Virus record (IMG/VR): IMGVR_UViG_3300025133_000037
Coordinates: 32,001-96,000 of that record
DNA: 64,000 bases
Direction: 5' to 3' (one strand)
Source of the DNA: a virus
Made by a program: the position numbers and the translations under genes. Of the stretch, positions 1 to 64,000 are shown piece after piece (within the stretch, counting starts at the first letter, position 1; each line of letters starts with the position of its first letter). A model generated the notes under the pieces. That model saw only the letters and a list, made by a program, of their open reading frames with translations, did not search any database and was not told the DNA's origin.

Positions 1-316
1 TATTATTGTCAGCCAATGCAGCTTCCGCAAGTACTCTTAGGTCGTCAATGACTTCGTTTTGAAGGTCATCATCTGAAGTTAAATCCTCATCATCTTCGGC
101 GCTATCAGAAGTTATTTTGCTGACTGCTTCGGCTGTAGCATTAGCCTGCTCCTCTAAGCCCTTTAATTCTTGAGTCTGCTTGGCAGCATCTTCTGCTATT
201 TTTTGCTGCAAAATATCTGCTCTACGAACTGTATCTAGAACTATCTTTTCAAGCTCTTGAAACACTTCGCTTTTATTGTAGTGAAATTTGTCTTCCTTGC
301 TCCATGAATTAGGCAT
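1..316 (-). CDS. Hypothetical acidic head-cluster protein (3' end runs off the window)
   Basis: Not in ORF track. Translated by hand from ATG at 316 with GGAG RBS: MPNSWSKEDKFHYNKSEVFQELEK...QQKIAEDAAK...DSAEDDED...IDDLRVLAEAALADNN, open to position 1. Confidence 0.8.
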   Translation of the reverse strand, partial: MPNSWSKEDKFHYNKSEVFQELEKIVLDTVRRADILQQKIAEDAAKQTQELKGLEEQANATAEAVSKITSDSAEDDEDLTSDDDLQNEVIDDLRVLAEAALADNN

Positions 317-354
317 TAGTGTCTCCAGATAAATGTTATTTCATCACATTTTAA

Positions 355-364
355 ATAATTAGTA
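355..364 (-). promoter_or_regulatory. Candidate late-promoter element (TACTAATTAT)
   Basis: One of a recurring CTAWTWWW intergenic set; ~39 nt upstream of ATG 316. Confidence 0.45.
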
Positions 365-378
365 GTTTGTAAACGTCT

Positions 379-1071
379 CTATAACAGCATAAATTCTAGT
401 GTTCCGATTGCCGCCGAGGGAGGGCCGGTACACACTGCTACGCCAGGATGATTATCAGTCGGTTGGGACGAGGTTAACTTTCCGTCTAACCCAACATATA
501 ATGTGCAATTTACAGGAAACATTTGAGTTGTATCAAACTGATCTGTTGCATATATACCTCTTTGATAATGGATGGTGATTCTTCCGCTGCCGACAGTTGT
601 ATCATCCCCCGGCTTTCCAGCTATTCTATATATATAATTGGTAACTATCTTAAAGCTATCATATGTCCCATCACCTGATGAATCATAATTAAGCTCTGTT
701 CCAGACGGCACAGTTATAACTCCATTAACAGTATTCAATACAATTGAAATTGTCGAGGTAAAGCTACTCTCTATAATATGAGGAAACTCCAAAACACCAG
801 TGACTTCAACTGTACTAACCCGATTCCCATTATCATCTATTTCTGATGATTGGGCATCAATAATTACAACCTCATCTACTTGAGCCCTTGTGAAAGCCGA
901 AGTTCTTACGTCATCAATAATGCCCAAAGGGGCTGTACCATCACTTACACTTGCCACAATATCATTCCCAATTAAGCCTAATTGAGCAAACATTCCTGGC
1001 TCAAACTCGGCTGTTGGGTCAACAGACAAGCTCATTGGTAATGCATTTCCGCTATGAATAACCTTTAGCAA
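379..1071 (-). CDS. Putative capsid decoration/cement-like structural protein
   Basis: 230 aa, beta-rich; TDQFDT and LYVGLDGKLTS-type motifs plus a hydrophobic C-terminus resemble head decoration proteins; lies downstream of the protease/scaffold gene. Confidence 0.5.
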   Translation of the reverse strand: MLKVIHSGNALPMSLSVDPTAEFEPGMFAQLGLIGNDIVASVSDGTAPLGIIDDVRTSAFTRAQVDEVVIIDAQSSEIDDNGNRVSTVEVTGVLEFPHIIESSFTSTISIVLNTVNGVITVPSGTELNYDSSGDGTYDSFKIVTNYIYRIAGKPGDDTTVGSGRITIHYQRGIYATDQFDTTQMFPVNCTLYVGLDGKLTSSQPTDNHPGVAVCTGPPSAAIGTLEFMLL

Positions 1072-1096
1072 CTTGTTTTCTCCACATTAAAGTATA

Positions 1097-1129
1097 AAAA
1101 GGGAGGGAAATATTCTTTCCCTCCCTTTT
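1097..1129 (-). terminator. Intrinsic terminator-like hairpin
   Basis: AAAAGGGAGGGAAA-TATTC-TTTCCCTCCCTTTT, a perfect 14-bp inverted repeat; T-run follows on the minus strand. Confidence 0.75.
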
Positions 1130-1133
1130 ATTT

Positions 1134-1147
1134 TACTATTAATAGTA
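1134..1147. promoter_or_regulatory. Palindromic copy of the candidate element (TACTATTAATAGTA)
   Basis: Perfect 14-bp palindrome containing the motif on both strands. Confidence 0.4.
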
Positions 1148-1160
1148 ATTAATCTCTGTC

Positions 1161-1715
1161 TTAGTTGCCGATTTTATTCATCGTTGCTAAAACCATATCT
1201 GCTGCAAACTGATCACCAGCAGAGGAGAAGCTAGTAGCCATTTTATTAAGGGTGTTTAATAAATCACCCTTTCTATTAGACTCTTTAACCAAATCTCCTC
1301 TTATACTTTCCGCAGTAGCCTCAACAACATCTGCTGCAAAACCTTCGCCCTTGCTTCTTAGGCCAGCAGAAATTCTGCCTAAGCCTGACATAATATATTC
1401 TCCACGAGGATTTAAAGGATTGTTTCCAACCTTTTTCTCAGAACCCTTACTTGAGCTATATGTCTCCATATCATTTATTTCATTTTCAATTAAGCTAGAA
1501 GTATCAGCTGCAAGCGATTCAGAGTCCGGCTCATCTACTAATAGATCAGCAATTTCGTTTTCAAAAGTATCAGCAATTTCGTCCACATCAGCTGTGTCAG
1601 CAGCAACGCCCCCGACATCCTCGCTTTGCGCAACTTTCTTTATACTTTGAGACTTGCCCACAAGTCTTGAAAACTCCTGGGCAATCCCGTCTCCATTTCC
1701 TCTAATGCTATACAT
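1161..1715 (-). CDS. Hypothetical acidic protein, probable internal head protein
   Basis: 184 aa, GGGG RBS; two copies of a G-x-x-FAADxV helical repeat; IKKVAQ motif. Confidence 0.75.
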   Translation of the reverse strand: MYSIRGNGDGIAQEFSRLVGKSQSIKKVAQSEDVGGVAADTADVDEIADTFENEIADLLVDEPDSESLAADTSSLIENEINDMETYSSSKGSEKKVGNNPLNPRGEYIMSGLGRISAGLRSKGEGFAADVVEATAESIRGDLVKESNRKGDLLNTLNKMATSFSSAGDQFAADMVLATMNKIGN

Positions 1716-1724
1716 ATAATCCCC

Positions 1725-4700
1725 CTACTCCCACAAAGATGATAAGGTATCAGCGGACATCAGTCTTGGGCTAACGCCTACACCATTGTCTGCTTCAACG
1801 CCAATGTTTACTCCGCCAAGGTCTGACGCTACTTTAACGGTACCTACTGGTCTTGCGTTTGCAATACTTCGCTTGAAGGCTTCAAATGCATTATCATCAA
1901 AGGTCATGATATCATCAACCTGTCTATCTAAAGACGCCTTTGATGCGGGCAAAAGACCCTTTCTCTGCATATCCATTCCGACATCATATGCCCTGCGCAA
2001 CTTCACTCGATAAGCCTCTCTTGCCTCATCTTGCTTCTTAGTCTCAACCTTATTGGCCAAAGCTTCTTTTACAGGATTTGCTACAGCGGTCTTCTGCGAG
2101 GCCTGATGAGCCTTGGACGCCTCTGCTTGGAGTTCATCGCCATCGTCATCAACTTCGGATACAGCCGCTGGAAAATCATCTAAAGCATCTTCTGCAACCT
2201 CATCACCTTCGTCGTCCATATCCATAGCGGACTTCAACATAGCTTCGCGATTTGCTGCGCGACTTGCCAAAACTCGATCATCAGCCTGCTTTAAAATAGC
2301 TTCTCTTCGAGATTTGCGCAAACTCATAGCAGAAGCGATAAGCTCATCAACAGCCGCATCCTCTGCGGAGTCTTCAACGTCATTTACGTAATCTTCTTCG
2401 CCAGCGTCCAAAGCATCTTCTGCATAATTAACCGAATCTTCTACATTATTGGAGCTAGTTACATTCGCCTCTAATGACGTAGCAACACGTACCAATGCCT
2501 TAGTTTCTCCAGTGATTTGGTCAGCATCTCTAACGGCATGACTTGCCAGCTTGACAAACTCCCCTCTCTGAGAGGATGATAGCTTTGAAATATTATCATA
2601 GGTTTCTGCAACCATTGATAACTCATCTGCAGCATCATCAAGCTTTCTATAAGCAGTCTTAAGGTTCTTTATAACATTGCTAGAAAGAGCTCCTAAGCCA
2701 GCCTCTATTTGCTCACCCTCTTCGCCCTCGCCCTTGCCGGTGAAAACGTTGACATCTACATCGGCCATAGTTGAATCTTCAAGTTGGCTAACATAATCTC
2801 TAACTTCATCCAAAAGCTGCTCCATCTCTGCAAGTCTATCGTCAATCTCCTTTGAGGGATCTTCCTCTTCGTCTTCGCCCTCTCCTTCGGCACCTTCGTC
2901 CAATGGAGGCAGGGGCTCGGCATCTAATGGAGGCAATTCTCCGCCGCCTTCTCCGCCTTCCTCAGGAAGAGGGGGAAGTTCTCCGCCGCCCTCTTCAGGA
3001 AGAGGAGGAAGTTCTTGAGCGGCCTTTAAAAGACCAGCAACTCGGTCTAATCCCGCAACTCGTATCTGGCCGCAAACTTCTTTGCCGTACTCACGGCTCT
3101 TTAGCCATTCCCAATTTTCATTTAATTCTGGGCCAAAAATTTCTTGCCCAGTAGCGGCAATTACTCTTTTGTTTCCCGCAAAAACTTCTAAGACACTCGC
3201 GGCCTTATTTACAGACCCATTTCCATTGCGCCTAACTGTAAAGCGCGTACTGAGACCAGGACCATTATAAGCCCTAGCTCTACTCACCTTCTCTTTAGAC
3301 TCCTTGTCTCCGGGCCACATGCCATCAGTTCCGCCCATATTTCCATCTTGATGCATCTGCTTATCTTTATTCCAGTCATATGTTTCACCCTTATAGGTGT
3401 TAGGCTCAGCACCTTCGGATCCGCCCTGCATGTAGGCTAACCTGCGGAGTCTTCGCTCCTCAAGCTTTGCCCGACTGAGCTTCTCCTTAGATTCCTTATC
3501 GCCTGGCCACATACCATCTGCACCGCCTGTGTTTCCATCTTGATGCATCTGCTTATCTTTATTCCAGTCATATGTTTCACCCTTATAGGTGTTAGGCTCT
3601 GCGCCCTCAGAGCCACCTTGCATATAAGCGATTCGACGGCGAAGCTCTGCCCTTTTTCTTAGTCTTGACTCATTCATAATATCCTCCACGATTGAATTGA
3701 TTGAAAAGTCGTCCACAAAATCCATGCTATCACCGCCATCATTAGCCGTCTTAACGTTTCGATTTTGCTTACCGGTAGCTACCGTCACAGCTTTGCCGCC
3801 TGACGGATTATTAAATGATAAAATATCATCTCTTGGTGAAAAATCAGGGTTATCCCCGGTATCTCCACCTCCTGCGAGACCCATCCTGGATGTTGCAGAA
3901 CTTAACTCTGCGCCACCGCCAGGAGTTGAGGCCTCATTGGAATTCTCATAAGAAGTAAACCTCTCAGTTGGTGTTTCTGAAAGGTCTTCTCTTGTTGTTG
4001 TTTTTAACTGACTTACTAACTGACGTATAACGTCTTTTATATCATCCTCTACGGACGGATCGCTCAGAAGTCCTGCCGCTCCAGTTGTAGCCTTTAACGC
4101 CTCGGCATTATTTCGCATTTTTTCTGAGCTATCAGTAAAGTTATTTTCAGAAACTTTTAAAAGACCATTATTTGATAAAAAACTTTTTACAATATTTGTC
4201 CGATCCTCTATGGAGCAACCGCCTAATCCACAGGCAGTTTTCATTATTCCCTCTAAATGTTTGGCCTGATTAAGGTTTAATCTTCCAAGCATAGCGCTAA
4301 CGTTGTCTACTCCATAGGTCGAAAATTCTTCTTTATACTCATTTAATGAGGCAATGCACTTTAAAAGAATAGCGCCAGGCTCTGCCGGCTGAACAACAAG
4401 GCTATACTCTATCGGCTTTAAGCCGACATTTATTTCACCATGAGCATTTTTATTTGTTATATGATTGCAATACTCATCTTGATTTGTAGCTCGATTTCCA
4501 CAATCAGAACAAATAGAGGTTTCAACCGCAGTTCCCATAGAGCCATATCTAACAAGGCCTGTCTCGACTTTGCGTGCCAAATCTGGATAATTAATCTTGT
4601 CTAACGCGCAAAGCCCAATTACCTGCTTATACTTTTCATCATAATGTGTGTCTAAAATTATTCCACGAATTCCATCTACCGAGCTTGACTCATGGTCTCT

Positions 4701-5066
4701 GCATAGTGGAAGACCCACCCAGCTTGCCGTAGCTTTTTTTAATTCTGATTCTGGAAATATGTCTTTATTGTTATTTCTATGTGGCTGAACATTCCCGTGC
4801 CATTTCCAATTTTCATCAAAAAAGCCCCAAGCATCTTCTCCTGCTACTTTTTTGATGGAACCATTATCATCAAGCAGGGAGGACTCTGCGGCTTTTAGAA
4901 AGATTATAGAAAAATAAAGAAAGTCGTCTGACTTTGGAGCTATATTTTTAATGCTTTTTGCTAACTTAGAAAATGTTTGAACTATCTTTGGATTTGCAAT
5001 AATTTCATCGTGGTCACAGGTCCCAACAACATTGTTCTCTGGAGAAGAACATATTTTTTTAAACAT
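1725..5066 (-). CDS. Prohead maturation protease (HK97/assemblin-fold) fused to a long acidic scaffold-like region
   Basis: N-terminal NNNKDIF...LCRDH...GSMG...SICSDCG...CNH...EIN...EYSLVVQPAEPGA pattern typical of phage prohead proteases; followed by ~800 aa of acidic coiled-coil and low-complexity sequence; downstream of portal. Confidence 0.7.
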   Translation of the reverse strand: MFKKICSSPENNVVGTCDHDEIIANPKIVQTFSKLAKSIKNIAPKSDDFLYFSIIFLKAAESSLLDDNGSIKKVAGEDAWGFFDENWKWHGNVQPHRNNNKDIFPESELKKATASWVGLPLCRDHESSSVDGIRGIILDTHYDEKYKQVIGLCALDKINYPDLARKVETGLVRYGSMGTAVETSICSDCGNRATNQDEYCNHITNKNAHGEINVGLKPIEYSLVVQPAEPGAILLKCIASLNEYKEEFSTYGVDNVSAMLGRLNLNQAKHLEGIMKTACGLGGCSIEDRTNIVKSFLSNNGLLKVSENNFTDSSEKMRNNAEALKATTGAAGLLSDPSVEDDIKDVIRQLVSQLKTTTREDLSETPTERFTSYENSNEASTPGGGAELSSATSRMGLAGGGDTGDNPDFSPRDDILSFNNPSGGKAVTVATGKQNRNVKTANDGGDSMDFVDDFSINSIVEDIMNESRLRKRAELRRRIAYMQGGSEGAEPNTYKGETYDWNKDKQMHQDGNTGGADGMWPGDKESKEKLSRAKLEERRLRRLAYMQGGSEGAEPNTYKGETYDWNKDKQMHQDGNMGGTDGMWPGDKESKEKVSRARAYNGPGLSTRFTVRRNGNGSVNKAASVLEVFAGNKRVIAATGQEIFGPELNENWEWLKSREYGKEVCGQIRVAGLDRVAGLLKAAQELPPLPEEGGGELPPLPEEGGEGGGELPPLDAEPLPPLDEGAEGEGEDEEEDPSKEIDDRLAEMEQLLDEVRDYVSQLEDSTMADVDVNVFTGKGEGEEGEQIEAGLGALSSNVIKNLKTAYRKLDDAADELSMVAETYDNISKLSSSQRGEFVKLASHAVRDADQITGETKALVRVATSLEANVTSSNNVEDSVNYAEDALDAGEEDYVNDVEDSAEDAAVDELIASAMSLRKSRREAILKQADDRVLASRAANREAMLKSAMDMDDEGDEVAEDALDDFPAAVSEVDDDGDELQAEASKAHQASQKTAVANPVKEALANKVETKKQDEAREAYRVKLRRAYDVGMDMQRKGLLPASKASLDRQVDDIMTFDDNAFEAFKRSIANARPVGTVKVASDLGGVNIGVEADNGVGVSPRLMSADTLSSLWE
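3276..3630 (-). repeat. Intragenic tandem duplication, 192-nt (64-aa) period, 2 copies
   Basis: AYMQGGSEGAEPNTYKGETYDWNKDKQMHQDGNxGGxDGMWPGDKESKEKxSRA occurs twice; 3340-3407 is identical to 3532-3599. Confidence 0.95.
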
Positions 5067-5109
5067 AGCTAGCCCTTTACGTAAAAAGAAGTGATCAGAT
5101 ATTTATATA

Positions 5110-5119
5110 AATATTAGTG
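5110..5119 (-). promoter_or_regulatory. Candidate late-promoter element (CACTAATATT)
   Basis: Upstream of the protease/scaffold gene. Confidence 0.45.
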
Positions 5120-5161
5120 TAACTATTTTTTGTGTAATTTTTTTTTGAATTACATAGTTTT

Positions 5162-5335
5162 TTATTCTTTTTCTTCTTTTTTTATATGATTTCTTATTGC
5201 CTTAATTCTTCTATCATTTTCATCATCTGAATCTAAATAGATGATATCCTCTTCTTCTTCATCAGGCATATCATACCCATCTTTAGAGTTTTTTACTATG
5301 ATTTTCTTTGTTTTATCGCCAAACTTTATAAACAT
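5162..5335 (-). CDS. Small hypothetical protein (57 aa)
   Basis: Below ORF-track cutoff. MFIKFGDKTKKIIVKNSKDGYDMPDEEEEDIIYLDSDDENDRRIKAIRNHIKKEEKE; ATG 2 nt after the upstream stop with GGAG RBS; fills the gap. Confidence 0.7.
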   Translation of the reverse strand: MFIKFGDKTKKIIVKNSKDGYDMPDEEEEDIIYLDSDDENDRRIKAIRNHIKKEEKE

Positions 5336-5337
5336 AA

Positions 5338-7629
5338 TTACTCCGCTAAAATTACTATACCCAATATATTAGAAGTAATATATTCTTTCGTACGGTCTAA
5401 GGTGGTCTTAAGATCTTCTAATGTTGATTCTGTATTTTTTGTTTTTTCAGTTAAACTCTCAGCAAAATTATCAGTATCAATTATTGATATTAAATCAAAA
5501 ACTTCCTTTATAGATTCCGATAGACTCTTTGCAGAGAGGGCCGCAGAATCAATTATCTCTGCAGTGGTAGAGACATCTTTTATTGAGTTTAATATTTTTA
5601 TTCCATTTTTAATATTAATTAAAAGCCTTTTCGTTATTCTGGAGTTTCTTTTGCATGATTGATGATACTCCCCCTTGCTGCCGGCTACAGCCTCAGCCTC
5701 TCCCTTGATTTTTTCATACTCTTCTATATTCTTGTTTAAGTTTTCTATCAAGGTGCTGCACATATCATATGATCTTCCAAAATAACGCAAAGCATTTTTC
5801 GCTTCACTTTTGACACCATCTGGAACCGGAATTCCCGCAGACTTAATAATATTACCCGCACGCACAACTACGTTATGCTTTGGATATCTGCCTTTAATTG
5901 CTGAGAAAATATCTTTTGTCCCATAATGTGATGGAACCTGAATGATTTCTGGCTTAATAGCAAAGTTAGAGCTTCCCATCCGAACCTTAACCTCTTCCTC
6001 TAAAAGCCTGATTAAGACGCCGGGGTCCTTGTCCCCTCTTGATGCAAAAACAATTTTAGTCGTAACATCCTTTGACGCCTTATATAATTCGTCTACAAAT
6101 AATATTTTGTTATTATTTTTTAAAATATTATTTTGCAAATATTCATTTAAATTAATTGAGTATTTTGAATTTATTTTTTTATAAAAATCTTTTTTAATCA
6201 AATCTGATAATGAAACTTTTATAAAACCTCCACAAGCAGAGAATGTCTCTCCATATAATCCCCGGGCTATCCGAGCATTATGCGCAGGGGGCGATTGCCT
6301 ATACAGCCTTACCTCTTCATCCGAAAGCAAAGAGTCAAGGTCAAAAACTAATACTTGGCTCTTATGGGAAATGCTTGATGATGCATTTTTAACTATTGAA
6401 TGTATTTGGCTTTGATTTTCTTTGTTATTTATTATATATAAATTATTTCCAGAGATCTTATATAAGCCTGTATCTAAAGTTTTGGAGGTTTTGAATATAC
6501 ATCTGTTTAGACCAAGCTCATCTAGCGCAAAGGCCTCTTTTGCAAAGCGCTCTCCAGATCGCTCTCCATACCTTATATGAATTGAGTCCAATTCTTTAAT
6601 ACCAAGGGTGTCTGACAATCCTCCGGATATTTCCAAAACAGCCTTGGTGCCAGCGCAAGAAAAAACCTCTAATGATCCAGGCATAATATTTTTATATAAC
6701 TTTTTTATCCTATTATCTTCATCAATGAACGCTATATCAATGGGGAAGCTAACGGTGCCCATGTGAAAAAAAGCATCAGTAGGCTTCTTATATGGAAATA
6801 ATAATCCCGATCTATCTCCAAGGTTTGAATAAACCTGTAGACCATCAATTTTTTCTTTAGAAGTTATAGCAACATCGCATTCAAAAGAAATTTCAGACCC
6901 ATCTTTTGAATTATAATGTTTTACTGTAGCTATCTTGTCTAATTCGTTTTTTTCAACTAAATATTTTTTTATTGATCCAAAATGTTTTGCCACAATAGAA
7001 AATCCAATATTTTTAATTGAGTCAGAAATATCAATAGATCCAGAGGAAATTACAAGCCCATATCCAGTAGGTCTTAAGTGTGAGTAAATATTTTTTAAAG
7101 TAATTTTGGCAACTTCTTTATCATCAATTGCTTTGGACATATAAAATCCATCAAACTTTCTTCCAAAAGAATGGAACATAGGGTCACCATATTCCTGGTG
7201 ATAGTCCTGTATATTTATATTGTCTGACGAATGCTTTAGCAAGGTCACTAGACTATGACCATCTTTTAATAAAATATCTGTATCCATATAAGTGTGAGGG
7301 CCCAGACCTAATACGGCAGAGTCTTTCTGTAAAAAATTTCTAAACTTATTAGAAAAATGGGAAAGAACCTCTAGATCATCCTCCGCCTCATCTTCTGCCA
7401 CCTCTTCTGCCGCCGGGAAGAATACGCCTCCCGAGAAGCTTATTGGCACCTCCAGGTCGTGAGACAAATGTTTTTCAGAAGTCATTGTGCTGTATCCTGG
7501 GGTGGAAGTGTCCCTATCCATATCCCCGGGCAAAGCTTCCTGTATATCAAAATCAGTATCCCCCGATGGAGACATTGATCCCATTTCTCTCTCTGTATCT
7601 CCTATATATGGCCACGACACTTTTCTCAT
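5338..7629 (-). CDS. Multidomain protein containing a DUF192 domain
   Basis: 763 aa; VA-x-T-x-x-E-x-x-x-GL...GLLF...FHMGTVSFPIDIAFID...AVLEISGG is the DUF192 signature; C-terminal coiled coil. Confidence 0.75.
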   Translation of the reverse strand: MRKVSWPYIGDTEREMGSMSPSGDTDFDIQEALPGDMDRDTSTPGYSTMTSEKHLSHDLEVPISFSGGVFFPAAEEVAEDEAEDDLEVLSHFSNKFRNFLQKDSAVLGLGPHTYMDTDILLKDGHSLVTLLKHSSDNINIQDYHQEYGDPMFHSFGRKFDGFYMSKAIDDKEVAKITLKNIYSHLRPTGYGLVISSGSIDISDSIKNIGFSIVAKHFGSIKKYLVEKNELDKIATVKHYNSKDGSEISFECDVAITSKEKIDGLQVYSNLGDRSGLLFPYKKPTDAFFHMGTVSFPIDIAFIDEDNRIKKLYKNIMPGSLEVFSCAGTKAVLEISGGLSDTLGIKELDSIHIRYGERSGERFAKEAFALDELGLNRCIFKTSKTLDTGLYKISGNNLYIINNKENQSQIHSIVKNASSSISHKSQVLVFDLDSLLSDEEVRLYRQSPPAHNARIARGLYGETFSACGGFIKVSLSDLIKKDFYKKINSKYSINLNEYLQNNILKNNNKILFVDELYKASKDVTTKIVFASRGDKDPGVLIRLLEEEVKVRMGSSNFAIKPEIIQVPSHYGTKDIFSAIKGRYPKHNVVVRAGNIIKSAGIPVPDGVKSEAKNALRYFGRSYDMCSTLIENLNKNIEEYEKIKGEAEAVAGSKGEYHQSCKRNSRITKRLLINIKNGIKILNSIKDVSTTAEIIDSAALSAKSLSESIKEVFDLISIIDTDNFAESLTEKTKNTESTLEDLKTTLDRTKEYITSNILGIVILAE

Positions 7630-7669
7630 TATATCTCCTGATGTATTTTATACTAAAAATAGCAGAATA

Positions 7670-7969
7670 TCATAATCTTCTTAACAATTCGTTTAATACG
7701 ACATTTATAAAATATGGGTCTTTTCCGTTCAAAACATTCTTGACCAATCCGATGCTAACCCCTATGGCTGCTCCTCCCGGAGATTTTTTGCCAGCTATCT
7801 CCATAACATTAAATAACGAAACCTTGCCATGCACGTTTTGAAAAGACTTCATCCTTGACTCTGGAGACATATTATTTATCATAATCTTTATCATATTATG
7901 CAATTGCTCAGCAACATATACTGCATTTTGCTCAAGCATTTGTGCTTCTTTTTTTAATTCATCGGACAT
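7670..7969 (-). CDS. Hypothetical protein (start revised to MSDELKK)
   Basis: ATG at 7969 overlaps the end of the upstream gene; 99 aa; LKKEAQ motif. Confidence 0.7.
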   Translation of the reverse strand: MSDELKKEAQMLEQNAVYVAEQLHNMIKIMINNMSPESRMKSFQNVHGKVSLFNVMEIAGKKSPGGAAIGVSIGLVKNVLNGKDPYFINVVLNELLRRL

Positions 7970-8510
7970 ATTCTTTCGCCTTAGCACTACTCGCCTGGTA
8001 AGCAGCTCTGGTAGCTGTAGATATATCATTTCCCATAATCATATTCGATTTTAAAGTTTTATTATATTCTTTTGTTATTTCTACAAAAACTTTATTTTTA
8101 TTTAGAATATCTGATTCTGCTATTTTTACAATTAAATCTCCAAATAATGATGAATAATCTAAAAACTTTTGCTCTGCTACTTTTTTTATTAAAAAATCAG
8201 CAATCCCAGCAAGCGCCACTTCGTCTTGCTTATCCATATCGTCCCCCAACTCCACCAACATGTTTAGCAGATCATCATAATCAAGCCTGCTTTGCCTTCT
8301 GGGCTTCTTTCTTGGCAGCACAGGGGTCTCCTCTAGCTCCGTAATATTCGCGGGCCACACGCCCTCTCCAGGCTTAGACCAGCCCCTAGCGCCTCCGCCG
8401 GGAGAGTCAGCGGAAAAGCCCTCTTCTGCCGGATGAGGAGTGGGCAAATCACACGATCTTATAGGCCGCCTCGGAGAGGGCCTTTTGTTTCTATATGATT
8501 TCTTTTTCAT
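7959..8510 (-). CDS. Hypothetical protein, probable head-associated
   Basis: 183 aa; ATGA overlap with upstream gene; carries helical module LGDDMDKQDEVALAGIADFLIKKVA. Confidence 0.75.
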   Translation of the reverse strand: MKKKSYRNKRPSPRRPIRSCDLPTPHPAEEGFSADSPGGGARGWSKPGEGVWPANITELEETPVLPRKKPRRQSRLDYDDLLNMLVELGDDMDKQDEVALAGIADFLIKKVAEQKFLDYSSLFGDLIVKIAESDILNKNKVFVEITKEYNKTLKSNMIMGNDISTATRAAYQASSAKAKEYVR

Positions 8511-9988
8511 TTATCGCCTCGATCTCTAATTTTGCCAAAGCCTTTTGAATTAACTCTATCCGCAAGAGATTTGCCCTTAAGTTTCTTTGGCTTAAAATAC
8601 CTGCCCTTAGAGCCTCGAACTTTCCCGCCCCCAACCACTAAGTCTGTAGGAGTAAAAAATACCCGCTCTCCATCTGGAGATACGGTTTCATACAAAGAGG
8701 TTGTAGTTTCGCTAGAAAGTTTTGTTAATTGATCTTGAAGTAAATTATCATTAGCAAGAATATCCATACTGCTTGACCCAGTGTCTATGTGAAAAATATG
8801 ATCCCCAGAAGACAGCCCCGTTATAAAGGAGTATTCAAAATGAATTATAAGCTCTACAGCAGCGCCCGATGCATAAGAGGAGGCGTTGGTTGAAACACTC
8901 TTTATTGCATCAGTTATATCATGAGGCCATGCCGTAGATCGCGACACATCTATTACCCCCGCTGCTATGTAATGCTTAACATAGTCTATATTATCATGGC
9001 AATCATTAACCTTTGTAACATCCCCGCCTGCAGACGGATCTGTTACAAGCACAAGCTTAAGTGAAGCCCGCACTGTTCCGCCGGATCTGTCCACCACAAT
9101 TTCTCCCGGACCAGCAAAACGCATTCCGTCCCCTGGTTCGATTGCCCTTATTAATGTTCCATTTATAATTTCCGCTACGGACTCAGGGCAGTCTCTGTCG
9201 GAATCATCGCCGCCGCCCTCAGACTTCTGAGAAGATGCACTTATTCCTCCAAATGCGTCTATATATATAAACCATTCATAAATGGCAATAAATAAACTTT
9301 TTAAAAAATCCAGATCCGCCGGGGTTTCTGAGCCTGCCCTTATTCTTCCTGCAATTGCCATCCCATTAGACATTGAAAAAGTTGTTATCGCTGAAAATTT
9401 CTCCCTCAACCTTGGTATAGCTTCATCTAAAACTATTTTATATGGGCCAGAAGAAGACCATATTTCAACAGTATCTTTAGCGCTATGAAGGTTTAAAGAC
9501 ATAATTTCAGAGGCAATATTATTTGCTCTAACTGCCGAATCAGATTTTATCTGCCTCTTAGTTATGTCATGCAGAATTGCCTCATTGCCCTCCACGCTAT
9601 CAATATAATATTTAAAATTATTATTGTATAGAGCTTTAGCCGGCGCTACTATTCGTTTTTTAAAGCCGTTTATTGCCTTTTGATGGACTGCTTGCTGGTC
9701 ATAATCGAATCCAACTTCGACCTTTATCTTCGTCTCAGAAAGCCTGGTAGACGGAAGACTTCCTGTTAAAAGGCTTGTAATTGAGTTTATAAGTGAGCCA
9801 AAAATCAAACCAGCCCGCTCAGTTGCGAAGTCCTTTGTCTTGCCTATTTCTACCCCAAGGCCAATCGCCTTAAAAGCAGCCTCTAATTGCGTGGCCAACT
9901 CCTTTTGATCCTCTGGAGTCGGACCCGGTGGTACGGGAGGTACGGGAGGCGGCGGGGTCTGTCCTGTTTTCTTAATAAAATCGTCCAC
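8507..9988 (-). CDS. Hypothetical protein downstream of portal (start revised to GTG 9988)
   Basis: GGAGG 5 nt before GTG at 9988, immediately after the portal stop; N-terminus MDDFIKKTGQTPPPPVPP. Confidence 0.75.
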   Translation of the reverse strand: MDDFIKKTGQTPPPPVPPVPPGPTPEDQKELATQLEAAFKAIGLGVEIGKTKDFATERAGLIFGSLINSITSLLTGSLPSTRLSETKIKVEVGFDYDQQAVHQKAINGFKKRIVAPAKALYNNNFKYYIDSVEGNEAILHDITKRQIKSDSAVRANNIASEIMSLNLHSAKDTVEIWSSSGPYKIVLDEAIPRLREKFSAITTFSMSNGMAIAGRIRAGSETPADLDFLKSLFIAIYEWFIYIDAFGGISASSQKSEGGGDDSDRDCPESVAEIINGTLIRAIEPGDGMRFAGPGEIVVDRSGGTVRASLKLVLVTDPSAGGDVTKVNDCHDNIDYVKHYIAAGVIDVSRSTAWPHDITDAIKSVSTNASSYASGAAVELIIHFEYSFITGLSSGDHIFHIDTGSSSMDILANDNLLQDQLTKLSSETTTSLYETVSPDGERVFFTPTDLVVGGGKVRGSKGRYFKPKKLKGKSLADRVNSKGFGKIRDRGDK

Positions 9989-9989
9989 A

Positions 9990-11690
9990 TTATCCTCCCT
10001 CAGGTCCTGGCGGCCCAGGGGGCGGTGGTGGCGCGCCGCCCATGCCCCCCATGTCGCCGCCTGGGGGCGGAACTCCGGGTAATCCTCCAGGAGGAGCGGC
10101 TCCCAAGCCTCCAGGAGGCTCAGATATAGATTTAGAAGGATCAAGGCCTAATAGCTCTGCAAGTTTCATATTTCCTAAGACCTGCTGTTCTTTGGCGAAT
10201 ACCTGCTCGTCAATCATCTCTTCTCTTATCCTACGTCTTTCCTCCTCGTAACTAAGCCCGAGGCTTCTGTGCAACGTTTGGAGGGAGACTTGTTTATTAC
10301 CAACAAATTGTCCTATCGATGTTATAAAGTCAGCCATGTCATACAGATTCATGTGGTTAAAGTCAATAGATGGAACCAGAAGTCTTTTTTCTCCATCTTT
10401 ATATTCAAAGAAATCTTGAATCTCACAGATGGGGGCGAAGACCTTTCTCTCCAGCCATTTCTTCATCATATTTCTAAATATATCATATCTCTGCCGAAGA
10501 ACTTCAAGCCCGACCGAGGAGCTTGCATATGTCGCAGCCTCCTGATCCATCAGTGCCTTAGGCGTCATAAGGCCTGCATATAAATTTGTCACAATATGCT
10601 CAATGTCAGTTGCTACATCTAAAACTCCGCCTGAAAAACCTGCCCGCTCAATAGTAACGCCTCCATGGGTCACAATCTTAAAGTCCTTATCATATTGTGC
10701 TTCTTCAAGAATATTTTTAAACGCCTCAATATCTGCTTGGGTTGGTCTATAATCATTATCTCCAGTTAGCTTAACCAACGTTAATGGATTAACCATACCG
10801 TCCGCTTGCGCAAACTTTGATTCTCTCAGCTTGTCATAAAGCATCAAATCTTTATAGACTGATACAACAATAGATGTACCTCTGATATCATAGGGCGAGC
10901 TCAAAAGCTTCAAATGAGACACATTAAATGCATCAAGAGGAATATTTTGCCCCTTCCTAACATAGTCTAAGATATGTTTTGGAATATACTTTTTCATGGA
11001 TAAGTCTGCATGAGAAGTAGAGTTTATTATTCTTTGCAGATTCGCATCAGGTCGTAAAGAAATCATTGTATGACTTCCTATAACAGACTTTTTAACGTGT
11101 ACATAGTCTGGGTTTAAAATTGTAATTCGATTCCAAACGCCCATACTTTCATCAAGCTCAGCATATGGGAACGCCTCGCCCATCTTCCAAAACTCCAAAG
11201 CTGCACCATAAACAACAGAATATAAATCAATCCGTTCAGCCATCTCCATAAAAAATTGTTGAACCTTTTTATTTTTACACGTTATATTTATTTTGCTGAT
11301 AGGATATGAGGCATGTAAATTAACTGCATTTCTAACAATAGGATGTGTATCGTAAAAAACGCGATTCCACGCGTTCATAGTTACTCGATCTCTAGGTAGG
11401 TTTAAATTTGCGAGCTGAAATAGTGGAGAGTAAATCTCAGGAGACATTCGATCTGTAGAGTGAGATAATGTTGGTGATGCCATGGGAGATGCGATTGAAG
11501 CACTCTTTAATATATTCGCACCCTTGTGCCTAAATCCTGGACTATGAGCAATCGAGCCATAGATTGCAGACTCGCTCTCTGCGTCAAGCTGCTTATTCGC
11601 AGCATCTGTAATCTCGGCTCGGCGTATTCCCGATAGAGATTCTGCGGCCTTTTTTGATATGGGTGCTTGCGGCCCTGTGGTTCTTTTCAT
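9990..11690 (-). CDS. Phage portal protein
   Basis: 566 aa directly after terminase; HPIVRNAVNLH, GEAFPY, ILNPDYV, HLK...PYDIRGTSIV motifs typical of portals; Pro/Gly tail. Confidence 0.85.
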   Translation of the reverse strand: MKRTTGPQAPISKKAAESLSGIRRAEITDAANKQLDAESESAIYGSIAHSPGFRHKGANILKSASIASPMASPTLSHSTDRMSPEIYSPLFQLANLNLPRDRVTMNAWNRVFYDTHPIVRNAVNLHASYPISKINITCKNKKVQQFFMEMAERIDLYSVVYGAALEFWKMGEAFPYAELDESMGVWNRITILNPDYVHVKKSVIGSHTMISLRPDANLQRIINSTSHADLSMKKYIPKHILDYVRKGQNIPLDAFNVSHLKLLSSPYDIRGTSIVVSVYKDLMLYDKLRESKFAQADGMVNPLTLVKLTGDNDYRPTQADIEAFKNILEEAQYDKDFKIVTHGGVTIERAGFSGGVLDVATDIEHIVTNLYAGLMTPKALMDQEAATYASSSVGLEVLRQRYDIFRNMMKKWLERKVFAPICEIQDFFEYKDGEKRLLVPSIDFNHMNLYDMADFITSIGQFVGNKQVSLQTLHRSLGLSYEEERRRIREEMIDEQVFAKEQQVLGNMKLAELLGLDPSKSISEPPGGLGAAPPGGLPGVPPPGGDMGGMGGAPPPPPGPPGPEGG

Positions 11691-11692
11691 GT

Positions 11693-13462
11693 TTACAATC
11701 TCCTCTTAATATTTGCCAAAGTAGACCTTGGATATTCGCTTCTTCTCTCTAACCCTGGTTTAATAGTAAAACCCTTTGTTAAATCAAACTTATAAGCCAT
11801 ATACGCATACATAAGCGCCATAAATCCGTCATTCGGAGTGGGGCCTTTTGTGAATGTCTTTACAGGCTGCCCTCCAGAAATTTTTATTTTTGACTCCATA
11901 GATGTGCAGTGGTCTATCAACCACTCTAAATATTCATAGCTTTTCCAAGGGAATCTAACCTTGCCTTTTCTAAATAAATCAATTAACTCATCTATAAGTA
12001 AATCTTTATTATAAGATATAATCAATTCGTCTTCTCTATATTTTACCGGTTTTAAAAGACTTCCACTCCCTTGTGCTCCTAGAAATCTTTCCCGATACAT
12101 TGTTTGAAGATCATGAACTACATCTTGTCCAAAAAACCAATCTGAAACCCCCCTTGTCACACCGAACCGCCTATACATCTCTCTTATAGTTTCTTTTTTA
12201 AAATCAAAATTATTTTTACGCAACTTATGAGCATGCTCAATAGATATAGTTCCATCGGGAGAGGCGGAAATGACTACTACACAAGAGAATGATTGCCCGC
12301 CCCTTGAATTGGGGTCATCATCTTTGCCGCCCCAGTCTACTCCTAAATAAACTGATTTTTCATTCGGGCTTATACTTTTGGCAAAAGATCTATCCGGATC
12401 TCTACACAGCTTATATACCTCCGCCTTAGTTAATGGTGCGCCGGCTCCAGAGTAAAATTCACCAATAACTTCATTCTTCCAAATCCTTTCAGTCTGGGCC
12501 GGATTATTTTCGGGCATCAATTTTTCTATATTTTCTCTAGTAAAGTATGGAATATACAATTGATTTATATGAAACCCAACATATTCACTATCGCCAGAAC
12601 CGGCCCCGACCCATCTTCCTAACTCTATAGCTTCAACTTTTTTTTGCTTAGTTCCACACAATGGGCACTGCACAATATTATCATATAGCCATATAGATCT
12701 CCATCTATCATCATCGGGAAGGTAAAATGGATAGGTTTTTCTGCAATTAACACACCCCAGGTGATAATACCGTTGGTCTGACATATCCCAGATCGTAGAA
12801 AAGTGACTGTTCTTTTCCTTCGGGGTTCCAAAGAAAACCTGAACCCCCTGACCTGTTGGACCATATTTCGCAGCGGTTAAAATCTTTGTAGCGTTACCAA
12901 TGGCGTGCCCAAACATGTCTTGAACCTCGTCAAAAAACACTACATCTGCCGTCATACCACGAATTCTATCGCCATCTGACCCCAAACTGTCAACCCATAG
13001 CGTTCCAGTGTTAAACTGCTTCATAGTCAGGTTGTCAACAGAGTTTGAGCTAATAAGCTTATTCTTTGTTACAAAATCATTTTTTGCTGTTCTTATTAGA
13101 GTTTCTAGTTTATCTTGAGAAAACTTTTTTACCTGCCCAAGGGCCGGAAATAAATGTACAACTCGAATATTTGGATTGCAAAATAAACCACTATTTGTGA
13201 AGAACAAGTCTAATGCTCCAGCCATAACAGTTGCACCGACCTGTCGGCCCTTCTTGATAACAACAGGCTTGCCATCCTTACGGGTAGCCTGTAGGGCAAT
13301 ATATCTATAGATATCGGCCATAAACTTCCAGCCGTTATCTAAGATAGTAAACTCTGCACCATCCAAGGTTAAATTGTTTTGAACAAAATGTGCGGGGTCA
13401 AAATCTAGAAAGCTGGTTTTTAATTGGTCAAATAATTGTTCTTCACTCTTTTTTTTTGCCAT
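11693..13462 (-). CDS. terL: Terminase large subunit (GpA-like)
   Basis: KKGRQVGAT Walker A variant, VFFDEVQ Walker B, FGTP motif III, CxxC...CxxC, GFHINQLY, nuclease GVDWG and C-terminal ND. Confidence 0.9.
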   Translation of the reverse strand: MAKKKSEEQLFDQLKTSFLDFDPAHFVQNNLTLDGAEFTILDNGWKFMADIYRYIALQATRKDGKPVVIKKGRQVGATVMAGALDLFFTNSGLFCNPNIRVVHLFPALGQVKKFSQDKLETLIRTAKNDFVTKNKLISSNSVDNLTMKQFNTGTLWVDSLGSDGDRIRGMTADVVFFDEVQDMFGHAIGNATKILTAAKYGPTGQGVQVFFGTPKEKNSHFSTIWDMSDQRYYHLGCVNCRKTYPFYLPDDDRWRSIWLYDNIVQCPLCGTKQKKVEAIELGRWVGAGSGDSEYVGFHINQLYIPYFTRENIEKLMPENNPAQTERIWKNEVIGEFYSGAGAPLTKAEVYKLCRDPDRSFAKSISPNEKSVYLGVDWGGKDDDPNSRGGQSFSCVVVISASPDGTISIEHAHKLRKNNFDFKKETIREMYRRFGVTRGVSDWFFGQDVVHDLQTMYRERFLGAQGSGSLLKPVKYREDELIISYNKDLLIDELIDLFRKGKVRFPWKSYEYLEWLIDHCTSMESKIKISGGQPVKTFTKGPTPNDGFMALMYAYMAYKFDLTKGFTIKPGLERRSEYPRSTLANIKRRL

Positions 13463-13464
13463 TA

Positions 13465-14073
13465 TTATCCGGGTGATGCATGCGCCATATAATCTGCTAT
13501 ATCTTCATTTTCTTCAAATGACATTTCTGCCTCAGACATATATTTTACCTCATCCGGATTATTTTCTCGACCACCAAGAATCTTTTCTATTAGGCTCTTG
13601 AATTTATTATGATCAATTTTACCCTCTACCCTATCAAAGCCAAGCTTTGGATGTTCTCTACAATGTGAGATGATTGTTCCATATCCCGCCTCGGGACGGT
13701 CTGAGGAAAACTCTTTAATATAGTTTAAAATATTTCTCAATGTATTATGTGTATCTTTATTGCAGGTTGAGCACTTGGATTTTCCGCAAGAGCATGACGA
13801 ACAGCCGCCCGTACCCTTCGAGCAACCTTCGCAGCAACTGGCAGATTTCTTATTTTTATCATCAATTTTAATATTTTTAACAAGCTCAAATCCCGCACGA
13901 GCTTTGAGGTCTGCCATTTTTTCTTCGATAGTGGAAAAATCATTTCTTTTTTTCATAATAGAACGCAGATTGCTGAGGTAATCAGCATTCTTTTCTAAAT
14001 TAAAAGCAAAGTCATTTACCCAATCAACTGTGGTATTATATTCTTCACTTATTCTTTGTCTATTTACCTTCAT
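13465..14073 (-). CDS. Hypothetical protein with Cys-rich segment
   Basis: 202 aa, GAGG RBS; CCEGCSKGTGGCSSCSCGKSKCSTC. Confidence 0.8.
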   Translation of the reverse strand: MKVNRQRISEEYNTTVDWVNDFAFNLEKNADYLSNLRSIMKKRNDFSTIEEKMADLKARAGFELVKNIKIDDKNKKSASCCEGCSKGTGGCSSCSCGKSKCSTCNKDTHNTLRNILNYIKEFSSDRPEAGYGTIISHCREHPKLGFDRVEGKIDHNKFKSLIEKILGGRENNPDEVKYMSEAEMSFEENEDIADYMAHASPG

Positions 14074-14081
14074 TATAACCT

Positions 14082-15137
14082 CTAGGCGAAATAATTTCTC
14101 ATAAAATCAACGCCCGCCTTACCATCTTTTGTTCTGCCATTCTCATCTTTGCAGCTATTGGGAGAAAATGTCCCTCTATCCTTAAAGATATGAAATCCAC
14201 TATCCATGCAAAGCTGCATAATCGCAAGCTCTTCTCGGTCATCAATAGAGTACTTATTGGACAAAAAGTCATACACCTCTTCTATCGGATGGCCGCCTGA
14301 TACATGAGCGTTAATCATTATTCCAGATATTGCCCGCTCAAATGGAGAAACTGCAATGACTATGTTTCTGGGGGTAGAGGCCTCTTTTTTTAAATCCTCA
14401 AACTCAACCGCGTCTCCAGTGACGCTTACCCAAGATGGTATTGCAGATGCTTCGGATTGCTTCCCATGCTCATCCTTTAGGCGCTTCTTAAGCTTACCCA
14501 GGTGACTCTTTAGCAACAAAATATCTCGCATTATATTTACACGAACATCCTCTAAGGCCTGTACATCAAGGACATTGTCATGGTCTTCTCTAATAACTTT
14601 GGATATTTCAGAATTTAATCTGTCCAAAAAACTAGAGGCTCGTTCACAACCAACCGTTGTCCTTCCATCATGCTGAGGGATATTTCCAGGATACTGCTCC
14701 TGAACATATTCCATAAATTTAGACAAATCTCCATCATTAGCATAATCTGTCTCAACTTCATCCTCATCATCATCTAAATCCTCAGAGCTTATATCGGCTC
14801 CTGGCAATAAGTCCGATAACTTCAGATCACCATGTTCTTCTACGAACTCGGCCACATCGTCACCAAGGCCCCCTAAGACTTCTTCCATTTCTTCCAAGCT
14901 TTCATTCCCTTCTACAAATGGCTCCAGCACGTCCCCTACGGTAACGCTATCTAAATCGTCTGTACCCACAGCTTCTGCCATTCCTGCTCCAAAAATTTCT
15001 TCAGGCAAAAGGCCCTCGAGGCCATCTTCAGAATAGTTTACACTATCTCCCTCAGAATACACCGCTGTATCACCCGCTAGATCTTCCTCCGGGAAGGCGG
15101 CTTCTTTAAATATCACTGTTTCAATTTTGCTGGACAT
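14082..15137 (-). CDS. Hypothetical acidic protein
   Basis: 351 aa, GGAG RBS; acidic N-terminal half; IFKEAA and LKKEAS motifs. Confidence 0.8.
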   Translation of the reverse strand: MSSKIETVIFKEAAFPEEDLAGDTAVYSEGDSVNYSEDGLEGLLPEEIFGAGMAEAVGTDDLDSVTVGDVLEPFVEGNESLEEMEEVLGGLGDDVAEFVEEHGDLKLSDLLPGADISSEDLDDDEDEVETDYANDGDLSKFMEYVQEQYPGNIPQHDGRTTVGCERASSFLDRLNSEISKVIREDHDNVLDVQALEDVRVNIMRDILLLKSHLGKLKKRLKDEHGKQSEASAIPSWVSVTGDAVEFEDLKKEASTPRNIVIAVSPFERAISGIMINAHVSGGHPIEEVYDFLSNKYSIDDREELAIMQLCMDSGFHIFKDRGTFSPNSCKDENGRTKDGKAGVDFMRNYFA

Positions 15138-15145
15138 ATCTACTC

Positions 15146-15580
15146 CTATCCTATTAAACTATAAATACCATAATATATATTTCTACTCTCATTATTATCA
15201 GAATAATGATCTAACGGATAACCATATTGAGCCTCAGGCATATTTCCGATCATAGTATGTGGATATAATGGGCTTCCGTTAAGTCCAACATTCCCCGCCG
15301 GAATATCGGAAGATTCACTGTCATACTTGCAATCTACTGATTTTTTATTATCAAAAATTCTATCTGCAAATGGACACTTTTTTGGCTCTTTTATCATAAA
15401 CATTAACTCTAGATTATCTTTAATTATCTGCTCTTTATCTTCTTCACTTTTTGCGATCTCAAGAGGGATCATGCTAAAGACCGCAGATCTGCCGTCTTGC
15501 TCCATAACTCCTCCTGTTAAATTACAGGCGTCTGTCACAGGAAGCCCGAATGGACATGTCTCAATATTACCTCGAATCAT
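15146..15580 (-). CDS. Hypothetical protein with Cys motifs
   Basis: 144 aa; CPFGL...C and KCPFA...C. Confidence 0.7.
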   Translation of the reverse strand: MIRGNIETCPFGLPVTDACNLTGGVMEQDGRSAVFSMIPLEIAKSEEDKEQIIKDNLELMFMIKEPKKCPFADRIFDNKKSVDCKYDSESSDIPAGNVGLNGSPLYPHTMIGNMPEAQYGYPLDHYSDNNESRNIYYGIYSLIG

Positions 15581-15606
15581 AATGCTAATACCCTATAAAG
15601 AAAAAA

Positions 15607-15616
15607 AATATTAGTA
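15607..15616 (-). promoter_or_regulatory. Candidate late-promoter element (TACTAATATT)
   Basis: Upstream of the run leading to terminase and portal. Confidence 0.45.
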
Positions 15617-15619
15617 AGT

Positions 15620-16435
15620 CTAAGACTCAATGTTCTTCAGCTCATAATCAGTCATATTAATAGCGTCATCCAAATATTTGTTTACAAGCTTTCGCTTAAT
15701 AAGCTCTTCTTTAAATCGACCTATCATCGGAACCATCGGCAGCAAACCCATCTCGACCAAATAATGCATCGTTATGTCTGCATTAGCCTCAATGGACTCC
15801 CCAATTAATGAGGTCAAAAATGCATCCTTTAATTTCCATCTGTTTTCACCCGTAAAAGAGCGTCGATTGTTTTGGGCATATTGCACAATATCCCCATCTA
15901 TTTTAAAGTTAAGTCTTGCAGCAAAATTTACTGCTCTAAAAATCCTTCTTACATCATCCTGCAAAGTAATCTTTGCGGGGACGCAAGTTTTTATCAGCTT
16001 GTTATCTAAATCTCTAAAACCATTGTTGGTCGGATCTATAAGGCCGTCTTTCAAAAGCTTCTGATGTAAAGTGTTTATAGTAAAATCTCTACTATAAACC
16101 TCAAAAAGCTTCCGATCTGTTATTCCAAGATCTTGCTCCAAAAAGCTTATAACATCACTGGAAATAAAATTACTTGAAAAATCTAAAGTTTTATTTTCTA
16201 AAAAAACAGAAATATGACTATCTGAGAATACCTTAAATGCTTTTTTTAATTCATAAGCAGACGTAATTCCCAGGCGGGTGGTGCCACTATCATTGGTTGT
16301 TATATCAATATCTCTAAAATCATTTTCTCTATTTAAATAAATATCTCGCGGAATACCACCAACTATGTAAGGCTCTGATATATAGTTTTCCTCACATATT
16401 CTGAATATTTTTAATAAAATATCATTAAGGCCCAT
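15620..16435 (-). CDS. Class II nucleotidyltransferase (CCA-adding enzyme / poly(A) polymerase family)
   Basis: YIVGGIPRD, DIDIT, RDFTIN, DDVRRIFRAVNFAARLNF motifs; 271 aa with no HD domain. Confidence 0.85.
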   Translation of the reverse strand: MGLNDILLKIFRICEENYISEPYIVGGIPRDIYLNRENDFRDIDITTNDSGTTRLGITSAYELKKAFKVFSDSHISVFLENKTLDFSSNFISSDVISFLEQDLGITDRKLFEVYSRDFTINTLHQKLLKDGLIDPTNNGFRDLDNKLIKTCVPAKITLQDDVRRIFRAVNFAARLNFKIDGDIVQYAQNNRRSFTGENRWKLKDAFLTSLIGESIEANADITMHYLVEMGLLPMVPMIGRFKEELIKRKLVNKYLDDAINMTDYELKNIES

Positions 16436-16458
16436 CTCTTCTCCACTAAATATTAAAA

Positions 16459-18042
16459 TTATTCAACGGGCGGCTCAATAACATCGCCAGAATCTTCAAG
16501 AACAGGCTCCGGCTCTTCCGCCTGCAAAGTCTCCTCTAATGCCCCAGGAATATTTGTCGATTGAGCATTGGCCAAAGCCTTTGCGTTTGAAAGCTGCCCC
16601 ATCATCTTCGTAACTCTTGTTAGAGCGTATGAAAAAGCATCAATTAATTTACTCTGAGATTCTGCTAGCTCCGGGAACATAGACGCAATACCTATCTTAT
16701 CTAACATGATATCAAATTCGGCAAGCTGTCTAATTATCCTTCTATCCGCCAACATGCCGGCAACTTCGTCCAACTTTTTTGCCGCATCCTCAAGGCTTAT
16801 ATCTCCGGCAAGCGCTTCATACTCGCCCGGCTGAGCACCTGGTATTGGCGTTATATCCTCAAGACTTGCCGGATCTACATCATCTGATTTTGGAATCATA
16901 TTTTTTGGATCATTTGGATCAGTTTCCGGCTCCTCTGGTAATGCAGAATTTTCCGGAACAACGCCCTCTTCTAATGCCCCAGGAATAGAAGCCTCTTCTT
17001 CGGCCTGGCCCTCTGGAGGCATCAGAGCCTGTTCGCTTGGAAGACCTTGTTCTTCCGGAATCTCTTGGGCTATTTTTGTCAAAATATCTGCAGCATTAAC
17101 ATGACCATGCTTATTAAGGGTTCCTGCAGCCTTGTGTGTTACGTCAGAAAGGGTTGCTCCCAACTTTAGCTGATGAACTTGAATACTTAAGTTCAAAAGA
17201 TGTTCTGCAAGCACCCTGTATTCATCCGCCTTAATATACTCGTCAGATCTTAATAACTTATCAATTCTACGGATTGCGCCATGTAACCTGGTCTTCCAGG
17301 CTCCGAATTGCCTGGAATCTTCAGCCGCCCCAACGGCACTAACAGCGGCTCTGTCAAAAGTTATATCCCCAAAGCTATCTCCCGGCATATTATTCCCGGT
17401 ATTTTTATCCAAATAGGCGCTTCCACTTCCGGCATAATAAGGGTTATTCCCCTGCCCAAGGTCTCCTAGGTAAATTGCTTTCTTTTTCATATTCTGTTCC
17501 TCTTCTGAACTGTATTTTAAATGCTCTCCAGAGCTGTAATACTCAAACCATTTTTTAAACTTAATATCTTCATCTTCGTCTATATTCAAAAAATTACTAT
17601 AATAATCTAAAGCATTTTGTTTTGTCATCTCATTGCTTTCTACCGCATTATAAATATGATGAACAACCTTTAGCCACTTACCTAGATCAAACTCTTCTCC
17701 TATAACCTCTCCCGTTCTTCCCGGATTAGGATATGCCAACTTTTTTATTCCTGATTTATTAATTTTTGATTCAACTATTTTATAATATGCATCATTTTTG
17801 CTTTTTATATCAAAATTAATTATTTTTTTTATTTCATAATCAGATATTTTAGCCCCAATATCCCTTGCTGCAGATTTTATTACAAAATATCTTTTTAACT
17901 TTGCCTCATTATCTATTCCAATAGACGACAAAATAACAGCTCTTTTTGCAAGCTCTTTAAAAGATTCTGAATATTCTCCTGCAGATATAGCGCTCAACTT
18001 ATCCATAAAAAACTTATTTACCCTGACCTCTTGCTTAGACAT
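16459..18042 (-). CDS. Hypothetical protein, probable head/core component (start revised to MSKQEV)
   Basis: 527 aa; overlaps upstream stop; several K-x-A motifs; Pro/Glu linker; helical C-terminal domain. Confidence 0.8.
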   Translation of the reverse strand: MSKQEVRVNKFFMDKLSAISAGEYSESFKELAKRAVILSSIGIDNEAKLKRYFVIKSAARDIGAKISDYEIKKIINFDIKSKNDAYYKIVESKINKSGIKKLAYPNPGRTGEVIGEEFDLGKWLKVVHHIYNAVESNEMTKQNALDYYSNFLNIDEDEDIKFKKWFEYYSSGEHLKYSSEEEQNMKKKAIYLGDLGQGNNPYYAGSGSAYLDKNTGNNMPGDSFGDITFDRAAVSAVGAAEDSRQFGAWKTRLHGAIRRIDKLLRSDEYIKADEYRVLAEHLLNLSIQVHQLKLGATLSDVTHKAAGTLNKHGHVNAADILTKIAQEIPEEQGLPSEQALMPPEGQAEEEASIPGALEEGVVPENSALPEEPETDPNDPKNMIPKSDDVDPASLEDITPIPGAQPGEYEALAGDISLEDAAKKLDEVAGMLADRRIIRQLAEFDIMLDKIGIASMFPELAESQSKLIDAFSYALTRVTKMMGQLSNAKALANAQSTNIPGALEETLQAEEPEPVLEDSGDVIEPPVE

Positions 18043-18280
18043 CCTTCTCCAGCCTCTCCAGTAACTCATCGATCTTATCGAGCCACTTCCTTTTTTCCGC
18101 CACCCTTTGGTCCTTAGCCTGTTCCTTGAGATAAGTCAAGTGCTTTATTAAGTTATTATTTGGAATCTTTTTATCATCATCATATATAGTTAAATTATCC
18201 TTAAGCCACTCGCTAAATCCTGCGATGCTACTAAGATTTTTAAACTCAAAAACCCTATGTATCTTTCCATCAATCAACAT
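18035..18280 (-). CDS. Hypothetical protein
   Basis: 81 aa; overlaps both neighbours in operon fashion. Confidence 0.65.
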   Translation of the reverse strand: MLIDGKIHRVFEFKNLSSIAGFSEWLKDNLTIYDDDKKIPNNNLIKHLTYLKEQAKDQRVAEKRKWLDKIDELLERLEKDV

Positions 18281-18956
18281 CTATTATTTCTCCTTTGATA
18301 ATTTCTGGCGTACGACCATTTAAATGATTCATTTTTAATTCTAAGTTATTAACGAATACAGGTACAAGCTCTGGGCTTAATTCCTGCAAAACATCCAATA
18401 CAGTTTCCTTTAATATTCTTGCCTGCTCATTAACTACATTAATATTAATATTATGTTCAATCTTTTTATCAGCAACTCCCTCTATATATTTCTTCCAATC
18501 TTGCATAATATTCTTCATAGCGTTAATGTATTCAATAAAAATCTTATCTTCCCTTAGGGATCCGCCCTCTTGTAACAGATTATAATAGTATTCTATCCTT
18601 GAGCTTATCAGGCTATCCATTTCTAATAGACGCTTTGCAACATCTAGCTCAGACGTTGCAATTTCCTCAATCTTTTGCTGGTAAGAAGATGACGCCTTTA
18701 TAATCATTCTTGCCTCAGCTTCTGTCGCCTCCTTGTCCACCTGAACCCGTTTATTTTTTATATCATCAAGCATCTCCCCTCTTAGATTGAGGTGCTCTCC
18801 TCTAAACTTTTGCAACGTCATATATGAAATATGAAGACGCCTTGTTCTGGGATATTTATTCCTCAGCCATCCTTCGACCTGCTTCACAGAATCGCCTTCT
18901 AATAGCATTTTTATAATATCTTCTTTATCTGGGTGGTTTAAAATTTTCTTGCTCAT
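18270..18956 (-). CDS. Putative terminase small subunit-like protein
   Basis: N-terminal HTH-like segment (KILNHPDKEDIIKMLLEGDSVKQVEGWL), central coiled coil and beta-strand HNININV; first gene of the run leading to terL. Function is inference. Confidence 0.4.
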   Translation of the reverse strand: MSKKILNHPDKEDIIKMLLEGDSVKQVEGWLRNKYPRTRRLHISYMTLQKFRGEHLNLRGEMLDDIKNKRVQVDKEATEAEARMIIKASSSYQQKIEEIATSELDVAKRLLEMDSLISSRIEYYYNLLQEGGSLREDKIFIEYINAMKNIMQDWKKYIEGVADKKIEHNININVVNEQARILKETVLDVLQELSPELVPVFVNNLELKMNHLNGRTPEIIKGEIIDVD

Positions 18957-19018
18957 ATATGCCTCAAAGCTTAACTACATTCTACTAAGCTAAAATGTTA
19001 TATTAAATATTTTAATTA

Positions 19019-19588
19019 TTAGTTTCCCTTCCTCATCGCTCCCGCCGGAGGCAAGGAGTAAAATATAATATCATCAGATTCCTGTTGACTAGAGCCATTT
19101 TCTTCTGAAAACATAAATTCTTCAGGAATATCATTGTCCAAAGATGAGGCTACAACAACTTCTCCCGCAATTATCCTCTCGACTATAGCTATGACTAACT
19201 CATGCATATCGGTACTATACGGAAGCTTATACGCACGAACTCCATTCATTCTATTGTTTTCAAAGGTTAACAATCTCATTTTTGATTCAGGCCAAGATTC
19301 TCCATCTTGGCCTTCTGCCCAAAAGTATATAGCCCCTCCTACCCCCCTTGCCTCATCAGGCTCCTGGGCCAATGCCCAATACACCCTGTATTCTTCCGGC
19401 ATTAACTGGGTTGTCGGCCATCCATAAAAATTTTCAATAGAAGATATGGTTGACACCGAAAAGAGTAAGGCCACAAGAATGACTCCAGACTTTAAGATCC
19501 AATTGCCCTTTAGGCCTATTATTAGCCACAAAAGTAATGAAAATAATATAACAAATGATATAGTCAATCCCATCTTGACATACTCCAC
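19019..19588 (-). CDS. Membrane protein (2 N-terminal TM helices)
   Basis: Hydrophobic N-terminus, then GWPT...GAIYFW...RAYKLPYS; third gene of a membrane triad. Confidence 0.75.
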   Translation of the reverse strand: MEYVKMGLTISFVILFSLLLWLIIGLKGNWILKSGVILVALLFSVSTISSIENFYGWPTTQLMPEEYRVYWALAQEPDEARGVGGAIYFWAEGQDGESWPESKMRLLTFENNRMNGVRAYKLPYSTDMHELVIAIVERIIAGEVVVASSLDNDIPEEFMFSEENGSSQQESDDIIFYSLPPAGAMRKGN

Positions 19589-20184
19589 GGCCTTTCCCCG
19601 ACCTTTCTGACAAGATCTTTCTCTAAGTTACTAATGGATATCACATCTCCATTGGAATTCAAAGTTATTCTACACACCGTCTCTTCTTGGCCTCTTCTCT
19701 CCAAGGTTATTGTCTCCAGCAAAACCGTAGAAAAGGGGTTCATCTTATCAATCTGCACTGTAACCATGGCCGGCTCTGGCACTCTTTTTGAATACATATG
19801 TAAATTCAAAACATATTCTCCAGGCATTACCTTTCTTATCGTTACGATTTCTCTATTTTCCTTATATTCAATTATACCAAACTCTGTTTGCACTGCATCA
19901 TGATTTCCGCCTAAATCATCCCTATCTAAATGTATCAGACTAGTCTCTTTGTTGCCAAAATAAATCACATTTCCTTGTGGATCCTGAATGTAAGTGTCTA
20001 TATCATCAGTGACATCCTCTGGCCAAGATATTGTTATTAAAAAATCTGCATGAACATCAACTTTTCCCTCATCGCTAACAGGGTTGACCAAAACAAAAGC
20101 AACAACAAAAAGGGCAGCGAAGCATAGTAGTGTATTAAATAAAAGGTCTAAAAATGCAACATTTGTATTGTATGTTCGCTTCAT
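19564..20184 (-). CDS. Single-TM protein, ExbD/MotB-like anchor plus YfaP/DUF2135-like soluble domain
   Basis: AFLDLLFNTLLCF TM helix with Asp; DIDTYIQDPQG...LDRDDLG...ENREIVTIR...PGEY. Confidence 0.6.
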   Translation of the reverse strand: MKRTYNTNVAFLDLLFNTLLCFAALFVVAFVLVNPVSDEGKVDVHADFLITISWPEDVTDDIDTYIQDPQGNVIYFGNKETSLIHLDRDDLGGNHDAVQTEFGIIEYKENREIVTIRKVMPGEYVLNLHMYSKRVPEPAMVTVQIDKMNPFSTVLLETITLERRGQEETVCRITLNSNGDVISISNLEKDLVRKVGERPWSMSRWD

Positions 20185-20186
20185 CC

Positions 20187-20714
20187 CTAATCACCGCCTA
20201 CGCCTTGACTTAAAATAAAATATTGTATTTTTAACAAAATGCTGCACACAAGGCCTACCAGTGTCGTGTATAAAGCCGTGGACATTCCTAGGCCAAGGTC
20301 TCTGATTAGGGCCTGCACCGTTTGGGTGTCGTCAACGTTTAAGGTTGCAAACCCACCTAGCATAGATATAAACCCGATAACAGTTCCTACCATTCCTATC
20401 GACAGAAATAAATCACTCATAAACCAGCCGGACTCTATACTTTCCCTTATATCTTTGCCTCTCAGTATGTTTATATTTTCTCCATAATAGCCAACGCTCC
20501 ATGTCTGTATACCGCAGATTGCTGATTGTATATAAAATAATGATAATATCACAAAGCTTAACTTTGTTACGTCATTATCCCATACTGTATGAAAAACATT
20601 GCCAAAAAAACAAAAGCCTGTAAAAATAGCTATTAGCAATACCATTAGCCACCATTTTAAAAATAATTTATGCTTGACTATTTCGTCCTTACCCTTTTTT
20701 ATTCTCTCATTCAT
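20187..20714 (-). CDS. MotA/TolQ/ExbB proton-channel family protein
   Basis: IGMVGTVIGFI...GMSTALYTTLVGL signature of the ExbB/TolQ TM helices. Confidence 0.85.
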   Translation of the reverse strand: MNERIKKGKDEIVKHKLFLKWWLMVLLIAIFTGFCFFGNVFHTVWDNDVTKLSFVILSLFYIQSAICGIQTWSVGYYGENINILRGKDIRESIESGWFMSDLFLSIGMVGTVIGFISMLGGFATLNVDDTQTVQALIRDLGLGMSTALYTTLVGLVCSILLKIQYFILSQGVGGD

Positions 20715-20727
20715 GTTTTCCCCAAAC

Positions 20728-20766
20728 TAAAAAGTCCCAGCTTTATATTACTATAAGCCGGGACTT
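20728..20766 (-). terminator. Intrinsic terminator-like hairpin
   Basis: Minus strand AAGTCCCGGCTT-ATAGTAATATA-AAGCTGGGACTT-TTT. Confidence 0.75.
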
Positions 20767-20792
20767 CAATCGTTTAAAAAGTAATTTAATAG

Positions 20793-21764
20793 CTATTCTT
20801 TTGTTTTCTTAATCAGTGAATCTAAATAATCAGCCTCTTTGGTCAAGCCATTTTCGTCCAAATGCGTAGAAAATGTAATTAAATTATTTACAAGCTTAGA
20901 GGCAGTGCCTACGAGCGGCCAGCCAACATCAAGAATAGCGACCTCTTCGTCTGTTAAGTTTGAGTTATTCACATCACGAAGCCTATCTGAAGTCAGTTTG
21001 TAGTCGGAAGACGGGTCCTCATGAGCCTCAAACAAAGATGCAAGTTCAGCCGTAGTTAAAGGCCTGTTTTCACGTGCAGATGCTCCAGAGGAATCTAAGC
21101 CCAAAGCCTCTCGAACACTAGGGGTGCTTCTGTCTACATCTGCAAAATCATCTCTTCGCCAGCCAAGGTCAAAGAGCTTTCCTATCTCCTCAGTAGAAAG
21201 CGCATCATCTGGGTTAGGCCCTCCTACGGAGACATAGCCACCTGCAGCCTTCTTTATCAATGAATCTAAATAATTCGCCTCTTTAACCAAACCCTTTTGA
21301 TCCAAATGATTTGCCATATGCATCATGCTAGATTGAAGCGCGGCACTTCCGGGAGGAAATGTGCGTCCGTCTTCGGCCTTAAAGCCCTCATTGTAATCAT
21401 AGATCTTATTGGTGTAAGGGTCTTGAAAAACTCCGTCAGAAACTCTTAGCGCCTGGACTCCTACTCGATCTGGAGAATATCTCGTTGAAAGATGTGTTGC
21501 AACACTTGGCTCTGGAACATAGGAATCTCCATGATCCGGAGATAAATTATAAAGCCCCTCTGTCGTTCTCTCAGGAGGCTCGCCGCCTCGCTGAGAAAGA
21601 TATCTTTCTCTTGTCGCATATTCTGTAACATTTGATTGAAAATGCTGAAATGCACCATGCTGATCAGCGTCAGCTATTTTTTCCAAAAACCTTAAAGAAT
21701 CTTTTCTTTCACTTTCGTCAGCAAATGATTCAAAGCCTTTTAATTTTTCGAGTCTAGAATTCAT
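20793..21764 (-). CDS. Hypothetical protein with duplicated helical module
   Basis: 323 aa; HLDxxGLxKEAxYLDSLIKK occurs twice; LSTRYSPDRVG core. Confidence 0.8.
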   Translation of the reverse strand: MNSRLEKLKGFESFADESERKDSLRFLEKIADADQHGAFQHFQSNVTEYATRERYLSQRGGEPPERTTEGLYNLSPDHGDSYVPEPSVATHLSTRYSPDRVGVQALRVSDGVFQDPYTNKIYDYNEGFKAEDGRTFPPGSAALQSSMMHMANHLDQKGLVKEANYLDSLIKKAAGGYVSVGGPNPDDALSTEEIGKLFDLGWRRDDFADVDRSTPSVREALGLDSSGASARENRPLTTAELASLFEAHEDPSSDYKLTSDRLRDVNNSNLTDEEVAILDVGWPLVGTASKLVNNLITFSTHLDENGLTKEADYLDSLIKKTKE

Positions 21765-21773
21765 TTGTTTCTC

Positions 21774-23333
21774 CTATGAAAGTGAAATCTTTGAAGAAGA
21801 TATCATAGCCCCTGTGTCACTTAGGTTGCCACCCTGCTTGCTCCGGCTCATCGGAACAGGGCGTCCCTTAGCGTCAAAGGCTACCTTGCTTACCGGCAAT
21901 CCAAGTTTGGGACAGTAAAGCTGAACAGAGGTCGGAACCTTTATTAAATCGCCATTATCAAAAGCCGCCTTAATAAGGGCGTCTCTCTCTGTGCTTCCCG
22001 AGGAGTGCTTTAGCAGCTTAGAAAATCTATCTAAAGCAGCAAGATGTTGCCCTCCTTCAAATTTTTGACCAATAACCAATACGGCATCTTCTGCCTGTTT
22101 GTAATTTCCATTAGCTACACCTGAATCAATTTGATCTATAAGCTGAGAATAAGACAAACGATCCATCTCCTCTATCTCTCTAGACACCTTATTTATACTA
22201 TCAACTAGGCTTGCTCTTCCCAGCACAGATTGCAAACCCGTTTTGTCCAAAGGATACGAGCTACCATCTACTGCGAATTTCGTAGGAATAATGGGTCTGC
22301 CATTTGGCATATCTATAACCACTGATGCTTCAACCTTGCCTTTGGCAGATGGAATATCTGCAAAAAAAGTCAAAGACTTATCAGAGGAGGAGGCGACACG
22401 TACTTGTGGGTTTAAAATCCCTAAGCTAGAAAACTCCAGGGCAACAACATTGGTTGCCATCCTCACTTGGTCTCTAGAAAAAGACGCTGCCGCCGAAACT
22501 AATTCATTTTCTAAATTTGTATACTTTCGCAAAGAAGCAGGGACAACGGCGGCATCCATTTGAAGCTCACCAAATTCTCTCTGGCCTTCAAACTTATTCT
22601 TTGCAGCCTTTTGTATAAAATTATTCTTATCTTTAATAAAGACATAAAGATTCTCTTTATTAAGCTTTACCAACTGATCGCCCTGCACAAATGCCTGCGG
22701 CAAAGCAGGGATTCCATTTGTTACTTGGACGGGAATGGGGACATTAACCTGAGTATGATCTGACGTATCAAGAGACGCATTACATAGAATGAAGTGCTCA
22801 TTTGTCCTTATCGCCTTAACGTCCGTTGGAGGACAGCCTAGAGCTATCATTTGTAACTTCGCAAACTTTTCAGCCTTTTTTACAAGATTATCAGATATAG
22901 TAGAAAAAGCTGCCTTTTGCTCTAATGAGAAAACTCCCGCCAATTCCTTCGATAACTCACTGTCTCCATACAGAGGTGTTAGCCTTTCTTCATACGGAAC
23001 TCTTGCTGCAGAAGCCCCCTTTGCATCAGCCATAACCGAGGCATGTCTCACCGGAAGCAAGTCTTCAAGCTCTTGTCTGAAATTAGAACGACCACCGGAG
23101 AGCCCATACAGGTGGTCATAAACTTCTGAAATTTCTCTTTGAGTAATAAAGTTTTGCTTTGAAGCCCTAGTCTCTATAACGTCACGCATGTGGCAGATAA
23201 GAGCATCTCCAGAATTATTATCAGCCGCCTTTTGCAAGCGACTTAAAACATAGCCTGAAGAAAAGGTCTTACCTTGGGTTATATTTTCTAGAGCCTTCTT
23301 CGCCTGCTCTGCAATCTTTTGTATCTCATTCAT
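21774..23333 (-). CDS. Hypothetical protein with internal domain duplication
   Basis: 519 aa; AAGGA RBS; two similar beta-rich units ending NG-x-P-x-x-P-x-x-F. Confidence 0.8.
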   Translation of the reverse strand: MNEIQKIAEQAKKALENITQGKTFSSGYVLSRLQKAADNNSGDALICHMRDVIETRASKQNFITQREISEVYDHLYGLSGGRSNFRQELEDLLPVRHASVMADAKGASAARVPYEERLTPLYGDSELSKELAGVFSLEQKAAFSTISDNLVKKAEKFAKLQMIALGCPPTDVKAIRTNEHFILCNASLDTSDHTQVNVPIPVQVTNGIPALPQAFVQGDQLVKLNKENLYVFIKDKNNFIQKAAKNKFEGQREFGELQMDAAVVPASLRKYTNLENELVSAAASFSRDQVRMATNVVALEFSSLGILNPQVRVASSSDKSLTFFADIPSAKGKVEASVVIDMPNGRPIIPTKFAVDGSSYPLDKTGLQSVLGRASLVDSINKVSREIEEMDRLSYSQLIDQIDSGVANGNYKQAEDAVLVIGQKFEGGQHLAALDRFSKLLKHSSGSTERDALIKAAFDNGDLIKVPTSVQLYCPKLGLPVSKVAFDAKGRPVPMSRSKQGGNLSDTGAMISSSKISLS

Positions 23334-23344
23334 TGTTAAATTCC

Positions 23345-23824
23345 TTATTTATTTTCTTTGAATATATCTGGAAAAAGGCTTTCTATAGCGCTTACCTTGG
23401 CTTTAGCCTGAGACGCTATAACTTTCTTTAAAAAGCCTACATCGGTGGATGCCACATCCAACAGGGCTGACTTGAACGTAAATATGTCTTCTCCATCAAA
23501 TCCGTAATCTTCTGAAGAAAATGCACATATAGGGACATTCTTATATGACAGCGTTACATTGTTATAATCATAATTGCTATCTGCGCTCCAGTCGCCGCCC
23601 TCTTTTCTTTGATATTGAGGGTCTGAACTTCTAACTAAAAAAGAATCTCCATCAATACTTTCGACCTTCCATAGGTCGTCATATTGATCTCCAAAAACTT
23701 TGTACATATCAAAGGCGACCTTTTTTAACTTTAAATCATCACTCATTGGAATTTTGTCTTTACCTGATAAATCAGAAGACTGCTTTTTTGAAAGCTCTAT
23801 AAGAACCTTGTCCAGATCTGACAT
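23345..23824 (-). CDS. Hypothetical protein
   Basis: 159 aa; GAGGAG RBS; LKKVAFD motif. Confidence 0.8.
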   Translation of the reverse strand: MSDLDKVLIELSKKQSSDLSGKDKIPMSDDLKLKKVAFDMYKVFGDQYDDLWKVESIDGDSFLVRSSDPQYQRKEGGDWSADSNYDYNNVTLSYKNVPICAFSSEDYGFDGEDIFTFKSALLDVASTDVGFLKKVIASQAKAKVSAIESLFPDIFKENK

Positions 23825-23928
23825 GAATGCTCTCCTCGCTGTAAAATTTATCTTTATTAATAGAAACCAAAAACTTTGACTATTGGTAAAATACCTGCAT
23901 TTATTACAATAACTTCACTGCTACATAA

Positions 23929-23938
23929 TAAATTAGTA
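23929..23938 (-). promoter_or_regulatory. Candidate late-promoter element (TACTAATTTA); second copy TTCTATTAAT at 23856-23865
   Basis: At the boundary between the replication and head blocks. Confidence 0.45.
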
Positions 23939-23940
23939 GG

Positions 23941-24390
23941 CTAATCCTCCTGCCCTTTATTTATAGTGGCGATCTCACTCAAGATCTCCTTAATTCTAAC
24001 ATGATTTTTGGTTATTTTTTTAAGTTTTTTAACAATTCCACCATAACGCTTCTTGTGATTTTTATAATCAATATTTCCATGCATCGCCTTATGTACGGCA
24101 GATTGCGTTATACCGAGATGGTCGGCTATTTCGTTTTGAGTCTTGCCCATTAAACGCATAAACAGAATTTTCTTCTGATGCTCCGTTAGATACTCTCCAT
24201 TTACTATATCGTAAATTTCGTCCAGAAGCTCTTCTTTTAGATCCAAGATTCTTTCGTCTGAGGCATTGTCCATAAGCACCCTGCTCATGCCTCTTTCGTT
24301 TGAGAAATTATTTAACTTTGCTGCTTCAAAAGAAATTTCAACAATTTTATATTGATATGATTTGCTTTTTCTTCCCACTTTACCTACCAA
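23941..24390 (-). CDS. Sigma70 region-4-like HTH protein
   Basis: LTEHQKKILFMRLMGKTQNEIADHLGITQSAVHK. Confidence 0.75.
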   Translation of the reverse strand: MVGKVGRKSKSYQYKIVEISFEAAKLNNFSNERGMSRVLMDNASDERILDLKEELLDEIYDIVNGEYLTEHQKKILFMRLMGKTQNEIADHLGITQSAVHKAMHGNIDYKNHKKRYGGIVKKLKKITKNHVRIKEILSEIATINKGQED

Positions 24391-25142
24391 ATTTCTGGAA
24401 TTATTTGTTTGAAATCTTTACAAAAAGCCTCTCTGTCATTTGCAGGATCAGCAAAATATTCATCTACATCCTTATATGCATCTGGTACGCTTAAAAATCT
24501 TAATTTAATTCCCTTGTTTATATACTTGCTATATATTCTCTCAATAGACTTTTGGCCTGCATCATCTGAATCTAAAACAAATGTTATTTTATCAGTATAT
24601 CTAGCAAGCTTTAAAAAATGATTTTGAGAAAAAGCTGTTCCGCAAATTGCTACAGAGTTGTGGAACCCATTTTTCTCCATCGACAAATAATCAAAATATC
24701 CCTCTAGAACATAAACATTATTAGAACTTATAATACTCCGTTTGGAAGAGTTTAGTCCATATAAGATATTCGCCTTTTTATACGAAGAATTTTTATATTT
24801 TGGAATACCCAAAAGCCTTCTCGCCTCATCCTCCATTAGCGTCCGCCCGCTTATTCCTACTGCATCCCCATATTCTGAAAAGATTGGAAATATTAAATAA
24901 AAATAATTAGAAAAGTCACTTTGCTTTGAAAAATTTAAAATATTCAAACTATTAAGAAGATCTTCTGAAAGATATTTTGTAAGAATATTTGTATTTTGAG
25001 GGAAAAATCCAATTTTATTCTTTCTTATAGACGCCTTCGTTAGACCCCTGTCTTTAACCAGATACCTTAAGCATGACCTTGAGTTTCTTAGATTGCTATG
25101 ACAAATATCTACGAGCTGCTGCAAGCCATCATTCTGATTCAT
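24384..25142 (-). CDS. dnaG: DnaG-type primase catalytic (TOPRIM) subunit lacking the Zn-binding domain
   Basis: YL..RGL, IFPI, GRTL, KYKNS, LYGL, VLEGYFD, GTAF, LDSDDAG, KDVDE motifs; start revised to MNQNDG (GGAGG RBS). Confidence 0.85.
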   Translation of the reverse strand: MNQNDGLQQLVDICHSNLRNSRSCLRYLVKDRGLTKASIRKNKIGFFPQNTNILTKYLSEDLLNSLNILNFSKQSDFSNYFYLIFPIFSEYGDAVGISGRTLMEDEARRLLGIPKYKNSSYKKANILYGLNSSKRSIISSNNVYVLEGYFDYLSMEKNGFHNSVAICGTAFSQNHFLKLARYTDKITFVLDSDDAGQKSIERIYSKYINKGIKLRFLSVPDAYKDVDEYFADPANDREAFCKDFKQIIPEIW

Positions 25143-25497
25143 TTTCTTCCTCCAGCGCCGGCACTTCATTAATCCTTTCTATTGCACTGACCATATGCTC
25201 TGTTATATTAATCTTGCAACCAACGCCATCATTGGGGCACTCCCTACCCACTAGCAGCCCTGATTTAACCATTGTTTCAACAGGCTTTTCGCAAGTATTG
25301 CATGGAAACATAAATGCCTTTTTGCCCTTATGTCTAACAATGTCTCCATTCGCCTTCATGGAGAGCTTCGCATAAGAAGAAACCTCGCTTAAGACATCTC
25401 CGCAATTATTGCAAATCACATCGTCACTGTTTGTGTCTAAAGAGCCGTCAGTAAACCCATCACTCTCTCTACATTTTGCATTACATCTTACAATCAT
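25129..25497 (-). CDS. Zn-finger protein
   Basis: 122 aa with CxxxC, CxxC, CxxC and C...C pairs. Confidence 0.7.
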   Translation of the reverse strand: MIVRCNAKCRESDGFTDGSLDTNSDDVICNNCGDVLSEVSSYAKLSMKANGDIVRHKGKKAFMFPCNTCEKPVETMVKSGLLVGRECPNDGVGCKINITEHMVSAIERINEVPALEEENESE

Positions 25498-25509
25498 TAC
25501 GCCTCCGAC

Positions 25510-26655
25510 TTATTGAATTGAATTAATTAAAGGATTTGCCTCTTCCGCTAAAGGCTCGGAATCATCATACTCTTCTGTATTTAAATATATATTTCTAACT
25601 TTATCATTATACTTGACCATTAGTCCTTCGCTGTTTTTAACTGCCTCTATGGCGTTATCCCTCCCCCTAATCTTCTCTCCATTAACTAAATAGCTCTGAG
25701 TACTAGGTCGTTCAATTAAATTATATTTAACTGCAAGATCAAAGATTTCCTCATAAACTCTAACTACACCCTTTTCATACTCCACCTTATACTCTGCTTG
25801 CCTGAATGGTGCGCCAACCTTATTCTTCTGTATCTTAGCTCTAACTGTATGTCCAATCTTATCCCCTGCTGTATTTTTGATGACAGAATCAGAACTAAAA
25901 ACTGGAGCCATATTAATCATAAGGCTGCAAGCATGCTTGAGAGCCTTCCCTCCGGGGGATGTAGTTGGGTCTCCAAACATTTGCCCAAGATTAACCCTAA
26001 CTTGGTTAATCCCTATAAATGCAACATTTGCCTGGGCTACTACTGGAGTTAGCTTTTTAAGCTCTGTTGATAAAAACCTAGGAATTGGAGCCATATTTGC
26101 CTTTCCAATATCTGCGGCTATTTCAAGTGGAGTATTGAGAACTGCAATGGAGTCCAAAACTATTATTCCAAGATTTTTAAACCTTGGATCCGTGCCCTCT
26201 ATGACATGATCCAATATACCCCGCATATTCTTGCTTACCTTTTTAGTTGCAGAATTTACCTTCATAGTGCCAATGAGTCCCTGGAAAATTGCTTTAGCAT
26301 CATTTGTCTTGATAACCATAACTCGGGAAATATCAACCCCCTGTTTCATGGCCCACTCAGGATCATAAGTATATTCTGCATCAATAAATAATGCTGTATT
26401 TTCAGGATTTTGATCCAAGTATTCTTTAATGCAAGATAATGCAAGCATGGTCTTTCCAGAGCTTTCTCTTCCAGCAAGCTGCGTTATTCTTCCCATTGGA
26501 ATTCCGCCTATGCCTATTGCCTCATCCAGCTTTGGGCTCCCAGTGCTTATAGCGTCATATTTTGTTGATATATTCCCATCAAAAAAGATGGTATCTTCTC
26601 CAAAGAAGTTTACAATTTCTCGCTCTGCTTCACTGGCTGATAATTTTTTCGCCAT
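25510..26655 (-). CDS. recA: RecA recombinase
   Basis: ISTGS..LD..IGIGGIPMGRI, GRESSGKT, FIDAE, INQVR, GGKALK, KNKVGAPFR. Confidence 0.95.
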   Translation of the reverse strand: MAKKLSASEAEREIVNFFGEDTIFFDGNISTKYDAISTGSPKLDEAIGIGGIPMGRITQLAGRESSGKTMLALSCIKEYLDQNPENTALFIDAEYTYDPEWAMKQGVDISRVMVIKTNDAKAIFQGLIGTMKVNSATKKVSKNMRGILDHVIEGTDPRFKNLGIIVLDSIAVLNTPLEIAADIGKANMAPIPRFLSTELKKLTPVVAQANVAFIGINQVRVNLGQMFGDPTTSPGGKALKHACSLMINMAPVFSSDSVIKNTAGDKIGHTVRAKIQKNKVGAPFRQAEYKVEYEKGVVRVYEEIFDLAVKYNLIERPSTQSYLVNGEKIRGRDNAIEAVKNSEGLMVKYNDKVRNIYLNTEEYDDSEPLAEEANPLINSIQ

Positions 26656-26671
26656 TTTCAACTCCTATATT

Positions 26672-28318
26672 TTATCGTTTATGCTTTAATCTTCCATCTT
26701 CTGGCAATCTCCACCCTGCTGGGGGCTGCCAACTAGACGGATTCTCAGGCTGCTCAGAGACAACCGCATCTGTGTTTATCAATAACAAAGATATGCTTGC
26801 AGCATTTTGCAGAGCAGTTCTCGTTACTTTTTTTGGATCTATAACTCCGGCCTTAACCATATTCTCATACTTATCTGTAGCGGCATTATATCCAAAGTTT
26901 ACATCTTTATTGCCCAAAACTTTGCTTATAACTTCATCTTCATTCTTGTATGCATTTCTAACAATCTGTGATATCGGACGCGCACACGCATCTATGAGGA
27001 CGCGGGCTGCAGGAATAAAAGCCTTGTTTACTTTAGATAGATCTACCATCTCTGCCGCCTTCAGAAGTGCAGAGCCCCCGCCGGGAACATACCCTTCTTC
27101 TATCGCCGCTCGTGTGGCGCATATTGCGTCATCAACTCGGTCCCCCTTCTCTCTAAGCTCAAGCTCAGTCGAATATCCCACTGACACTACCGCCGCTTTA
27201 CTCTGCAGAAATGCTATTCTCTTTTTAACATCTAATCTGGTCGAATCTCCAATTAGTTTTTCCAAATCATTCTTATAAATATGCAACTTTTTCTCCAACC
27301 TTTCTTTATCTGCCTTGCCCTCTAATATCTTAGTCACATATTTGTTAACTACAACTTTTTTTGCAAACCCAAGGTCATCTATAGATGCAGAGGAAAATGG
27401 CATTCCCCTATCTGATGAAAATACTTTAGTGCCTGTTATGATAGATAGTGCGTCAAGCCATTCCTCTTGTAACGCTCCTAACATAGGGAGTTTAACAGCC
27501 ACAGCTTTAAGCCTGCCCAGCTTATTATTGGCCACAAGAGTTGACAGCACCTCTTGCTTTACATTCCTGGCTAATATCAAAACAGGAAGGTTTTTATCTG
27601 ATAATTCATTTAGCAGGCCTAAGCAAGATGATAAATTTGAAATATCTTCATTGCAAATTAATATATTACATCTTTCTATTGTTATATCTGACTGTCCATA
27701 TTCTGTTAAAAATGCAGGAGTTATATACCCAGCCTCTAGCTCCACTCCGTCGACAAATCTAACGGAGTTTTCTAGCCCAGGACAAGCCTCTGCCACTACG
27801 GTCCCCTCTATTCCTACTGCATCAAATGCCTCTGCTATTTTATCACCTATATCGGAATCATTATTTGCGGATATTGTGGCAATATTTTTTAAGTCATCTA
27901 ATCCGCTAATCTCTGTACTCATATTGTTTAAATTGTTAACGACCTCTTTTACCGCCCACTCCAAACCTCGTCTAAAATCTAGTGGACTATAATTATCATT
28001 TATTAATTCACACCCTCTCTTTAGAATTTCATGCGTTAAAACTGTCGCAGTAGTTGTCCCGTCTCCGGCTACCTCTGCGGTTCTTCCTGCGGCCTCCTTA
28101 ATTAATTGGCAAGCCAACTCTTCCACTGGATCTTCCAAAGTAACTTCTCTAGCGACAGTTATTCCGTCCTTTGTAAGAACTGGGGCTCCAACAAATTTGC
28201 CCAAGATTACATTCTTTCCCTGAGGACCCATAGTTACAGCTACAGTTCGCGCCAACTTTTCAGCACCAGAAAGCAACCTTTCTCTAGCTTCTTTTTCATA
28301 AATTAAATCTTTAGCCAT
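26672..28318 (-). CDS. groEL: GroEL-like chaperonin
   Basis: TMGPQGKNV, TKDGITVA, AGDGTTTATV, EEGYVPGGG, GVIDP.KVTR. Confidence 0.97.
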   Translation of the reverse strand: MAKDLIYEKEARERLLSGAEKLARTVAVTMGPQGKNVILGKFVGAPVLTKDGITVAREVTLEDPVEELACQLIKEAAGRTAEVAGDGTTTATVLTHEILKRGCELINDNYSPLDFRRGLEWAVKEVVNNLNNMSTEISGLDDLKNIATISANNDSDIGDKIAEAFDAVGIEGTVVAEACPGLENSVRFVDGVELEAGYITPAFLTEYGQSDITIERCNILICNEDISNLSSCLGLLNELSDKNLPVLILARNVKQEVLSTLVANNKLGRLKAVAVKLPMLGALQEEWLDALSIITGTKVFSSDRGMPFSSASIDDLGFAKKVVVNKYVTKILEGKADKERLEKKLHIYKNDLEKLIGDSTRLDVKKRIAFLQSKAAVVSVGYSTELELREKGDRVDDAICATRAAIEEGYVPGGGSALLKAAEMVDLSKVNKAFIPAARVLIDACARPISQIVRNAYKNEDEVISKVLGNKDVNFGYNAATDKYENMVKAGVIDPKKVTRTALQNAASISLLLINTDAVVSEQPENPSSWQPPAGWRLPEDGRLKHKR

Positions 28319-28853
28319 TTAATCTCTCCTTGTAAATATGAGTTAAGGCAACCGCAATAGAATCAGCTTCATCATAACATTCTTTTGCTATATTACCACT
28401 TCTATTTTCTCTTAAGTTAAACTCAATAAAATATTTTTTTATAAATTCAAATGCATCTTCTTTTGTTGAAATTTTGTATCCAGCAACCTTTCCGAGAGAC
28501 GCCCTTATAGTCTGGACGGCATACCTAATGGGCTCTTCTCCCAGGGCCTTTAGCGAGGCAATTGCCATAAGCTCATTAAATACAGATAATACAATTATTG
28601 TTCTGGCCGTACTTTTGCCCGCAGGAAATTTATTCGCATAAGCCTCTACCGCAACTACACCTGGTTCTTTATCTTTTAAAAAAGAATACACCTCATCATA
28701 CGCCGCACTAGCCCGAAAGGCCAGCGATCCCTTTGAGCTTTTCGGAGGCTTTATATATCCATACTCCTTTAAGACAATCTTTTGATCATCATACTCAAGT
28801 ATAGACCACCCAATCGTGCTCGATGATATATCTAATCCTAATACTGTTTTCAT
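28311..28853 (-). CDS. ruvC: RuvC-like Holliday junction resolvase
   Basis: VLGLDISSSTIGW, VAVE, DEADSIAVA catalytic pattern. Confidence 0.85.
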   Translation of the reverse strand: MKTVLGLDISSSTIGWSILEYDDQKIVLKEYGYIKPPKSSKGSLAFRASAAYDEVYSFLKDKEPGVVAVEAYANKFPAGKSTARTIIVLSVFNELMAIASLKALGEEPIRYAVQTIRASLGKVAGYKISTKEDAFEFIKKYFIEFNLRENRSGNIAKECYDEADSIAVALTHIYKERLNG

Positions 28854-28856
28854 AAT

Positions 28857-28892
28857 AAAAAAGGCACACAGAAATTATACTCTGTGTGCCTT
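28857..28892 (-). terminator. Intrinsic terminator-like hairpin after ssb
   Basis: AAGGCACACAGA-8 nt-TCTGTGTGCCTT, a perfect 12-bp stem; T-run on the minus strand. Confidence 0.8.
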
Positions 28893-28919
28893 AAATATCT
28901 TGACTACAAGATGATTTTT

Positions 28920-29534
28920 TTATTCAAAATCAAAATCAAAATCATCATCAGTCGCCGCCTCTACACCGTCAGAAACAGAGGCTGTAACATCCCAGCTCAT
29001 AACATCGCAAACCACCTCACTAGTAGAGGGAGATATTAACTTCTCTACGTTAACGCGATCATTGAAGTCCACAAACCGAGTCTTAAAGTCACCGGACAGC
29101 ACCTCTTTCGGATTCGGGGTTACGCTATAAAGAGGCTGAGTTCCCTTTGGCCCCTTATTTATAGTTACATCATACGCGGTAACCTTACCCCAGCGACTAT
29201 TGTTATACAATGCCTTAATAGCATTATATATTTGAGGACCGACCTCTAGCAGTCTAAATGTATCGTCTGTACGATCCAGCACCTTAATGAGCCATCGTGG
29301 CTGACGCTTAAACCCAGAGTCCTCTAAGCGGCGAACAAGGTCAGGGTGATCGACCGGGCTGTTAACCTTGCGTCGAGCACCGTCAGGTGTTACGACCCAG
29401 TGAATGTAAAATTGCACCGGATTACCCATTACCCGAACTGTGTTCTCACCCTCTTCAAGCCGCATAAAATCAGACTTCGTAGAGCCAGAATCTGCCGCGT
29501 TCCAATCAACTTCTCCAAATACCATATTTGTCAT
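28920..29534 (-). CDS. Phage single-stranded DNA-binding protein (gp32-like)
   Basis: FMRLEEGENTVRV, GPQIY, YDVTINK..G....YSV and acidic-aromatic tail DDDFDFDFE. Confidence 0.75.
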   Translation of the reverse strand: MTNMVFGEVDWNAADSGSTKSDFMRLEEGENTVRVMGNPVQFYIHWVVTPDGARRKVNSPVDHPDLVRRLEDSGFKRQPRWLIKVLDRTDDTFRLLEVGPQIYNAIKALYNNSRWGKVTAYDVTINKGPKGTQPLYSVTPNPKEVLSGDFKTRFVDFNDRVNVEKLISPSTSEVVCDVMSWDVTASVSDGVEAATDDDFDFDFE

Positions 29535-29616
29535 GTTATTACTCCTATTTTGTGTGACATAGTCACTTGTTTTGGGCTATACCGCAGAATTGCGGATTAT
29601 TGCCATTATTTAGAAT

Positions 29617-30177
29617 TTATCCCCACTCAATATCATCAATATTTCCGCCGAGATCACTCTCGGCTTCTTGCTCAACTCCCGTGGGAAATGGGGTTGATTC
29701 AATCCTTGTATTATACCCAACTGAACTAGCACTTTCAATGCTATAATCTCTATTTAAAAATGTTTTTAACGCATAATGCCAGCCTGAAAAATAAGAAGTT
29801 TTATTTTCAAGCCACTTCTTGCAAGCTTTTGCCAGCACAAGATTATTACACGCATTTATATAGTCCGGATCAGCTTGGGCATGCCACTCCTTATCCTTTA
29901 CGGTCTTAAAGCCTGCCTCCTTAGCTTTAAAGAGAGCGGCTTGCGACCATGCCTTGTTCTTCTCCGACTCTAAGTAGCCAATCCATCTGTCTATCTGAAC
30001 TATCTTTTCTTGACATAAGTTTTGCCCCTCAAGAGTGAACAGAAGACCTTTTTCGGCTATATTTGAATCAACAATTCCGCTAGATGGCAGAAGGTTTACT
30101 ATATTTTCTATAGAAGAAATATCAATGCTTTCCATCGAAAAATTATCTATACAAATCTTTTCATGTAATTTCGACAT
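29617..30177 (-). CDS. Hypothetical helical protein, possibly UvsY-like recombination mediator
   Basis: Start revised to MSKLHEK; KT..DKEW.AQADPDY helical pattern and acidic tail; next to ssb. Confidence 0.45.
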   Translation of the reverse strand: MSKLHEKICIDNFSMESIDISSIENIVNLLPSSGIVDSNIAEKGLLFTLEGQNLCQEKIVQIDRWIGYLESEKNKAWSQAALFKAKEAGFKTVKDKEWHAQADPDYINACNNLVLAKACKKWLENKTSYFSGWHYALKTFLNRDYSIESASSVGYNTRIESTPFPTGVEQEAESDLGGNIDDIEWG

Positions 30178-30517
30178 CAGATTCCCCCAAGACCCTCTGC
30201 TCAAGGAGGGCGAGTCGCTCAAGTATATTATCCACAGAATATTCTGCGACAACTTTTTCTTCAAATTTCATTACTTTATTTATTTTTTCGTCCAAAAGAC
30301 GAACCCTCTGATTCATCATTATATTTAATATAAAATATACAACTCCAACATTAACCGTATTATCAAGGGGCGGAGTAACAGACTTTATTATTCCATTTTT
30401 ATCCGTAGAGAAAAGGCCTATAAATCCAGACTCACCAAACTTGTCTCTCAAAGAGCAGTAGTAAGAATACTCGCTATCACTTAAGTCTAATCGTTTATTT
30501 GCAACGGCCCTAATCAC
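30161..30517 (-). CDS. Hypothetical protein
   Basis: 118 aa; overlaps neighbours. Confidence 0.7.
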   Translation of the reverse strand: MIRAVANKRLDLSDSEYSYYCSLRDKFGESGFIGLFSTDKNGIIKSVTPPLDNTVNVGVVYFILNIMMNQRVRLLDEKINKVMKFEEKVVAEYSVDNILERLALLEQRVLGESDVEIT

Positions 30518-30971
30518 GAGAAAGCCTCCTCACTGCAGGTCCAGTATTTTTTACCGACTTTTCTTTGGCAAGACGCTTAAGTCTAGCAACTTTTAGATCT
30601 AAATCAAGCGCCTCGGGATCGTCGTCCAAGTCGGATAGCGCCTCCGACCTAACTTCGCTCCTAATATCTTCATAAGAAACCTCTTTGAAATCCTCACCAT
30701 TCTCCGCCGGGTCGGCCGGGTCACCCTCTTTCTCCTCATCATTAGACACGGGGAAAAATTCTGTTAGCATAAATAATGCTACATCAAAAATTTTATCATC
30801 ATCTAATCCATGAGAAAATTCTTGCTCTAAAACCCTCTGTTTAAATAGGTCAAGCCTTCTGGCGTAAACATCTCCCAATAAAGCCGAGCCACATGATGGG
30901 CAGCAATTCTTTACTAAGGAATGCCTCATACCTGCATCAACAACAAATGAACACTTTCTACAATTAATCAT
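30510..30971 (-). CDS. Hypothetical protein with N-terminal Zn ribbon
   Basis: CRKC...CPSCG; ATGA overlap with dnaE. Confidence 0.75.
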   Translation of the reverse strand: MINCRKCSFVVDAGMRHSLVKNCCPSCGSALLGDVYARRLDLFKQRVLEQEFSHGLDDDKIFDVALFMLTEFFPVSNDEEKEGDPADPAENGEDFKEVSYEDIRSEVRSEALSDLDDDPEALDLDLKVARLKRLAKEKSVKNTGPAVRRLSRD

Positions 30972-33900
30972 ACTTCTCTCCCATAAACTCTCTCTAGATT
31001 AGATAATGCTAAATCTTTTTGATCAAGATAATTATTTACTCTGCAAATAGCCTTAATTGGCAATCCATCCTTTAGGATGGCCCTGTACCTTTCGTAATCA
31101 TCTGCCCACAAAGTGAGGCCGCATGTATCTCCGTTTATATCTTCTATCAAATATTTCGCAAATTTCTTCCCTACATTTTTGCCATTTTTGATTTTAAACT
31201 CTTTAATTTTCGTTTTTATTATAGCCTCAACCTTGACTCTGGCACCATCATTTTGAGCCTGAACGTTAGAAAGAGGGGTTATTAATGGGCCGCCACTAAA
31301 AAAACTTCTAAATATTTCATGCAAACTGCCGCTTAATGACCTGCCCATAACCTCTCTTTCGTAAAGCAAAATTTCTTTTCGATCCCACTCTTCTTCGGAA
31401 TTAGAGAAGTCTATTTCGGAAACAATATCTTTAAACCGAACCGAACCTTGGGCAATAGAATATTGCAACAACAATGCTGTCCTTTCTTCTTTTGGAATCT
31501 TTTTCCAACCAGTATTTGCCGCCAGGATATCAGATTCAACCTCCTTTTTAACAGCATTTTTAGCTTTAGATCTATACTTCTGATAGTTATCATGCATATC
31601 CATTCTAGTTCTGCCCAGACAATCTAAGGCCCCCGCTTTAGATAAAGACTGAATAGCTGTTTTGCCAACAGTTCTACTGTCATTCCTTGCCAAGAAGTCT
31701 GGGAACCCGTTGTATGGCTGATTTCTTATTATACTCTCTACCGCCTTTTCTCCAACACCCTTGATGGCAGACAAGCCGGTTGCAACAGACCCGTCGTCCA
31801 AGACCCGATACTCCCCAACACTATTGTTGACATTTGGGTTCTCTATATCTATAAGCATCTTTTTGCATTCATCAAGATATTCTTGAACCTTATCACTATT
31901 GGGGTCTTCTGAGTTTATTAATGCGCACATAAATTCAGAGGGATAATGACACTTTAACCATGCTGTATAAAAAGATATTATCGAATAAGATATAGAATGG
32001 GACTTGTTAAACGCATAGCCGCCTAGAGGCTCAATATAAGTCTTCCAAATTTTACATGCAACCTCATATGTCATAGCGCTATGTGACATGCAATCTTTAA
32101 CAAAATTAGTTTCAGTTCTCAGGACAAGCCTTGGGTCCTTGCCTTTTAGCTTGCTTATCTTTCTTAAGGCGTCTGCTTGATTTAAGTTCCACCCTGCACA
32201 ATCCTGCGCAATAATCATAGCCTGCTCCTCATAGACTAATACACCATATGTCTTCTCCAAAGCCCTCTTTAGGTTGGGGTGCTCATATGTGGTGCCTTCA
32301 AACCCAAGCCTTCTTTTCGCATATCTTTTTCTTTCGGCAGGCTTACATGAGGGCCTTCCTATCGCGTTAATAGCGGATATATCCTCTATGCTTTTCGGCT
32401 TAAGCCTTATACAAAATGGTGTCAAAGAGGACTCTAGCTGAAATAATCCAATGGTCTTACCCTTCCCTATCATGGTATAGGTGTTTTCATCTTTCATGTC
32501 TATATCTTCTACAGTAAGCGTTTTGCCCGTAGTTTCTTCAATTAATTTAAACGCATTATCTATAACCGTAAGGGTCTTAAGCCCCAGAAGATCCATTTTT
32601 ATAAGCCCATTCTCTTCGCACCTAGTCTTTTCCCACTGAGTTATAATGATTCCTTCTTTATCAATTCTCAAAGGAATAGTCTCATATAATGAATTTTCAC
32701 CAATAACTATACCGGCAGCATGCATAGACCAATTTCGTGTAAGATTTTGTAACTTAGACGCGTACTCATGCAGGTCTGGATATTCATTCATATAAGCAGA
32801 TAGTTGCGCACTCTCCCGCATTGCTTCGTCAAGAGTACTCGCGTCAGGCATAATTGCCGTAATATTATTGGCAATTTTAAACGCAGAAGACTTATCGCCG
32901 CCAAGGCGAAGGCTTCTTGCTACATCTTTTATGACTACACGCGGAGATAAAGTGCTCCAATTGGATATTGACGCCACACGATCTCTGCCATATTTATCTT
33001 TGATATATTCTTTAACTAACCCTGGATTTGAAAAATCAGAATCAATATCTGGGAAAGATTTCTTTTGATTATTATGGAACCTCTCAAAGATAAGGTCGTA
33101 TTCAATTGGATCGACATTTGTTATGCCTGTCAAATACGCAACAAGCGATCCAGCCGCCGAGCCTCGTGCGGGGCCGACTGGCATCCTTTCTTTTGCCCAA
33201 TTAACATAATCTGCAACAATAAGCATATACGAAGAAAAGTTTTTGTCCTCAAGAACAGATAGCTCAGTCTTTACCCTCTCCCAATATTCATCCCTATCTT
33301 CTCTATCTAAGTGAGAAAGCTTATTCTTAAAGCCCTCTATGCACTTGTATCTGAGATAGGCCTTATCATCCGGCACTCTTGTCTCCGCCTTTTCCTTCCA
33401 TTCTAAAAAGACTTTATAATCAGGCTCTTCTTTTACAGAAAACGAAGGAAGCTTAGCGCCGGTTGGCCTAATATAGTGAGGCTCTTCACATGCGTTCATT
33501 ATATCAATTGAATTTTTCATCCCAATGGTTGCAACCTTATCCCCAAAGAAATCCAGGATTTCTTCATGAGTCTTTAGGTACATATCCTGAACTCCATAAC
33601 GAAATCTGTCTGGATCATCAACGGCTTTTTTATCCTTTATTGCCAACATAAAGTCATGATATTTCGCATGCTCCTTATCCCTATAATGGGCATCGCAAGT
33701 TATTACATAAGGAATATCCATCTCCTTAGACAGCCTCAGAAGGCTTGAATTAAGTTTTTCTTGATTTACTTCTTTGCCATTCTTTCCCACCGCAAGTAAT
33801 GCGTGCGGTTGCAACTCTAAAAAGAATCTATCTTTAAATATAGATGAAAATCTTTTGATATAGCAAACAGCAAGCTCTTCATCCTGCTCTGTCACCAGGG

Positions 33901-34339
33901 TCTTTGCAACGAGCCCATTGCAACAGGCCGTAAGGGCGATTACTCCCTCGTTGTAATTTTCAAGATGATTCCAAGAAATTCTTGGAGTCATTTTTCCCAT
34001 ATACCCAGACACCTGGTTTTGATAGGCTAAATAATTTAACCTTAATATATTCTTATATCCAACTTCATTTTGAGCCAATAAAACTAGGTGATAATTCTTT
34101 CTAACCTCTAAATCATCAGCGAAATAAGCCTCTATTCCTGGGATTAATTTTACCCCAGTCTCCTGACTGGCTTGATACGCATCATATAGAGCCGTCAGTG
34201 TTCCATGATCAGTAACCGCCACTGCCGGGTGATCAATCTCTTTAGCTCGTTTAAATAAATCAAGGGTGTCATTCATGCCGTCCAAAGGGCTTCCTAATTC
34301 GGTATGATTATGCAATGATATAAATGGTCCAGACGACAT
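30968..34339 (-). CDS. dnaE: DNA polymerase III alpha subunit (family C)
   Basis: PHP domain (LHNHT..S.LDG, TDHG, DAHY), GPARGSAAGSLVAY, PDIDSD, KMDLLGL, YAFNKSHS, C-terminal OB fold; start revised to ATG 34339. Confidence 0.97.
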   Translation of the reverse strand: MSSGPFISLHNHTELGSPLDGMNDTLDLFKRAKEIDHPAVAVTDHGTLTALYDAYQASQETGVKLIPGIEAYFADDLEVRKNYHLVLLAQNEVGYKNILRLNYLAYQNQVSGYMGKMTPRISWNHLENYNEGVIALTACCNGLVAKTLVTEQDEELAVCYIKRFSSIFKDRFFLELQPHALLAVGKNGKEVNQEKLNSSLLRLSKEMDIPYVITCDAHYRDKEHAKYHDFMLAIKDKKAVDDPDRFRYGVQDMYLKTHEEILDFFGDKVATIGMKNSIDIMNACEEPHYIRPTGAKLPSFSVKEEPDYKVFLEWKEKAETRVPDDKAYLRYKCIEGFKNKLSHLDREDRDEYWERVKTELSVLEDKNFSSYMLIVADYVNWAKERMPVGPARGSAAGSLVAYLTGITNVDPIEYDLIFERFHNNQKKSFPDIDSDFSNPGLVKEYIKDKYGRDRVASISNWSTLSPRVVIKDVARSLRLGGDKSSAFKIANNITAIMPDASTLDEAMRESAQLSAYMNEYPDLHEYASKLQNLTRNWSMHAAGIVIGENSLYETIPLRIDKEGIIITQWEKTRCEENGLIKMDLLGLKTLTVIDNAFKLIEETTGKTLTVEDIDMKDENTYTMIGKGKTIGLFQLESSLTPFCIRLKPKSIEDISAINAIGRPSCKPAERKRYAKRRLGFEGTTYEHPNLKRALEKTYGVLVYEEQAMIIAQDCAGWNLNQADALRKISKLKGKDPRLVLRTETNFVKDCMSHSAMTYEVACKIWKTYIEPLGGYAFNKSHSISYSIISFYTAWLKCHYPSEFMCALINSEDPNSDKVQEYLDECKKMLIDIENPNVNNSVGEYRVLDDGSVATGLSAIKGVGEKAVESIIRNQPYNGFPDFLARNDSRTVGKTAIQSLSKAGALDCLGRTRMDMHDNYQKYRSKAKNAVKKEVESDILAANTGWKKIPKEERTALLLQYSIAQGSVRFKDIVSEIDFSNSEEEWDRKEILLYEREVMGRSLSGSLHEIFRSFFSGGPLITPLSNVQAQNDGARVKVEAIIKTKIKEFKIKNGKNVGKKFAKYLIEDINGDTCGLTLWADDYERYRAILKDGLPIKAICRVNNYLDQKDLALSNLERVYGREV

Positions 34340-34357
34340 GTGTACCTCAGTATGTTT

Positions 34358-34378
34358 CAAAAGGGGCCCGAGGCCCCC
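34358..34378 (-). terminator. Intrinsic terminator-like hairpin upstream of dnaE
   Basis: Minus strand GGGGCC-TCG-GGCCCC-TTTT. Confidence 0.65.
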
Positions 34379-34423
34379 TCAAGAATAATTTAATCACAAA
34401 GTTACTATCAGCAACAATAGTTT

Positions 34424-34708
34424 TTATTCAGATATCATCGGGGATATATTCTCATATATCTCGTTTACAATATCCATATCTAATTCCTTTTTTGCTGCGC
34501 CCAAAGCTTGAGCTAACTCTTTTTTAGGAAGACTTTTTTGGTCAAGAAAATCGGCAGACCACTCCCGCCTAGAGGCTTGCAGATCTTTTATCTGCAACTC
34601 ATATACCAGATATTGCTTGACATACTCTTTTACATCATCCATAGACCATGTAGTGTTTTGGTCATCACTTCCCTCGGCTTCATTAAAAATTCTTACTACT
34701 CCAGACAT
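34424..34708 (-). CDS. Small helical protein, possibly GapR/T4 DsbA-like DNA binder
   Basis: Start revised to MSGVV (AGGAG RBS); VKEYVKQY...QIKDLQ..R helical pattern; weak resemblance only. Confidence 0.45.
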   Translation of the reverse strand: MSGVVRIFNEAEGSDDQNTTWSMDDVKEYVKQYLVYELQIKDLQASRREWSADFLDQKSLPKKELAQALGAAKKELDMDIVNEIYENISPMISE

Positions 34709-34722
34709 ATCGACTCCTTCTT

Positions 34723-37700
34723 CTATTTTGTTATTAGGTTCCACAGAGCATAAAGCTTTGCGTCCATAATTATACCCCCACGATACAAATCTGTCTTTAA
34801 TTTCTTAGAATATTTTATATGCCCGATCATCTGCACGCCACCCTTTTTATACGCGCCGAATCTATCCTTAATATCGACAAGATCCTCTTCCATTCTGGAT
34901 CTAAGATATTCCCCTATAGCTCCAGCATATAAGTATGCCCCGATTACGCCGCCGGTCTTTTTAGCCTTAACTCCGCCCCCGGGATAAAATCGTGATGTAC
35001 TTGGAAAGCCTCGCATTATCTTGGTTGTGTAATCATACATATCATCCGTCGTCATCACGCCATCTTCTGCGGGGTCCTGAACAAGTGCAATCCTATCTTT
35101 ATCCTTTGGTCGCGGAAAGATTATATTCATAACATTAATATAACAATCAGACTCTTCCTCGGCAGCATCTTTTTGCCCTATAAAATAAAATTGTCCAGGC
35201 GAATATGCCCAATCTCTAAAGTGTTTAATCATATTTACTGTAGCATTGTTATTAAAGCCTACTACATATCCAAACTCATCTATATTTTCTAGCTTTAATC
35301 CAAAATATTTAAGAGCTTCTTTCTCAGAAACTTTCCCAGTTCTAATAAGCCTATTGTATGGGTCTAGCATATCTGTTACATGAATATTTCTAATATTCAT
35401 TCCGGGCTGGTCACCGGCCGCATCTAGAATCTTTATAAGCTGTGCGGCCAGAGTATTTAGCCCATGAGCATTAATGACAAACTGTTCTATTGCATCTCTT
35501 TTTTCATTTACTTGCTCAAGATTTTCCTCAGGGGACCATAGCTGATGGCCGCCCCACTCTGGAGAAAAACACTCTCTTGTTAAAAATCTATGCATAAGTA
35601 CAAAGTCAACAAAGGGAATGTAATAAGAATTTCTTACGGAATATCTCGACGCTCTTGACGGGGCCTTCCCTCCTGTTTCTAACATAATTTTCCGCTCAGC
35701 ATTAGTATGAGAGGTCTTTGTTCCACATCCGGTCTTTACTACATTATATGGCATACCCCTATACTGATCGAAGAGTGCTCTTATTATCTTTCTATACCTT
35801 AATCTTACCTTCTCTTTTTCAGATTCAATCAGGCCGCCGCCCCAAGGCTTAACGTGTTGATTTACCTCTGGATCTCCCACATCCGGCCTGCCTATATTAA
35901 CAATCTTTTGCTCTCGCAACTCAGCCTCATAAGCCACATAGACTCGCTCAATCTCCCTTAGGATCTCAAAGGCCTCATCCTTCGGGCTGCGCTGCAAAAG
36001 GTCTGACATTTCTATATCAATCATTGGGCCGGGGCTGCTTCCCAGCAATGAAACCGGGATTCTGGCCGAAGCAATAGGTATATCAGTAGCATTTTTAGTT
36101 ACATCTTCGCCACGATAATCTAACGGAATTGGCACCCCAACCGAGTTGACGCCAAACCCCATCTGCGTTGGAGGAAAAGATAAGTCGGCCCCGCTCCTTG
36201 TAGACATCGAGCCAACATAAAACCCTCTTGTTGTATCAAACCCAAGCTCTTCATTCACGTATCCAATAACTACTCCATCTGATTCGACAGATTTTGTTGC
36301 CGGATGATTTATCAGGCTTATGCCTTCTTTTATTCCCTTATTTTTAACCAACTTTACACTCTTTCTGGAAGACGCCTCAAAAATAAACCTCTTATCTCTT
36401 CTGTCTACACTTAGGACCATCCATCCAGATTCAGAATAAGAGTCTGGCAATACAACGTCTTCAAGCTCTATTGAGCCTGGAATATTTGACTTACAGAGTA
36501 CATATACGAAGTTGTTGGATGGAGGCTCTGGAACATTAATATCAAATTGATGATAAATAGCTCCACGTTCAGTTAAAACATAAATTGGAAAATAATCTTC
36601 TGGCCCATTAAAATCGGCAATAACTGCTGCAAACGGCGGAATTAACTCAAAAGATACATCCTCATCGGATGTCTGATAATTAAACCTCTTGCCCCGCTCT
36701 CCTCGACCTTTAGAGCCAGATGTACGCTGGCGCACTCCCTGGTGAAATCTTGCATATTTTCCATCATGACTCATGCCAATTGAGGTAAACGGAATGTTAG
36801 TAAGAACATTGTCTATAATGGCGCGAGCTTTCGATGAACTTTCAGTTGCCTCTCCGGCCTCCTCTTCTGCATCAACAACTTCTGTTAAAGAAGATCTAAT
36901 ATAATCGACGGCTTTTAACTGATACGGCCTGGACGTGCATGCTGCCATAACATGAGCAGCTTGGGCTCGCAGTGCCATAAGACATTTGTTTATATTATCG
37001 TAATGCCTCTGGTACCATGCTGATTCAAAATCAACTTCCTGCGATTCATCCTTTATCTTATACCTTTCCTTTTGACGCCTTTCTGAATCTATTTTTTTAG
37101 CTATATCGCTAGAAACGCCAACAACAACGGCCTGTATATCGCTGTCGCTTAGCGCGATGATCTTATCCGGACTTGACAAGTCGACCCCTATATCGTATCC
37201 GACATAGGCCATGGCCCTGGGATCTTTCATATACATGTTATATATTCTGGAAATCACGTCTGCCAAATAAAATGCACTGGCAGCATGAATAACTCTTCCC
37301 ATATATTCTTGCCCACGCATCTTAACTACCTTGTCCGTCGTTGCTCCTGGATCTACAATTTTTTTAGATTCGGACCCGCCTAACGAAATAGTCAAAGCAT
37401 TTGTTATTCTTGTTAAAACATCAGAAACAGAAGCATCCTCCATCATTATCCCGCGAATACTTTGAACATCCAAAGAGGACCCGCCTGTACCTCTGCTGAA
37501 CAAAGTCCTCCTATATCTCTCAACCGCTTCGGCTCCATGCCTATTTCTTGCCGCAATAAGAACGGCCTTTGACATCTCAACAATTAACTCTTTATGAAAA
37601 GCCCGCCCCAGATATGCCAAAAACCTATGATCAACATCATATAGAGCCTCCAGAAGTCCGCCTCTGACTATTGCAAATGCGTCATCAACTATATCCTCTT

Positions 37701-40700
37701 TATCCTCAACCGCCTTAGCCGTATTTACTAGCGCCCTTATGATCAAATAAATATTAGCCTCAATTTCATCATCATATCTTTCTCTGAATAAAATCGGCTC
37801 ACCAACCAGTCTTCCCTCTATATCAAGGGTTGTTGCCATCCTCAAAAAATCTCTGCACGAAATCAGAAGAGACTTCAATACCTCTCCTACGGGAGTTGTT
37901 ATTCTCAGCACCCCTGCCGCTTGATCTTTTAGGTATTCATTTTCTCGACCTAATATAAAGAAGTCTTCGTTATCATTCTGGACGGCCAGACTAGCCCTAC
38001 CCTGAGCCCCAAGGCCTCGACCATCTTCTTGGTCATCCATTGAATCTTCTAACCCAGTATTAGATTCTATAAACACTGTAGTCTTAGGATCCTTAGTCTC
38101 CCTTGGCCTTGCAGTACTCCACCTAGCCCTCTGTTCAGAGCCCCAAATATAATCTCTTGATATTGCCCCAAATGTATATAGCCTCTTGGATCCAGGAACG
38201 CCAAAGGCTACTCGCTTTACCTTATCGACCCTATCCACCCACTCTGAATATTCAAAAAACCGTTCTGAATCTGAGCCCAAAAGATCCTCTGGAGATAGTT
38301 CAACAATATAATGATCTCCTTGGTTTGAGAATAATCTTGTAGATATATCAAAATTATCTAAACCCTCTGACGAAAGGAGGCCCGAACGAGCGATCTGGCG
38401 CTTGTTATAAACAGAGCCGCGTCTATTAGATAGGCTAATTCCAGTATGTGTTCTTCCAAAGTAAAGGGAATCCTTAACGGAGAATTTGTGGCCATGTCTG
38501 CACACTAAAACTAAATCTTGCAATATTTCCATACGGCTCTTGCCTGTATGTCTGACCTTTTTATCCAAATCTACCGGACTAGCCATAGCTAGGGAAAGTA
38601 AACCTGAAAGCTTGTCTAGACGACCAGCAGACTCTAATTCATCAATTGCCGCCTCTGGACTTGAGGCATTGGAAAGGAAGGGAATAATGTCGCTAACCTC
38701 CACTCCCATAGATATCAAGGCCTCAATAAAGTCCTTCATATTATCCATAGACTCTGACACAATAGATTTTAATAATTCCGAAAATAAGCTCCTGTCGAAG
38801 GATGACAGACTTACATGGGCTCCGCAGACAAGATATGACAAGGTCCCTTCTTCTGGAAGAGAATACCCGCCAAGACCATCACTGGGCGGATGCAATTGTG
38901 ATGAGTCATGATCTATGACTATACTTTTGTCGCCAGCCTCTATAAGGGCTAATTTATCCGCAGATATTGGGCCAGATATTGGGCTTGCAATAAACGAAAA
39001 CTGATTTAATAATTCTTCATGATCACTTATCGTACCACCTTCTTCCCCCAATATCCTGGTGGGACAATTGAAGTATTTGTTAGAGAACTTCCATCCTCCA
39101 GCCCTTCTTTTCTCTAGCTCGGACAAAATATCTTGCGCGACCTCCGTTGTTATGAGCCCCTCTTCTACCGCTTGGTCTAAATGACCCTCGATGTCACCAG
39201 CTGAACCGCCTGCAGTCTGCAACTCCCATGCTGACGGAACTCCTGCGGAAGAATCAAAAATTGGAGATAAATCTATATCCAAACCACAGGTCTGGTCTTT
39301 AACAGACAGCTTGTCTGCCCTTAGTTCTGGCGGTCTATCACTTGCATTTGAATAAGGGCATCTAAATCTTTTGTCTGAAATCTGCACCTCGCCACCAGGG
39401 ATTCTCGCGGCTCCCATCGTCTTTAGGGCCCAAGCCTGCCTCCGGACACCCTCGGCATGTACATCTCTAGAGCCAGACGAAACCATCTGCCCTATCTCCG
39501 CCCAAGTCTTTGAACCCGCCCCCACTTGCGCGAGAGTTGGCGGCGGCTCAAACCTGATGTGGTTTCCGTCCTCGTCTACTTGCTGCAGCATATCTGTAGT
39601 TATTAATTGCCCATCTGCATGCCTTACTAGGCTATACATTTGAGTTTTATATTCCGAATATGCCTCTGGACTAATAGATCCAGACTTTCTGCTCTGCCCA
39701 TATGACTCTTTACTCTTTCTTGTGTAAATACTCTTTCCACAAACAGAGCAATCTGCATAATTCCAGCTAGTAGTTACTCTTTCCGAAACAACATTAACAA
39801 CTCCTTCTCTGATTTTATCTCTTGATATTTGGCTTGTCATATATCTACAAAATGATTTAGATACCCAAGCGGCTCTCGACTGTCTCGTGAAGAAATTACG
39901 AATTTTTCTTTTTATTTCAGCTTGAATCTTTTCTTCAAACGGCTCTTCATATGTGGTCCAGCTCTCTCTAAACTTAACCTTTGACGCATTTTTATCTCCA
40001 CCCTTTAGATGATATACTTGAGCCTCTAGGTCTATGAAAACAATTTGGTTGACCACCTCTAACAGCAGCTTAAAAACCTCAGACCTACTGTCTCTTATTA
40101 TTTTGGAAACAGAAAATGCCTGAGTTCTTAGAAGGTCCCCTGTATTAACCTCCCCCGATCTACCCATCTCATATAACTCATGAGAAATATACTCGTCTCT
40201 CTTTTTTATAGCAGAGACAAGGTCGTCTAATTGATCTGAAATTATCTGTCTTTTTATTTCAGCCGTTTCGACCAACCTCTTTGCCGAAATAGTAAATCCA
40301 TCCTCCGAAAAAACTAAAGAAGCAGAATTCAAATCCTTCTTAGCGTCTTGTGATCTTTCTCTTATCTGGGCCAGCCTATTAAGTATGGCCTGACGAATTG
40401 CCTGTATCTTTCCGATTGACATGACAGCATGAGGCTTGCCATTGACATCCTCTATCATATAGCCAGCTGCATCATCGCCTAGTTCAGAAAAAATATCATA
40501 AAAATTCAAAGCTGTAACGGAATTTTCTTCCGCGCTTTCTATTGCACCGTTTAGCCTTGCCTCATAAGTCTCTGGAGAATCTTCTTGCCTATAAAACTTT
40601 GTATCAATAGCAACATTAAGATATATATTTTTAGTAGGAGTTGCGTCATATAGGTGCATATATTGCTTTCTAGTTATTTCACGTATCGGCTCAAGGCTCT

Positions 40701-41340
40701 CCCATTCAAGGCGACCTGTGTCTGGAACCTCATCCTTTGGGGCAAGCTCTTCTTCTAATTCGATATTTTCCCAGGCATCATTAATTATGTCCCAAGAATC
40801 CCTCAGAAAAGCTGGCAGTCCATATTCTTTTATAAAAAACTCAATGGCTAACATAAGATTTTTATTTTTATCATATGCCTGATATGCATTATAACCAGCC
40901 GCCGAATTCATCATGGACCCAAGGCTGACCTCTAATCCGTTAATGCCCCCGTCAATAAGCCCCTTGGACAAAGCTGCCGTAACATCAACCTCTTCCCTTA
41001 CCCTTTCCTCGCCTGGCATAAAGGATTCGCCTTGAATTTCATCTGGTCGGGAGTCTTCAAACCAGCCACTTTCAGGATCATAATCGGTGTCTGACCGTCC
41101 GCCATAAGTAAGATCACGATCAACCCCGGCCTCCTCTGGGACAAACCCCTCCTCTTGTTCTTCATCAGGCTCCTGATGGCTTAACAAGCTATTCAAGATG
41201 TCTACATTGCTCTTCAGATGTCCGTGATAATCTTCTAAGGCAATCTTAAAATCCTGCTCATTAGCCTCGCCATCTATACCGTGGCTCGTTTTAAGCGCAG
41301 CCTTTATATCATTAACCTTCCTAATTACATTAACGCTCAT
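34723..41340 (-). CDS. Very large hypothetical protein (2205 aa)
   Basis: Uninterrupted 6.6-kb ORF; dispersed Cys/His knuckles (CSVCG, CPY, CG, CPT, CGAH, CRHGH); no family recognised. Confidence 0.85.
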   Translation of the reverse strand: MSVNVIRKVNDIKAALKTSHGIDGEANEQDFKIALEDYHGHLKSNVDILNSLLSHQEPDEEQEEGFVPEEAGVDRDLTYGGRSDTDYDPESGWFEDSRPDEIQGESFMPGEERVREEVDVTAALSKGLIDGGINGLEVSLGSMMNSAAGYNAYQAYDKNKNLMLAIEFFIKEYGLPAFLRDSWDIINDAWENIELEEELAPKDEVPDTGRLEWESLEPIREITRKQYMHLYDATPTKNIYLNVAIDTKFYRQEDSPETYEARLNGAIESAEENSVTALNFYDIFSELGDDAAGYMIEDVNGKPHAVMSIGKIQAIRQAILNRLAQIRERSQDAKKDLNSASLVFSEDGFTISAKRLVETAEIKRQIISDQLDDLVSAIKKRDEYISHELYEMGRSGEVNTGDLLRTQAFSVSKIIRDSRSEVFKLLLEVVNQIVFIDLEAQVYHLKGGDKNASKVKFRESWTTYEEPFEEKIQAEIKRKIRNFFTRQSRAAWVSKSFCRYMTSQISRDKIREGVVNVVSERVTTSWNYADCSVCGKSIYTRKSKESYGQSRKSGSISPEAYSEYKTQMYSLVRHADGQLITTDMLQQVDEDGNHIRFEPPPTLAQVGAGSKTWAEIGQMVSSGSRDVHAEGVRRQAWALKTMGAARIPGGEVQISDKRFRCPYSNASDRPPELRADKLSVKDQTCGLDIDLSPIFDSSAGVPSAWELQTAGGSAGDIEGHLDQAVEEGLITTEVAQDILSELEKRRAGGWKFSNKYFNCPTRILGEEGGTISDHEELLNQFSFIASPISGPISADKLALIEAGDKSIVIDHDSSQLHPPSDGLGGYSLPEEGTLSYLVCGAHVSLSSFDRSLFSELLKSIVSESMDNMKDFIEALISMGVEVSDIIPFLSNASSPEAAIDELESAGRLDKLSGLLSLAMASPVDLDKKVRHTGKSRMEILQDLVLVCRHGHKFSVKDSLYFGRTHTGISLSNRRGSVYNKRQIARSGLLSSEGLDNFDISTRLFSNQGDHYIVELSPEDLLGSDSERFFEYSEWVDRVDKVKRVAFGVPGSKRLYTFGAISRDYIWGSEQRARWSTARPRETKDPKTTVFIESNTGLEDSMDDQEDGRGLGAQGRASLAVQNDNEDFFILGRENEYLKDQAAGVLRITTPVGEVLKSLLISCRDFLRMATTLDIEGRLVGEPILFRERYDDEIEANIYLIIRALVNTAKAVEDKEDIVDDAFAIVRGGLLEALYDVDHRFLAYLGRAFHKELIVEMSKAVLIAARNRHGAEAVERYRRTLFSRGTGGSSLDVQSIRGIMMEDASVSDVLTRITNALTISLGGSESKKIVDPGATTDKVVKMRGQEYMGRVIHAASAFYLADVISRIYNMYMKDPRAMAYVGYDIGVDLSSPDKIIALSDSDIQAVVVGVSSDIAKKIDSERRQKERYKIKDESQEVDFESAWYQRHYDNINKCLMALRAQAAHVMAACTSRPYQLKAVDYIRSSLTEVVDAEEEAGEATESSSKARAIIDNVLTNIPFTSIGMSHDGKYARFHQGVRQRTSGSKGRGERGKRFNYQTSDEDVSFELIPPFAAVIADFNGPEDYFPIYVLTERGAIYHQFDINVPEPPSNNFVYVLCKSNIPGSIELEDVVLPDSYSESGWMVLSVDRRDKRFIFEASSRKSVKLVKNKGIKEGISLINHPATKSVESDGVVIGYVNEELGFDTTRGFYVGSMSTRSGADLSFPPTQMGFGVNSVGVPIPLDYRGEDVTKNATDIPIASARIPVSLLGSSPGPMIDIEMSDLLQRSPKDEAFEILREIERVYVAYEAELREQKIVNIGRPDVGDPEVNQHVKPWGGGLIESEKEKVRLRYRKIIRALFDQYRGMPYNVVKTGCGTKTSHTNAERKIMLETGGKAPSRASRYSVRNSYYIPFVDFVLMHRFLTRECFSPEWGGHQLWSPEENLEQVNEKRDAIEQFVINAHGLNTLAAQLIKILDAAGDQPGMNIRNIHVTDMLDPYNRLIRTGKVSEKEALKYFGLKLENIDEFGYVVGFNNNATVNMIKHFRDWAYSPGQFYFIGQKDAAEEESDCYINVMNIIFPRPKDKDRIALVQDPAEDGVMTTDDMYDYTTKIMRGFPSTSRFYPGGGVKAKKTGGVIGAYLYAGAIGEYLRSRMEEDLVDIKDRFGAYKKGGVQMIGHIKYSKKLKTDLYRGGIIMDAKLYALWNLITK

Positions 41341-41349
41341 GTCTTCCCT

Positions 41350-42696
41350 CTATTCTCCAAAGCCTGTTACTCGGACTACCCTATCTGCGGCACTCATCCC
41401 CCGGCTCGCCAGAGGATTAAAAAGAGTTTTATAATCATTCTTTATTTGTTTTATTAGTAAGTCTACCCAAGAACATGCCTGCTTAATGTGGTCTGATTCC
41501 GATCTAGTTGCTGCAACTAATATTTTACTAAATTTTGAACATATAATAATCTCTCCATTTGATGTTTTGTTTATCCTTTCCGTCAAGGCCTTATCGGAAA
41601 AGTCTATTGACCCGACGAGAGGCTCTTTATCTAAGGATAATAGTGCCAAAACCTCTCTTAAAAGAAATGGATTATCTATATGATTATTCATACTCCATAT
41701 GGGCTTGGTTGATATTGCCTTATAATATTCTTTATTTTTATTATAATTATAAAAACTTTTTTCAACGATTGGAGTCAGCAGAGTTCCCGACTCACTCCAT
41801 AACTCTATGTGCAATAAGCTTATAGCCTCATTCCCAACCCTATTAATTGGGGTGATAATCGAAAACCCCCTCTCTACAAAGCGCTTTCTAATTGGCCTTC
41901 CAGATTCTTTAAAAAATGACATATCTATAGGTAGAACTCTTTCTATCTTATAAGAATTAGAGTGTTTATTTATCAAATTAACCAACGGATATACTGAGTG
42001 TACAAAGTTATTATGGCCCAGAGTCCCATTTATCAATAACGGAACCTCTTTTATTCCATCATTATAATATTTAAAAATATTAAACTTTATATTTTCAAGA
42101 ATAGAGTTAAGCTTATATCTTGCTGAGTCATATATGGTGGCGGATATTTCTTTGTTAGAATCTAATATATCTTTTGCAGACTGCACTTCGTGATATATAT
42201 ACCTGCCCAAAGCATAAATTAAAATTTGTATTCTGGCTCGCTCCTTAGATATGGCGGCCCCCTCTGCTTCCAGCAAGCTGTCAACACCCTCTGATCTAAG
42301 CTCTTTGCTTACCTTTGATTTTATATATTCATTTTGAATAATATTAACTTCTTGAAGAGTTTTTTCCAACAAGGTCTTATGTAGCTTTTCATAAAAAGCG
42401 ATTTTATCTCGCAGGTTATCTAATTGACTCGCTGATATTACCCTCGTTTTATCCAAACTCTCAGATGAATAGGCTTTATTAAATTCCGCCCTATCTAGGC
42501 GAAATAGATTTAAAGCATCTTTTAATTCATTAATGTTTTCGGCTTTAATCTTGTGAAATGGATATGAAATAAAATCCGACTCAATCGAAAGAAGTCTTGT
42601 CTTATAAGGCTTCTCTGGCCCTTTTCTTAATAGAGTTATTTTATATTTAGATATAGATTTCTCTTCATCTATATATTTTAATAATTCTTTCTTCAT
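41350..42696 (-). CDS. Hypothetical protein
   Basis: 448 aa, Lys/Ile-rich; start overlaps the sigma gene stop. Confidence 0.8.
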   Translation of the reverse strand: MKKELLKYIDEEKSISKYKITLLRKGPEKPYKTRLLSIESDFISYPFHKIKAENINELKDALNLFRLDRAEFNKAYSSESLDKTRVISASQLDNLRDKIAFYEKLHKTLLEKTLQEVNIIQNEYIKSKVSKELRSEGVDSLLEAEGAAISKERARIQILIYALGRYIYHEVQSAKDILDSNKEISATIYDSARYKLNSILENIKFNIFKYYNDGIKEVPLLINGTLGHNNFVHSVYPLVNLINKHSNSYKIERVLPIDMSFFKESGRPIRKRFVERGFSIITPINRVGNEAISLLHIELWSESGTLLTPIVEKSFYNYNKNKEYYKAISTKPIWSMNNHIDNPFLLREVLALLSLDKEPLVGSIDFSDKALTERINKTSNGEIIICSKFSKILVAATRSESDHIKQACSWVDLLIKQIKNDYKTLFNPLASRGMSAADRVVRVTGFGE

Positions 42697-43466
42697 TATT
42701 TATCAAGATATTCAGATAATAGATCGTTTATTATCTTATAACGACTTAATTTCTTAAGCCTCATGCTGGCAGCCCATCCCGTAAGGCCAACTTCGTTTGC
42801 AGCATCTTTTATAGAATATCCCTCCAAGCAAACCATCTTTAATATTAAGAATGTTTTCTCGTCAATTGTTTTTGACAATTTATTTATCGCCATTTCTAAC
42901 TCAACATCGTCATATGATGATGTGCCGCCCGAGTAAAGACTGTCTGAATTAGACAGAGAGTTTTGAAACTCCCCATATTCCTCTCCACTCCCAGGATCTG
43001 TCTTTGGCATTGCGCTAAAAATAAGCTCCTCTCTTGATCTGCGATATACCTGCTTATGTTGAGCCCCGCAAACATTGCATGTATAACAAGACTTCCCCTT
43101 GGCAATCACTCCTCCGCAGGAGCACATCTCTACCTTCCCCTTCTCTGAAAGACCATAGGCATCATTAGATAATTTGTTTACACTCTTGAGCTTTGAGACC
43201 AACTTATTTCTTAAGTGCGTATGTAAAAATGTACTTAATTTTACTTTTTTACTAGGGTCATATGCATTAACTCCTTCAATTATAATCAAAGATAGCTCTT
43301 GCTTTATATCCTCAAAAGTATATCCTGACATATATGTCTTTGATGCCCATTTGCACAAAAGAGGATCAATCCTTTCGAGCACACGTGCATACCCCTCTTT
43401 TGTACGAGTGTTTATCCACACCTCCTCTTCATACATTTTAACAATGCCTTCAAATTCTTTTTTCAT
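42696..43466 (-). CDS. Phage sigma70-family factor with inserted Zn ribbon
   Basis: Region 2 EDIKQEL..IIEGVNAYDPSKKVKLSTFL...LRN; region 4 LEGYSIKDAANEVG; CSCGG...CNVCG between them. Confidence 0.8.
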   Translation of the reverse strand: MKKEFEGIVKMYEEEVWINTRTKEGYARVLERIDPLLCKWASKTYMSGYTFEDIKQELSLIIIEGVNAYDPSKKVKLSTFLHTHLRNKLVSKLKSVNKLSNDAYGLSEKGKVEMCSCGGVIAKGKSCYTCNVCGAQHKQVYRRSREELIFSAMPKTDPGSGEEYGEFQNSLSNSDSLYSGGTSSYDDVELEMAINKLSKTIDEKTFLILKMVCLEGYSIKDAANEVGLTGWAASMRLKKLSRYKIINDLLSEYLDK

Positions 43467-43474
43467 ATGCCCCC

Positions 43475-44239
43475 CTATTCGGCCCATGCATCTTGACATA
43501 TAGCCCTGTAATCACACCACCGACATAATATAGAAGGCTTTTTAACCCAGGTAGAATCTGTATCTATATAGCCGGCCTTTTTTAGAATTGTTTTTCTACA
43601 CGCCCCAAGGTCATCCAGAGTAAATGTGTAATCTTTGGTCGAGCAATTATGCTTCAACATTAAATAAGATCCATGAACAACCTCTACATCCTTGAACCTT
43701 CTTCTTAAAGCCTCCGCATATACCAGAAGTTGAAATCCAGTTAAATACTTCATATTCTTACTGGTCTTATAGTCGAGTACTCGATATTCCCCAGGCCCAA
43801 CTCTGTCCACCCTGTCAATAAATCCTCTTACGGTTGTGTCATCATTTATCTTGAAATTAAAAGGCATCTCTATACCTATTACGTCCGGCAAGCCTTCCGA
43901 CCTCACCTTGTCTAGGTAAGTTTGCATTATTTCTCTTAACGCAATTAAGCCAGATTGGTCGCCGTTAGGCATCCAGACTGGCTCCTCTAGTATGGATAGA
44001 TCAAACTCTTTCACCCCCTTCTTAAAGCATTCTTTTAGCAAAATAGAATACTGACTTGGGTCTGTATTACTCTCCTTTACCTCCTTGTGAAATAGCTCTA
44101 AGATCAGATGGGCACATGATCCAAACTCTGTGAATCCCCACTTTGCCTGCGGAACATCTGGCTTTTCAATATATCTATAATGATATTTCTTTGGGCACTT
44201 TGTATAGGTGTCCATTGACGATACTGATAACTTTAACAA
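43475..44239 (-). CDS. PD-(D/E)xK nuclease, Cas4/AddB-like
   Basis: LSVSS...CPKKY, GSCAH, RGFIDRVD, LDYKT, QLLVYA, CRWCDYRAIC. Confidence 0.9.
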   Translation of the reverse strand: MLKLSVSSMDTYTKCPKKYHYRYIEKPDVPQAKWGFTEFGSCAHLILELFHKEVKESNTDPSQYSILLKECFKKGVKEFDLSILEEPVWMPNGDQSGLIALREIMQTYLDKVRSEGLPDVIGIEMPFNFKINDDTTVRGFIDRVDRVGPGEYRVLDYKTSKNMKYLTGFQLLVYAEALRRRFKDVEVVHGSYLMLKHNCSTKDYTFTLDDLGACRKTILKKAGYIDTDSTWVKKPSILCRWCDYRAICQDAWAE

Positions 44240-44256
44240 AACAACTCCTAAATTTT

Positions 44257-45132
44257 CTAAAAAATCTGGCTTAACGACCTATCTTGAACCCACCTATATA
44301 CAAAGGAATTCGAAGCTTTATTCGAGCCCTTTACCTTTGTCCTTTCAACTCTTTGAATAGACTTTATCCACCTTGATTCAAGACTCTCCCAGTAGTAAGA
44401 TACATAAATTCCTGTTTTCTGATTATAAAAACTATTTACATAGTTCCCAGTTACAATCGGCTCCTTTTCCCCTAACCTCTCATCATAAAACTTTGTCGTC
44501 GGTCCAAATGTACTATAAGTACGGTTTACAATTTTGACAACTTGATTTTCCGCTAACTCATCAGTGGAGCCGTCCATTATAATAAACTTTGCCTTCGGAT
44601 CGAACTCCGCATTGTCATTCACGTAAGAGACTGAAAAGCTATCATCTGATGATAAAACCGAAGGAAAGTTTATAAAAGATACAGAGGTTTTCCCGCCCTC
44701 AGTCTGAACTCCATCTGAATCAACAGAAGATGCCTTTATGTCCAAATCTTCAAACGAGATAGCAGATGTCTGTGAGGGACCTCCATCTGAATCAACAGAT
44801 AACGTTTCAACGGCATCTTCTCCGTATGGCAAAATTATAATGCCTTCGTCGCCAATGTGTCTTGGGCCAGATAAATCTGTAGAGTCTGTGCTGTATTCCT
44901 CTTCTAAAATTGCAGAAGAATCTTCCGAAGATATAGCCATAGCCTTGAGCGACACTGACCCCCCGTCTGTTGGCAGATAAACTCGACCCACAGCTATCAA
45001 AGAGCTTGCATCAGGAGTTGTGCCATCTAAAGTGTAAAAAACCGTAGCTGGTTTGCTTGTAGAAAACTCTACATACGCTGGCACGCCAGAAATATATTCT
45101 TCTACACTCTCTTCTAAAGTTAAAACAATCAT
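44257..45132 (-). CDS. Probable virion protein with Fn3-associated/chitobiase C-terminal-like domain
   Basis: ATVFYTLDGTTP...LKAMA motif. Confidence 0.65.
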   Translation of the reverse strand: MIVLTLEESVEEYISGVPAYVEFSTSKPATVFYTLDGTTPDASSLIAVGRVYLPTDGGSVSLKAMAISSEDSSAILEEEYSTDSTDLSGPRHIGDEGIIILPYGEDAVETLSVDSDGGPSQTSAISFEDLDIKASSVDSDGVQTEGGKTSVSFINFPSVLSSDDSFSVSYVNDNAEFDPKAKFIIMDGSTDELAENQVVKIVNRTYSTFGPTTKFYDERLGEKEPIVTGNYVNSFYNQKTGIYVSYYWESLESRWIKSIQRVERTKVKGSNKASNSFVYRWVQDRSLSQIF

Positions 45133-45156
45133 AAGTTACCTCGCAGAATATGTGAT

Positions 45157-45166
45157 AAAATTAGCA
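45157..45166 (-). promoter_or_regulatory. Candidate late-promoter element (TGCTAATTTT)
   Basis: Upstream of the putative virion gene at 45132. Confidence 0.4.
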
Positions 45167-45168
45167 TA

Positions 45169-47274
45169 CTATCTGGTAGTAAACTCCAGCTCACTTTCTC
45201 CATTAACCTTTGTTATATTAATTACATTATCAAACTTTTCCTTCAAAGATTCGTCGTGAGTTATAACTAGTATCTTATATTTATCCTCAAGAGATCTTAT
45301 AACGCTCACAAACAAAGTCTCTACGCCATATCTGTCCAGTGGCGAATTTACTTCATCTAATAGAAGAAACTCTAAGCTTGAACCTCCGTAGCGGCTAGAC
45401 ATGTCGCTTAAGGCAATCCTTAGCGCCAAAGATATCCTGAACTGCTCCCCTCCACTAAGCGACTTAAAGTTCTGCAAATGTCCGTCTTTACGAACTTTAA
45501 GATCCAGAGTTTCAATCACCGAGGACCCATCTGCACCGAGCCGTTGTGTCTCAAGGACTATAACGGCAGGTTCATTGCATATAGATGCAAGAATAGAATT
45601 TGCAGTCTTCTCCAGGTCCTCTATTACCGTATCAAGAAGTATCGCCTGGATTCCATTCTTTCCGAACATCTTTGATAGCTTTTCAAAAAGAGAGGCTCGT
45701 TTCATCTTTTCAGATATGCTTTTTTTATCCTTAAGCATCTTTGTCTCCCGCTCTACGAGCAAAGACTCTCTCTCCATAAGCCTTCCCATCTCCTTATCTT
45801 CATCAGAGATATTTTCAATCAACTCTTCACGCTCTGTCTTTAAAGCCTTTAATTTTTTACGAATACTTTGAAAGTCTTCATTTTTAATAGACTCAAGAAG
45901 CTCTTTGTTATTATTTACTTTAAAGTCTATATTTTCCAGCCTTATCTTTAGGCCACTCAAAGCCTCTGTGTGTTTTTGGAGATTTTCACCAACCAAACTT
46001 ATTTTATATTCTTCTGCCTCAACTTTATTCCTAATAAGCCTAAGGCCCTCGTTTTCTTTTTTTATTTTTAATAGGCTATCTATCTCTCCCTCTAAGATTA
46101 AGATCTCCTTATTAGACTCGCTCAGCCCAGCTTTATACTCTGCCTCGTTAGATTCGTAATCATTCTTAAGCTCTTTGTATAATGCATTGCCAATCGATTG
46201 CCTGCACACATAGCAATGATCTGGAGAGATATCCAGATCGCGCAAATTTTTAAGCATCTCTTCTGAGGAAGATTTTTGAGACTTATAGTGAGTAAGCTGC
46301 ACTCTTACGTCCTCTATTTTTCCGTCCGGTATGATCACCTCCTCCTTTCCGAGCAGAGAGGCCAAAAGGCTATCCCGTTCCTTTTTTAAAGTATCTTTTT
46401 CATTAGAATATTTTTGAACAAAAATATTTTGCTTTGACAATTGTTCTTGAACTATTTTGCGCTCGTCATTTAATGACGAGAGATGGTCAACAGCTCGATC
46501 ATAGGTATCGGTATCAAGAGACTTCTTAATTGTGACGTATTTCTTGCTCAACTCCTCTGCCTCTTTTGATATGACCTTCTTCTTAGCCTGAGCTACAGCA
46601 GACTTGCCCTTTGAAGCCTCTATCTCAACCCTGACTCCGGCAAGCCTTTCTGTAACTTGATCATAATCTTCTATAGACTTCTTTAAAACCTTGCATTCCA
46701 AACCTATGTCTCTAGCTACTTTCTTTGCGCTTTTCTCATAAGAATCCCACCTGGAGATATCAACTATAGATTTAAGTATCTCCTTCTTTCTAGAGGGCTC
46801 TGCATCTGCGAATTCAGATATATCATTTTGCCTAAAGTAAATAGAGTTTACAAAGGTTTTGTAGTCAAGCTTAATTATCGATTCTATCTTTGCATTTGTA
46901 TCACCAGAAGTAGAGCAAGATATATCGTTCCAATCCCCAGCCTTATCAAGATAAGAAAACTCAATAGTAGAGGTCGAATTCATTCTATTTCTATTTCTCT
47001 TAACTCTATAAATCTGAGAATTGTGCTTAAACTCTAATGTTACAGAGCACGTTGTCTCTCCCCACCTGATTATATCGTCCATCATTGAGGCTCTAGACTT
47101 GTTAAACAAGCACCACAAAACGGATTCAAAAATAGCGCTCTTTCCCGATCCGTTAGATTTGTCGTAATCACCTTCGGTATTTCCAATTAAGAGGGCTGAA
47201 TTAAATTTTGTAAAATCTACTTCACTATCTTTGTGAGAAAAGAAATTTTCCATTTTTAGCTTAATAGGTATCAT
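45169..47274 (-). CDS. sbcC: SbcC/Rad50-like ATPase
   Basis: NGSGKS Walker A, coiled coils with CYVC hook, LSGGE signature, LLLDE, ITH. Confidence 0.93.
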   Translation of the reverse strand: MIPIKLKMENFFSHKDSEVDFTKFNSALLIGNTEGDYDKSNGSGKSAIFESVLWCLFNKSRASMMDDIIRWGETTCSVTLEFKHNSQIYRVKRNRNRMNSTSTIEFSYLDKAGDWNDISCSTSGDTNAKIESIIKLDYKTFVNSIYFRQNDISEFADAEPSRKKEILKSIVDISRWDSYEKSAKKVARDIGLECKVLKKSIEDYDQVTERLAGVRVEIEASKGKSAVAQAKKKVISKEAEELSKKYVTIKKSLDTDTYDRAVDHLSSLNDERKIVQEQLSKQNIFVQKYSNEKDTLKKERDSLLASLLGKEEVIIPDGKIEDVRVQLTHYKSQKSSSEEMLKNLRDLDISPDHCYVCRQSIGNALYKELKNDYESNEAEYKAGLSESNKEILILEGEIDSLLKIKKENEGLRLIRNKVEAEEYKISLVGENLQKHTEALSGLKIRLENIDFKVNNNKELLESIKNEDFQSIRKKLKALKTEREELIENISDEDKEMGRLMERESLLVERETKMLKDKKSISEKMKRASLFEKLSKMFGKNGIQAILLDTVIEDLEKTANSILASICNEPAVIVLETQRLGADGSSVIETLDLKVRKDGHLQNFKSLSGGEQFRISLALRIALSDMSSRYGGSSLEFLLLDEVNSPLDRYGVETLFVSVIRSLEDKYKILVITHDESLKEKFDNVINITKVNGESELEFTTR

Positions 47275-48440
47275 TATTCTCCCATTATTATTTTTGTTTC
47301 TTCTAAAAGAATCTTTCCATATTCTTCGTCAATATCCTGTGACTCAATAAATGCCTTAAACATTGAGAAGTCATCCTTATGATTAAGGACAGAGTTATCT
47401 CTTACAACTCTTTTTGAGATTACCTCTATGATAACCTTAGAAACGTGGAATGCTCCATTATCATACAGTCTGGATTGTATGTACGATTTGTCTACAGCCG
47501 GGAGAACCTTCTCGTCTACTATTAGTTTGAACCTAATTATCTTTTCCGACACATCGTGAGCGTCGATAACATCGTTTAGCCCCGGCAAGATGTCTGCGAA
47601 ATCAAGTCCAGACAAATCCTCTGTGGCATCGATAAGCCCTCTGACCGGAATCTTATAAAACTTTGCCTTCTTTCGATTTATGCTGTAATCTATAAAATAC
47701 TTATCTACCTCTGCATCCCCAAAGTTTGATCGCTCCATAGAGCCGGTGTATATACATACCGGAGACCTTTTTCTAAGCACTCTGAATTGATGCAAGTGTC
47801 CCATCATAGCAACATCACACCCACGAAAAGATGCTGGCTTTACCATCAATTCTGCACCACCATAATCATTATAACTTCCTTCATAAAAAAAGTTATGCCC
47901 AACTGCGATTATTGGAAATTCGTTATCTATCGAGCCCACCTCGCTCTTTATATACTCATCATATGCCGCAGATTGCTCTCTCGAATCTGCCCCGGCATAC
48001 ATCCTCCTATCCCTATAAGGCAGCAATAAGATATTAACCTTTTCATTATCAACATTGCACACCTGTACAACTTCTGGCTCCAAAAGCATTCTTACATTTG
48101 GGTACTCACAGGATGACAGTGATGTTATTGAGCTAGTAAAACTTTCTCCATTTCTCTTGTAATCATGATTCCCCATTATTACAAATGTTGCAATATTTGC
48201 ATTCGACAATCTCTTAAGAGCTTTGTCTACAATAGCCATATGCTCAACACTTGGATCTCTATGCTCGAATATATCTCCAGTCTGTATAAAGATATCCGCC
48301 TTAGTATCGATTGCGTGATCGATCACATAATTAAGACTATCACTATAGTCGTCTACCCTGGTATTTCCGCCATTCCCATTTGGCCTGCCAAGACCAAATA
48401 CGGCTCCAATATGAGTATCTCCACATACAATTACTCTCAT
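47274..48440 (-). CDS. sbcD: SbcD/Mre11-like nuclease
   Basis: GDTHIG, GDIFE, GNHD, GH, GHLH metallophosphoesterase motifs; adjacent to sbcC. Confidence 0.92.
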   Translation of the reverse strand: MRVIVCGDTHIGAVFGLGRPNGNGGNTRVDDYSDSLNYVIDHAIDTKADIFIQTGDIFEHRDPSVEHMAIVDKALKRLSNANIATFVIMGNHDYKRNGESFTSSITSLSSCEYPNVRMLLEPEVVQVCNVDNEKVNILLLPYRDRRMYAGADSREQSAAYDEYIKSEVGSIDNEFPIIAVGHNFFYEGSYNDYGGAELMVKPASFRGCDVAMMGHLHQFRVLRKRSPVCIYTGSMERSNFGDAEVDKYFIDYSINRKKAKFYKIPVRGLIDATEDLSGLDFADILPGLNDVIDAHDVSEKIIRFKLIVDEKVLPAVDKSYIQSRLYDNGAFHVSKVIIEVISKRVVRDNSVLNHKDDFSMFKAFIESQDIDEEYGKILLEETKIIMGE

Positions 48441-48994
48441 TTTTTAGAGTACCTCCGATTCAAGGCGCGTCTTACGCCCTTAAATATATTGCTTGCTTTA
48501 TGTATATCATATCTGTCTATTGACAGAATGTAAGCATCAGTCTTTTTCATCAGCCTCTCTATCCATTCTAAATCACTAGGATGAGCCTTTTGGGCGACAC
48601 GAAATAATCCAGATATTTCTAATATCTTTGAAAAATTAGTTTGGCGCTTTGCTCGCGGAACAGACGTGACATCTTTTGGATCTATCATTTCAGATAAATC
48701 TCTGATCGCCGTTAAAAAGTCAGTATCAACACATAAGATGTAAAAATCTATAACATTATTTGATGCACCACATCCGAAGCAATAAAAATTGTTATTATCA
48801 TTATCTATATATAATGATCCAGTTCTTTCTAGCCCGCTCTTGTGATCCTTTCCTGGACACTTGCATCTATGCGTAAAATTCCCGCTATTAACCTGCTCAT
48901 AAGCAACTCCTTTGCGAGTGGCTATCTCAACTATTTTAATTGAGTTTAATATTTCTTCTTTATTAAGAGTTCTCAAGATAAAAACCTGCCCCAA
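48437..48994 (-). CDS. Stand-alone primase-type CHC2 zinc-finger protein (start uncertain)
   Basis: CP..DH....ERTGS......NNFYCFGCGASNNVIDF...F..AI..L. Confidence 0.8.
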   Translation of the reverse strand: MGQVFILRTLNKEEILNSIKIVEIATRKGVAYEQVNSGNFTHRCKCPGKDHKSGLERTGSLYIDNDNNNFYCFGCGASNNVIDFYILCVDTDFLTAIRDLSEMIDPKDVTSVPRAKRQTNFSKILEISGLFRVAQKAHPSDLEWIERLMKKTDAYILSIDRYDIHKASNIFKGVRRALNRRYSKK

Positions 48995-50067
48995 AACGAT
49001 GGCTTCTTTTTAGCAATTGGGTTTATTTTAGCCAATTCCCCTTGAATGTCAACTATATTTGGGGCTCGGAAAAGCTTGGGCTTTGACAATCCACCGTCAA
49101 GGTATAGCCCCGTCCCTATATCAGAAATTTTTTCAGCACCACCCTGATCTAATATAACCCTACTGTCAACAGCGGATGCAACCTTAAGGGCAATTCTTCC
49201 GGGAAAGTTCGCTTTAATTAACCCAGAGACAACCCTGCATGATGGTCTTTGTGTGGCCAAAATAATAGATATACCTGCAGCCCGTCCTTTTTGAGCAACA
49301 AGGCATAGTGTTTTCTGCACCTCTTTATCCTGCAGAACTATATCCGCCCACTCATCAACAACTATAACTATAGGTCTCAACCTAGTCTTTGGACTTGCTC
49401 CTCGATTATATTCGGCAGCACTTCTAACTTTAAACTTATGAAGCAATGAAAACCTAACCTCCATAATACTCCTAACCTCATCTATTAAAAAAGCCGCATC
49501 TTCAGCAGAATGCACAATCTTTTTAACCGAATTTAAATCTCGATAAATACCAAACTCAACCATTTTTGGGTCTATCAAGTAGAGGTCTGTATCCGACCCC
49601 AATAGGGATAGAATAAAGCTGTGAAGCAAAACGCTCTTCCCAGAGCCAGTAGTGCCCCCCACTAATAGGTTCGGAATAGAATTAATGTCTGTATGCATAA
49701 GTTCTCCAAAAGAGTCTATACCCAAAGCGATGGGGGCATAATAATTCTTTGGAAAGGCATTATATACCTGCATAAAAGTAGGGGACTCAATCTCTTCTCT
49801 TTGTACCTCGATCTTATATACCCCGTCCTTCATAACGGGGTACCCATTGGGGTGAGAGTGAGACGACATAGCCATACCTACATCTACAAGAACTCGGTCT
49901 AACCTTGAGGACCTAGTCCCGTTAGCCAACTTTATGCTATAAATATCAAAAAATCTTTTCTTATCTAACTCAACATACTCTGTTTTTATTCCAAAAGATT
50001 TTAATAACGAAAATAATTTTTCTTCCTTTTTTTGCTCAAAGATTTCAATTATATCATTCGACTTCAT
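48973..50067 (-). CDS. FtsK/SpoIIIE-family ATPase (motor domain only)
   Basis: PNLLVGGTTGSGKS, IDPKMVE, VVDEWAD, GRAAGI.IILATQRP, DSRVILDQ.GAEK. Confidence 0.92.
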   Translation of the reverse strand: MKSNDIIEIFEQKKEEKLFSLLKSFGIKTEYVELDKKRFFDIYSIKLANGTRSSRLDRVLVDVGMAMSSHSHPNGYPVMKDGVYKIEVQREEIESPTFMQVYNAFPKNYYAPIALGIDSFGELMHTDINSIPNLLVGGTTGSGKSVLLHSFILSLLGSDTDLYLIDPKMVEFGIYRDLNSVKKIVHSAEDAAFLIDEVRSIMEVRFSLLHKFKVRSAAEYNRGASPKTRLRPIVIVVDEWADIVLQDKEVQKTLCLVAQKGRAAGISIILATQRPSCRVVSGLIKANFPGRIALKVASAVDSRVILDQGGAEKISDIGTGLYLDGGLSKPKLFRAPNIVDIQGELAKINPIAKKKPSFWGRFLS

Positions 50068-50254
50068 TAATGCTCCTTATCTCGGAAAGAATATCCTGCA
50101 GGGCCTCTCGATACCCTACCCGAGCAATATACACACTATTATCAGTTGGAGCAACAGAAAATTTACTACTGTCATTCTCCAGCTGCCGAACATGCTTGCT
50201 TGCCTCCGATATTCTTTCCAAAATAAGGTTTACAACTTTATCTTTAAAAGTCAT
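50054..50254 (-). CDS. Hypothetical protein
   Basis: 66 aa; overlaps both neighbours. Confidence 0.6.
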   Translation of the reverse strand: MTFKDKVVNLILERISEASKHVRQLENDSSKFSVAPTDNSVYIARVGYREALQDILSEIRSINEVE

Positions 50255-50604
50255 TTTACTCTCTGGTTCTTTTTAATCCTGCCTATCTCGCGCTTAAGCT
50301 CTCGAACCTCTACTTCTAACTTTGTATTATCGTCCCGAAGCTTTAGACACGACCTTAGGGATAAAACTATAAGCCCGAAGATGCCCTCGCCCGGGTTTAC
50401 TCCGTCTAATTCATCCGCCGCAATTAAAAGACGATTTAAAGCTGCTACAACATTGTTGTGGTAAGCAGGAGTTTGATTATCAGGATGAGTCTTATCTGCG
50501 AGAAGCTTTTTATAATCATTAAAAGCGCTCTCTATATTATTCTGTACCTCACCCTTTTTTGAATCCATATACTTTGTGTTCTTCGGAACCTTTATATCAG
50601 ACAC
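50251..50604 (-). CDS. Hypothetical protein
   Basis: 117 aa; AGGAGG RBS; C-terminal coiled coil. Confidence 0.7.
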   Translation of the reverse strand: MSDIKVPKNTKYMDSKKGEVQNNIESAFNDYKKLLADKTHPDNQTPAYHNNVVAALNRLLIAADELDGVNPGEGIFGLIVLSLRSCLKLRDDNTKLEVEVRELKREIGRIKKNQRVK

Positions 50605-50926
50605 TATAATCCTCCTTTAATATTAACATTACATAAATACCGCATCTCTTGTGCATTTTTAAAAAAGCCTGTATTTTATGCAGCCCATCTTCGTCTATAA
50701 TACCATATTGACGATATAAAAAATTTACTATATTGATGCACTTGTTGTAGTCATAACAGGCCGCATCAAAAAGGCCGCATGCCTTATCCAGAAAGTTAAT
50801 CACCCTTTCTTTTTCGTCATATTTTATTTTAGATAAATCAACTATATGGTTTGTAATGGAGTTACAAAACAAAAAACCCTCTGTATCCGTAAATCCATTG
50901 CAGCCCAATAAAACATAAGCATTCAT
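50597..50926 (-). CDS. Hypothetical protein (start revised to MNAY)
   Basis: GGAG RBS before ATG 50926. Confidence 0.65.
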   Translation of the reverse strand: MNAYVLLGCNGFTDTEGFLFCNSITNHIVDLSKIKYDEKERVINFLDKACGLFDAACYDYNKCINIVNFLYRQYGIIDEDGLHKIQAFLKMHKRCGIYVMLILKEDYSV

Positions 50927-50939
50927 CGACGCTCCCTTT

Positions 50940-53900
50940 TTATCCAACCGCTTTAAATCTTACCACGAATTGAGACACTGCATTATTAGAATCTTTCAAT
51001 TCAAATTTTATTGCATAAACCCCTCCCTTATCGGGCTGTATCTGAATAGAGGTATAGTGGCCTCCATCATTTACTGGATTATTTATCGGAGGATCTCCAT
51101 CTCCTGCGACTGGATTTGGCTTATTAAAGATCCCTGCGTTATTATACCCCGAACCCTCTGCGGCCTCTATTATCTTCCAGGTATAATTGAGATTCACAAC
51201 CCCATCTTCTACGTCCATTGCCCCGCCGGTATCCTCTGTGTCTGCTGATCTTCCTCCATAAAAAGATATATATGAACCAAGTTGAACATCTGGATAATTA
51301 AACCCACCATCGACTGCAGTATTCTCCGGACCAGTTGGCCACAAGTAACCGCCTTCACCTTGGGCAAGTGCCCCTGGCGTCCCCTGCTCTTGTCCTACAT
51401 ATGTTGCCATAATAATGCTTGGAGGATTATTTTCTGCAACAGGAACGACTGTAACGGTTCTCGTGATAGTATCTGCGGCAAGGCCTCCGGAGTCAGTTAC
51501 ATTATAAGTAACCGTGTAAACTCCTGGCACATTTATATTAACATTACTTTCCGTGACGATATTTGCCGTCAATGCATCATTATCATCCTCTGCATCTGTT
51601 GCGGTAGCTCCTGCGTCAGCATAATCGTCGCCTTGGTTGATAGATATACTGTCAGTACCAGGGCCGCCGACTAAGTGCAATACAGGCTGCTGATTAGCTG
51701 CAGCAGCAAATACGCTTGCCGAAGCTTGAGGGCTAGCATAACCATGCACATCCGTAACTATAAGGTTGATGGTATACAGCCCTGTCACATCTGGAGTGAA
51801 TGTTTGAATTGATACATCGTTTGGATCTAAATCACTATCATCAGATATATTGCTTCCGTCCGGAACTACACTAAATGTCCAAGCATATGTAAGTGCATCA
51901 TCATCTGGATCGCTGCTGCCAGTTCCATCTGCCGTCACAAGAACTCCGACCTCTCCTACGTTTCCTGCAAAAGACGCCACTATTGAGGCGGCGGGCTGCT
52001 GATTTGGATCAACAAGTGTAAAGCTATGCTCAGCATATGCTGTCCCTCCATCATCGTCTGTTACAGTCAATCTAAGAGTATAGTCTCCTGCTGTCGCTGC
52101 AGTAAACTCTGGATCTTCTATTGCATCATTTACAAAGCTTGCGGTATCTCCAGGCTGACTCTCCACAGTCCAAGCATAAGTCTCAATTATCCCATCTGCA
52201 TCACCCGCTGTAGCAACCATAATAATGCTTTCGCCCGTCTCAAGGGTTCCTTCGGTGCCCTCGATAGATACAGTAGGCGCCTGATTAGCCGCAACAAACT
52301 CTACTGTGACTACAGCACTCGCCTGCCCTCCGTTGCCATCAGTAACACTAAGCTCCAAAGTGTACTCTCCGAACATATCGGTAGTAAAATCTGGATCCTG
52401 AGCCGAAGTAGAGCTAAAGCTATATGTTGGGTCGCCATCTGCGGTGTGAGTCTGAACAGTCCAGTCATAAGTTAGCTCATCTCCATCAATATCTGTTGCG
52501 GTTGCATTTAGTGACACATTTGCATCAACCTCTGTGGTTCCGTCTACTGAGTCAATAACAACTACTGGATCAGAGTTAAGAACCTCAAATGTTAATTGCG
52601 CAGTGTTGCCCGGAAGACCCTGAGCGTCGATAACTTTAACCTGCCATGAATAAGTGTCTCTTGCTAATGACCCGATATTTAGTAGGTCTATTAGTGGAGT
52701 CTGATCATCGGCGGAAACATCGTGAGTAACCGTCTGGACAACTATATTTTGGTCATTAAGTCTTTCCCAAATATACACAAACCCTTCCGGCTCGGGATCA
52801 GGATCAATAGCTGTCGCTTTCAAATAGATCCAGTCATCGGCAAGAAACACCGTCTGACTAGGATTCGCTTCACTGCCAGAGTGAGCAGTTATTGTCACTA
52901 TTGTCGCTGTATTTGCCGCAGAAATATCTATTGCATTAATTTTTTCAACGCTATATGATCCCTCGTCATCTACGACGACGAGGCTTACCGCATAAAAGCC
53001 TTCTACGTCAGGGGTGAATGAGGCAGTAACTGCATCTGCATTCTGAATATCAGCATTAGTTAATAATGATCCATTCGGAACAGAAGAAAAGGTCCATGCC
53101 TGACCAGCGACAGATCCATCGTCTGTAGATGTGGAAGCACAAGTCACTAAGTCTCCAGTTACATCACTTCCTGATACAATTGTAAAGTTCGCTATAGGCA
53201 ATTGATTAACTCTTAACGTATTAATCGCAGGATCACTATTGTCCATGCCATCATTAACAATTAATTGAACATCATAATTTCCTGCAGAAGCAGGGAGTGT
53301 AACGGAAAACTCAGAACCATCTGTAGCCCAACCATCTGTGCTCACCTCTACAGGGCCGGATACGGCCCAAGAGCATGTCAAAACATCTCCTGCATCATCG
53401 TCGTCAATCTCCGGCTTAATATTGACTGGCTGAACAGTATCCGATAGAGTGTTTAGCTCAACCATAAGAACTTCTGTATCACCAATTGTAAAGCTAAAGT
53501 CTGCAGTTGGCCTAACATTCGCTATCTCTATAGAAAAGGATTTACTTACAGTATTTCCAAGATCAATCCCGTCGCTAGTTTGTAGCGACATTGTTACGCC
53601 CGATCCTGCCATACCTTCTGTAACGAGATATTCTACAACAGACCCATGGTCGTCCAAGACAACCTGTTCTCCTGCCATCATTACCGTCCAATTACAGCTC
53701 AATGGATCGCCATCGGAATCCGTGCTTAATGAGCCGTCGAGAGTTAACGTTACTCCAACTGGAACGGACGCTCCATCCTCAACCTCTACGGCCTCTGCAT
53801 TACCCCCTTCTGCCCCGGCGGGAATAAAGCTAAGCTTAAAGTTTGTATTCGGTGGAGAGTTGGCCTGCTCAGGCTCCTCTTCTTCATCCTCCCATATCCA

Positions 53901-56876
53901 AAGAAGGTTTGCGCCGATAAACCCCAGGCCCCTGTATTCTCCTTCATTTTCCTCTCCAGGCCAATAGCCACCAACAAAGTCTGCAACCTTAACTCTGAAA
54001 GTACACAACCCTCCAAAGTCTTGTGTCAAATCAATTTTCATTGGCGAAAAATCACTTACAACGACTTTACCTCTCCGTGGAATAGCATATGAATGTGAGT
54101 TGAGCATAAAACTCTGCGGATCACCGGGAGGAACAGCCGACCATTCCCCCTGATTAATAAGGTCTACGTCAGAAAGAACCTCCAAATCTCCCGCTAAAGA
54201 ATTAGAATCTTTTCCACAGCTTAATTGAACATTAAAATCTGCAGTTCCAACCGCAGGCGTTAAAAAGACAAAATAACAAGTTATTCGGCAAGATGTTGGA
54301 GCGTCCTCTGGAAACCCCGGGATACTATCGGGATAACTGCCCAAAGCCGACTGATGCGATCCATCTATTGACTGGCCTATCCCTCCGGATAAAGCTCCGC
54401 ACGATGGGATCGGAACCGTCAAATAATAAACTGACTGTATTTCGTTATTAGCTCCGGCAAGAGTTTTGTCAAGAAGCACCTTTGTTACTACATCTCTATT
54501 TGCAGGGAACGCCCCACTAGTAAAGGCTACAGGCTGAGCCTGCCTCTGCATCCACTCTATAACATCTACTGGAGCACCATCCCAAGCATCTAAATCTGGA
54601 TTGCCATTTTTTTGAACCCAATCATTTGCGGAAGTCCAATGCGATTCAAACTCTACCTTAGATTCCCCGCCACCCTCTATTGGGGCCCAATGAGGATTCC
54701 CATCTTCCTTTATTACCAGGCCGTCTCCGGGGTCTCCATTGGGAATGTAGTAAACATCTCCTTCATCTGGGTAACCGGCATTGGGAGTCTGCACTTCTTT
54801 ATTCCACAAAACAACATGTCCAGGGCCATCTGTTAAATCGTTTATTCTTAATGGAGAGTACCCTTGTGGCGGATCATCCGCAGCCTCTTTGATATGCAGC
54901 CTTCTTGCCGGAGTTGAGAATCCCTTTGGAGATTGATAAGAAGCATCTGTAGCTCCGATTCCAACATACCCTAGTCCATCGCTCAAAGATCTTGTTCCAC
55001 CATCTATAAGAATAGCTCTAGTTAAACCCGGGACTGCCGGATTAAAAGTCTCTACAGAAAAAGCTCCTTGGTTAGGATTAATGGCATCATAAAACTCATG
55101 ATGAAACCCAGACACTCTAGACGTAGTTTTCGTGCCAGTGCCATCCTCTCCATTGAATACTAATCCGGCATATCTATCATAATCACTGGGCCCGGTTGTC
55201 ATATTATGAATTATAACTTCCGGCCCTACACCAAACCCTGTGCCTCCAGAGACATCATTGTATGAAAGACCGTCATTTCCAGCGAACCCTGCGGGCGATG
55301 CTCCATCGTGAAACTGAATATTTTTATAAGCACCGCCAGGAGTAACTGTCGCTGTAGAAGTTATTGTTATAGTGTCTGTTCCTGCGGCGCCGGCGAGATC
55401 TATTCCATCCCCGGCCTCTAAAGTTAAAGTATCTGATGTGGCGTCTGTCTCAATCGGGCCTCCAGATGCAGTACCAGTTCCTGTGCTTGTTAGAACTATA
55501 TTATCAAATACATTTTGATCTGACCCAATAGATGCATCAGAATATATATCTCCAGCACCATCTATAACAAGGACTGTCCCGGTTCCGGACGGGACACTCT
55601 CTAATCTTAAGGGGGAGTTCCCGCTATCATCAAAGACATGCAGCGTTCTTTCGGGGTGTGTTGTTCCATCCCATCCTGCATCCGAACCAATCCCAACCTT
55701 TCCATCGCCTGTTGCTTGAATTATATTTCCACCGCCACCTGTGCCGTCATTATCTCCATACCAAACATGGAGTATAGCATTTGCCTGATCACCCTCTGCT
55801 CTGGGCCTTCCAAACATTGACCATTCGTGACTACCTCCAGTGACTCCATTCGTATCTGAAGTATTTGTAAAAGAAATTCTTCCACCGGCATCAATAGCGG
55901 ATTCATGAATCAAAAGGTTTGGAGCAGCCGCCGTACTATCGCTACTTATTGTTAACTTACCGGCAGGAGAAAGGGTTCCTACCCCGACGTTTCCATCGCT
56001 CTTTATTATCATCCTAACATGGTCTGTGTAATGTAAGGATGGTTCACCCGATGGCCGTGTTGACAGCCTTATTTCTCCGGGCATATCCTCAGCCAGTGGA
56101 GTCCCGTCTACTCTAAATTGAATGGCAGCAGCAGTCTCAAACGAATTAACACCCCCTCCGTCATTACCAAGGCCTTGTATTGAGCCAAGACTGTCACCAT
56201 CTTGGACAATATCATTCAGCCTAGACTTTCTAAGCCTTAAATCTGAACCAGATGTTCCATCTATATTTTCTTGAATACCTATAATTGCATTGTTAAAATC
56301 ACTATCTACATGAAACTTGTAATGAGGATCGGGTCTGCCTATTCCAACTCTCTCCTCATCATACAGGTAAACAAATCCATCATCCCCGCCGAAGGCTCCG
56401 TTTTTATTGTATTGAACATTTGTGTCAACACCACCTGCGGACATAGAGAGGTCTAAATAATAACACTTATCTACCACGCCAGTGTCCGGGTCTTCGACCT
56501 CTATAAACTCAGGGATAGAAAGCGGAACATAATCTTCTCCAGCAGCCTCCCTTTGGTCAACTGGTGTTCCGTATATATCCTCCGAATAACACTGTATATT
56601 TATATATTGAACCGCCGGAGTTGTTCCGTCATATCCTCCTAGGTTTTTATGAGCAAGCTGCCCTCTGACGTGAGCGCCTTCTGTTAAAAATACTTTAGAC
56701 GAATGTCCATCCGCATGAATTCCATCATGCTTGTGCCCCGCTACTACCGGATGAAACTCGTCAACATTGTCGTTAAATCCATGGTCTCCACCAAACAAAG
56801 AATTCATAACCTCTGCCGTAACTACAGTTACCGCCGAAGTATATCTTGTTAATTTTCTATCTGAATCTGTTGACAT
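50940..56876 (-). CDS. Tail fibre/adhesin with PKD/Ig-like (REJ-like) repeats and a DUF5011-like domain
   Basis: GNVGVGT and VGIG fibre repeats; ~8 units of N..P.A....LDGS.S.D.DGD.L.Y.W......G.Y...L.V.D; GATATDAED...PGVYTVTYNVTDSGG. Confidence 0.8.
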   Translation of the reverse strand: MSTDSDRKLTRYTSAVTVVTAEVMNSLFGGDHGFNDNVDEFHPVVAGHKHDGIHADGHSSKVFLTEGAHVRGQLAHKNLGGYDGTTPAVQYINIQCYSEDIYGTPVDQREAAGEDYVPLSIPEFIEVEDPDTGVVDKCYYLDLSMSAGGVDTNVQYNKNGAFGGDDGFVYLYDEERVGIGRPDPHYKFHVDSDFNNAIIGIQENIDGTSGSDLRLRKSRLNDIVQDGDSLGSIQGLGNDGGGVNSFETAAAIQFRVDGTPLAEDMPGEIRLSTRPSGEPSLHYTDHVRMIIKSDGNVGVGTLSPAGKLTISSDSTAAAPNLLIHESAIDAGGRISFTNTSDTNGVTGGSHEWSMFGRPRAEGDQANAILHVWYGDNDGTGGGGNIIQATGDGKVGIGSDAGWDGTTHPERTLHVFDDSGNSPLRLESVPSGTGTVLVIDGAGDIYSDASIGSDQNVFDNIVLTSTGTGTASGGPIETDATSDTLTLEAGDGIDLAGAAGTDTITITSTATVTPGGAYKNIQFHDGASPAGFAGNDGLSYNDVSGGTGFGVGPEVIIHNMTTGPSDYDRYAGLVFNGEDGTGTKTTSRVSGFHHEFYDAINPNQGAFSVETFNPAVPGLTRAILIDGGTRSLSDGLGYVGIGATDASYQSPKGFSTPARRLHIKEAADDPPQGYSPLRINDLTDGPGHVVLWNKEVQTPNAGYPDEGDVYYIPNGDPGDGLVIKEDGNPHWAPIEGGGESKVEFESHWTSANDWVQKNGNPDLDAWDGAPVDVIEWMQRQAQPVAFTSGAFPANRDVVTKVLLDKTLAGANNEIQSVYYLTVPIPSCGALSGGIGQSIDGSHQSALGSYPDSIPGFPEDAPTSCRITCYFVFLTPAVGTADFNVQLSCGKDSNSLAGDLEVLSDVDLINQGEWSAVPPGDPQSFMLNSHSYAIPRRGKVVVSDFSPMKIDLTQDFGGLCTFRVKVADFVGGYWPGEENEGEYRGLGFIGANLLWIWEDEEEEPEQANSPPNTNFKLSFIPAGAEGGNAEAVEVEDGASVPVGVTLTLDGSLSTDSDGDPLSCNWTVMMAGEQVVLDDHGSVVEYLVTEGMAGSGVTMSLQTSDGIDLGNTVSKSFSIEIANVRPTADFSFTIGDTEVLMVELNTLSDTVQPVNIKPEIDDDDAGDVLTCSWAVSGPVEVSTDGWATDGSEFSVTLPASAGNYDVQLIVNDGMDNSDPAINTLRVNQLPIANFTIVSGSDVTGDLVTCASTSTDDGSVAGQAWTFSSVPNGSLLTNADIQNADAVTASFTPDVEGFYAVSLVVVDDEGSYSVEKINAIDISAANTATIVTITAHSGSEANPSQTVFLADDWIYLKATAIDPDPEPEGFVYIWERLNDQNIVVQTVTHDVSADDQTPLIDLLNIGSLARDTYSWQVKVIDAQGLPGNTAQLTFEVLNSDPVVVIDSVDGTTEVDANVSLNATATDIDGDELTYDWTVQTHTADGDPTYSFSSTSAQDPDFTTDMFGEYTLELSVTDGNGGQASAVVTVEFVAANQAPTVSIEGTEGTLETGESIIMVATAGDADGIIETYAWTVESQPGDTASFVNDAIEDPEFTAATAGDYTLRLTVTDDDGGTAYAEHSFTLVDPNQQPAASIVASFAGNVGEVGVLVTADGTGSSDPDDDALTYAWTFSVVPDGSNISDDSDLDPNDVSIQTFTPDVTGLYTINLIVTDVHGYASPQASASVFAAAANQQPVLHLVGGPGTDSISINQGDDYADAGATATDAEDDNDALTANIVTESNVNINVPGVYTVTYNVTDSGGLAADTITRTVTVVPVAENNPPSIIMATYVGQEQGTPGALAQGEGGYLWPTGPENTAVDGGFNYPDVQLGSYISFYGGRSADTEDTGGAMDVEDGVVNLNYTWKIIEAAEGSGYNNAGIFNKPNPVAGDGDPPINNPVNDGGHYTSIQIQPDKGGVYAIKFELKDSNNAVSQFVVRFKAVG

Positions 56877-56889
56877 GTTATATTAAGCC

Positions 56890-59800
56890 TTATTGATATT
56901 CAAACCAAAGATTGTTCTCTGTTACTTCTACCCTACATACACACGATGCATTTATATAATCGGGAGCATTTCCAACATGCATTTGAACATTTTCAACCAT
57001 ACCCGTCAGTGGTCCGTATGCTACTGCGCCAGAGCTATTTCTGCTTAATGGACCATTCGTAAAGTAAATAGCAAAATCAGATGTTATGCCTCCACCCCAT
57101 CCAGATGCATCAGTATTAATTAAGACTGGGCCTGTTGTCCACACCATATTAACGGGGGCTGCACCAAACTGCATAGTGGCCCCTGTATGAGAGCAATTAA
57201 GCCCTCCTTCGTAAGTGAAGTGAACAGACTCTTTTGTTACGCCCCCTGCGGCCTCTGTGCAATTTAATACGCCTTGAATTTTAAAAGTATAAGACGACCC
57301 CATTTTGGGTTCAAAAGCTCTTCCGTGATTAATTTTATCAATGTCTCCATCTAATAATAATTTAAAGCCTGTATTTCCAATTCCACCAATATCATAATCC
57401 CAGTGTCCAAACATTGTGAATACAAATGTTTGAGCGCCCCCGGGCTTAGACTCTCCGTGATCCGAAGCATAAAGTCCACTTATCGGATCTCCAGAACCGT
57501 CCGTAAAGCCATTGGCCGCAAAGGATCCGTCTCTTAAATCCCATGTTCCAGCGGCTTGTGATTTTTGTCCATAATTATAAGAAGAAGCCTCTCTTCCAAA
57601 TGCTCCAGCAAACGCATTTGCCTTATTGCTAAACGGTTGAGATTCTATTTTATTTTTTATACCATATGCAACAGAGCTTGCAAAAGCACCATTTATATGA
57701 TTATTCGCTCCAGCTATAATGGACGACAAGTCAGCTATGCCATCAGAAACTTCTATGACATTGTTTATTCCAGTTAAAATTCCAGCATAATGGCAATTCT
57801 CTATCATATTGCCAACATAGCCTGCTGCTGGATTATGAGAATGAGGATTAAGATCAAGAAGTGTTGATGCAGGAACTAACCCGATAGGCTCGCCTGTTCC
57901 CGGATTAAACCAAACATCCTCGCTTGATGTAGACCCCGGCCAGTAAGTCATTGGATCAACTATTGCTCCGCCACCACAAATAACTGCTCCACGCGAATCT
58001 GTTACGGAATTATAGAACCCCCCTAATATTGTAGAGAAGCATGATGTCTCACTTTGTAGGCCAGTACTCGGGAAGCCTGCTCCTGCAAATGTGCTTGTAG
58101 AAGTTAATATCTTATTATTACTTCCGCCGCCGACAGTACATAACACTCCACCTTTATTATTTGGATTAAATCCGATCTCATTATGCCAACCTCCCAGTAT
58201 GTTGCAGTGAGTTATGATTGCACCTGCGGCCTGTGCTGTTTCCATGCAGTTTGCTGACCCACCCAATATAACGCAATTGTCAATGCCAGCCTCTCCAGAC
58301 TTCATTTTGTTAAACGACCCAAACCCTATTGCGTTATGCTTAAAGCTTCCAGCTGTACATGCTATTATATTTTCATTACCGCCTAATATATATTGGTTAT
58401 AAACCGATTGGCCGCCACCACTTGGAGTCCATGCAGCTATCTTGTTATGTGTTCCGCCAAATACAAAGTTAACTCCACCCAAAGGCACTCCTGATAGATC
58501 TATATCGCCTCCTGCTATCCAGTTTCCACTCCCTCCAAATACTCCAGATCTCGGGGATGGGCCTCCAGCGGTAAAGTCCCATAATCCAGGGTTAGTACTC
58601 CATGGAGGGGGCCCTATTGAGTCAAAGGCAAAGTCAATTCCAATGACATTCTCTTCCATAGGCTGCGAGCCACCGGGCATCCCGCCGCCGCCGCCGACAA
58701 TAGAATATTCACTTACTGAACCAATCTTATTCTCTTGTCCTGCTCCAATAAAAGAGAAGGGACTATTTGCATAAATATTGTTTCTTACACCACCAACAAT
58801 TGCAGAAGATGTGGTGGCCACAATATTGGTATCACCTCCGACTACTACAGATTGAGGATGCGCCTGATTGTTCAAGCCCCCTAAAATCGAAGCATATTCA
58901 TACGCCCAATTTCCTATGCCTCCACCGATTGTTGCATATTCTGAACCAATAATAACCTTATTATTGCGCCCACCAGATATAGCAGAGTATTCTGAGTTAT
59001 CGTCTATAATATTATTGCGCCCCCCAGATATAGCAGAGTGCGACGAAGATAACTCTATGCGATTTTGCCTCCCGCCTGATATAGCGGCATAATTTGATTT
59101 GGCCCTATTATCCATACCTCCTGATATCGTAGAGTGACTGCTATTTAATTGGTTATCAATACCTCCTGATATAGTAGAATAATCATTAGAGTTTGTAATT
59201 AAATTATCACTACCTCCTGATATAGCAGAGTGGTCCGAGCCGGATTCAATTTCATTATTTTGCCCTCCAGAAACCGTAGACCAATTGCCCTGAACCTGAT
59301 TCGCCTGACCTCCAGATAGCGTTCCGTACATGGAACTATCTACATGGTTTCCTCCGCCACCGGAGATTACGCTACCAACATCTCCCGGAATTGCGCTACC
59401 AATTACATTAGCTTGCCCACCAGATATGGTATTTATACTTTGAGCACAAGAATTGCCTATGCCACCGGCAATAACTGAACCATTCCCCGTATCGGTAATT
59501 AAGTTATTCTCACCGCCAGCTACAACAGAGAAGCTTGCCTCTGCTTTAGTGTTGCTTCCAAATGCAACCGAATAAGGACCTCGATTATCTTCGTCCCACT
59601 GTGGGCCTGTGACGCCACCTGCCCTAAAGGCTCCTTTGCTCTTGTCAAACAAGAATCTATTGTCGCCATCAATATGCGTTGGCTCTCCTGGGTCATTGAT
59701 ATCTTCAAGAGAAGATGATCCAAAGACAAAGTCCAGCCCCGTACTAGGGGCCCACACTCCAGCTATATCTACATATGCTGACCCATCCCAATACTGGTGT

Positions 59801-60252
59801 CTTTGCCTGACAACAGGATGCTCAGGGCCTCCTGAGTATGCGGTATATTCTGGAGGAAAACCATCAAAGTCTTCCTCTACAAATACAAGATCTGCCCTAA
59901 TGCCTCTGAGGTCTAAGTAATAATAAGTAGATCCACCTGACTCATAAGACTCAGGAATTGCCTCATTTACATTTACTGTTTCACGAACATTATTTCTATG
60001 AACAGCTTGATCTGCAAGGTTTTCATGCAGAAGCTTATCTTCAACATGTTCGACCAAATTAACCAACGGAGCATGTCCATCAATGTTCTGACCATCATGC
60101 ACGTGTCCACGTATACGCGGATCTTCTGGGTCCATAGAAGAAGCCTCACCAGATCCGTACAGTCCTCCGAAAATGGAGTTTGCGAAATCTGCTGTGACTA
60201 CTGTAACTGTCGACTCAAATTTTGTAAGCTTTCCGTCGCTATCTGCGGCCAT
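56890..60252 (-). CDS. Tail fibre/spike protein with GGxxN beta-solenoid repeats
   Basis: FDKSKGAFRAG followed by many S.ISGG..N repeats; N-terminus paralogous to the neighbouring fibre. Confidence 0.8.
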   Translation of the reverse strand: MAADSDGKLTKFESTVTVVTADFANSIFGGLYGSGEASSMDPEDPRIRGHVHDGQNIDGHAPLVNLVEHVEDKLLHENLADQAVHRNNVRETVNVNEAIPESYESGGSTYYYLDLRGIRADLVFVEEDFDGFPPEYTAYSGGPEHPVVRQRHQYWDGSAYVDIAGVWAPSTGLDFVFGSSSLEDINDPGEPTHIDGDNRFLFDKSKGAFRAGGVTGPQWDEDNRGPYSVAFGSNTKAEASFSVVAGGENNLITDTGNGSVIAGGIGNSCAQSINTISGGQANVIGSAIPGDVGSVISGGGGNHVDSSMYGTLSGGQANQVQGNWSTVSGGQNNEIESGSDHSAISGGSDNLITNSNDYSTISGGIDNQLNSSHSTISGGMDNRAKSNYAAISGGRQNRIELSSSHSAISGGRNNIIDDNSEYSAISGGRNNKVIIGSEYATIGGGIGNWAYEYASILGGLNNQAHPQSVVVGGDTNIVATTSSAIVGGVRNNIYANSPFSFIGAGQENKIGSVSEYSIVGGGGGMPGGSQPMEENVIGIDFAFDSIGPPPWSTNPGLWDFTAGGPSPRSGVFGGSGNWIAGGDIDLSGVPLGGVNFVFGGTHNKIAAWTPSGGGQSVYNQYILGGNENIIACTAGSFKHNAIGFGSFNKMKSGEAGIDNCVILGGSANCMETAQAAGAIITHCNILGGWHNEIGFNPNNKGGVLCTVGGGSNNKILTSTSTFAGAGFPSTGLQSETSCFSTILGGFYNSVTDSRGAVICGGGAIVDPMTYWPGSTSSEDVWFNPGTGEPIGLVPASTLLDLNPHSHNPAAGYVGNMIENCHYAGILTGINNVIEVSDGIADLSSIIAGANNHINGAFASSVAYGIKNKIESQPFSNKANAFAGAFGREASSYNYGQKSQAAGTWDLRDGSFAANGFTDGSGDPISGLYASDHGESKPGGAQTFVFTMFGHWDYDIGGIGNTGFKLLLDGDIDKINHGRAFEPKMGSSYTFKIQGVLNCTEAAGGVTKESVHFTYEGGLNCSHTGATMQFGAAPVNMVWTTGPVLINTDASGWGGGITSDFAIYFTNGPLSRNSSGAVAYGPLTGMVENVQMHVGNAPDYINASCVCRVEVTENNLWFEYQ
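58700..59530 (-). repeat. Intragenic 14-16 aa SxISGGxxN repeat array
   Basis: Recurring CCTCCTGATAT/CCAGATATAGCAGAG units on the plus strand, e.g. 58970-59230. Confidence 0.85.
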
Positions 60253-60262
60253 TGCAAATCCT

Positions 60263-60547
60263 TTACTCTATATTTTTAAAGTGTTTCTTTATCTTGTCAC
60301 TCACTTTAAACTTTACGGACTTGTATGACTTTAAGATCATTTCTTCTTGAGTTTTCGGGTTTCTTACAGGACGTGGAGAGTGAGTGTATAAATAGTATTT
60401 TCCAAAGCCTACCAAAGAAACCTCCCCCTCCTCCTCTAAAGATTCAATTATCGAGTCTATTAAGGCATCAATAGCCTGCAAAGCCTCTTTCTGAGACAAA
60501 AGAGTTTTTGAAGCAACCTTTTTCGCTAAATCTTTTTTATTTACCAT
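60263..60547 (-). CDS. HU/IHF family DNA-binding protein
   Basis: NKKDL...V.LVGFGK...RPVRNPKTQE...VKFK.S..IK. Confidence 0.93.
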   Translation of the reverse strand: MVNKKDLAKKVASKTLLSQKEALQAIDALIDSIIESLEEEGEVSLVGFGKYYLYTHSPRPVRNPKTQEEMILKSYKSVKFKVSDKIKKHFKNIE

Positions 60548-60597
60548 CTTTATTCATCCCTACAAGTGCGTGCGCGCGTGACGATACAATCTTAAAT

Positions 60598-60607
60598 ATT
60601 AATAGTA
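60598..60607 (-). promoter_or_regulatory. Candidate late-promoter element (TACTATTAAT)
   Basis: Upstream of HU and the two tail-fibre genes. Confidence 0.45.
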
Positions 60608-60609
60608 GC

Positions 60610-60843
60610 CTAAATGATATCATCATCATCAAATTTATCAGCATATAATTGCGATTCTTTATAGTCTGATTCTAACTCATCTTGCCTTTCTAAATAATAT
60701 CTATATACCGTAGAGAGATCCCCATCGTCCATGCCGCTGGAGTCAATACCATAATTCTCATATATACGATTAACCTTTTTTTTAAGCCTCTCTATTTTTT
60801 CGGTATCGCTTATCCTCTCCTTGTTTGACACGTTGATCTCCAA
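60610..60843 (-). CDS. Hypothetical protein
   Basis: 77 aa, TTG start; fits operon spacing. Confidence 0.55.
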   Translation of the reverse strand: MEINVSNKERISDTEKIERLKKKVNRIYENYGIDSSGMDDGDLSTVYRYYLERQDELESDYKESQLYADKFDDDDII

Positions 60844-60852
60844 ACATCAAGC

Positions 60853-61227
60853 CTAAACTTGATCTGCCTTCTTAACTATCTCGCGGCATACATCGACCAT
60901 GCTCTCTACTGTCATTTTTAACTTCAAAGCATTAACGCAATACGCACACCATACAACATTCCCCTCAACATATCCTAACTCCGGATCAATACAATCCAAT
61001 GACATCTTAAACGGGTCATGTGTTCTTTCTTTATTTTCTTTAACAATATTTAATTGAATATCAGAGTAAAAGCATCTTCCGCTTTGCTCCTCAAATAGAG
61101 TTACGATAAAATCTTTTGTTATATCAAAAGGAATACCTTTTTTAGACGCTCTACTCCTAGCATTTGAAACAGCTCTTCCAAACATTATACTAGGATATTC
61201 TAAACATTTTTCTCTCCACGTATACAA
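60853..61227 (-). CDS. HNH-like endonuclease-family protein
   Basis: Q.GRCFYS...SLDCID...GYVEGNVVWC...VN.LK pattern. Confidence 0.7.
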   Translation of the reverse strand: MYTWREKCLEYPSIMFGRAVSNARSRASKKGIPFDITKDFIVTLFEEQSGRCFYSDIQLNIVKENKERTHDPFKMSLDCIDPELGYVEGNVVWCAYCVNALKLKMTVESMVDVCREIVKKADQV

Positions 61228-61228
61228 C

Positions 61229-61498
61229 TTAGCTCTCCTCTGCCTCTTCTACAGGCTTGTTAAAAACATTAACCATAAGTCTAAGCCCAGCCTTTGCGCC
61301 AGAAGCTTTCGCAACTGTTCGTATCGCATTAGCAATTCGGCCCTGCTTCCCTATAACCTTTCCAACATCATCTTTGCCTACTCTGATTTCAAACAGGAGG
61401 CCCTTCTCTGGATCATTGGATTCGGTCACAATCACTGCTGATTCATCATCGACTATACTTGTCACCATAACGGTGAGCAATTCTTTTACACTACTCAT
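61229..61498 (-). CDS. khpA: KhpA-like single KH-domain RNA-binding protein
   Basis: KELL..MV.SIVD...V.V...DDVGKVIGKQGRIANAIRTV. Confidence 0.9.
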   Translation of the reverse strand: MSSVKELLTVMVTSIVDDESAVIVTESNDPEKGLLFEIRVGKDDVGKVIGKQGRIANAIRTVAKASGAKAGLRLMVNVFNKPVEEAEES

Positions 61499-61499
61499 T

Positions 61500-62003
61500 T
61501 CAAATCTCCTCTATATTAATTTTGGTCAACTCAACTTCAGATTTTCTCGGAATAACAACCTCAAGCAATCCATCTTTCATAGAAGCTTTGGCTAAAGTTA
61601 GGTTAAATAATGGATTTATAAAATACTTTGCCTTAAAATTTCTTCTGGCAATACCCCTAACTATCATGCCGTTCTGTACGCCAATTACCGGGACTTTAGC
61701 GGGGTACTCACCCTCTGGTGTCTCGATACTATTGTCGCTTTCCACAGGCGAAATCTTATTGCCCAAGCCCTCTATATAAAGCTCATTGTTTTTAGTGTTA
61801 ACTGATACGTCTGATGGAGAATATCCCGCTAAGGCAAACGCCATATGGAACCCTCCTTCATCACACCACTGGTCACACCTTGGAAACTTTCCAGCAGAAG
61901 TGGCCTTTTTATGCGTAGCTACATCTCTAAAGAATTCATCATCAGCCCATAATAAGTCTAAGACCCTGCCAGGGATAGACACTCTACTCATCGTATCTTT
62001 CAT
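61500..62003 (-). CDS. Small heat shock protein (Hsp20/IbpA-like)
   Basis: FP......ALAGYS..DVSV...L.IEG...RGIARRNF...ASMKDGLLEVVIP...I.I; start revised. Confidence 0.88.
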   Translation of the reverse strand: MKDTMSRVSIPGRVLDLLWADDEFFRDVATHKKATSAGKFPRCDQWCDEGGFHMAFALAGYSPSDVSVNTKNNELYIEGLGNKISPVESDNSIETPEGEYPAKVPVIGVQNGMIVRGIARRNFKAKYFINPLFNLTLAKASMKDGLLEVVIPRKSEVELTKINIEEI

Positions 62004-62328
62004 TGCTTTCATCTCCATTTTCAAAAGCTGTATCAAAATATATTCCAACCGAATCAACTGCCCCAACAATGCTGTGAGTGGACCAACTAAAAAGGCTGGT
62101 TATTGTCGCTGCCCATAAAGGATTTATATCATAAAAACCAGAGGCAATAAGTCCAACCCAAAAGCCAGAGCACATTGTGCAGTTAATTAGTTCTCCTAAA
62201 TAAGCTGATCTATTTTCTATAAACTTCCTAATAGGCTCTAAGAGGGCGCTTGCTACCAGGATAATAGTAAGGCCAGAAGAACCTAATGAAAATATTAAAA
62301 ACTCAACTATACTCACAAACAACTCCAA
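61984..62328 (-). CDS. DUF1360-like membrane protein
   Basis: Hydrophobic helices with LLEPIR...LGELINCTMCSGFWVG. Confidence 0.65.
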   Translation of the reverse strand: MELFVSIVEFLIFSLGSSGLTIILVASALLEPIRKFIENRSAYLGELINCTMCSGFWVGLIASGFYDINPLWAATITSLFSWSTHSIVGAVDSVGIYFDTAFENGDESNERYDE

Positions 62329-62436
62329 CTAAGTTATATATACTTAATATATCCATTATTATCAATAATATTTTACTAACTCCAACCTACATCTAAATAA
62401 ATTTTGCTGCTAAATTTTGTAAAACTTTTGCCCGAG

Positions 62437-62460
62437 AAAGCAGGGATCGTTCCTGCTTTT
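62437..62460. terminator. Terminator-like hairpin after thyX
   Basis: AAAGCAGG-GATCGTT-CCTGCTTT. Confidence 0.6.
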
Positions 62461-62464
62461 ATGT

Positions 62465-63163
62465 TTATTTGCGGTTTGCCTCTTTATACTTAGAGATAGC
62501 AACGGGCCATAAGCCCTCGGCTATTTCAAGGCAAGCTTCCGCGACTCTTTGTATCTCCAGTTGAGCACCAGCATGTGTTCTTAGCTCAATAAACTTTAAT
62601 AAATTGTTCAAATTAACTGTTCCGTAATATTCTGTATACATATTTTGAGGCAATACACCCCTTGCCTGCTCACGACACACCCCTGCTTCAATCATTCTAT
62701 TGAAGAGATCGAGAGACATTTGATGATGTAGACCAACCATTTCATCACAATCACTGCCACAAGAAAGAACTGGGTTAATTAACTCTTCAGCGTTGCTTGC
62801 CTGTCTGTTAGCTTCGTGTTGTGTTCTGAACTCTGGTGTCTCATAAAACTTAATATCTACATCTGTATACCGCCTTGATATTTCATTATAACTCCAAGTG
62901 CGATGCCTGTGATGTTGGCTTCTAACATACAATGGAACTACAAAGCAAAGGGTAATAACATTATGTTCAAAAGTGCTAGTATGACGATGTTTCGCTAAAT
63001 ATGAAATAAGCTTTTCATCTTGCTTATCTAGCTCATTCTTCCGTCGTCCAAAGCTAACACGTGCGCTATTAACTATAGTCAAGTCTGTCCCCATATGGTC
63101 CACGTACTCAACTCGGCCTATGCCATCTGAATACAGATAAATAGCGTTTTTAACCTGCCCCAT
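62465..63163 (-). CDS. thyX: Flavin-dependent thymidylate synthase
   Basis: IVNSARVS, H.STFEH, RHRTWSYNEISRRY, REQARGVLP, LR....AQLEI; start revised to MGQVK. Confidence 0.96.
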   Translation of the reverse strand: MGQVKNAIYLYSDGIGRVEYVDHMGTDLTIVNSARVSFGRRKNELDKQDEKLISYLAKHRHTSTFEHNVITLCFVVPLYVRSQHHRHRTWSYNEISRRYTDVDIKFYETPEFRTQHEANRQASNAEELINPVLSCGSDCDEMVGLHHQMSLDLFNRMIEAGVCREQARGVLPQNMYTEYYGTVNLNNLLKFIELRTHAGAQLEIQRVAEACLEIAEGLWPVAISKYKEANRK

Positions 63164-64000
63164 CAGACTCCCCTCTGCATACAAGGAGCAACTGCCTATC
63201 TTGATCAAAGACTATATTCGCAGCCTCCGTTACATCACTGGTCGTTACCGCATCAATGTTGTTCATGTAATCCTCTATAGTCGGAATGTTCTGCAGCCTT
63301 CTTTTGATGGCCCAATATGCAAGGCTATAACTATCTTCTATTGCAGAATAGAATGAAGATCGAATCTTATTCTTGGCCCTCTGGACCTCTTCCTCTGTTG
63401 GCATTTCTAGTTTAATCACATTCAGCTGCTCGTCCACTACTTCTACTGCCTCTGGTAAGTTAGCCTCTCTTGTGGAGAACTCAACCAAACTAACCCCTCC
63501 ATGCTGCCAATCTGTATTCCCGCTCGATATACCATATACCAAGCCTCGCTTCTCTCTAACCTCTGCGAACAAACGACAGTCCATGCCCCTGCCCAAGATT
63601 GTCATTAAAACCTGCACAGCACCATCTATCTCTGATGCAACATTTACAGATGGCATACCCATCCATACATATGAATGCTCCAAGCCACCCTTAGTTATCT
63701 CCATATATCTTCCTCCAGAATAATCTGAATTGTATACAGGATAATCTGAATCAAAAAACTCATAATTACTTGTAATCTTTCCGGTTGCCGGACCAAAATA
63801 CTTATTAAGCAAAGCCTTAGAATCCTTCTTGCTTAAGTTGCTACATATCGAAACAACGGCATTCTTTCGATTACAAAACTCTTTATGGAATCTTTTTAAC
63901 TCATCTGTTGTAAATTTAGATATACTGTCTTGTGTTCCGAGAACAGGAAGCGCCAAGTAGTTATTAAAAAAGGTTTCAGAAAAAGCTCTCCATATATAAT
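63150..64000 (-). CDS. M16 (pitrilysin/MPP-like) peptidase, 5' part outside the window
   Basis: PVLGT..SI...T..EL..FH, ILG.GM..RLF.EVREKRGLVY, EVQRAKN, IDAVT..DV..AA; the HxxEH site is not in the window. Confidence 0.88.
   Translation of the reverse strand, partial: YIWRAFSETFFNNYLALPVLGTQDSISKFTTDELKRFHKEFCNRKNAVVSICSNLSKKDSKALLNKYFGPATGKITSNYEFFDSDYPVYNSDYSGGRYMEITKGGLEHSYVWMGMPSVNVASEIDGAVQVLMTILGRGMDCRLFAEVREKRGLVYGISSGNTDWQHGGVSLVEFSTREANLPEAVEVVDEQLNVIKLEMPTEEEVQRAKNKIRSSFYSAIEDSYSLAYWAIKRRLQNIPTIEDYMNNIDAVTTSDVTEAANIVFDQDRQLLLVCRGESDGAG

Follow-up and report, generated by a model that had tools for sequence, protein, structure and literature searches.

An uncultured phage with a genome of 131.7 kb, a distant relative of Bacillus phage G, carries in its head-side genes a strong excess of the pattern [LIFM]-x-K-x-A, which, judging from sequence and structure models, is probably the recognition and cleavage site of its prohead protease. 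The window analysed is a stretch of 64,000 nt (positions 32,001-96,000 of IMG/VR record IMGVR_UViG_3300025133_000037). Coordinates are those of the window unless stated otherwise, the motif-bearing ORFs described lie on its minus strand, and a slash within a motif follows the Ala.

A directional motif excess in head-side genes

The initial annotation had described positions 1-23824 as a head block in which nearly every orphan carries [hydrophobic/K]-K-x-A motifs. All 35 pentapeptides that it listed occur in the named minus-strand ORFs, with coordinates verified by translation for most. The block comprises 23 ORFs (7781 aa), and the remainder of the window 34 ORFs (13271 aa). In the block, K-x-A was found 67 times, versus 39.6 ± 6.1 expected from 300 within-protein shuffles, none of which reached the observed count (z 4.5). 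The [ILVFMK]KxA form first proposed was found 36 times versus 13.6 (z 5.8). The reversed A-x-K was not in excess in the block (35 versus 39.5), and KxS, KxG, KxE, KxL, RxA and ExA all stayed within 1.5 z units of shuffles. KxA was flat in the other 34 ORFs of the window (61 versus 56.3, z 0.7) and in the replication ORFs at 24384-50067 (49 versus 43.1, z 1.0), so that the comparison set beforehand separated the two groups of genes. When all 400 X-x-Y pairs were scanned without bias, KxA and PxP tied for the top (z 4.4), and LxK came third (76 versus 48, z 4.0).

The initial form is thus enriched, but a better description places the hydrophobic residue two positions before the Lys. [LIFM]-x-K-x-A occurs 38 times in the block versus 8.5-8.7 expected (z 9.8-10.6, 0 of 400 shuffles), a count to be read knowing that the motif was picked post hoc and the [LIFM] refinement drawn partly from the same genes. 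This excess persisted when shuffles were restricted to windows of 10 or 20 residues, and the pattern was flat across the rest of the window (11 versus 12-13).

Mapped over the genome, [LIFM]xKxA was found 28 times versus 6.4 expected from the major capsid protein (MCP) gene to ORF 14082, 15 versus 3.1 in ORFs 15146-23824, 13 versus 2.2 in a second cluster at genome positions 104600-111481, and 7 versus 4.7 on the tail side. No excess was detected in the replication block (15 versus 14.8) or the early region (1 versus 6.6). The enrichment is therefore directional and limited to head-side genes. The range 1-23824 is itself enriched, but the MCP gene and the second cluster fall outside it; and, motif-rich as it is, this head block includes two non-head genes, a tRNA nucleotidyltransferase (15620-16435) and a MotA/ExbB-like ORF (20187-20714). 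Nor does nearly every ORF contribute: 15 of the 23 have at least one KxA, and eight have none (379-1071, 8507-10144, TerL, 15146-15580, 18035-18280 and three membrane-protein ORFs in 19019-20714). The excess sits in a few ORFs, namely the protease-scaffold (17 versus 7.0), 21774-23333 (12 versus 3.7), 20793-21764 (5 versus 1.3) and the portal (6 versus 2.7). The initial estimate of about 12 processed proteins is near our count of about 13 ORFs in the window having at least one conserved site.

Sites are concentrated near N-termini, with 19 of 56 in the first 40 residues versus 6.5 expected (P about 1e-5). Codon use at the motif Lys and Ala matches that elsewhere (P 0.74 and 0.45), which indicates selection on the protein and not on a DNA motif.

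Conservation of Lys and Ala around a drifting residue

For conservation we used 44 KxA pairs in 18 families of orthologues drawn from 25 IMG/VR loci, the homologues being non-independent samples. Lys and Ala were jointly conserved at 0.703, compared with 0.416 over the full set of 5968 pairs (rank 3 of 170), and the intervening residue was more variable (0.524). Conservation of the motif in homologues, a check proposed in the initial annotation, is thereby borne out. The difference between joint and middle conservation, +0.179, was the highest of all pairs (controls, -0.09 to -0.24), and no other X-x-Y pair in the 18 families had ends conserved above the middle. Many sites form conserved islands amid poorly conserved flanks, and scaffold sites 34, 681 and 1078 are deeply conserved (71 homologues, about 30% identity). 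Ala is exchanged for Ser or Gly, as in IKKV[A/S] or the K-x-[A/G]-S of portals, and Lys to Arg exchanges are present at conserved sites. Some copies inside folds (protease K58, K110 and K206; MCP K87 and K96) are probably structural and uncut.

Recurrence in other phages

Distant scaffold tails, phage G and mycobacteriophage Myrna provide sequences independent of the motif definition, which answer the post-hoc choice in part. Among 114 distant tails, KxA occurs 1844 times versus 1154 (1.60x), and AxK at 0.98x. Phage G and Myrna are cultured relatives whose head proteins have the same motif. In phage G gp2-gp21, KxA was counted 55 times versus 27.8 (z 5.5) and [LIFM]xKxA 20 times versus 5.7 (z 6.3), and counts were flat in gp24-gp50; its portal, gp14, has its own MAKQA and RKMA/S in an N-terminal region that precedes the conserved portal core. 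GC-rich Myrna uses Arg in place of Lys ([KR]xA, 68 versus 45.1, z 3.9). In phiRSL1, VxA is enriched (42 versus 25.5), and its capsid protein keeps Ala at the position aligned to the K-Y-A of our phage. As a positive control, the same scan was run on T4, whose gp21 cuts after I/LxE according to PMC12991175. On the T4 head module IxE ranked first and LxE fourth of 400, with reversed pairs flat, so that the scan recovers the known motif.

Could the motif be a functionless by-product of amphipathic-helix periodicity in K/A-rich proteins, of paralogous repeats or of the post-hoc choice? The scaffold and internal proteins are rich in helix in AF2 models, the motif was chosen after the sequence was read, the coiled-coil SbcC of the control set has 7 KxA versus 3.5, and T4 head proteins have a mild KxA excess (25 versus 16.7, z 2.0). 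However, reverse and sibling patterns are flat or raised about 1.3x ([LIFM]xExA 13 versus 9, [LIFM]xKxL 14 versus 11, [LIFM]xRxA 7 versus 5), and local shuffles keep the signal. The conservation profile unique to KxA, the repetition of the bias in phage G, Myrna and the distant tails, and the N-terminal placement of sites all argue against it as well. This explanation is largely refuted, and we consider it very improbable.

A predicted prohead protease fused to a long scaffold

ORF 1725..5066 (1113 aa) had been called a protease-scaffold, and both domain and structure searches agree. It matches the head maturation protease family phrog_18299 at aa 112-210, and the AlphaFold model of its protease domain (aa 45-262, 4281..4934; mean pLDDT 84.1 for aa 1-300) has T4 gp21 (5jbl; prob 0.99) as best Foldseek match in the PDB, at an E-value of 3e-3 that is weak for a fold search. 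The other top matches are the EBV, PRV, HSV-1 and HCMV proteases. Across 100-102 sequences, H125, S176, E211 and C186/C189/C200 do not vary. Pfam protease families gave no match to the ORF at E ≤ 0.01, and a profile comparison with T4 gp21 was non-significant. By sequence and model, then, the ORF is a predicted prohead serine protease with the T4 gp21/herpesvirus assemblin fold, fused to a long scaffold. The full-length AF2 model shows, besides the protease domain, a folded domain at aa 600-684 as well as long helices and disordered linkers, and the 1575 representative homologues at E ≤ 1e-3 are mostly fusions of 1000-1500 aa.

In the AF2 model, the key sites of the scaffold are found where a helix ends next to a disordered linker. 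FSKLA (K34-A36, 4959..4973), N-terminal of the protease domain, keeps Lys and Ala jointly in 90% of 71 distant homologues, with 28% conservation in the middle. IMKTA/C (K276-A278, 4233..4247), a candidate release site directly after the protease domain, lies at the end of helix 265-277 and is followed by coil; all 17 of 17 close homologues have it unchanged, and distant ones could not be aligned there. LLKAA/Q (K681-A683, 3018..3032) closes the folded domain before a Pro-rich linker, the stretch 684-733 being disordered; across 99 homologues its Lys is 93%, its Ala 94% and its middle residue 15% conserved. TVKVA/S (K1078-A1080, 1827..1841), a candidate maturation site 33 aa before the C-terminus, is located at the start of the disordered stretch 1079-1096. 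Its Lys and Ala are found in 16 of 17 close homologues, where the middle residue varies, and in 61% of the 71 distant ones. NVKTA (K439), NLKTA (K803), FVKLA (K839) and ILKQA (K926), within 2283..3758, are jointly conserved at 0.65-1.00 in the 17 close homologues. One scaffold can hold as many as about ten conserved copies.

Sites in other proteins

In a 184-aa acidic head-module protein (1161..1715), IKKVA/Q (1629-1643) and LNKMA/T (1236-1250) have joint conservation of 0.87 and 1.00 in 15 homologues, with middle residues at 0.00 and 0.27 and flanks at 0.23 and 0.32. The 763-aa protein (5338..7629) contains an internal DUF192 domain (aa 250-351, Pfam E 7e-18) with K232 and K364 on either side. 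Its sites LDKIA (6928-6942), FAKEA (6532-6546), IVKNA (6382-6396) and IIKSA (5836-5850) have joint values of 0.70, 0.39, 0.83 and 0.83 in 23 homologues, and flanks of just 0.14-0.39. Two small ORFs of 119 and 183 aa (7670..8510), a single fused gene in 3 relatives, carry LKKEA/Q (7943-7957) and IKKVA/E (8175-8189), where K-x-[ASG] is at 1.00 each and the middle at 0.17 and 0.22 (23 homologues). The portal (9990..11690; phrog_16240, E 3e-49) has N-terminal ISKKA/A (11646-11660) and ILKSA/S (11499-11513), with K-x-[ASG] retained at frequencies of 0.87 and 0.96 (23 homologues); conservation at the middle position of the K62 site is 0.04. The 202-aa and 351-aa ORFs (13465..15137) bear LEKNA, EEKMA, NKKSA/S and LKKEA/S (joint 0.95-1.00).

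The motif-rich ORFs 16459-23824 adjoin non-head genes, and their virion membership is putative. The 536-aa ORF (16459..18069) has IKKLA/Y (17734-17748), LTKIA/Q and VIKSA/A; K110 and A112 are present in 4 of 4 homologues and the middle residue in 0 of 4, and the K332 site is also in 4 of 4. The 323-aa ORF (20793..21764) has LEKIA/D and two copies of a module, HLD..GL.KEA.YLD.LIKK, conserved in 6 homologues ([LIFM]xKxA 5 versus 0.2 expected). Conservation is mixed in the 519-aa and 159-aa ORFs (21774..23824): in the first, joint values are at least 0.8 at 5 of 12 KxA and at most 0.2 at another 5 (5 homologues), and in the second IKKVA/F is found in 6 of 6 homologues.

A recurrent module and the docking alternative

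A helix-turn-helix-like module of roughly 28 residues, EL.KLA..L...G....AD.LD..I.K.A, recurs by paralogy in at least 6 proteins, at N-terminal, internal or C-terminal positions. About 6 of the 38 sites in the window and most of the second cluster belong to copies of it, which inflates motif counts. The motif might then be an uncut short linear motif on an amphipathic helix or helix-turn-helix, used for docking to, or capsid targeting via, the scaffold, capsid protein or portal. The P22 scaffold, whose C-terminal helix-turn-helix binds coat, is a precedent, and K34, K471, K803, K839 and K926 are inside predicted helices (AF2). Nevertheless, most of the conserved sites are outside the module (K681, K1078, portal K62, MCP IVKYA, K27 and K158 of the 184-aa protein, and those of the 763-aa protein). 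Three constrained positions in five residues with drifting neighbours suit an extended substrate better than a helical interface, and the presence of up to about ten conserved copies within one scaffold also speaks against docking. Sites also lie at linker borders and N-termini, like those of T4, phiKZ and SPN3US substrates as described in PMC10052503. We therefore regard docking without cleavage as unlikely. The module, at whose end some of the motif copies stand, may instead be a targeting propeptide, which would direct proteins to the capsid and then be clipped off.

Which bond is cut

If the motif is a cleavage site, we slightly favour a cut after Ala, with P5 hydrophobic, P3 Lys and P1 Ala. 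The residue after Ala is often S, Q, Y, E or A, with Ser enriched, and Pro is missing from the stretch that starts four residues upstream of the hydrophobic position and extends to A+1, reappearing from A+2; this zone and this Ser both point to Ala as P1. So do the replacement of Ala by Ser or Gly, the retained Ala and enriched VxA of phiRSL1, and the fact that the enriched pair in T4 is P3-P1. The same protease could cut the same motif after Lys (P3 hydrophobic, P1 Lys, Ala at P2'), a charge-reversed version of the T4 L/I-x-E. [LIFM]-x-K shares the P3-x-P1 geometry of I/LxE, and LxK, with a z nearly that of KxA, fits P1 Lys equally well. Arg for Lys, at conserved sites and in Myrna, is as expected of a basic S1 pocket, and the HK97 capsid protein is cleaved after a Lys. 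Cuts of this kind would be masked in trypsin-based mass spectrometry, a possible reason that the motif has gone unreported. Yet an invariant small P2' and a Pro-free zone out to P3' would be unusual, Ser or Gly for Ala with Ser favoured just behind resembles a P1/P1' pair, and the phiRSL1 alignment retains Ala and loses the basic residue. Cutting after Lys, a sub-variant counted within the probability of the cleavage reading, is thus a possible but doubtful version of it.

Discussion

[LIFM]-x-K-x-A seems new as a specificity: our search, which did not reach the key mass-spectrometry paper on phage G, found no printed description of a K-x-A protease for any phage. Taking the motif as the probable cleavage site of the prohead protease, the fusion protein would co-assemble with the capsid protein and turn active within the procapsid. 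It would then cut its own chain at K276, just past the protease domain, at K681, where the folded domain meets the linker, and at K1078, 33 residues before the C-terminus, by analogy with the release and maturation sites of herpesvirus pUL26, and so release the scaffold. Short N-terminal propeptides would be trimmed from the portal and probably from the MCP at IVKYA/S, as well as from roughly a dozen minor or internal head proteins; bigger proteins, for example the 763-aa DUF192 protein, would be cut at domain borders.

Gene content of the head-side region

The window covers bases 32001–96000 of a single 131,661-bp contig, and nearly all genes lie on the minus strand. Its first 24 kb contain the large terminase TerL (11693–13462, minus strand), the portal (9990–11690, minus strand) and an 1113-residue protease-scaffold protein (1725–5066, minus strand), whose N-terminal part matches the PHROG family phrog_18299, “head maturation protease” (E = 3.9e-13). 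The major capsid protein (MCP, phrog_2522) is encoded just beyond the window edge, on the minus strand at genome positions 27489–28592. The gene order on this strand is TerL, portal, protease-scaffold, then MCP, which places the protease gene between portal and MCP in a head module. Among cultured phages, Bacillus phage G is the nearest relative (33% identity for the portal, 34.5% for protease gp19), followed by Myrna-type mycobacteriophages, Rhodococcus phage E3 and the Ralstonia phage phiRSL1. By its portal, terminase and capsid protein, the lineage is phage G-like.

The initial annotation had treated positions 1–23824 as one head block, but a tRNA nucleotidyltransferase and a MotA/ExbB-like gene also lie inside. 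The latter (20187–20714, minus strand) matches the MotA/TolQ/ExbB family (Pfam, E = 5.9e-8), and the N-termini of the two ORFs after it read as hydrophobic membrane segments. Together the trio (19019–20714, minus strand) forms a phage-encoded proton-channel-like set, in which none of the three proteins contains the K-x-A motif analyzed here.

The rest of the window, used as control, encodes ordinary replication and repair functions (DnaE-type polymerase, RecA, Cpn60, SbcCD-like, ThyX). It also holds a 2205-residue ORF without Pfam match (34723–41340, minus strand) and two adjacent giant paralogues of 1978 and 1120 residues with a common N-terminus (50940–60252, minus strand). The larger one carries PKD and Ig-like domains, and for this reason the pair may be fibre or adhesin proteins lying among the replication genes.

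A directional motif is enriched in head-side proteins

All the pentapeptides initially cited as instances of a K-x-A cleavage code are present in ORFs of the window. In the 23 ORFs of positions 1–23824 (7781 residues), K-x-A was observed 67 times versus 39.6 in shuffled sequences (z = 4.5), and the form first proposed, [ILVFMK]KxA, 36 times versus 13.6 (z = 5.8). The reverse A-x-K was not enriched in these ORFs (35 versus 39.5), and six sibling pairs of K-x-A were flat against shuffles. In the other 34 ORFs of the window K-x-A was at background (61 versus 56.3); the replication genes, suggested from the outset as a control, gave 49 versus 43.1, unlike the head-side ORFs. When all 400 X-x-Y pairs were scanned in an unbiased way in the 23 ORFs, K-x-A and P-x-P tied for first rank, with L-x-K next. 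The motif is less widespread than was claimed, when nearly every orphan was said to carry it: 8 of the 23 ORFs have no K-x-A, and four hold most of the excess.

A sharper motif, [LIFM]-x-K-x-A, came out of the alignments and is a post hoc refinement. It occurred 38 times in the 23 ORFs versus 8.5–8.7 expected (z about 10), and 11 times in the rest of the window, where 12–13 were expected. The excess persisted when shuffling was confined to windows of 10 or 20 residues, and the helix-like siblings [LIFM]xExA, [LIFM]xKxL and [LIFM]xRxA were raised at most about 1.4-fold. In view of these near-flat siblings and the survival of the excess under local shuffling, helix periodicity was rejected as its main cause. 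A motif at the DNA level, for instance for methylation or packaging, was likewise rejected, because codon use at the motif K and A equals background.

As a positive control, the same blind scan of 400 pairs was applied to the T4 head module (gp20, 67, 68, 21, 22, 23 and 24). IxE came first and LxE fourth, and the reversed pairs were flat. I/L-x-E is the motif established by experiment for T4 gp21 (PMC12991175), and the SPN3US enzyme gp245 cleaves after A-x-E and favours Ser at P1' (PMC10052503). Since the T4 scan recovers I/L-x-E, and SPN3US uses A-x-E, a prohead protease motif can be expected to show up as a directional pair in excess among head-module proteins. The present motif is directional, enriched in head-side genes and at background in controls, as in a multi-substrate cleavage system.

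The motif is conserved while its neighbours vary

A scan of IMG/VR with the 1113-residue protein gave 25 related loci (46–86% identity), from which 18 orthologue families were built. For the 44 KxA pairs of the reference, K and A were both kept in 70% of homologue cells, versus 42% for all 5968 pairs (rank 3 of 170 among pairs with n of at least 15), bearing out conservation in homologues. The middle residue was kept in only 52%. By the difference “joint minus middle”, KxA ranked above every other pair, at +0.18 versus −0.09 to −0.24 for AxK, KxS, KxE, KxL, ExA, RxA and others. In the motif logo, L, I, F or M stands two before K in 63%, x is unrestricted, and S, E, A or Q follows A.

Many sites form islands of conservation. 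In a 184-residue acidic protein, IKKVA and LNKMA stand out from flanks conserved at 0.23–0.32, and further islands are IVKNA and IIKSA in a 763-residue head-module protein and the scaffold sites LLKAA↓Q and TVKVA↓S (↓, putative scissile bond). At the N-terminal island of the portal, ILKSA↓S, conservation of the middle residue is 0.04. [LF]xKxAD is kept in all 13 homologues of a very divergent 895-residue neighbour, and the IKKxA sites of upstream ORFs of 536 and 159 residues are invariant. The picture is mixed in a 519-residue upstream ORF, where joint conservation is at least 0.8 at 5 of 12 sites, but at most 0.2 at another 5. Motif residues are conserved while their neighbours vary, again as in a multi-substrate cleavage system.

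The 763-residue protein (5338–7629, minus strand) contains an embedded DUF192 domain (residues 250–351, E = 7e-18), bracketed by its motif sites K232 and K364. Further along, a 545-residue orphan (8507–10144, minus strand) has no KxA versus 2.9 expected, and TerL none versus 2.5; this absence may reflect avoidance of the motif in non-substrate proteins. The start of the orphan is probably further downstream, because the gene as called overlaps the portal gene by 155 nt.

The bias extends to distant homologues, phage G and Myrna

With the protease domain as query, a full HMMER search returned 1575 representatives at E ≤ 1e-3, and most of the best 150 of these are fusions of 1000–1500 residues. 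KxA exceeded expectation in each of 112 distant full-length proteins (2301 versus 1463.7 in total). In 114 scaffold tails, with the protease domain removed, KxA was raised 1.60-fold (1844 versus 1154.3) and RxA 1.42-fold (598 versus 421.9), while AxK was at 0.98-fold (1128 versus 1154.3), KxS at 0.85-fold and KxG at 0.62-fold. In phage G, gp2–gp21 contained 55 KxA versus 27.8 expected (z = 5.5) and 20 [LIFM]xKxA versus 5.7 (z = 6.3); gp24–gp50 were flat (13 KxA versus 12.1). In the head module of Myrna, [KR]xA was found 68 times versus 45.1 (z = 3.9). All these sets, in which the result was replicated, lie outside the one that defined the motif.

Within the protease-scaffold itself, sites are numbered by their Lys. 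In the 71 most distant rows of a 100-sequence alignment, K and A were kept at K34 in 90%, at K681 in 83% and at K1078 in 61%, and the middle residue in 28%, 15% and 6%, respectively. Myrna gp97 (1211 residues), annotated as “tape measure”, matches the prohead protease domain at its N-terminus and contains 15 KxA versus 7.3 expected and 16 RxA versus 8.1. It is likely a misannotated protease-scaffold fusion. Its gene lies just upstream of that for the major head protein, with gp98 between.

The head proteins of phiRSL1 showed no KxA bias, so that the specificity is not common to every protease match. Its head module is enriched in VxA instead (42 versus 25.5, z = 3.3), and I-Q-A↓A of its capsid protein aligns to K-Y-A↓S of the phage studied here. 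The P3 preference may differ within one protease family.

Where the sites fall

Across the genome, [LIFM]xKxA was in excess from MCP to the ORF at 14082 (28 versus 6.4 expected), in the ORFs of 15146–23824 (15 versus 3.1), and in a separate cluster at genome positions 104600–111481 (13 versus 2.2). It was at expectation in the replication block (15 versus 14.8) and depleted in the presumed early region of 38 small proteins (genome 111573–131661; 1 versus 6.6). The separate cluster, outside the window, consists of six orphan proteins, one with a weak lysozyme or tape-measure-like match such as an ejection protein might have. These orphans are candidate head proteins, packaged or ejected, whose genes lie apart from the head module.

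In the motif-rich groups, the first 40 residues hold 19 of 56 sites versus 6.5 expected (P about 1e-5). With its true start, the MCP has an invariant IVKYA↓S at residues 21–25, upstream of the start of phage G gp27. The portal has K-x-A↓S about 20 residues ahead of the conserved core, and RKMA↓S occurs within the N-terminal region of phage G gp14, though in different alignment columns. As in a multi-substrate cleavage system, sites lie at putative N-terminal propeptides and accessible linkers. In the AF2 model, K276, K681 and K1078 of the protease-scaffold stand at helix ends beside disordered segments; some other sites lie within helices.

A module of about 28 residues, EL.KLA..L...G....AD.LD..I.K.A, recurs in at least 6 proteins, at N-termini, internally and at one C-terminus. 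Two copies are found in the ORF at 20793–21764, one in the ORF at 7959–8510, and others at the N-termini of, or inside, four proteins of the cluster at genome positions 104600–111481. That several copies of the motif belong to one recurring module also lends itself to a rival view, in which the motif is a docking element; the module accounts for about 6 of the 38 [LIFM]xKxA sites in the window. By analogy with the T4 capsid-targeting sequence, the module may be a capsid-targeting propeptide with a cleavage site at its end.

Predicted fold of the protease domain

The AF2 model of residues 1–300 (pLDDT 84.1) had as its six top PDB matches in Foldseek T4 gp21 (5jbl, three chains) and the EBV, PRV and HSV-1 proteases, with HCMV at rank 9. 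The 5jbl matches had a probability of 0.96–0.99 and a TM to target of 0.48–0.50; E-values for the gp21 and herpesvirus matches were weak (3e-3 to 7e-2). As modelled, the protease domain shares the T4 gp21/assemblin fold. By sequence, the protease-scaffold matched no Pfam family at E ≤ 0.01, comparison of the domain with PDB chains gave nothing meaningful, and hhalign of the protease alignment with a T4 gp21 profile was not significant (probability 0.6%). What places the protease in the family is therefore its fold, the position of its gene and the PHROG match.

The putative catalytic residues H125 and S176 (in VSMG) do not vary across sets of 102 and 100 sequences, nor do E211 and the cysteines C186, C189 and C200. 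The Cys cluster (4458–4511, minus strand; residues 186–203) has a His after it, two residues past C200, both in the consensus of the alignment and in gp19 of phage G. This stretch resembles a small metal-binding insert.

The full-length model (pLDDT 67) comprises the protease domain, a confident folded domain (600–684), long helices and disordered linkers. In it, K276 closes the first helices past the protease domain. K681 stands at the end of the folded domain, directly ahead of a Pro-rich disordered stretch, and K1078, where a disordered segment begins, is 33 residues away from the C-terminus. A predicted complex of residues 40–265 with residues 664–705, around K681, had a score of 0.01 and a mark of 0.32. 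The scaffold family consensus also contains a tandem duplicated unit, K.AY.QGG...EP.P...Y......R...DKQM, whose two copies each open with KxA.

Which bond would be cut

A cut after the motif Ala is somewhat favoured. Pro is barred through A+1 and tolerated again from A+2 on, S is enriched 2.4–2.7-fold at A+1, right after Ala, and the motif A is sometimes replaced by S or G in homologues. The aligned phiRSL1 capsid position keeps Ala and not the basic residue, in a phage enriched in VxA. These patterns argue for Ala at P1, and so does the enriched pair of T4, which is P3-P1. A cut directly after the motif Lys is a somewhat less probable alternative: the geometry of [LIFM]-x-K equals that of T4 L/I-x-E, LxK is itself enriched (z = 4.0), and K exchanges with R. 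Such a cut would be invisible to standard tryptic proteomics. In a 2025 multi-omics paper on phage G, the searches were strictly tryptic and no cleavage sites are reported.

Discussion

The K-x-A signal in the head-side genes is real, conserved and lineage-wide. Most likely, the motif is a multi-substrate capsid maturation cleavage signal. Enrichment, conservation and the protease fold fit the cleavage code put forward in the initial annotation; cleavage itself we infer from them.

Among the closest known systems is T4 gp21, the best PDB match for the modelled fold. One protease acts there on many head substrates, removing N-terminal propeptides and degrading the scaffold, as proposed here from sequence; gp22, gp23, gp24, gp67, gp68 and internal proteins have I/L-x-E sites. 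Both motifs are of a three-residue P3-x-P1 type, directional and enriched in the head module. However, the present motif has a basic residue and Ala where T4 has Glu, and a third position, two before K, taken by a hydrophobic residue. Here the protease forms one protein with a scaffold of approximately 850 residues, whereas gp21 and gp22 are separate, and it shows no significant sequence or profile similarity to gp21. Its Cys-rich insert (C186/C189/C200) is a further difference; such an insert is not known from T4 gp21.

The phiKZ gp175 and SPN3US gp245 proteases resemble the proposed system in short-motif proteolysis, Ser at P1' and substrates in several clusters. The sites of phiKZ gp175 are S/A/G-x-E. 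These phages belong to a different lineage, with Glu at P1 (S/A/G-x-E; A-x-E) where K-x-A is found here. Wide proteolysis of head and ejection proteins, with substrates in several gene clusters, is described for phiKZ and SPN3US (PMC10052503).

With the herpesvirus assemblin pUL26, the likeness lies in fold (EBV, PRV, HSV-1 and HCMV proteases are among the top matches), in an N-terminal protease fused to a scaffold, and in Ala then Ser at several sites. One conserved site follows closely on the protease domain, and a second stands about 30 residues short of the C-terminus. In pUL26 the release and maturation sites are V/L-x-A↓S, and we take the K276/K681/K1078 layout to parallel them. P3 would here be Lys and not Val or Leu, with many more sites and substrates, in a bacterial virus. 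The closest cultured homologues, phage G (gp19 protease, gp21, gp14) and Myrna gp97, share the motif bias. Myrna gp97 is also a protease fusion (1211 residues), but Myrna uses R as often as K, and in phage G separate genes encode the protease (300 residues) and gp21, the putative scaffold.

In the literature searched, which did not take in Gonzalez et al. 2020 (phage G mass spectrometry), we found neither a K-x-A nor a basic-x-Ala specificity for a prohead protease. What would be new is the specificity; the system belongs to an already known kind. The Gonzalez study (J Mol Biol 432:4139), on the structure of phage G and its mass spectrometry, is said to mention gp27 processing and a candidate prohead protease in its abstract, and it may therefore bear on novelty.

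We give an even chance to a broader reading. A very large, mostly uncultured lineage of big phages (1575 protease representatives; cultured: phage G, Myrna-type) would mature its capsids with a gp21/assemblin-fold protease of undescribed basic-x-Ala specificity. Its motif, [LIFM]-x-[K/R]-x-A↓S, would be intermediate between the T4 type, with a hydrophobic P3 and Glu at P1, and the herpesvirus type, with a hydrophobic P3 and Ala at P1. One could then predict directly from a genome which head and ejection proteins are processed, including those of cargo genes far from the head module, and a clip-off targeting module of about 28 residues.

Prohead protease cleavage specificities are known by experiment for a handful only, among them T4 (I/L-x-E), SPN3US (A-x-E), phiKZ, HK97 and the herpesviruses. 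Cultivated phages (phage G, Myrna/Bxz1) offer a direct test of the K-x-A reading. If true, this reading would add a new specificity class for a family of about 1,600 representative sequence clusters, and would tie phage protease-scaffold fusions to those of herpesviruses by their matching release-like and maturation-like sites. A further gain would be a sequence rule to predict, in phage G-like, Myrna-like and many metagenomic phages, which orphan genes code for head or ejection proteins that are processed.
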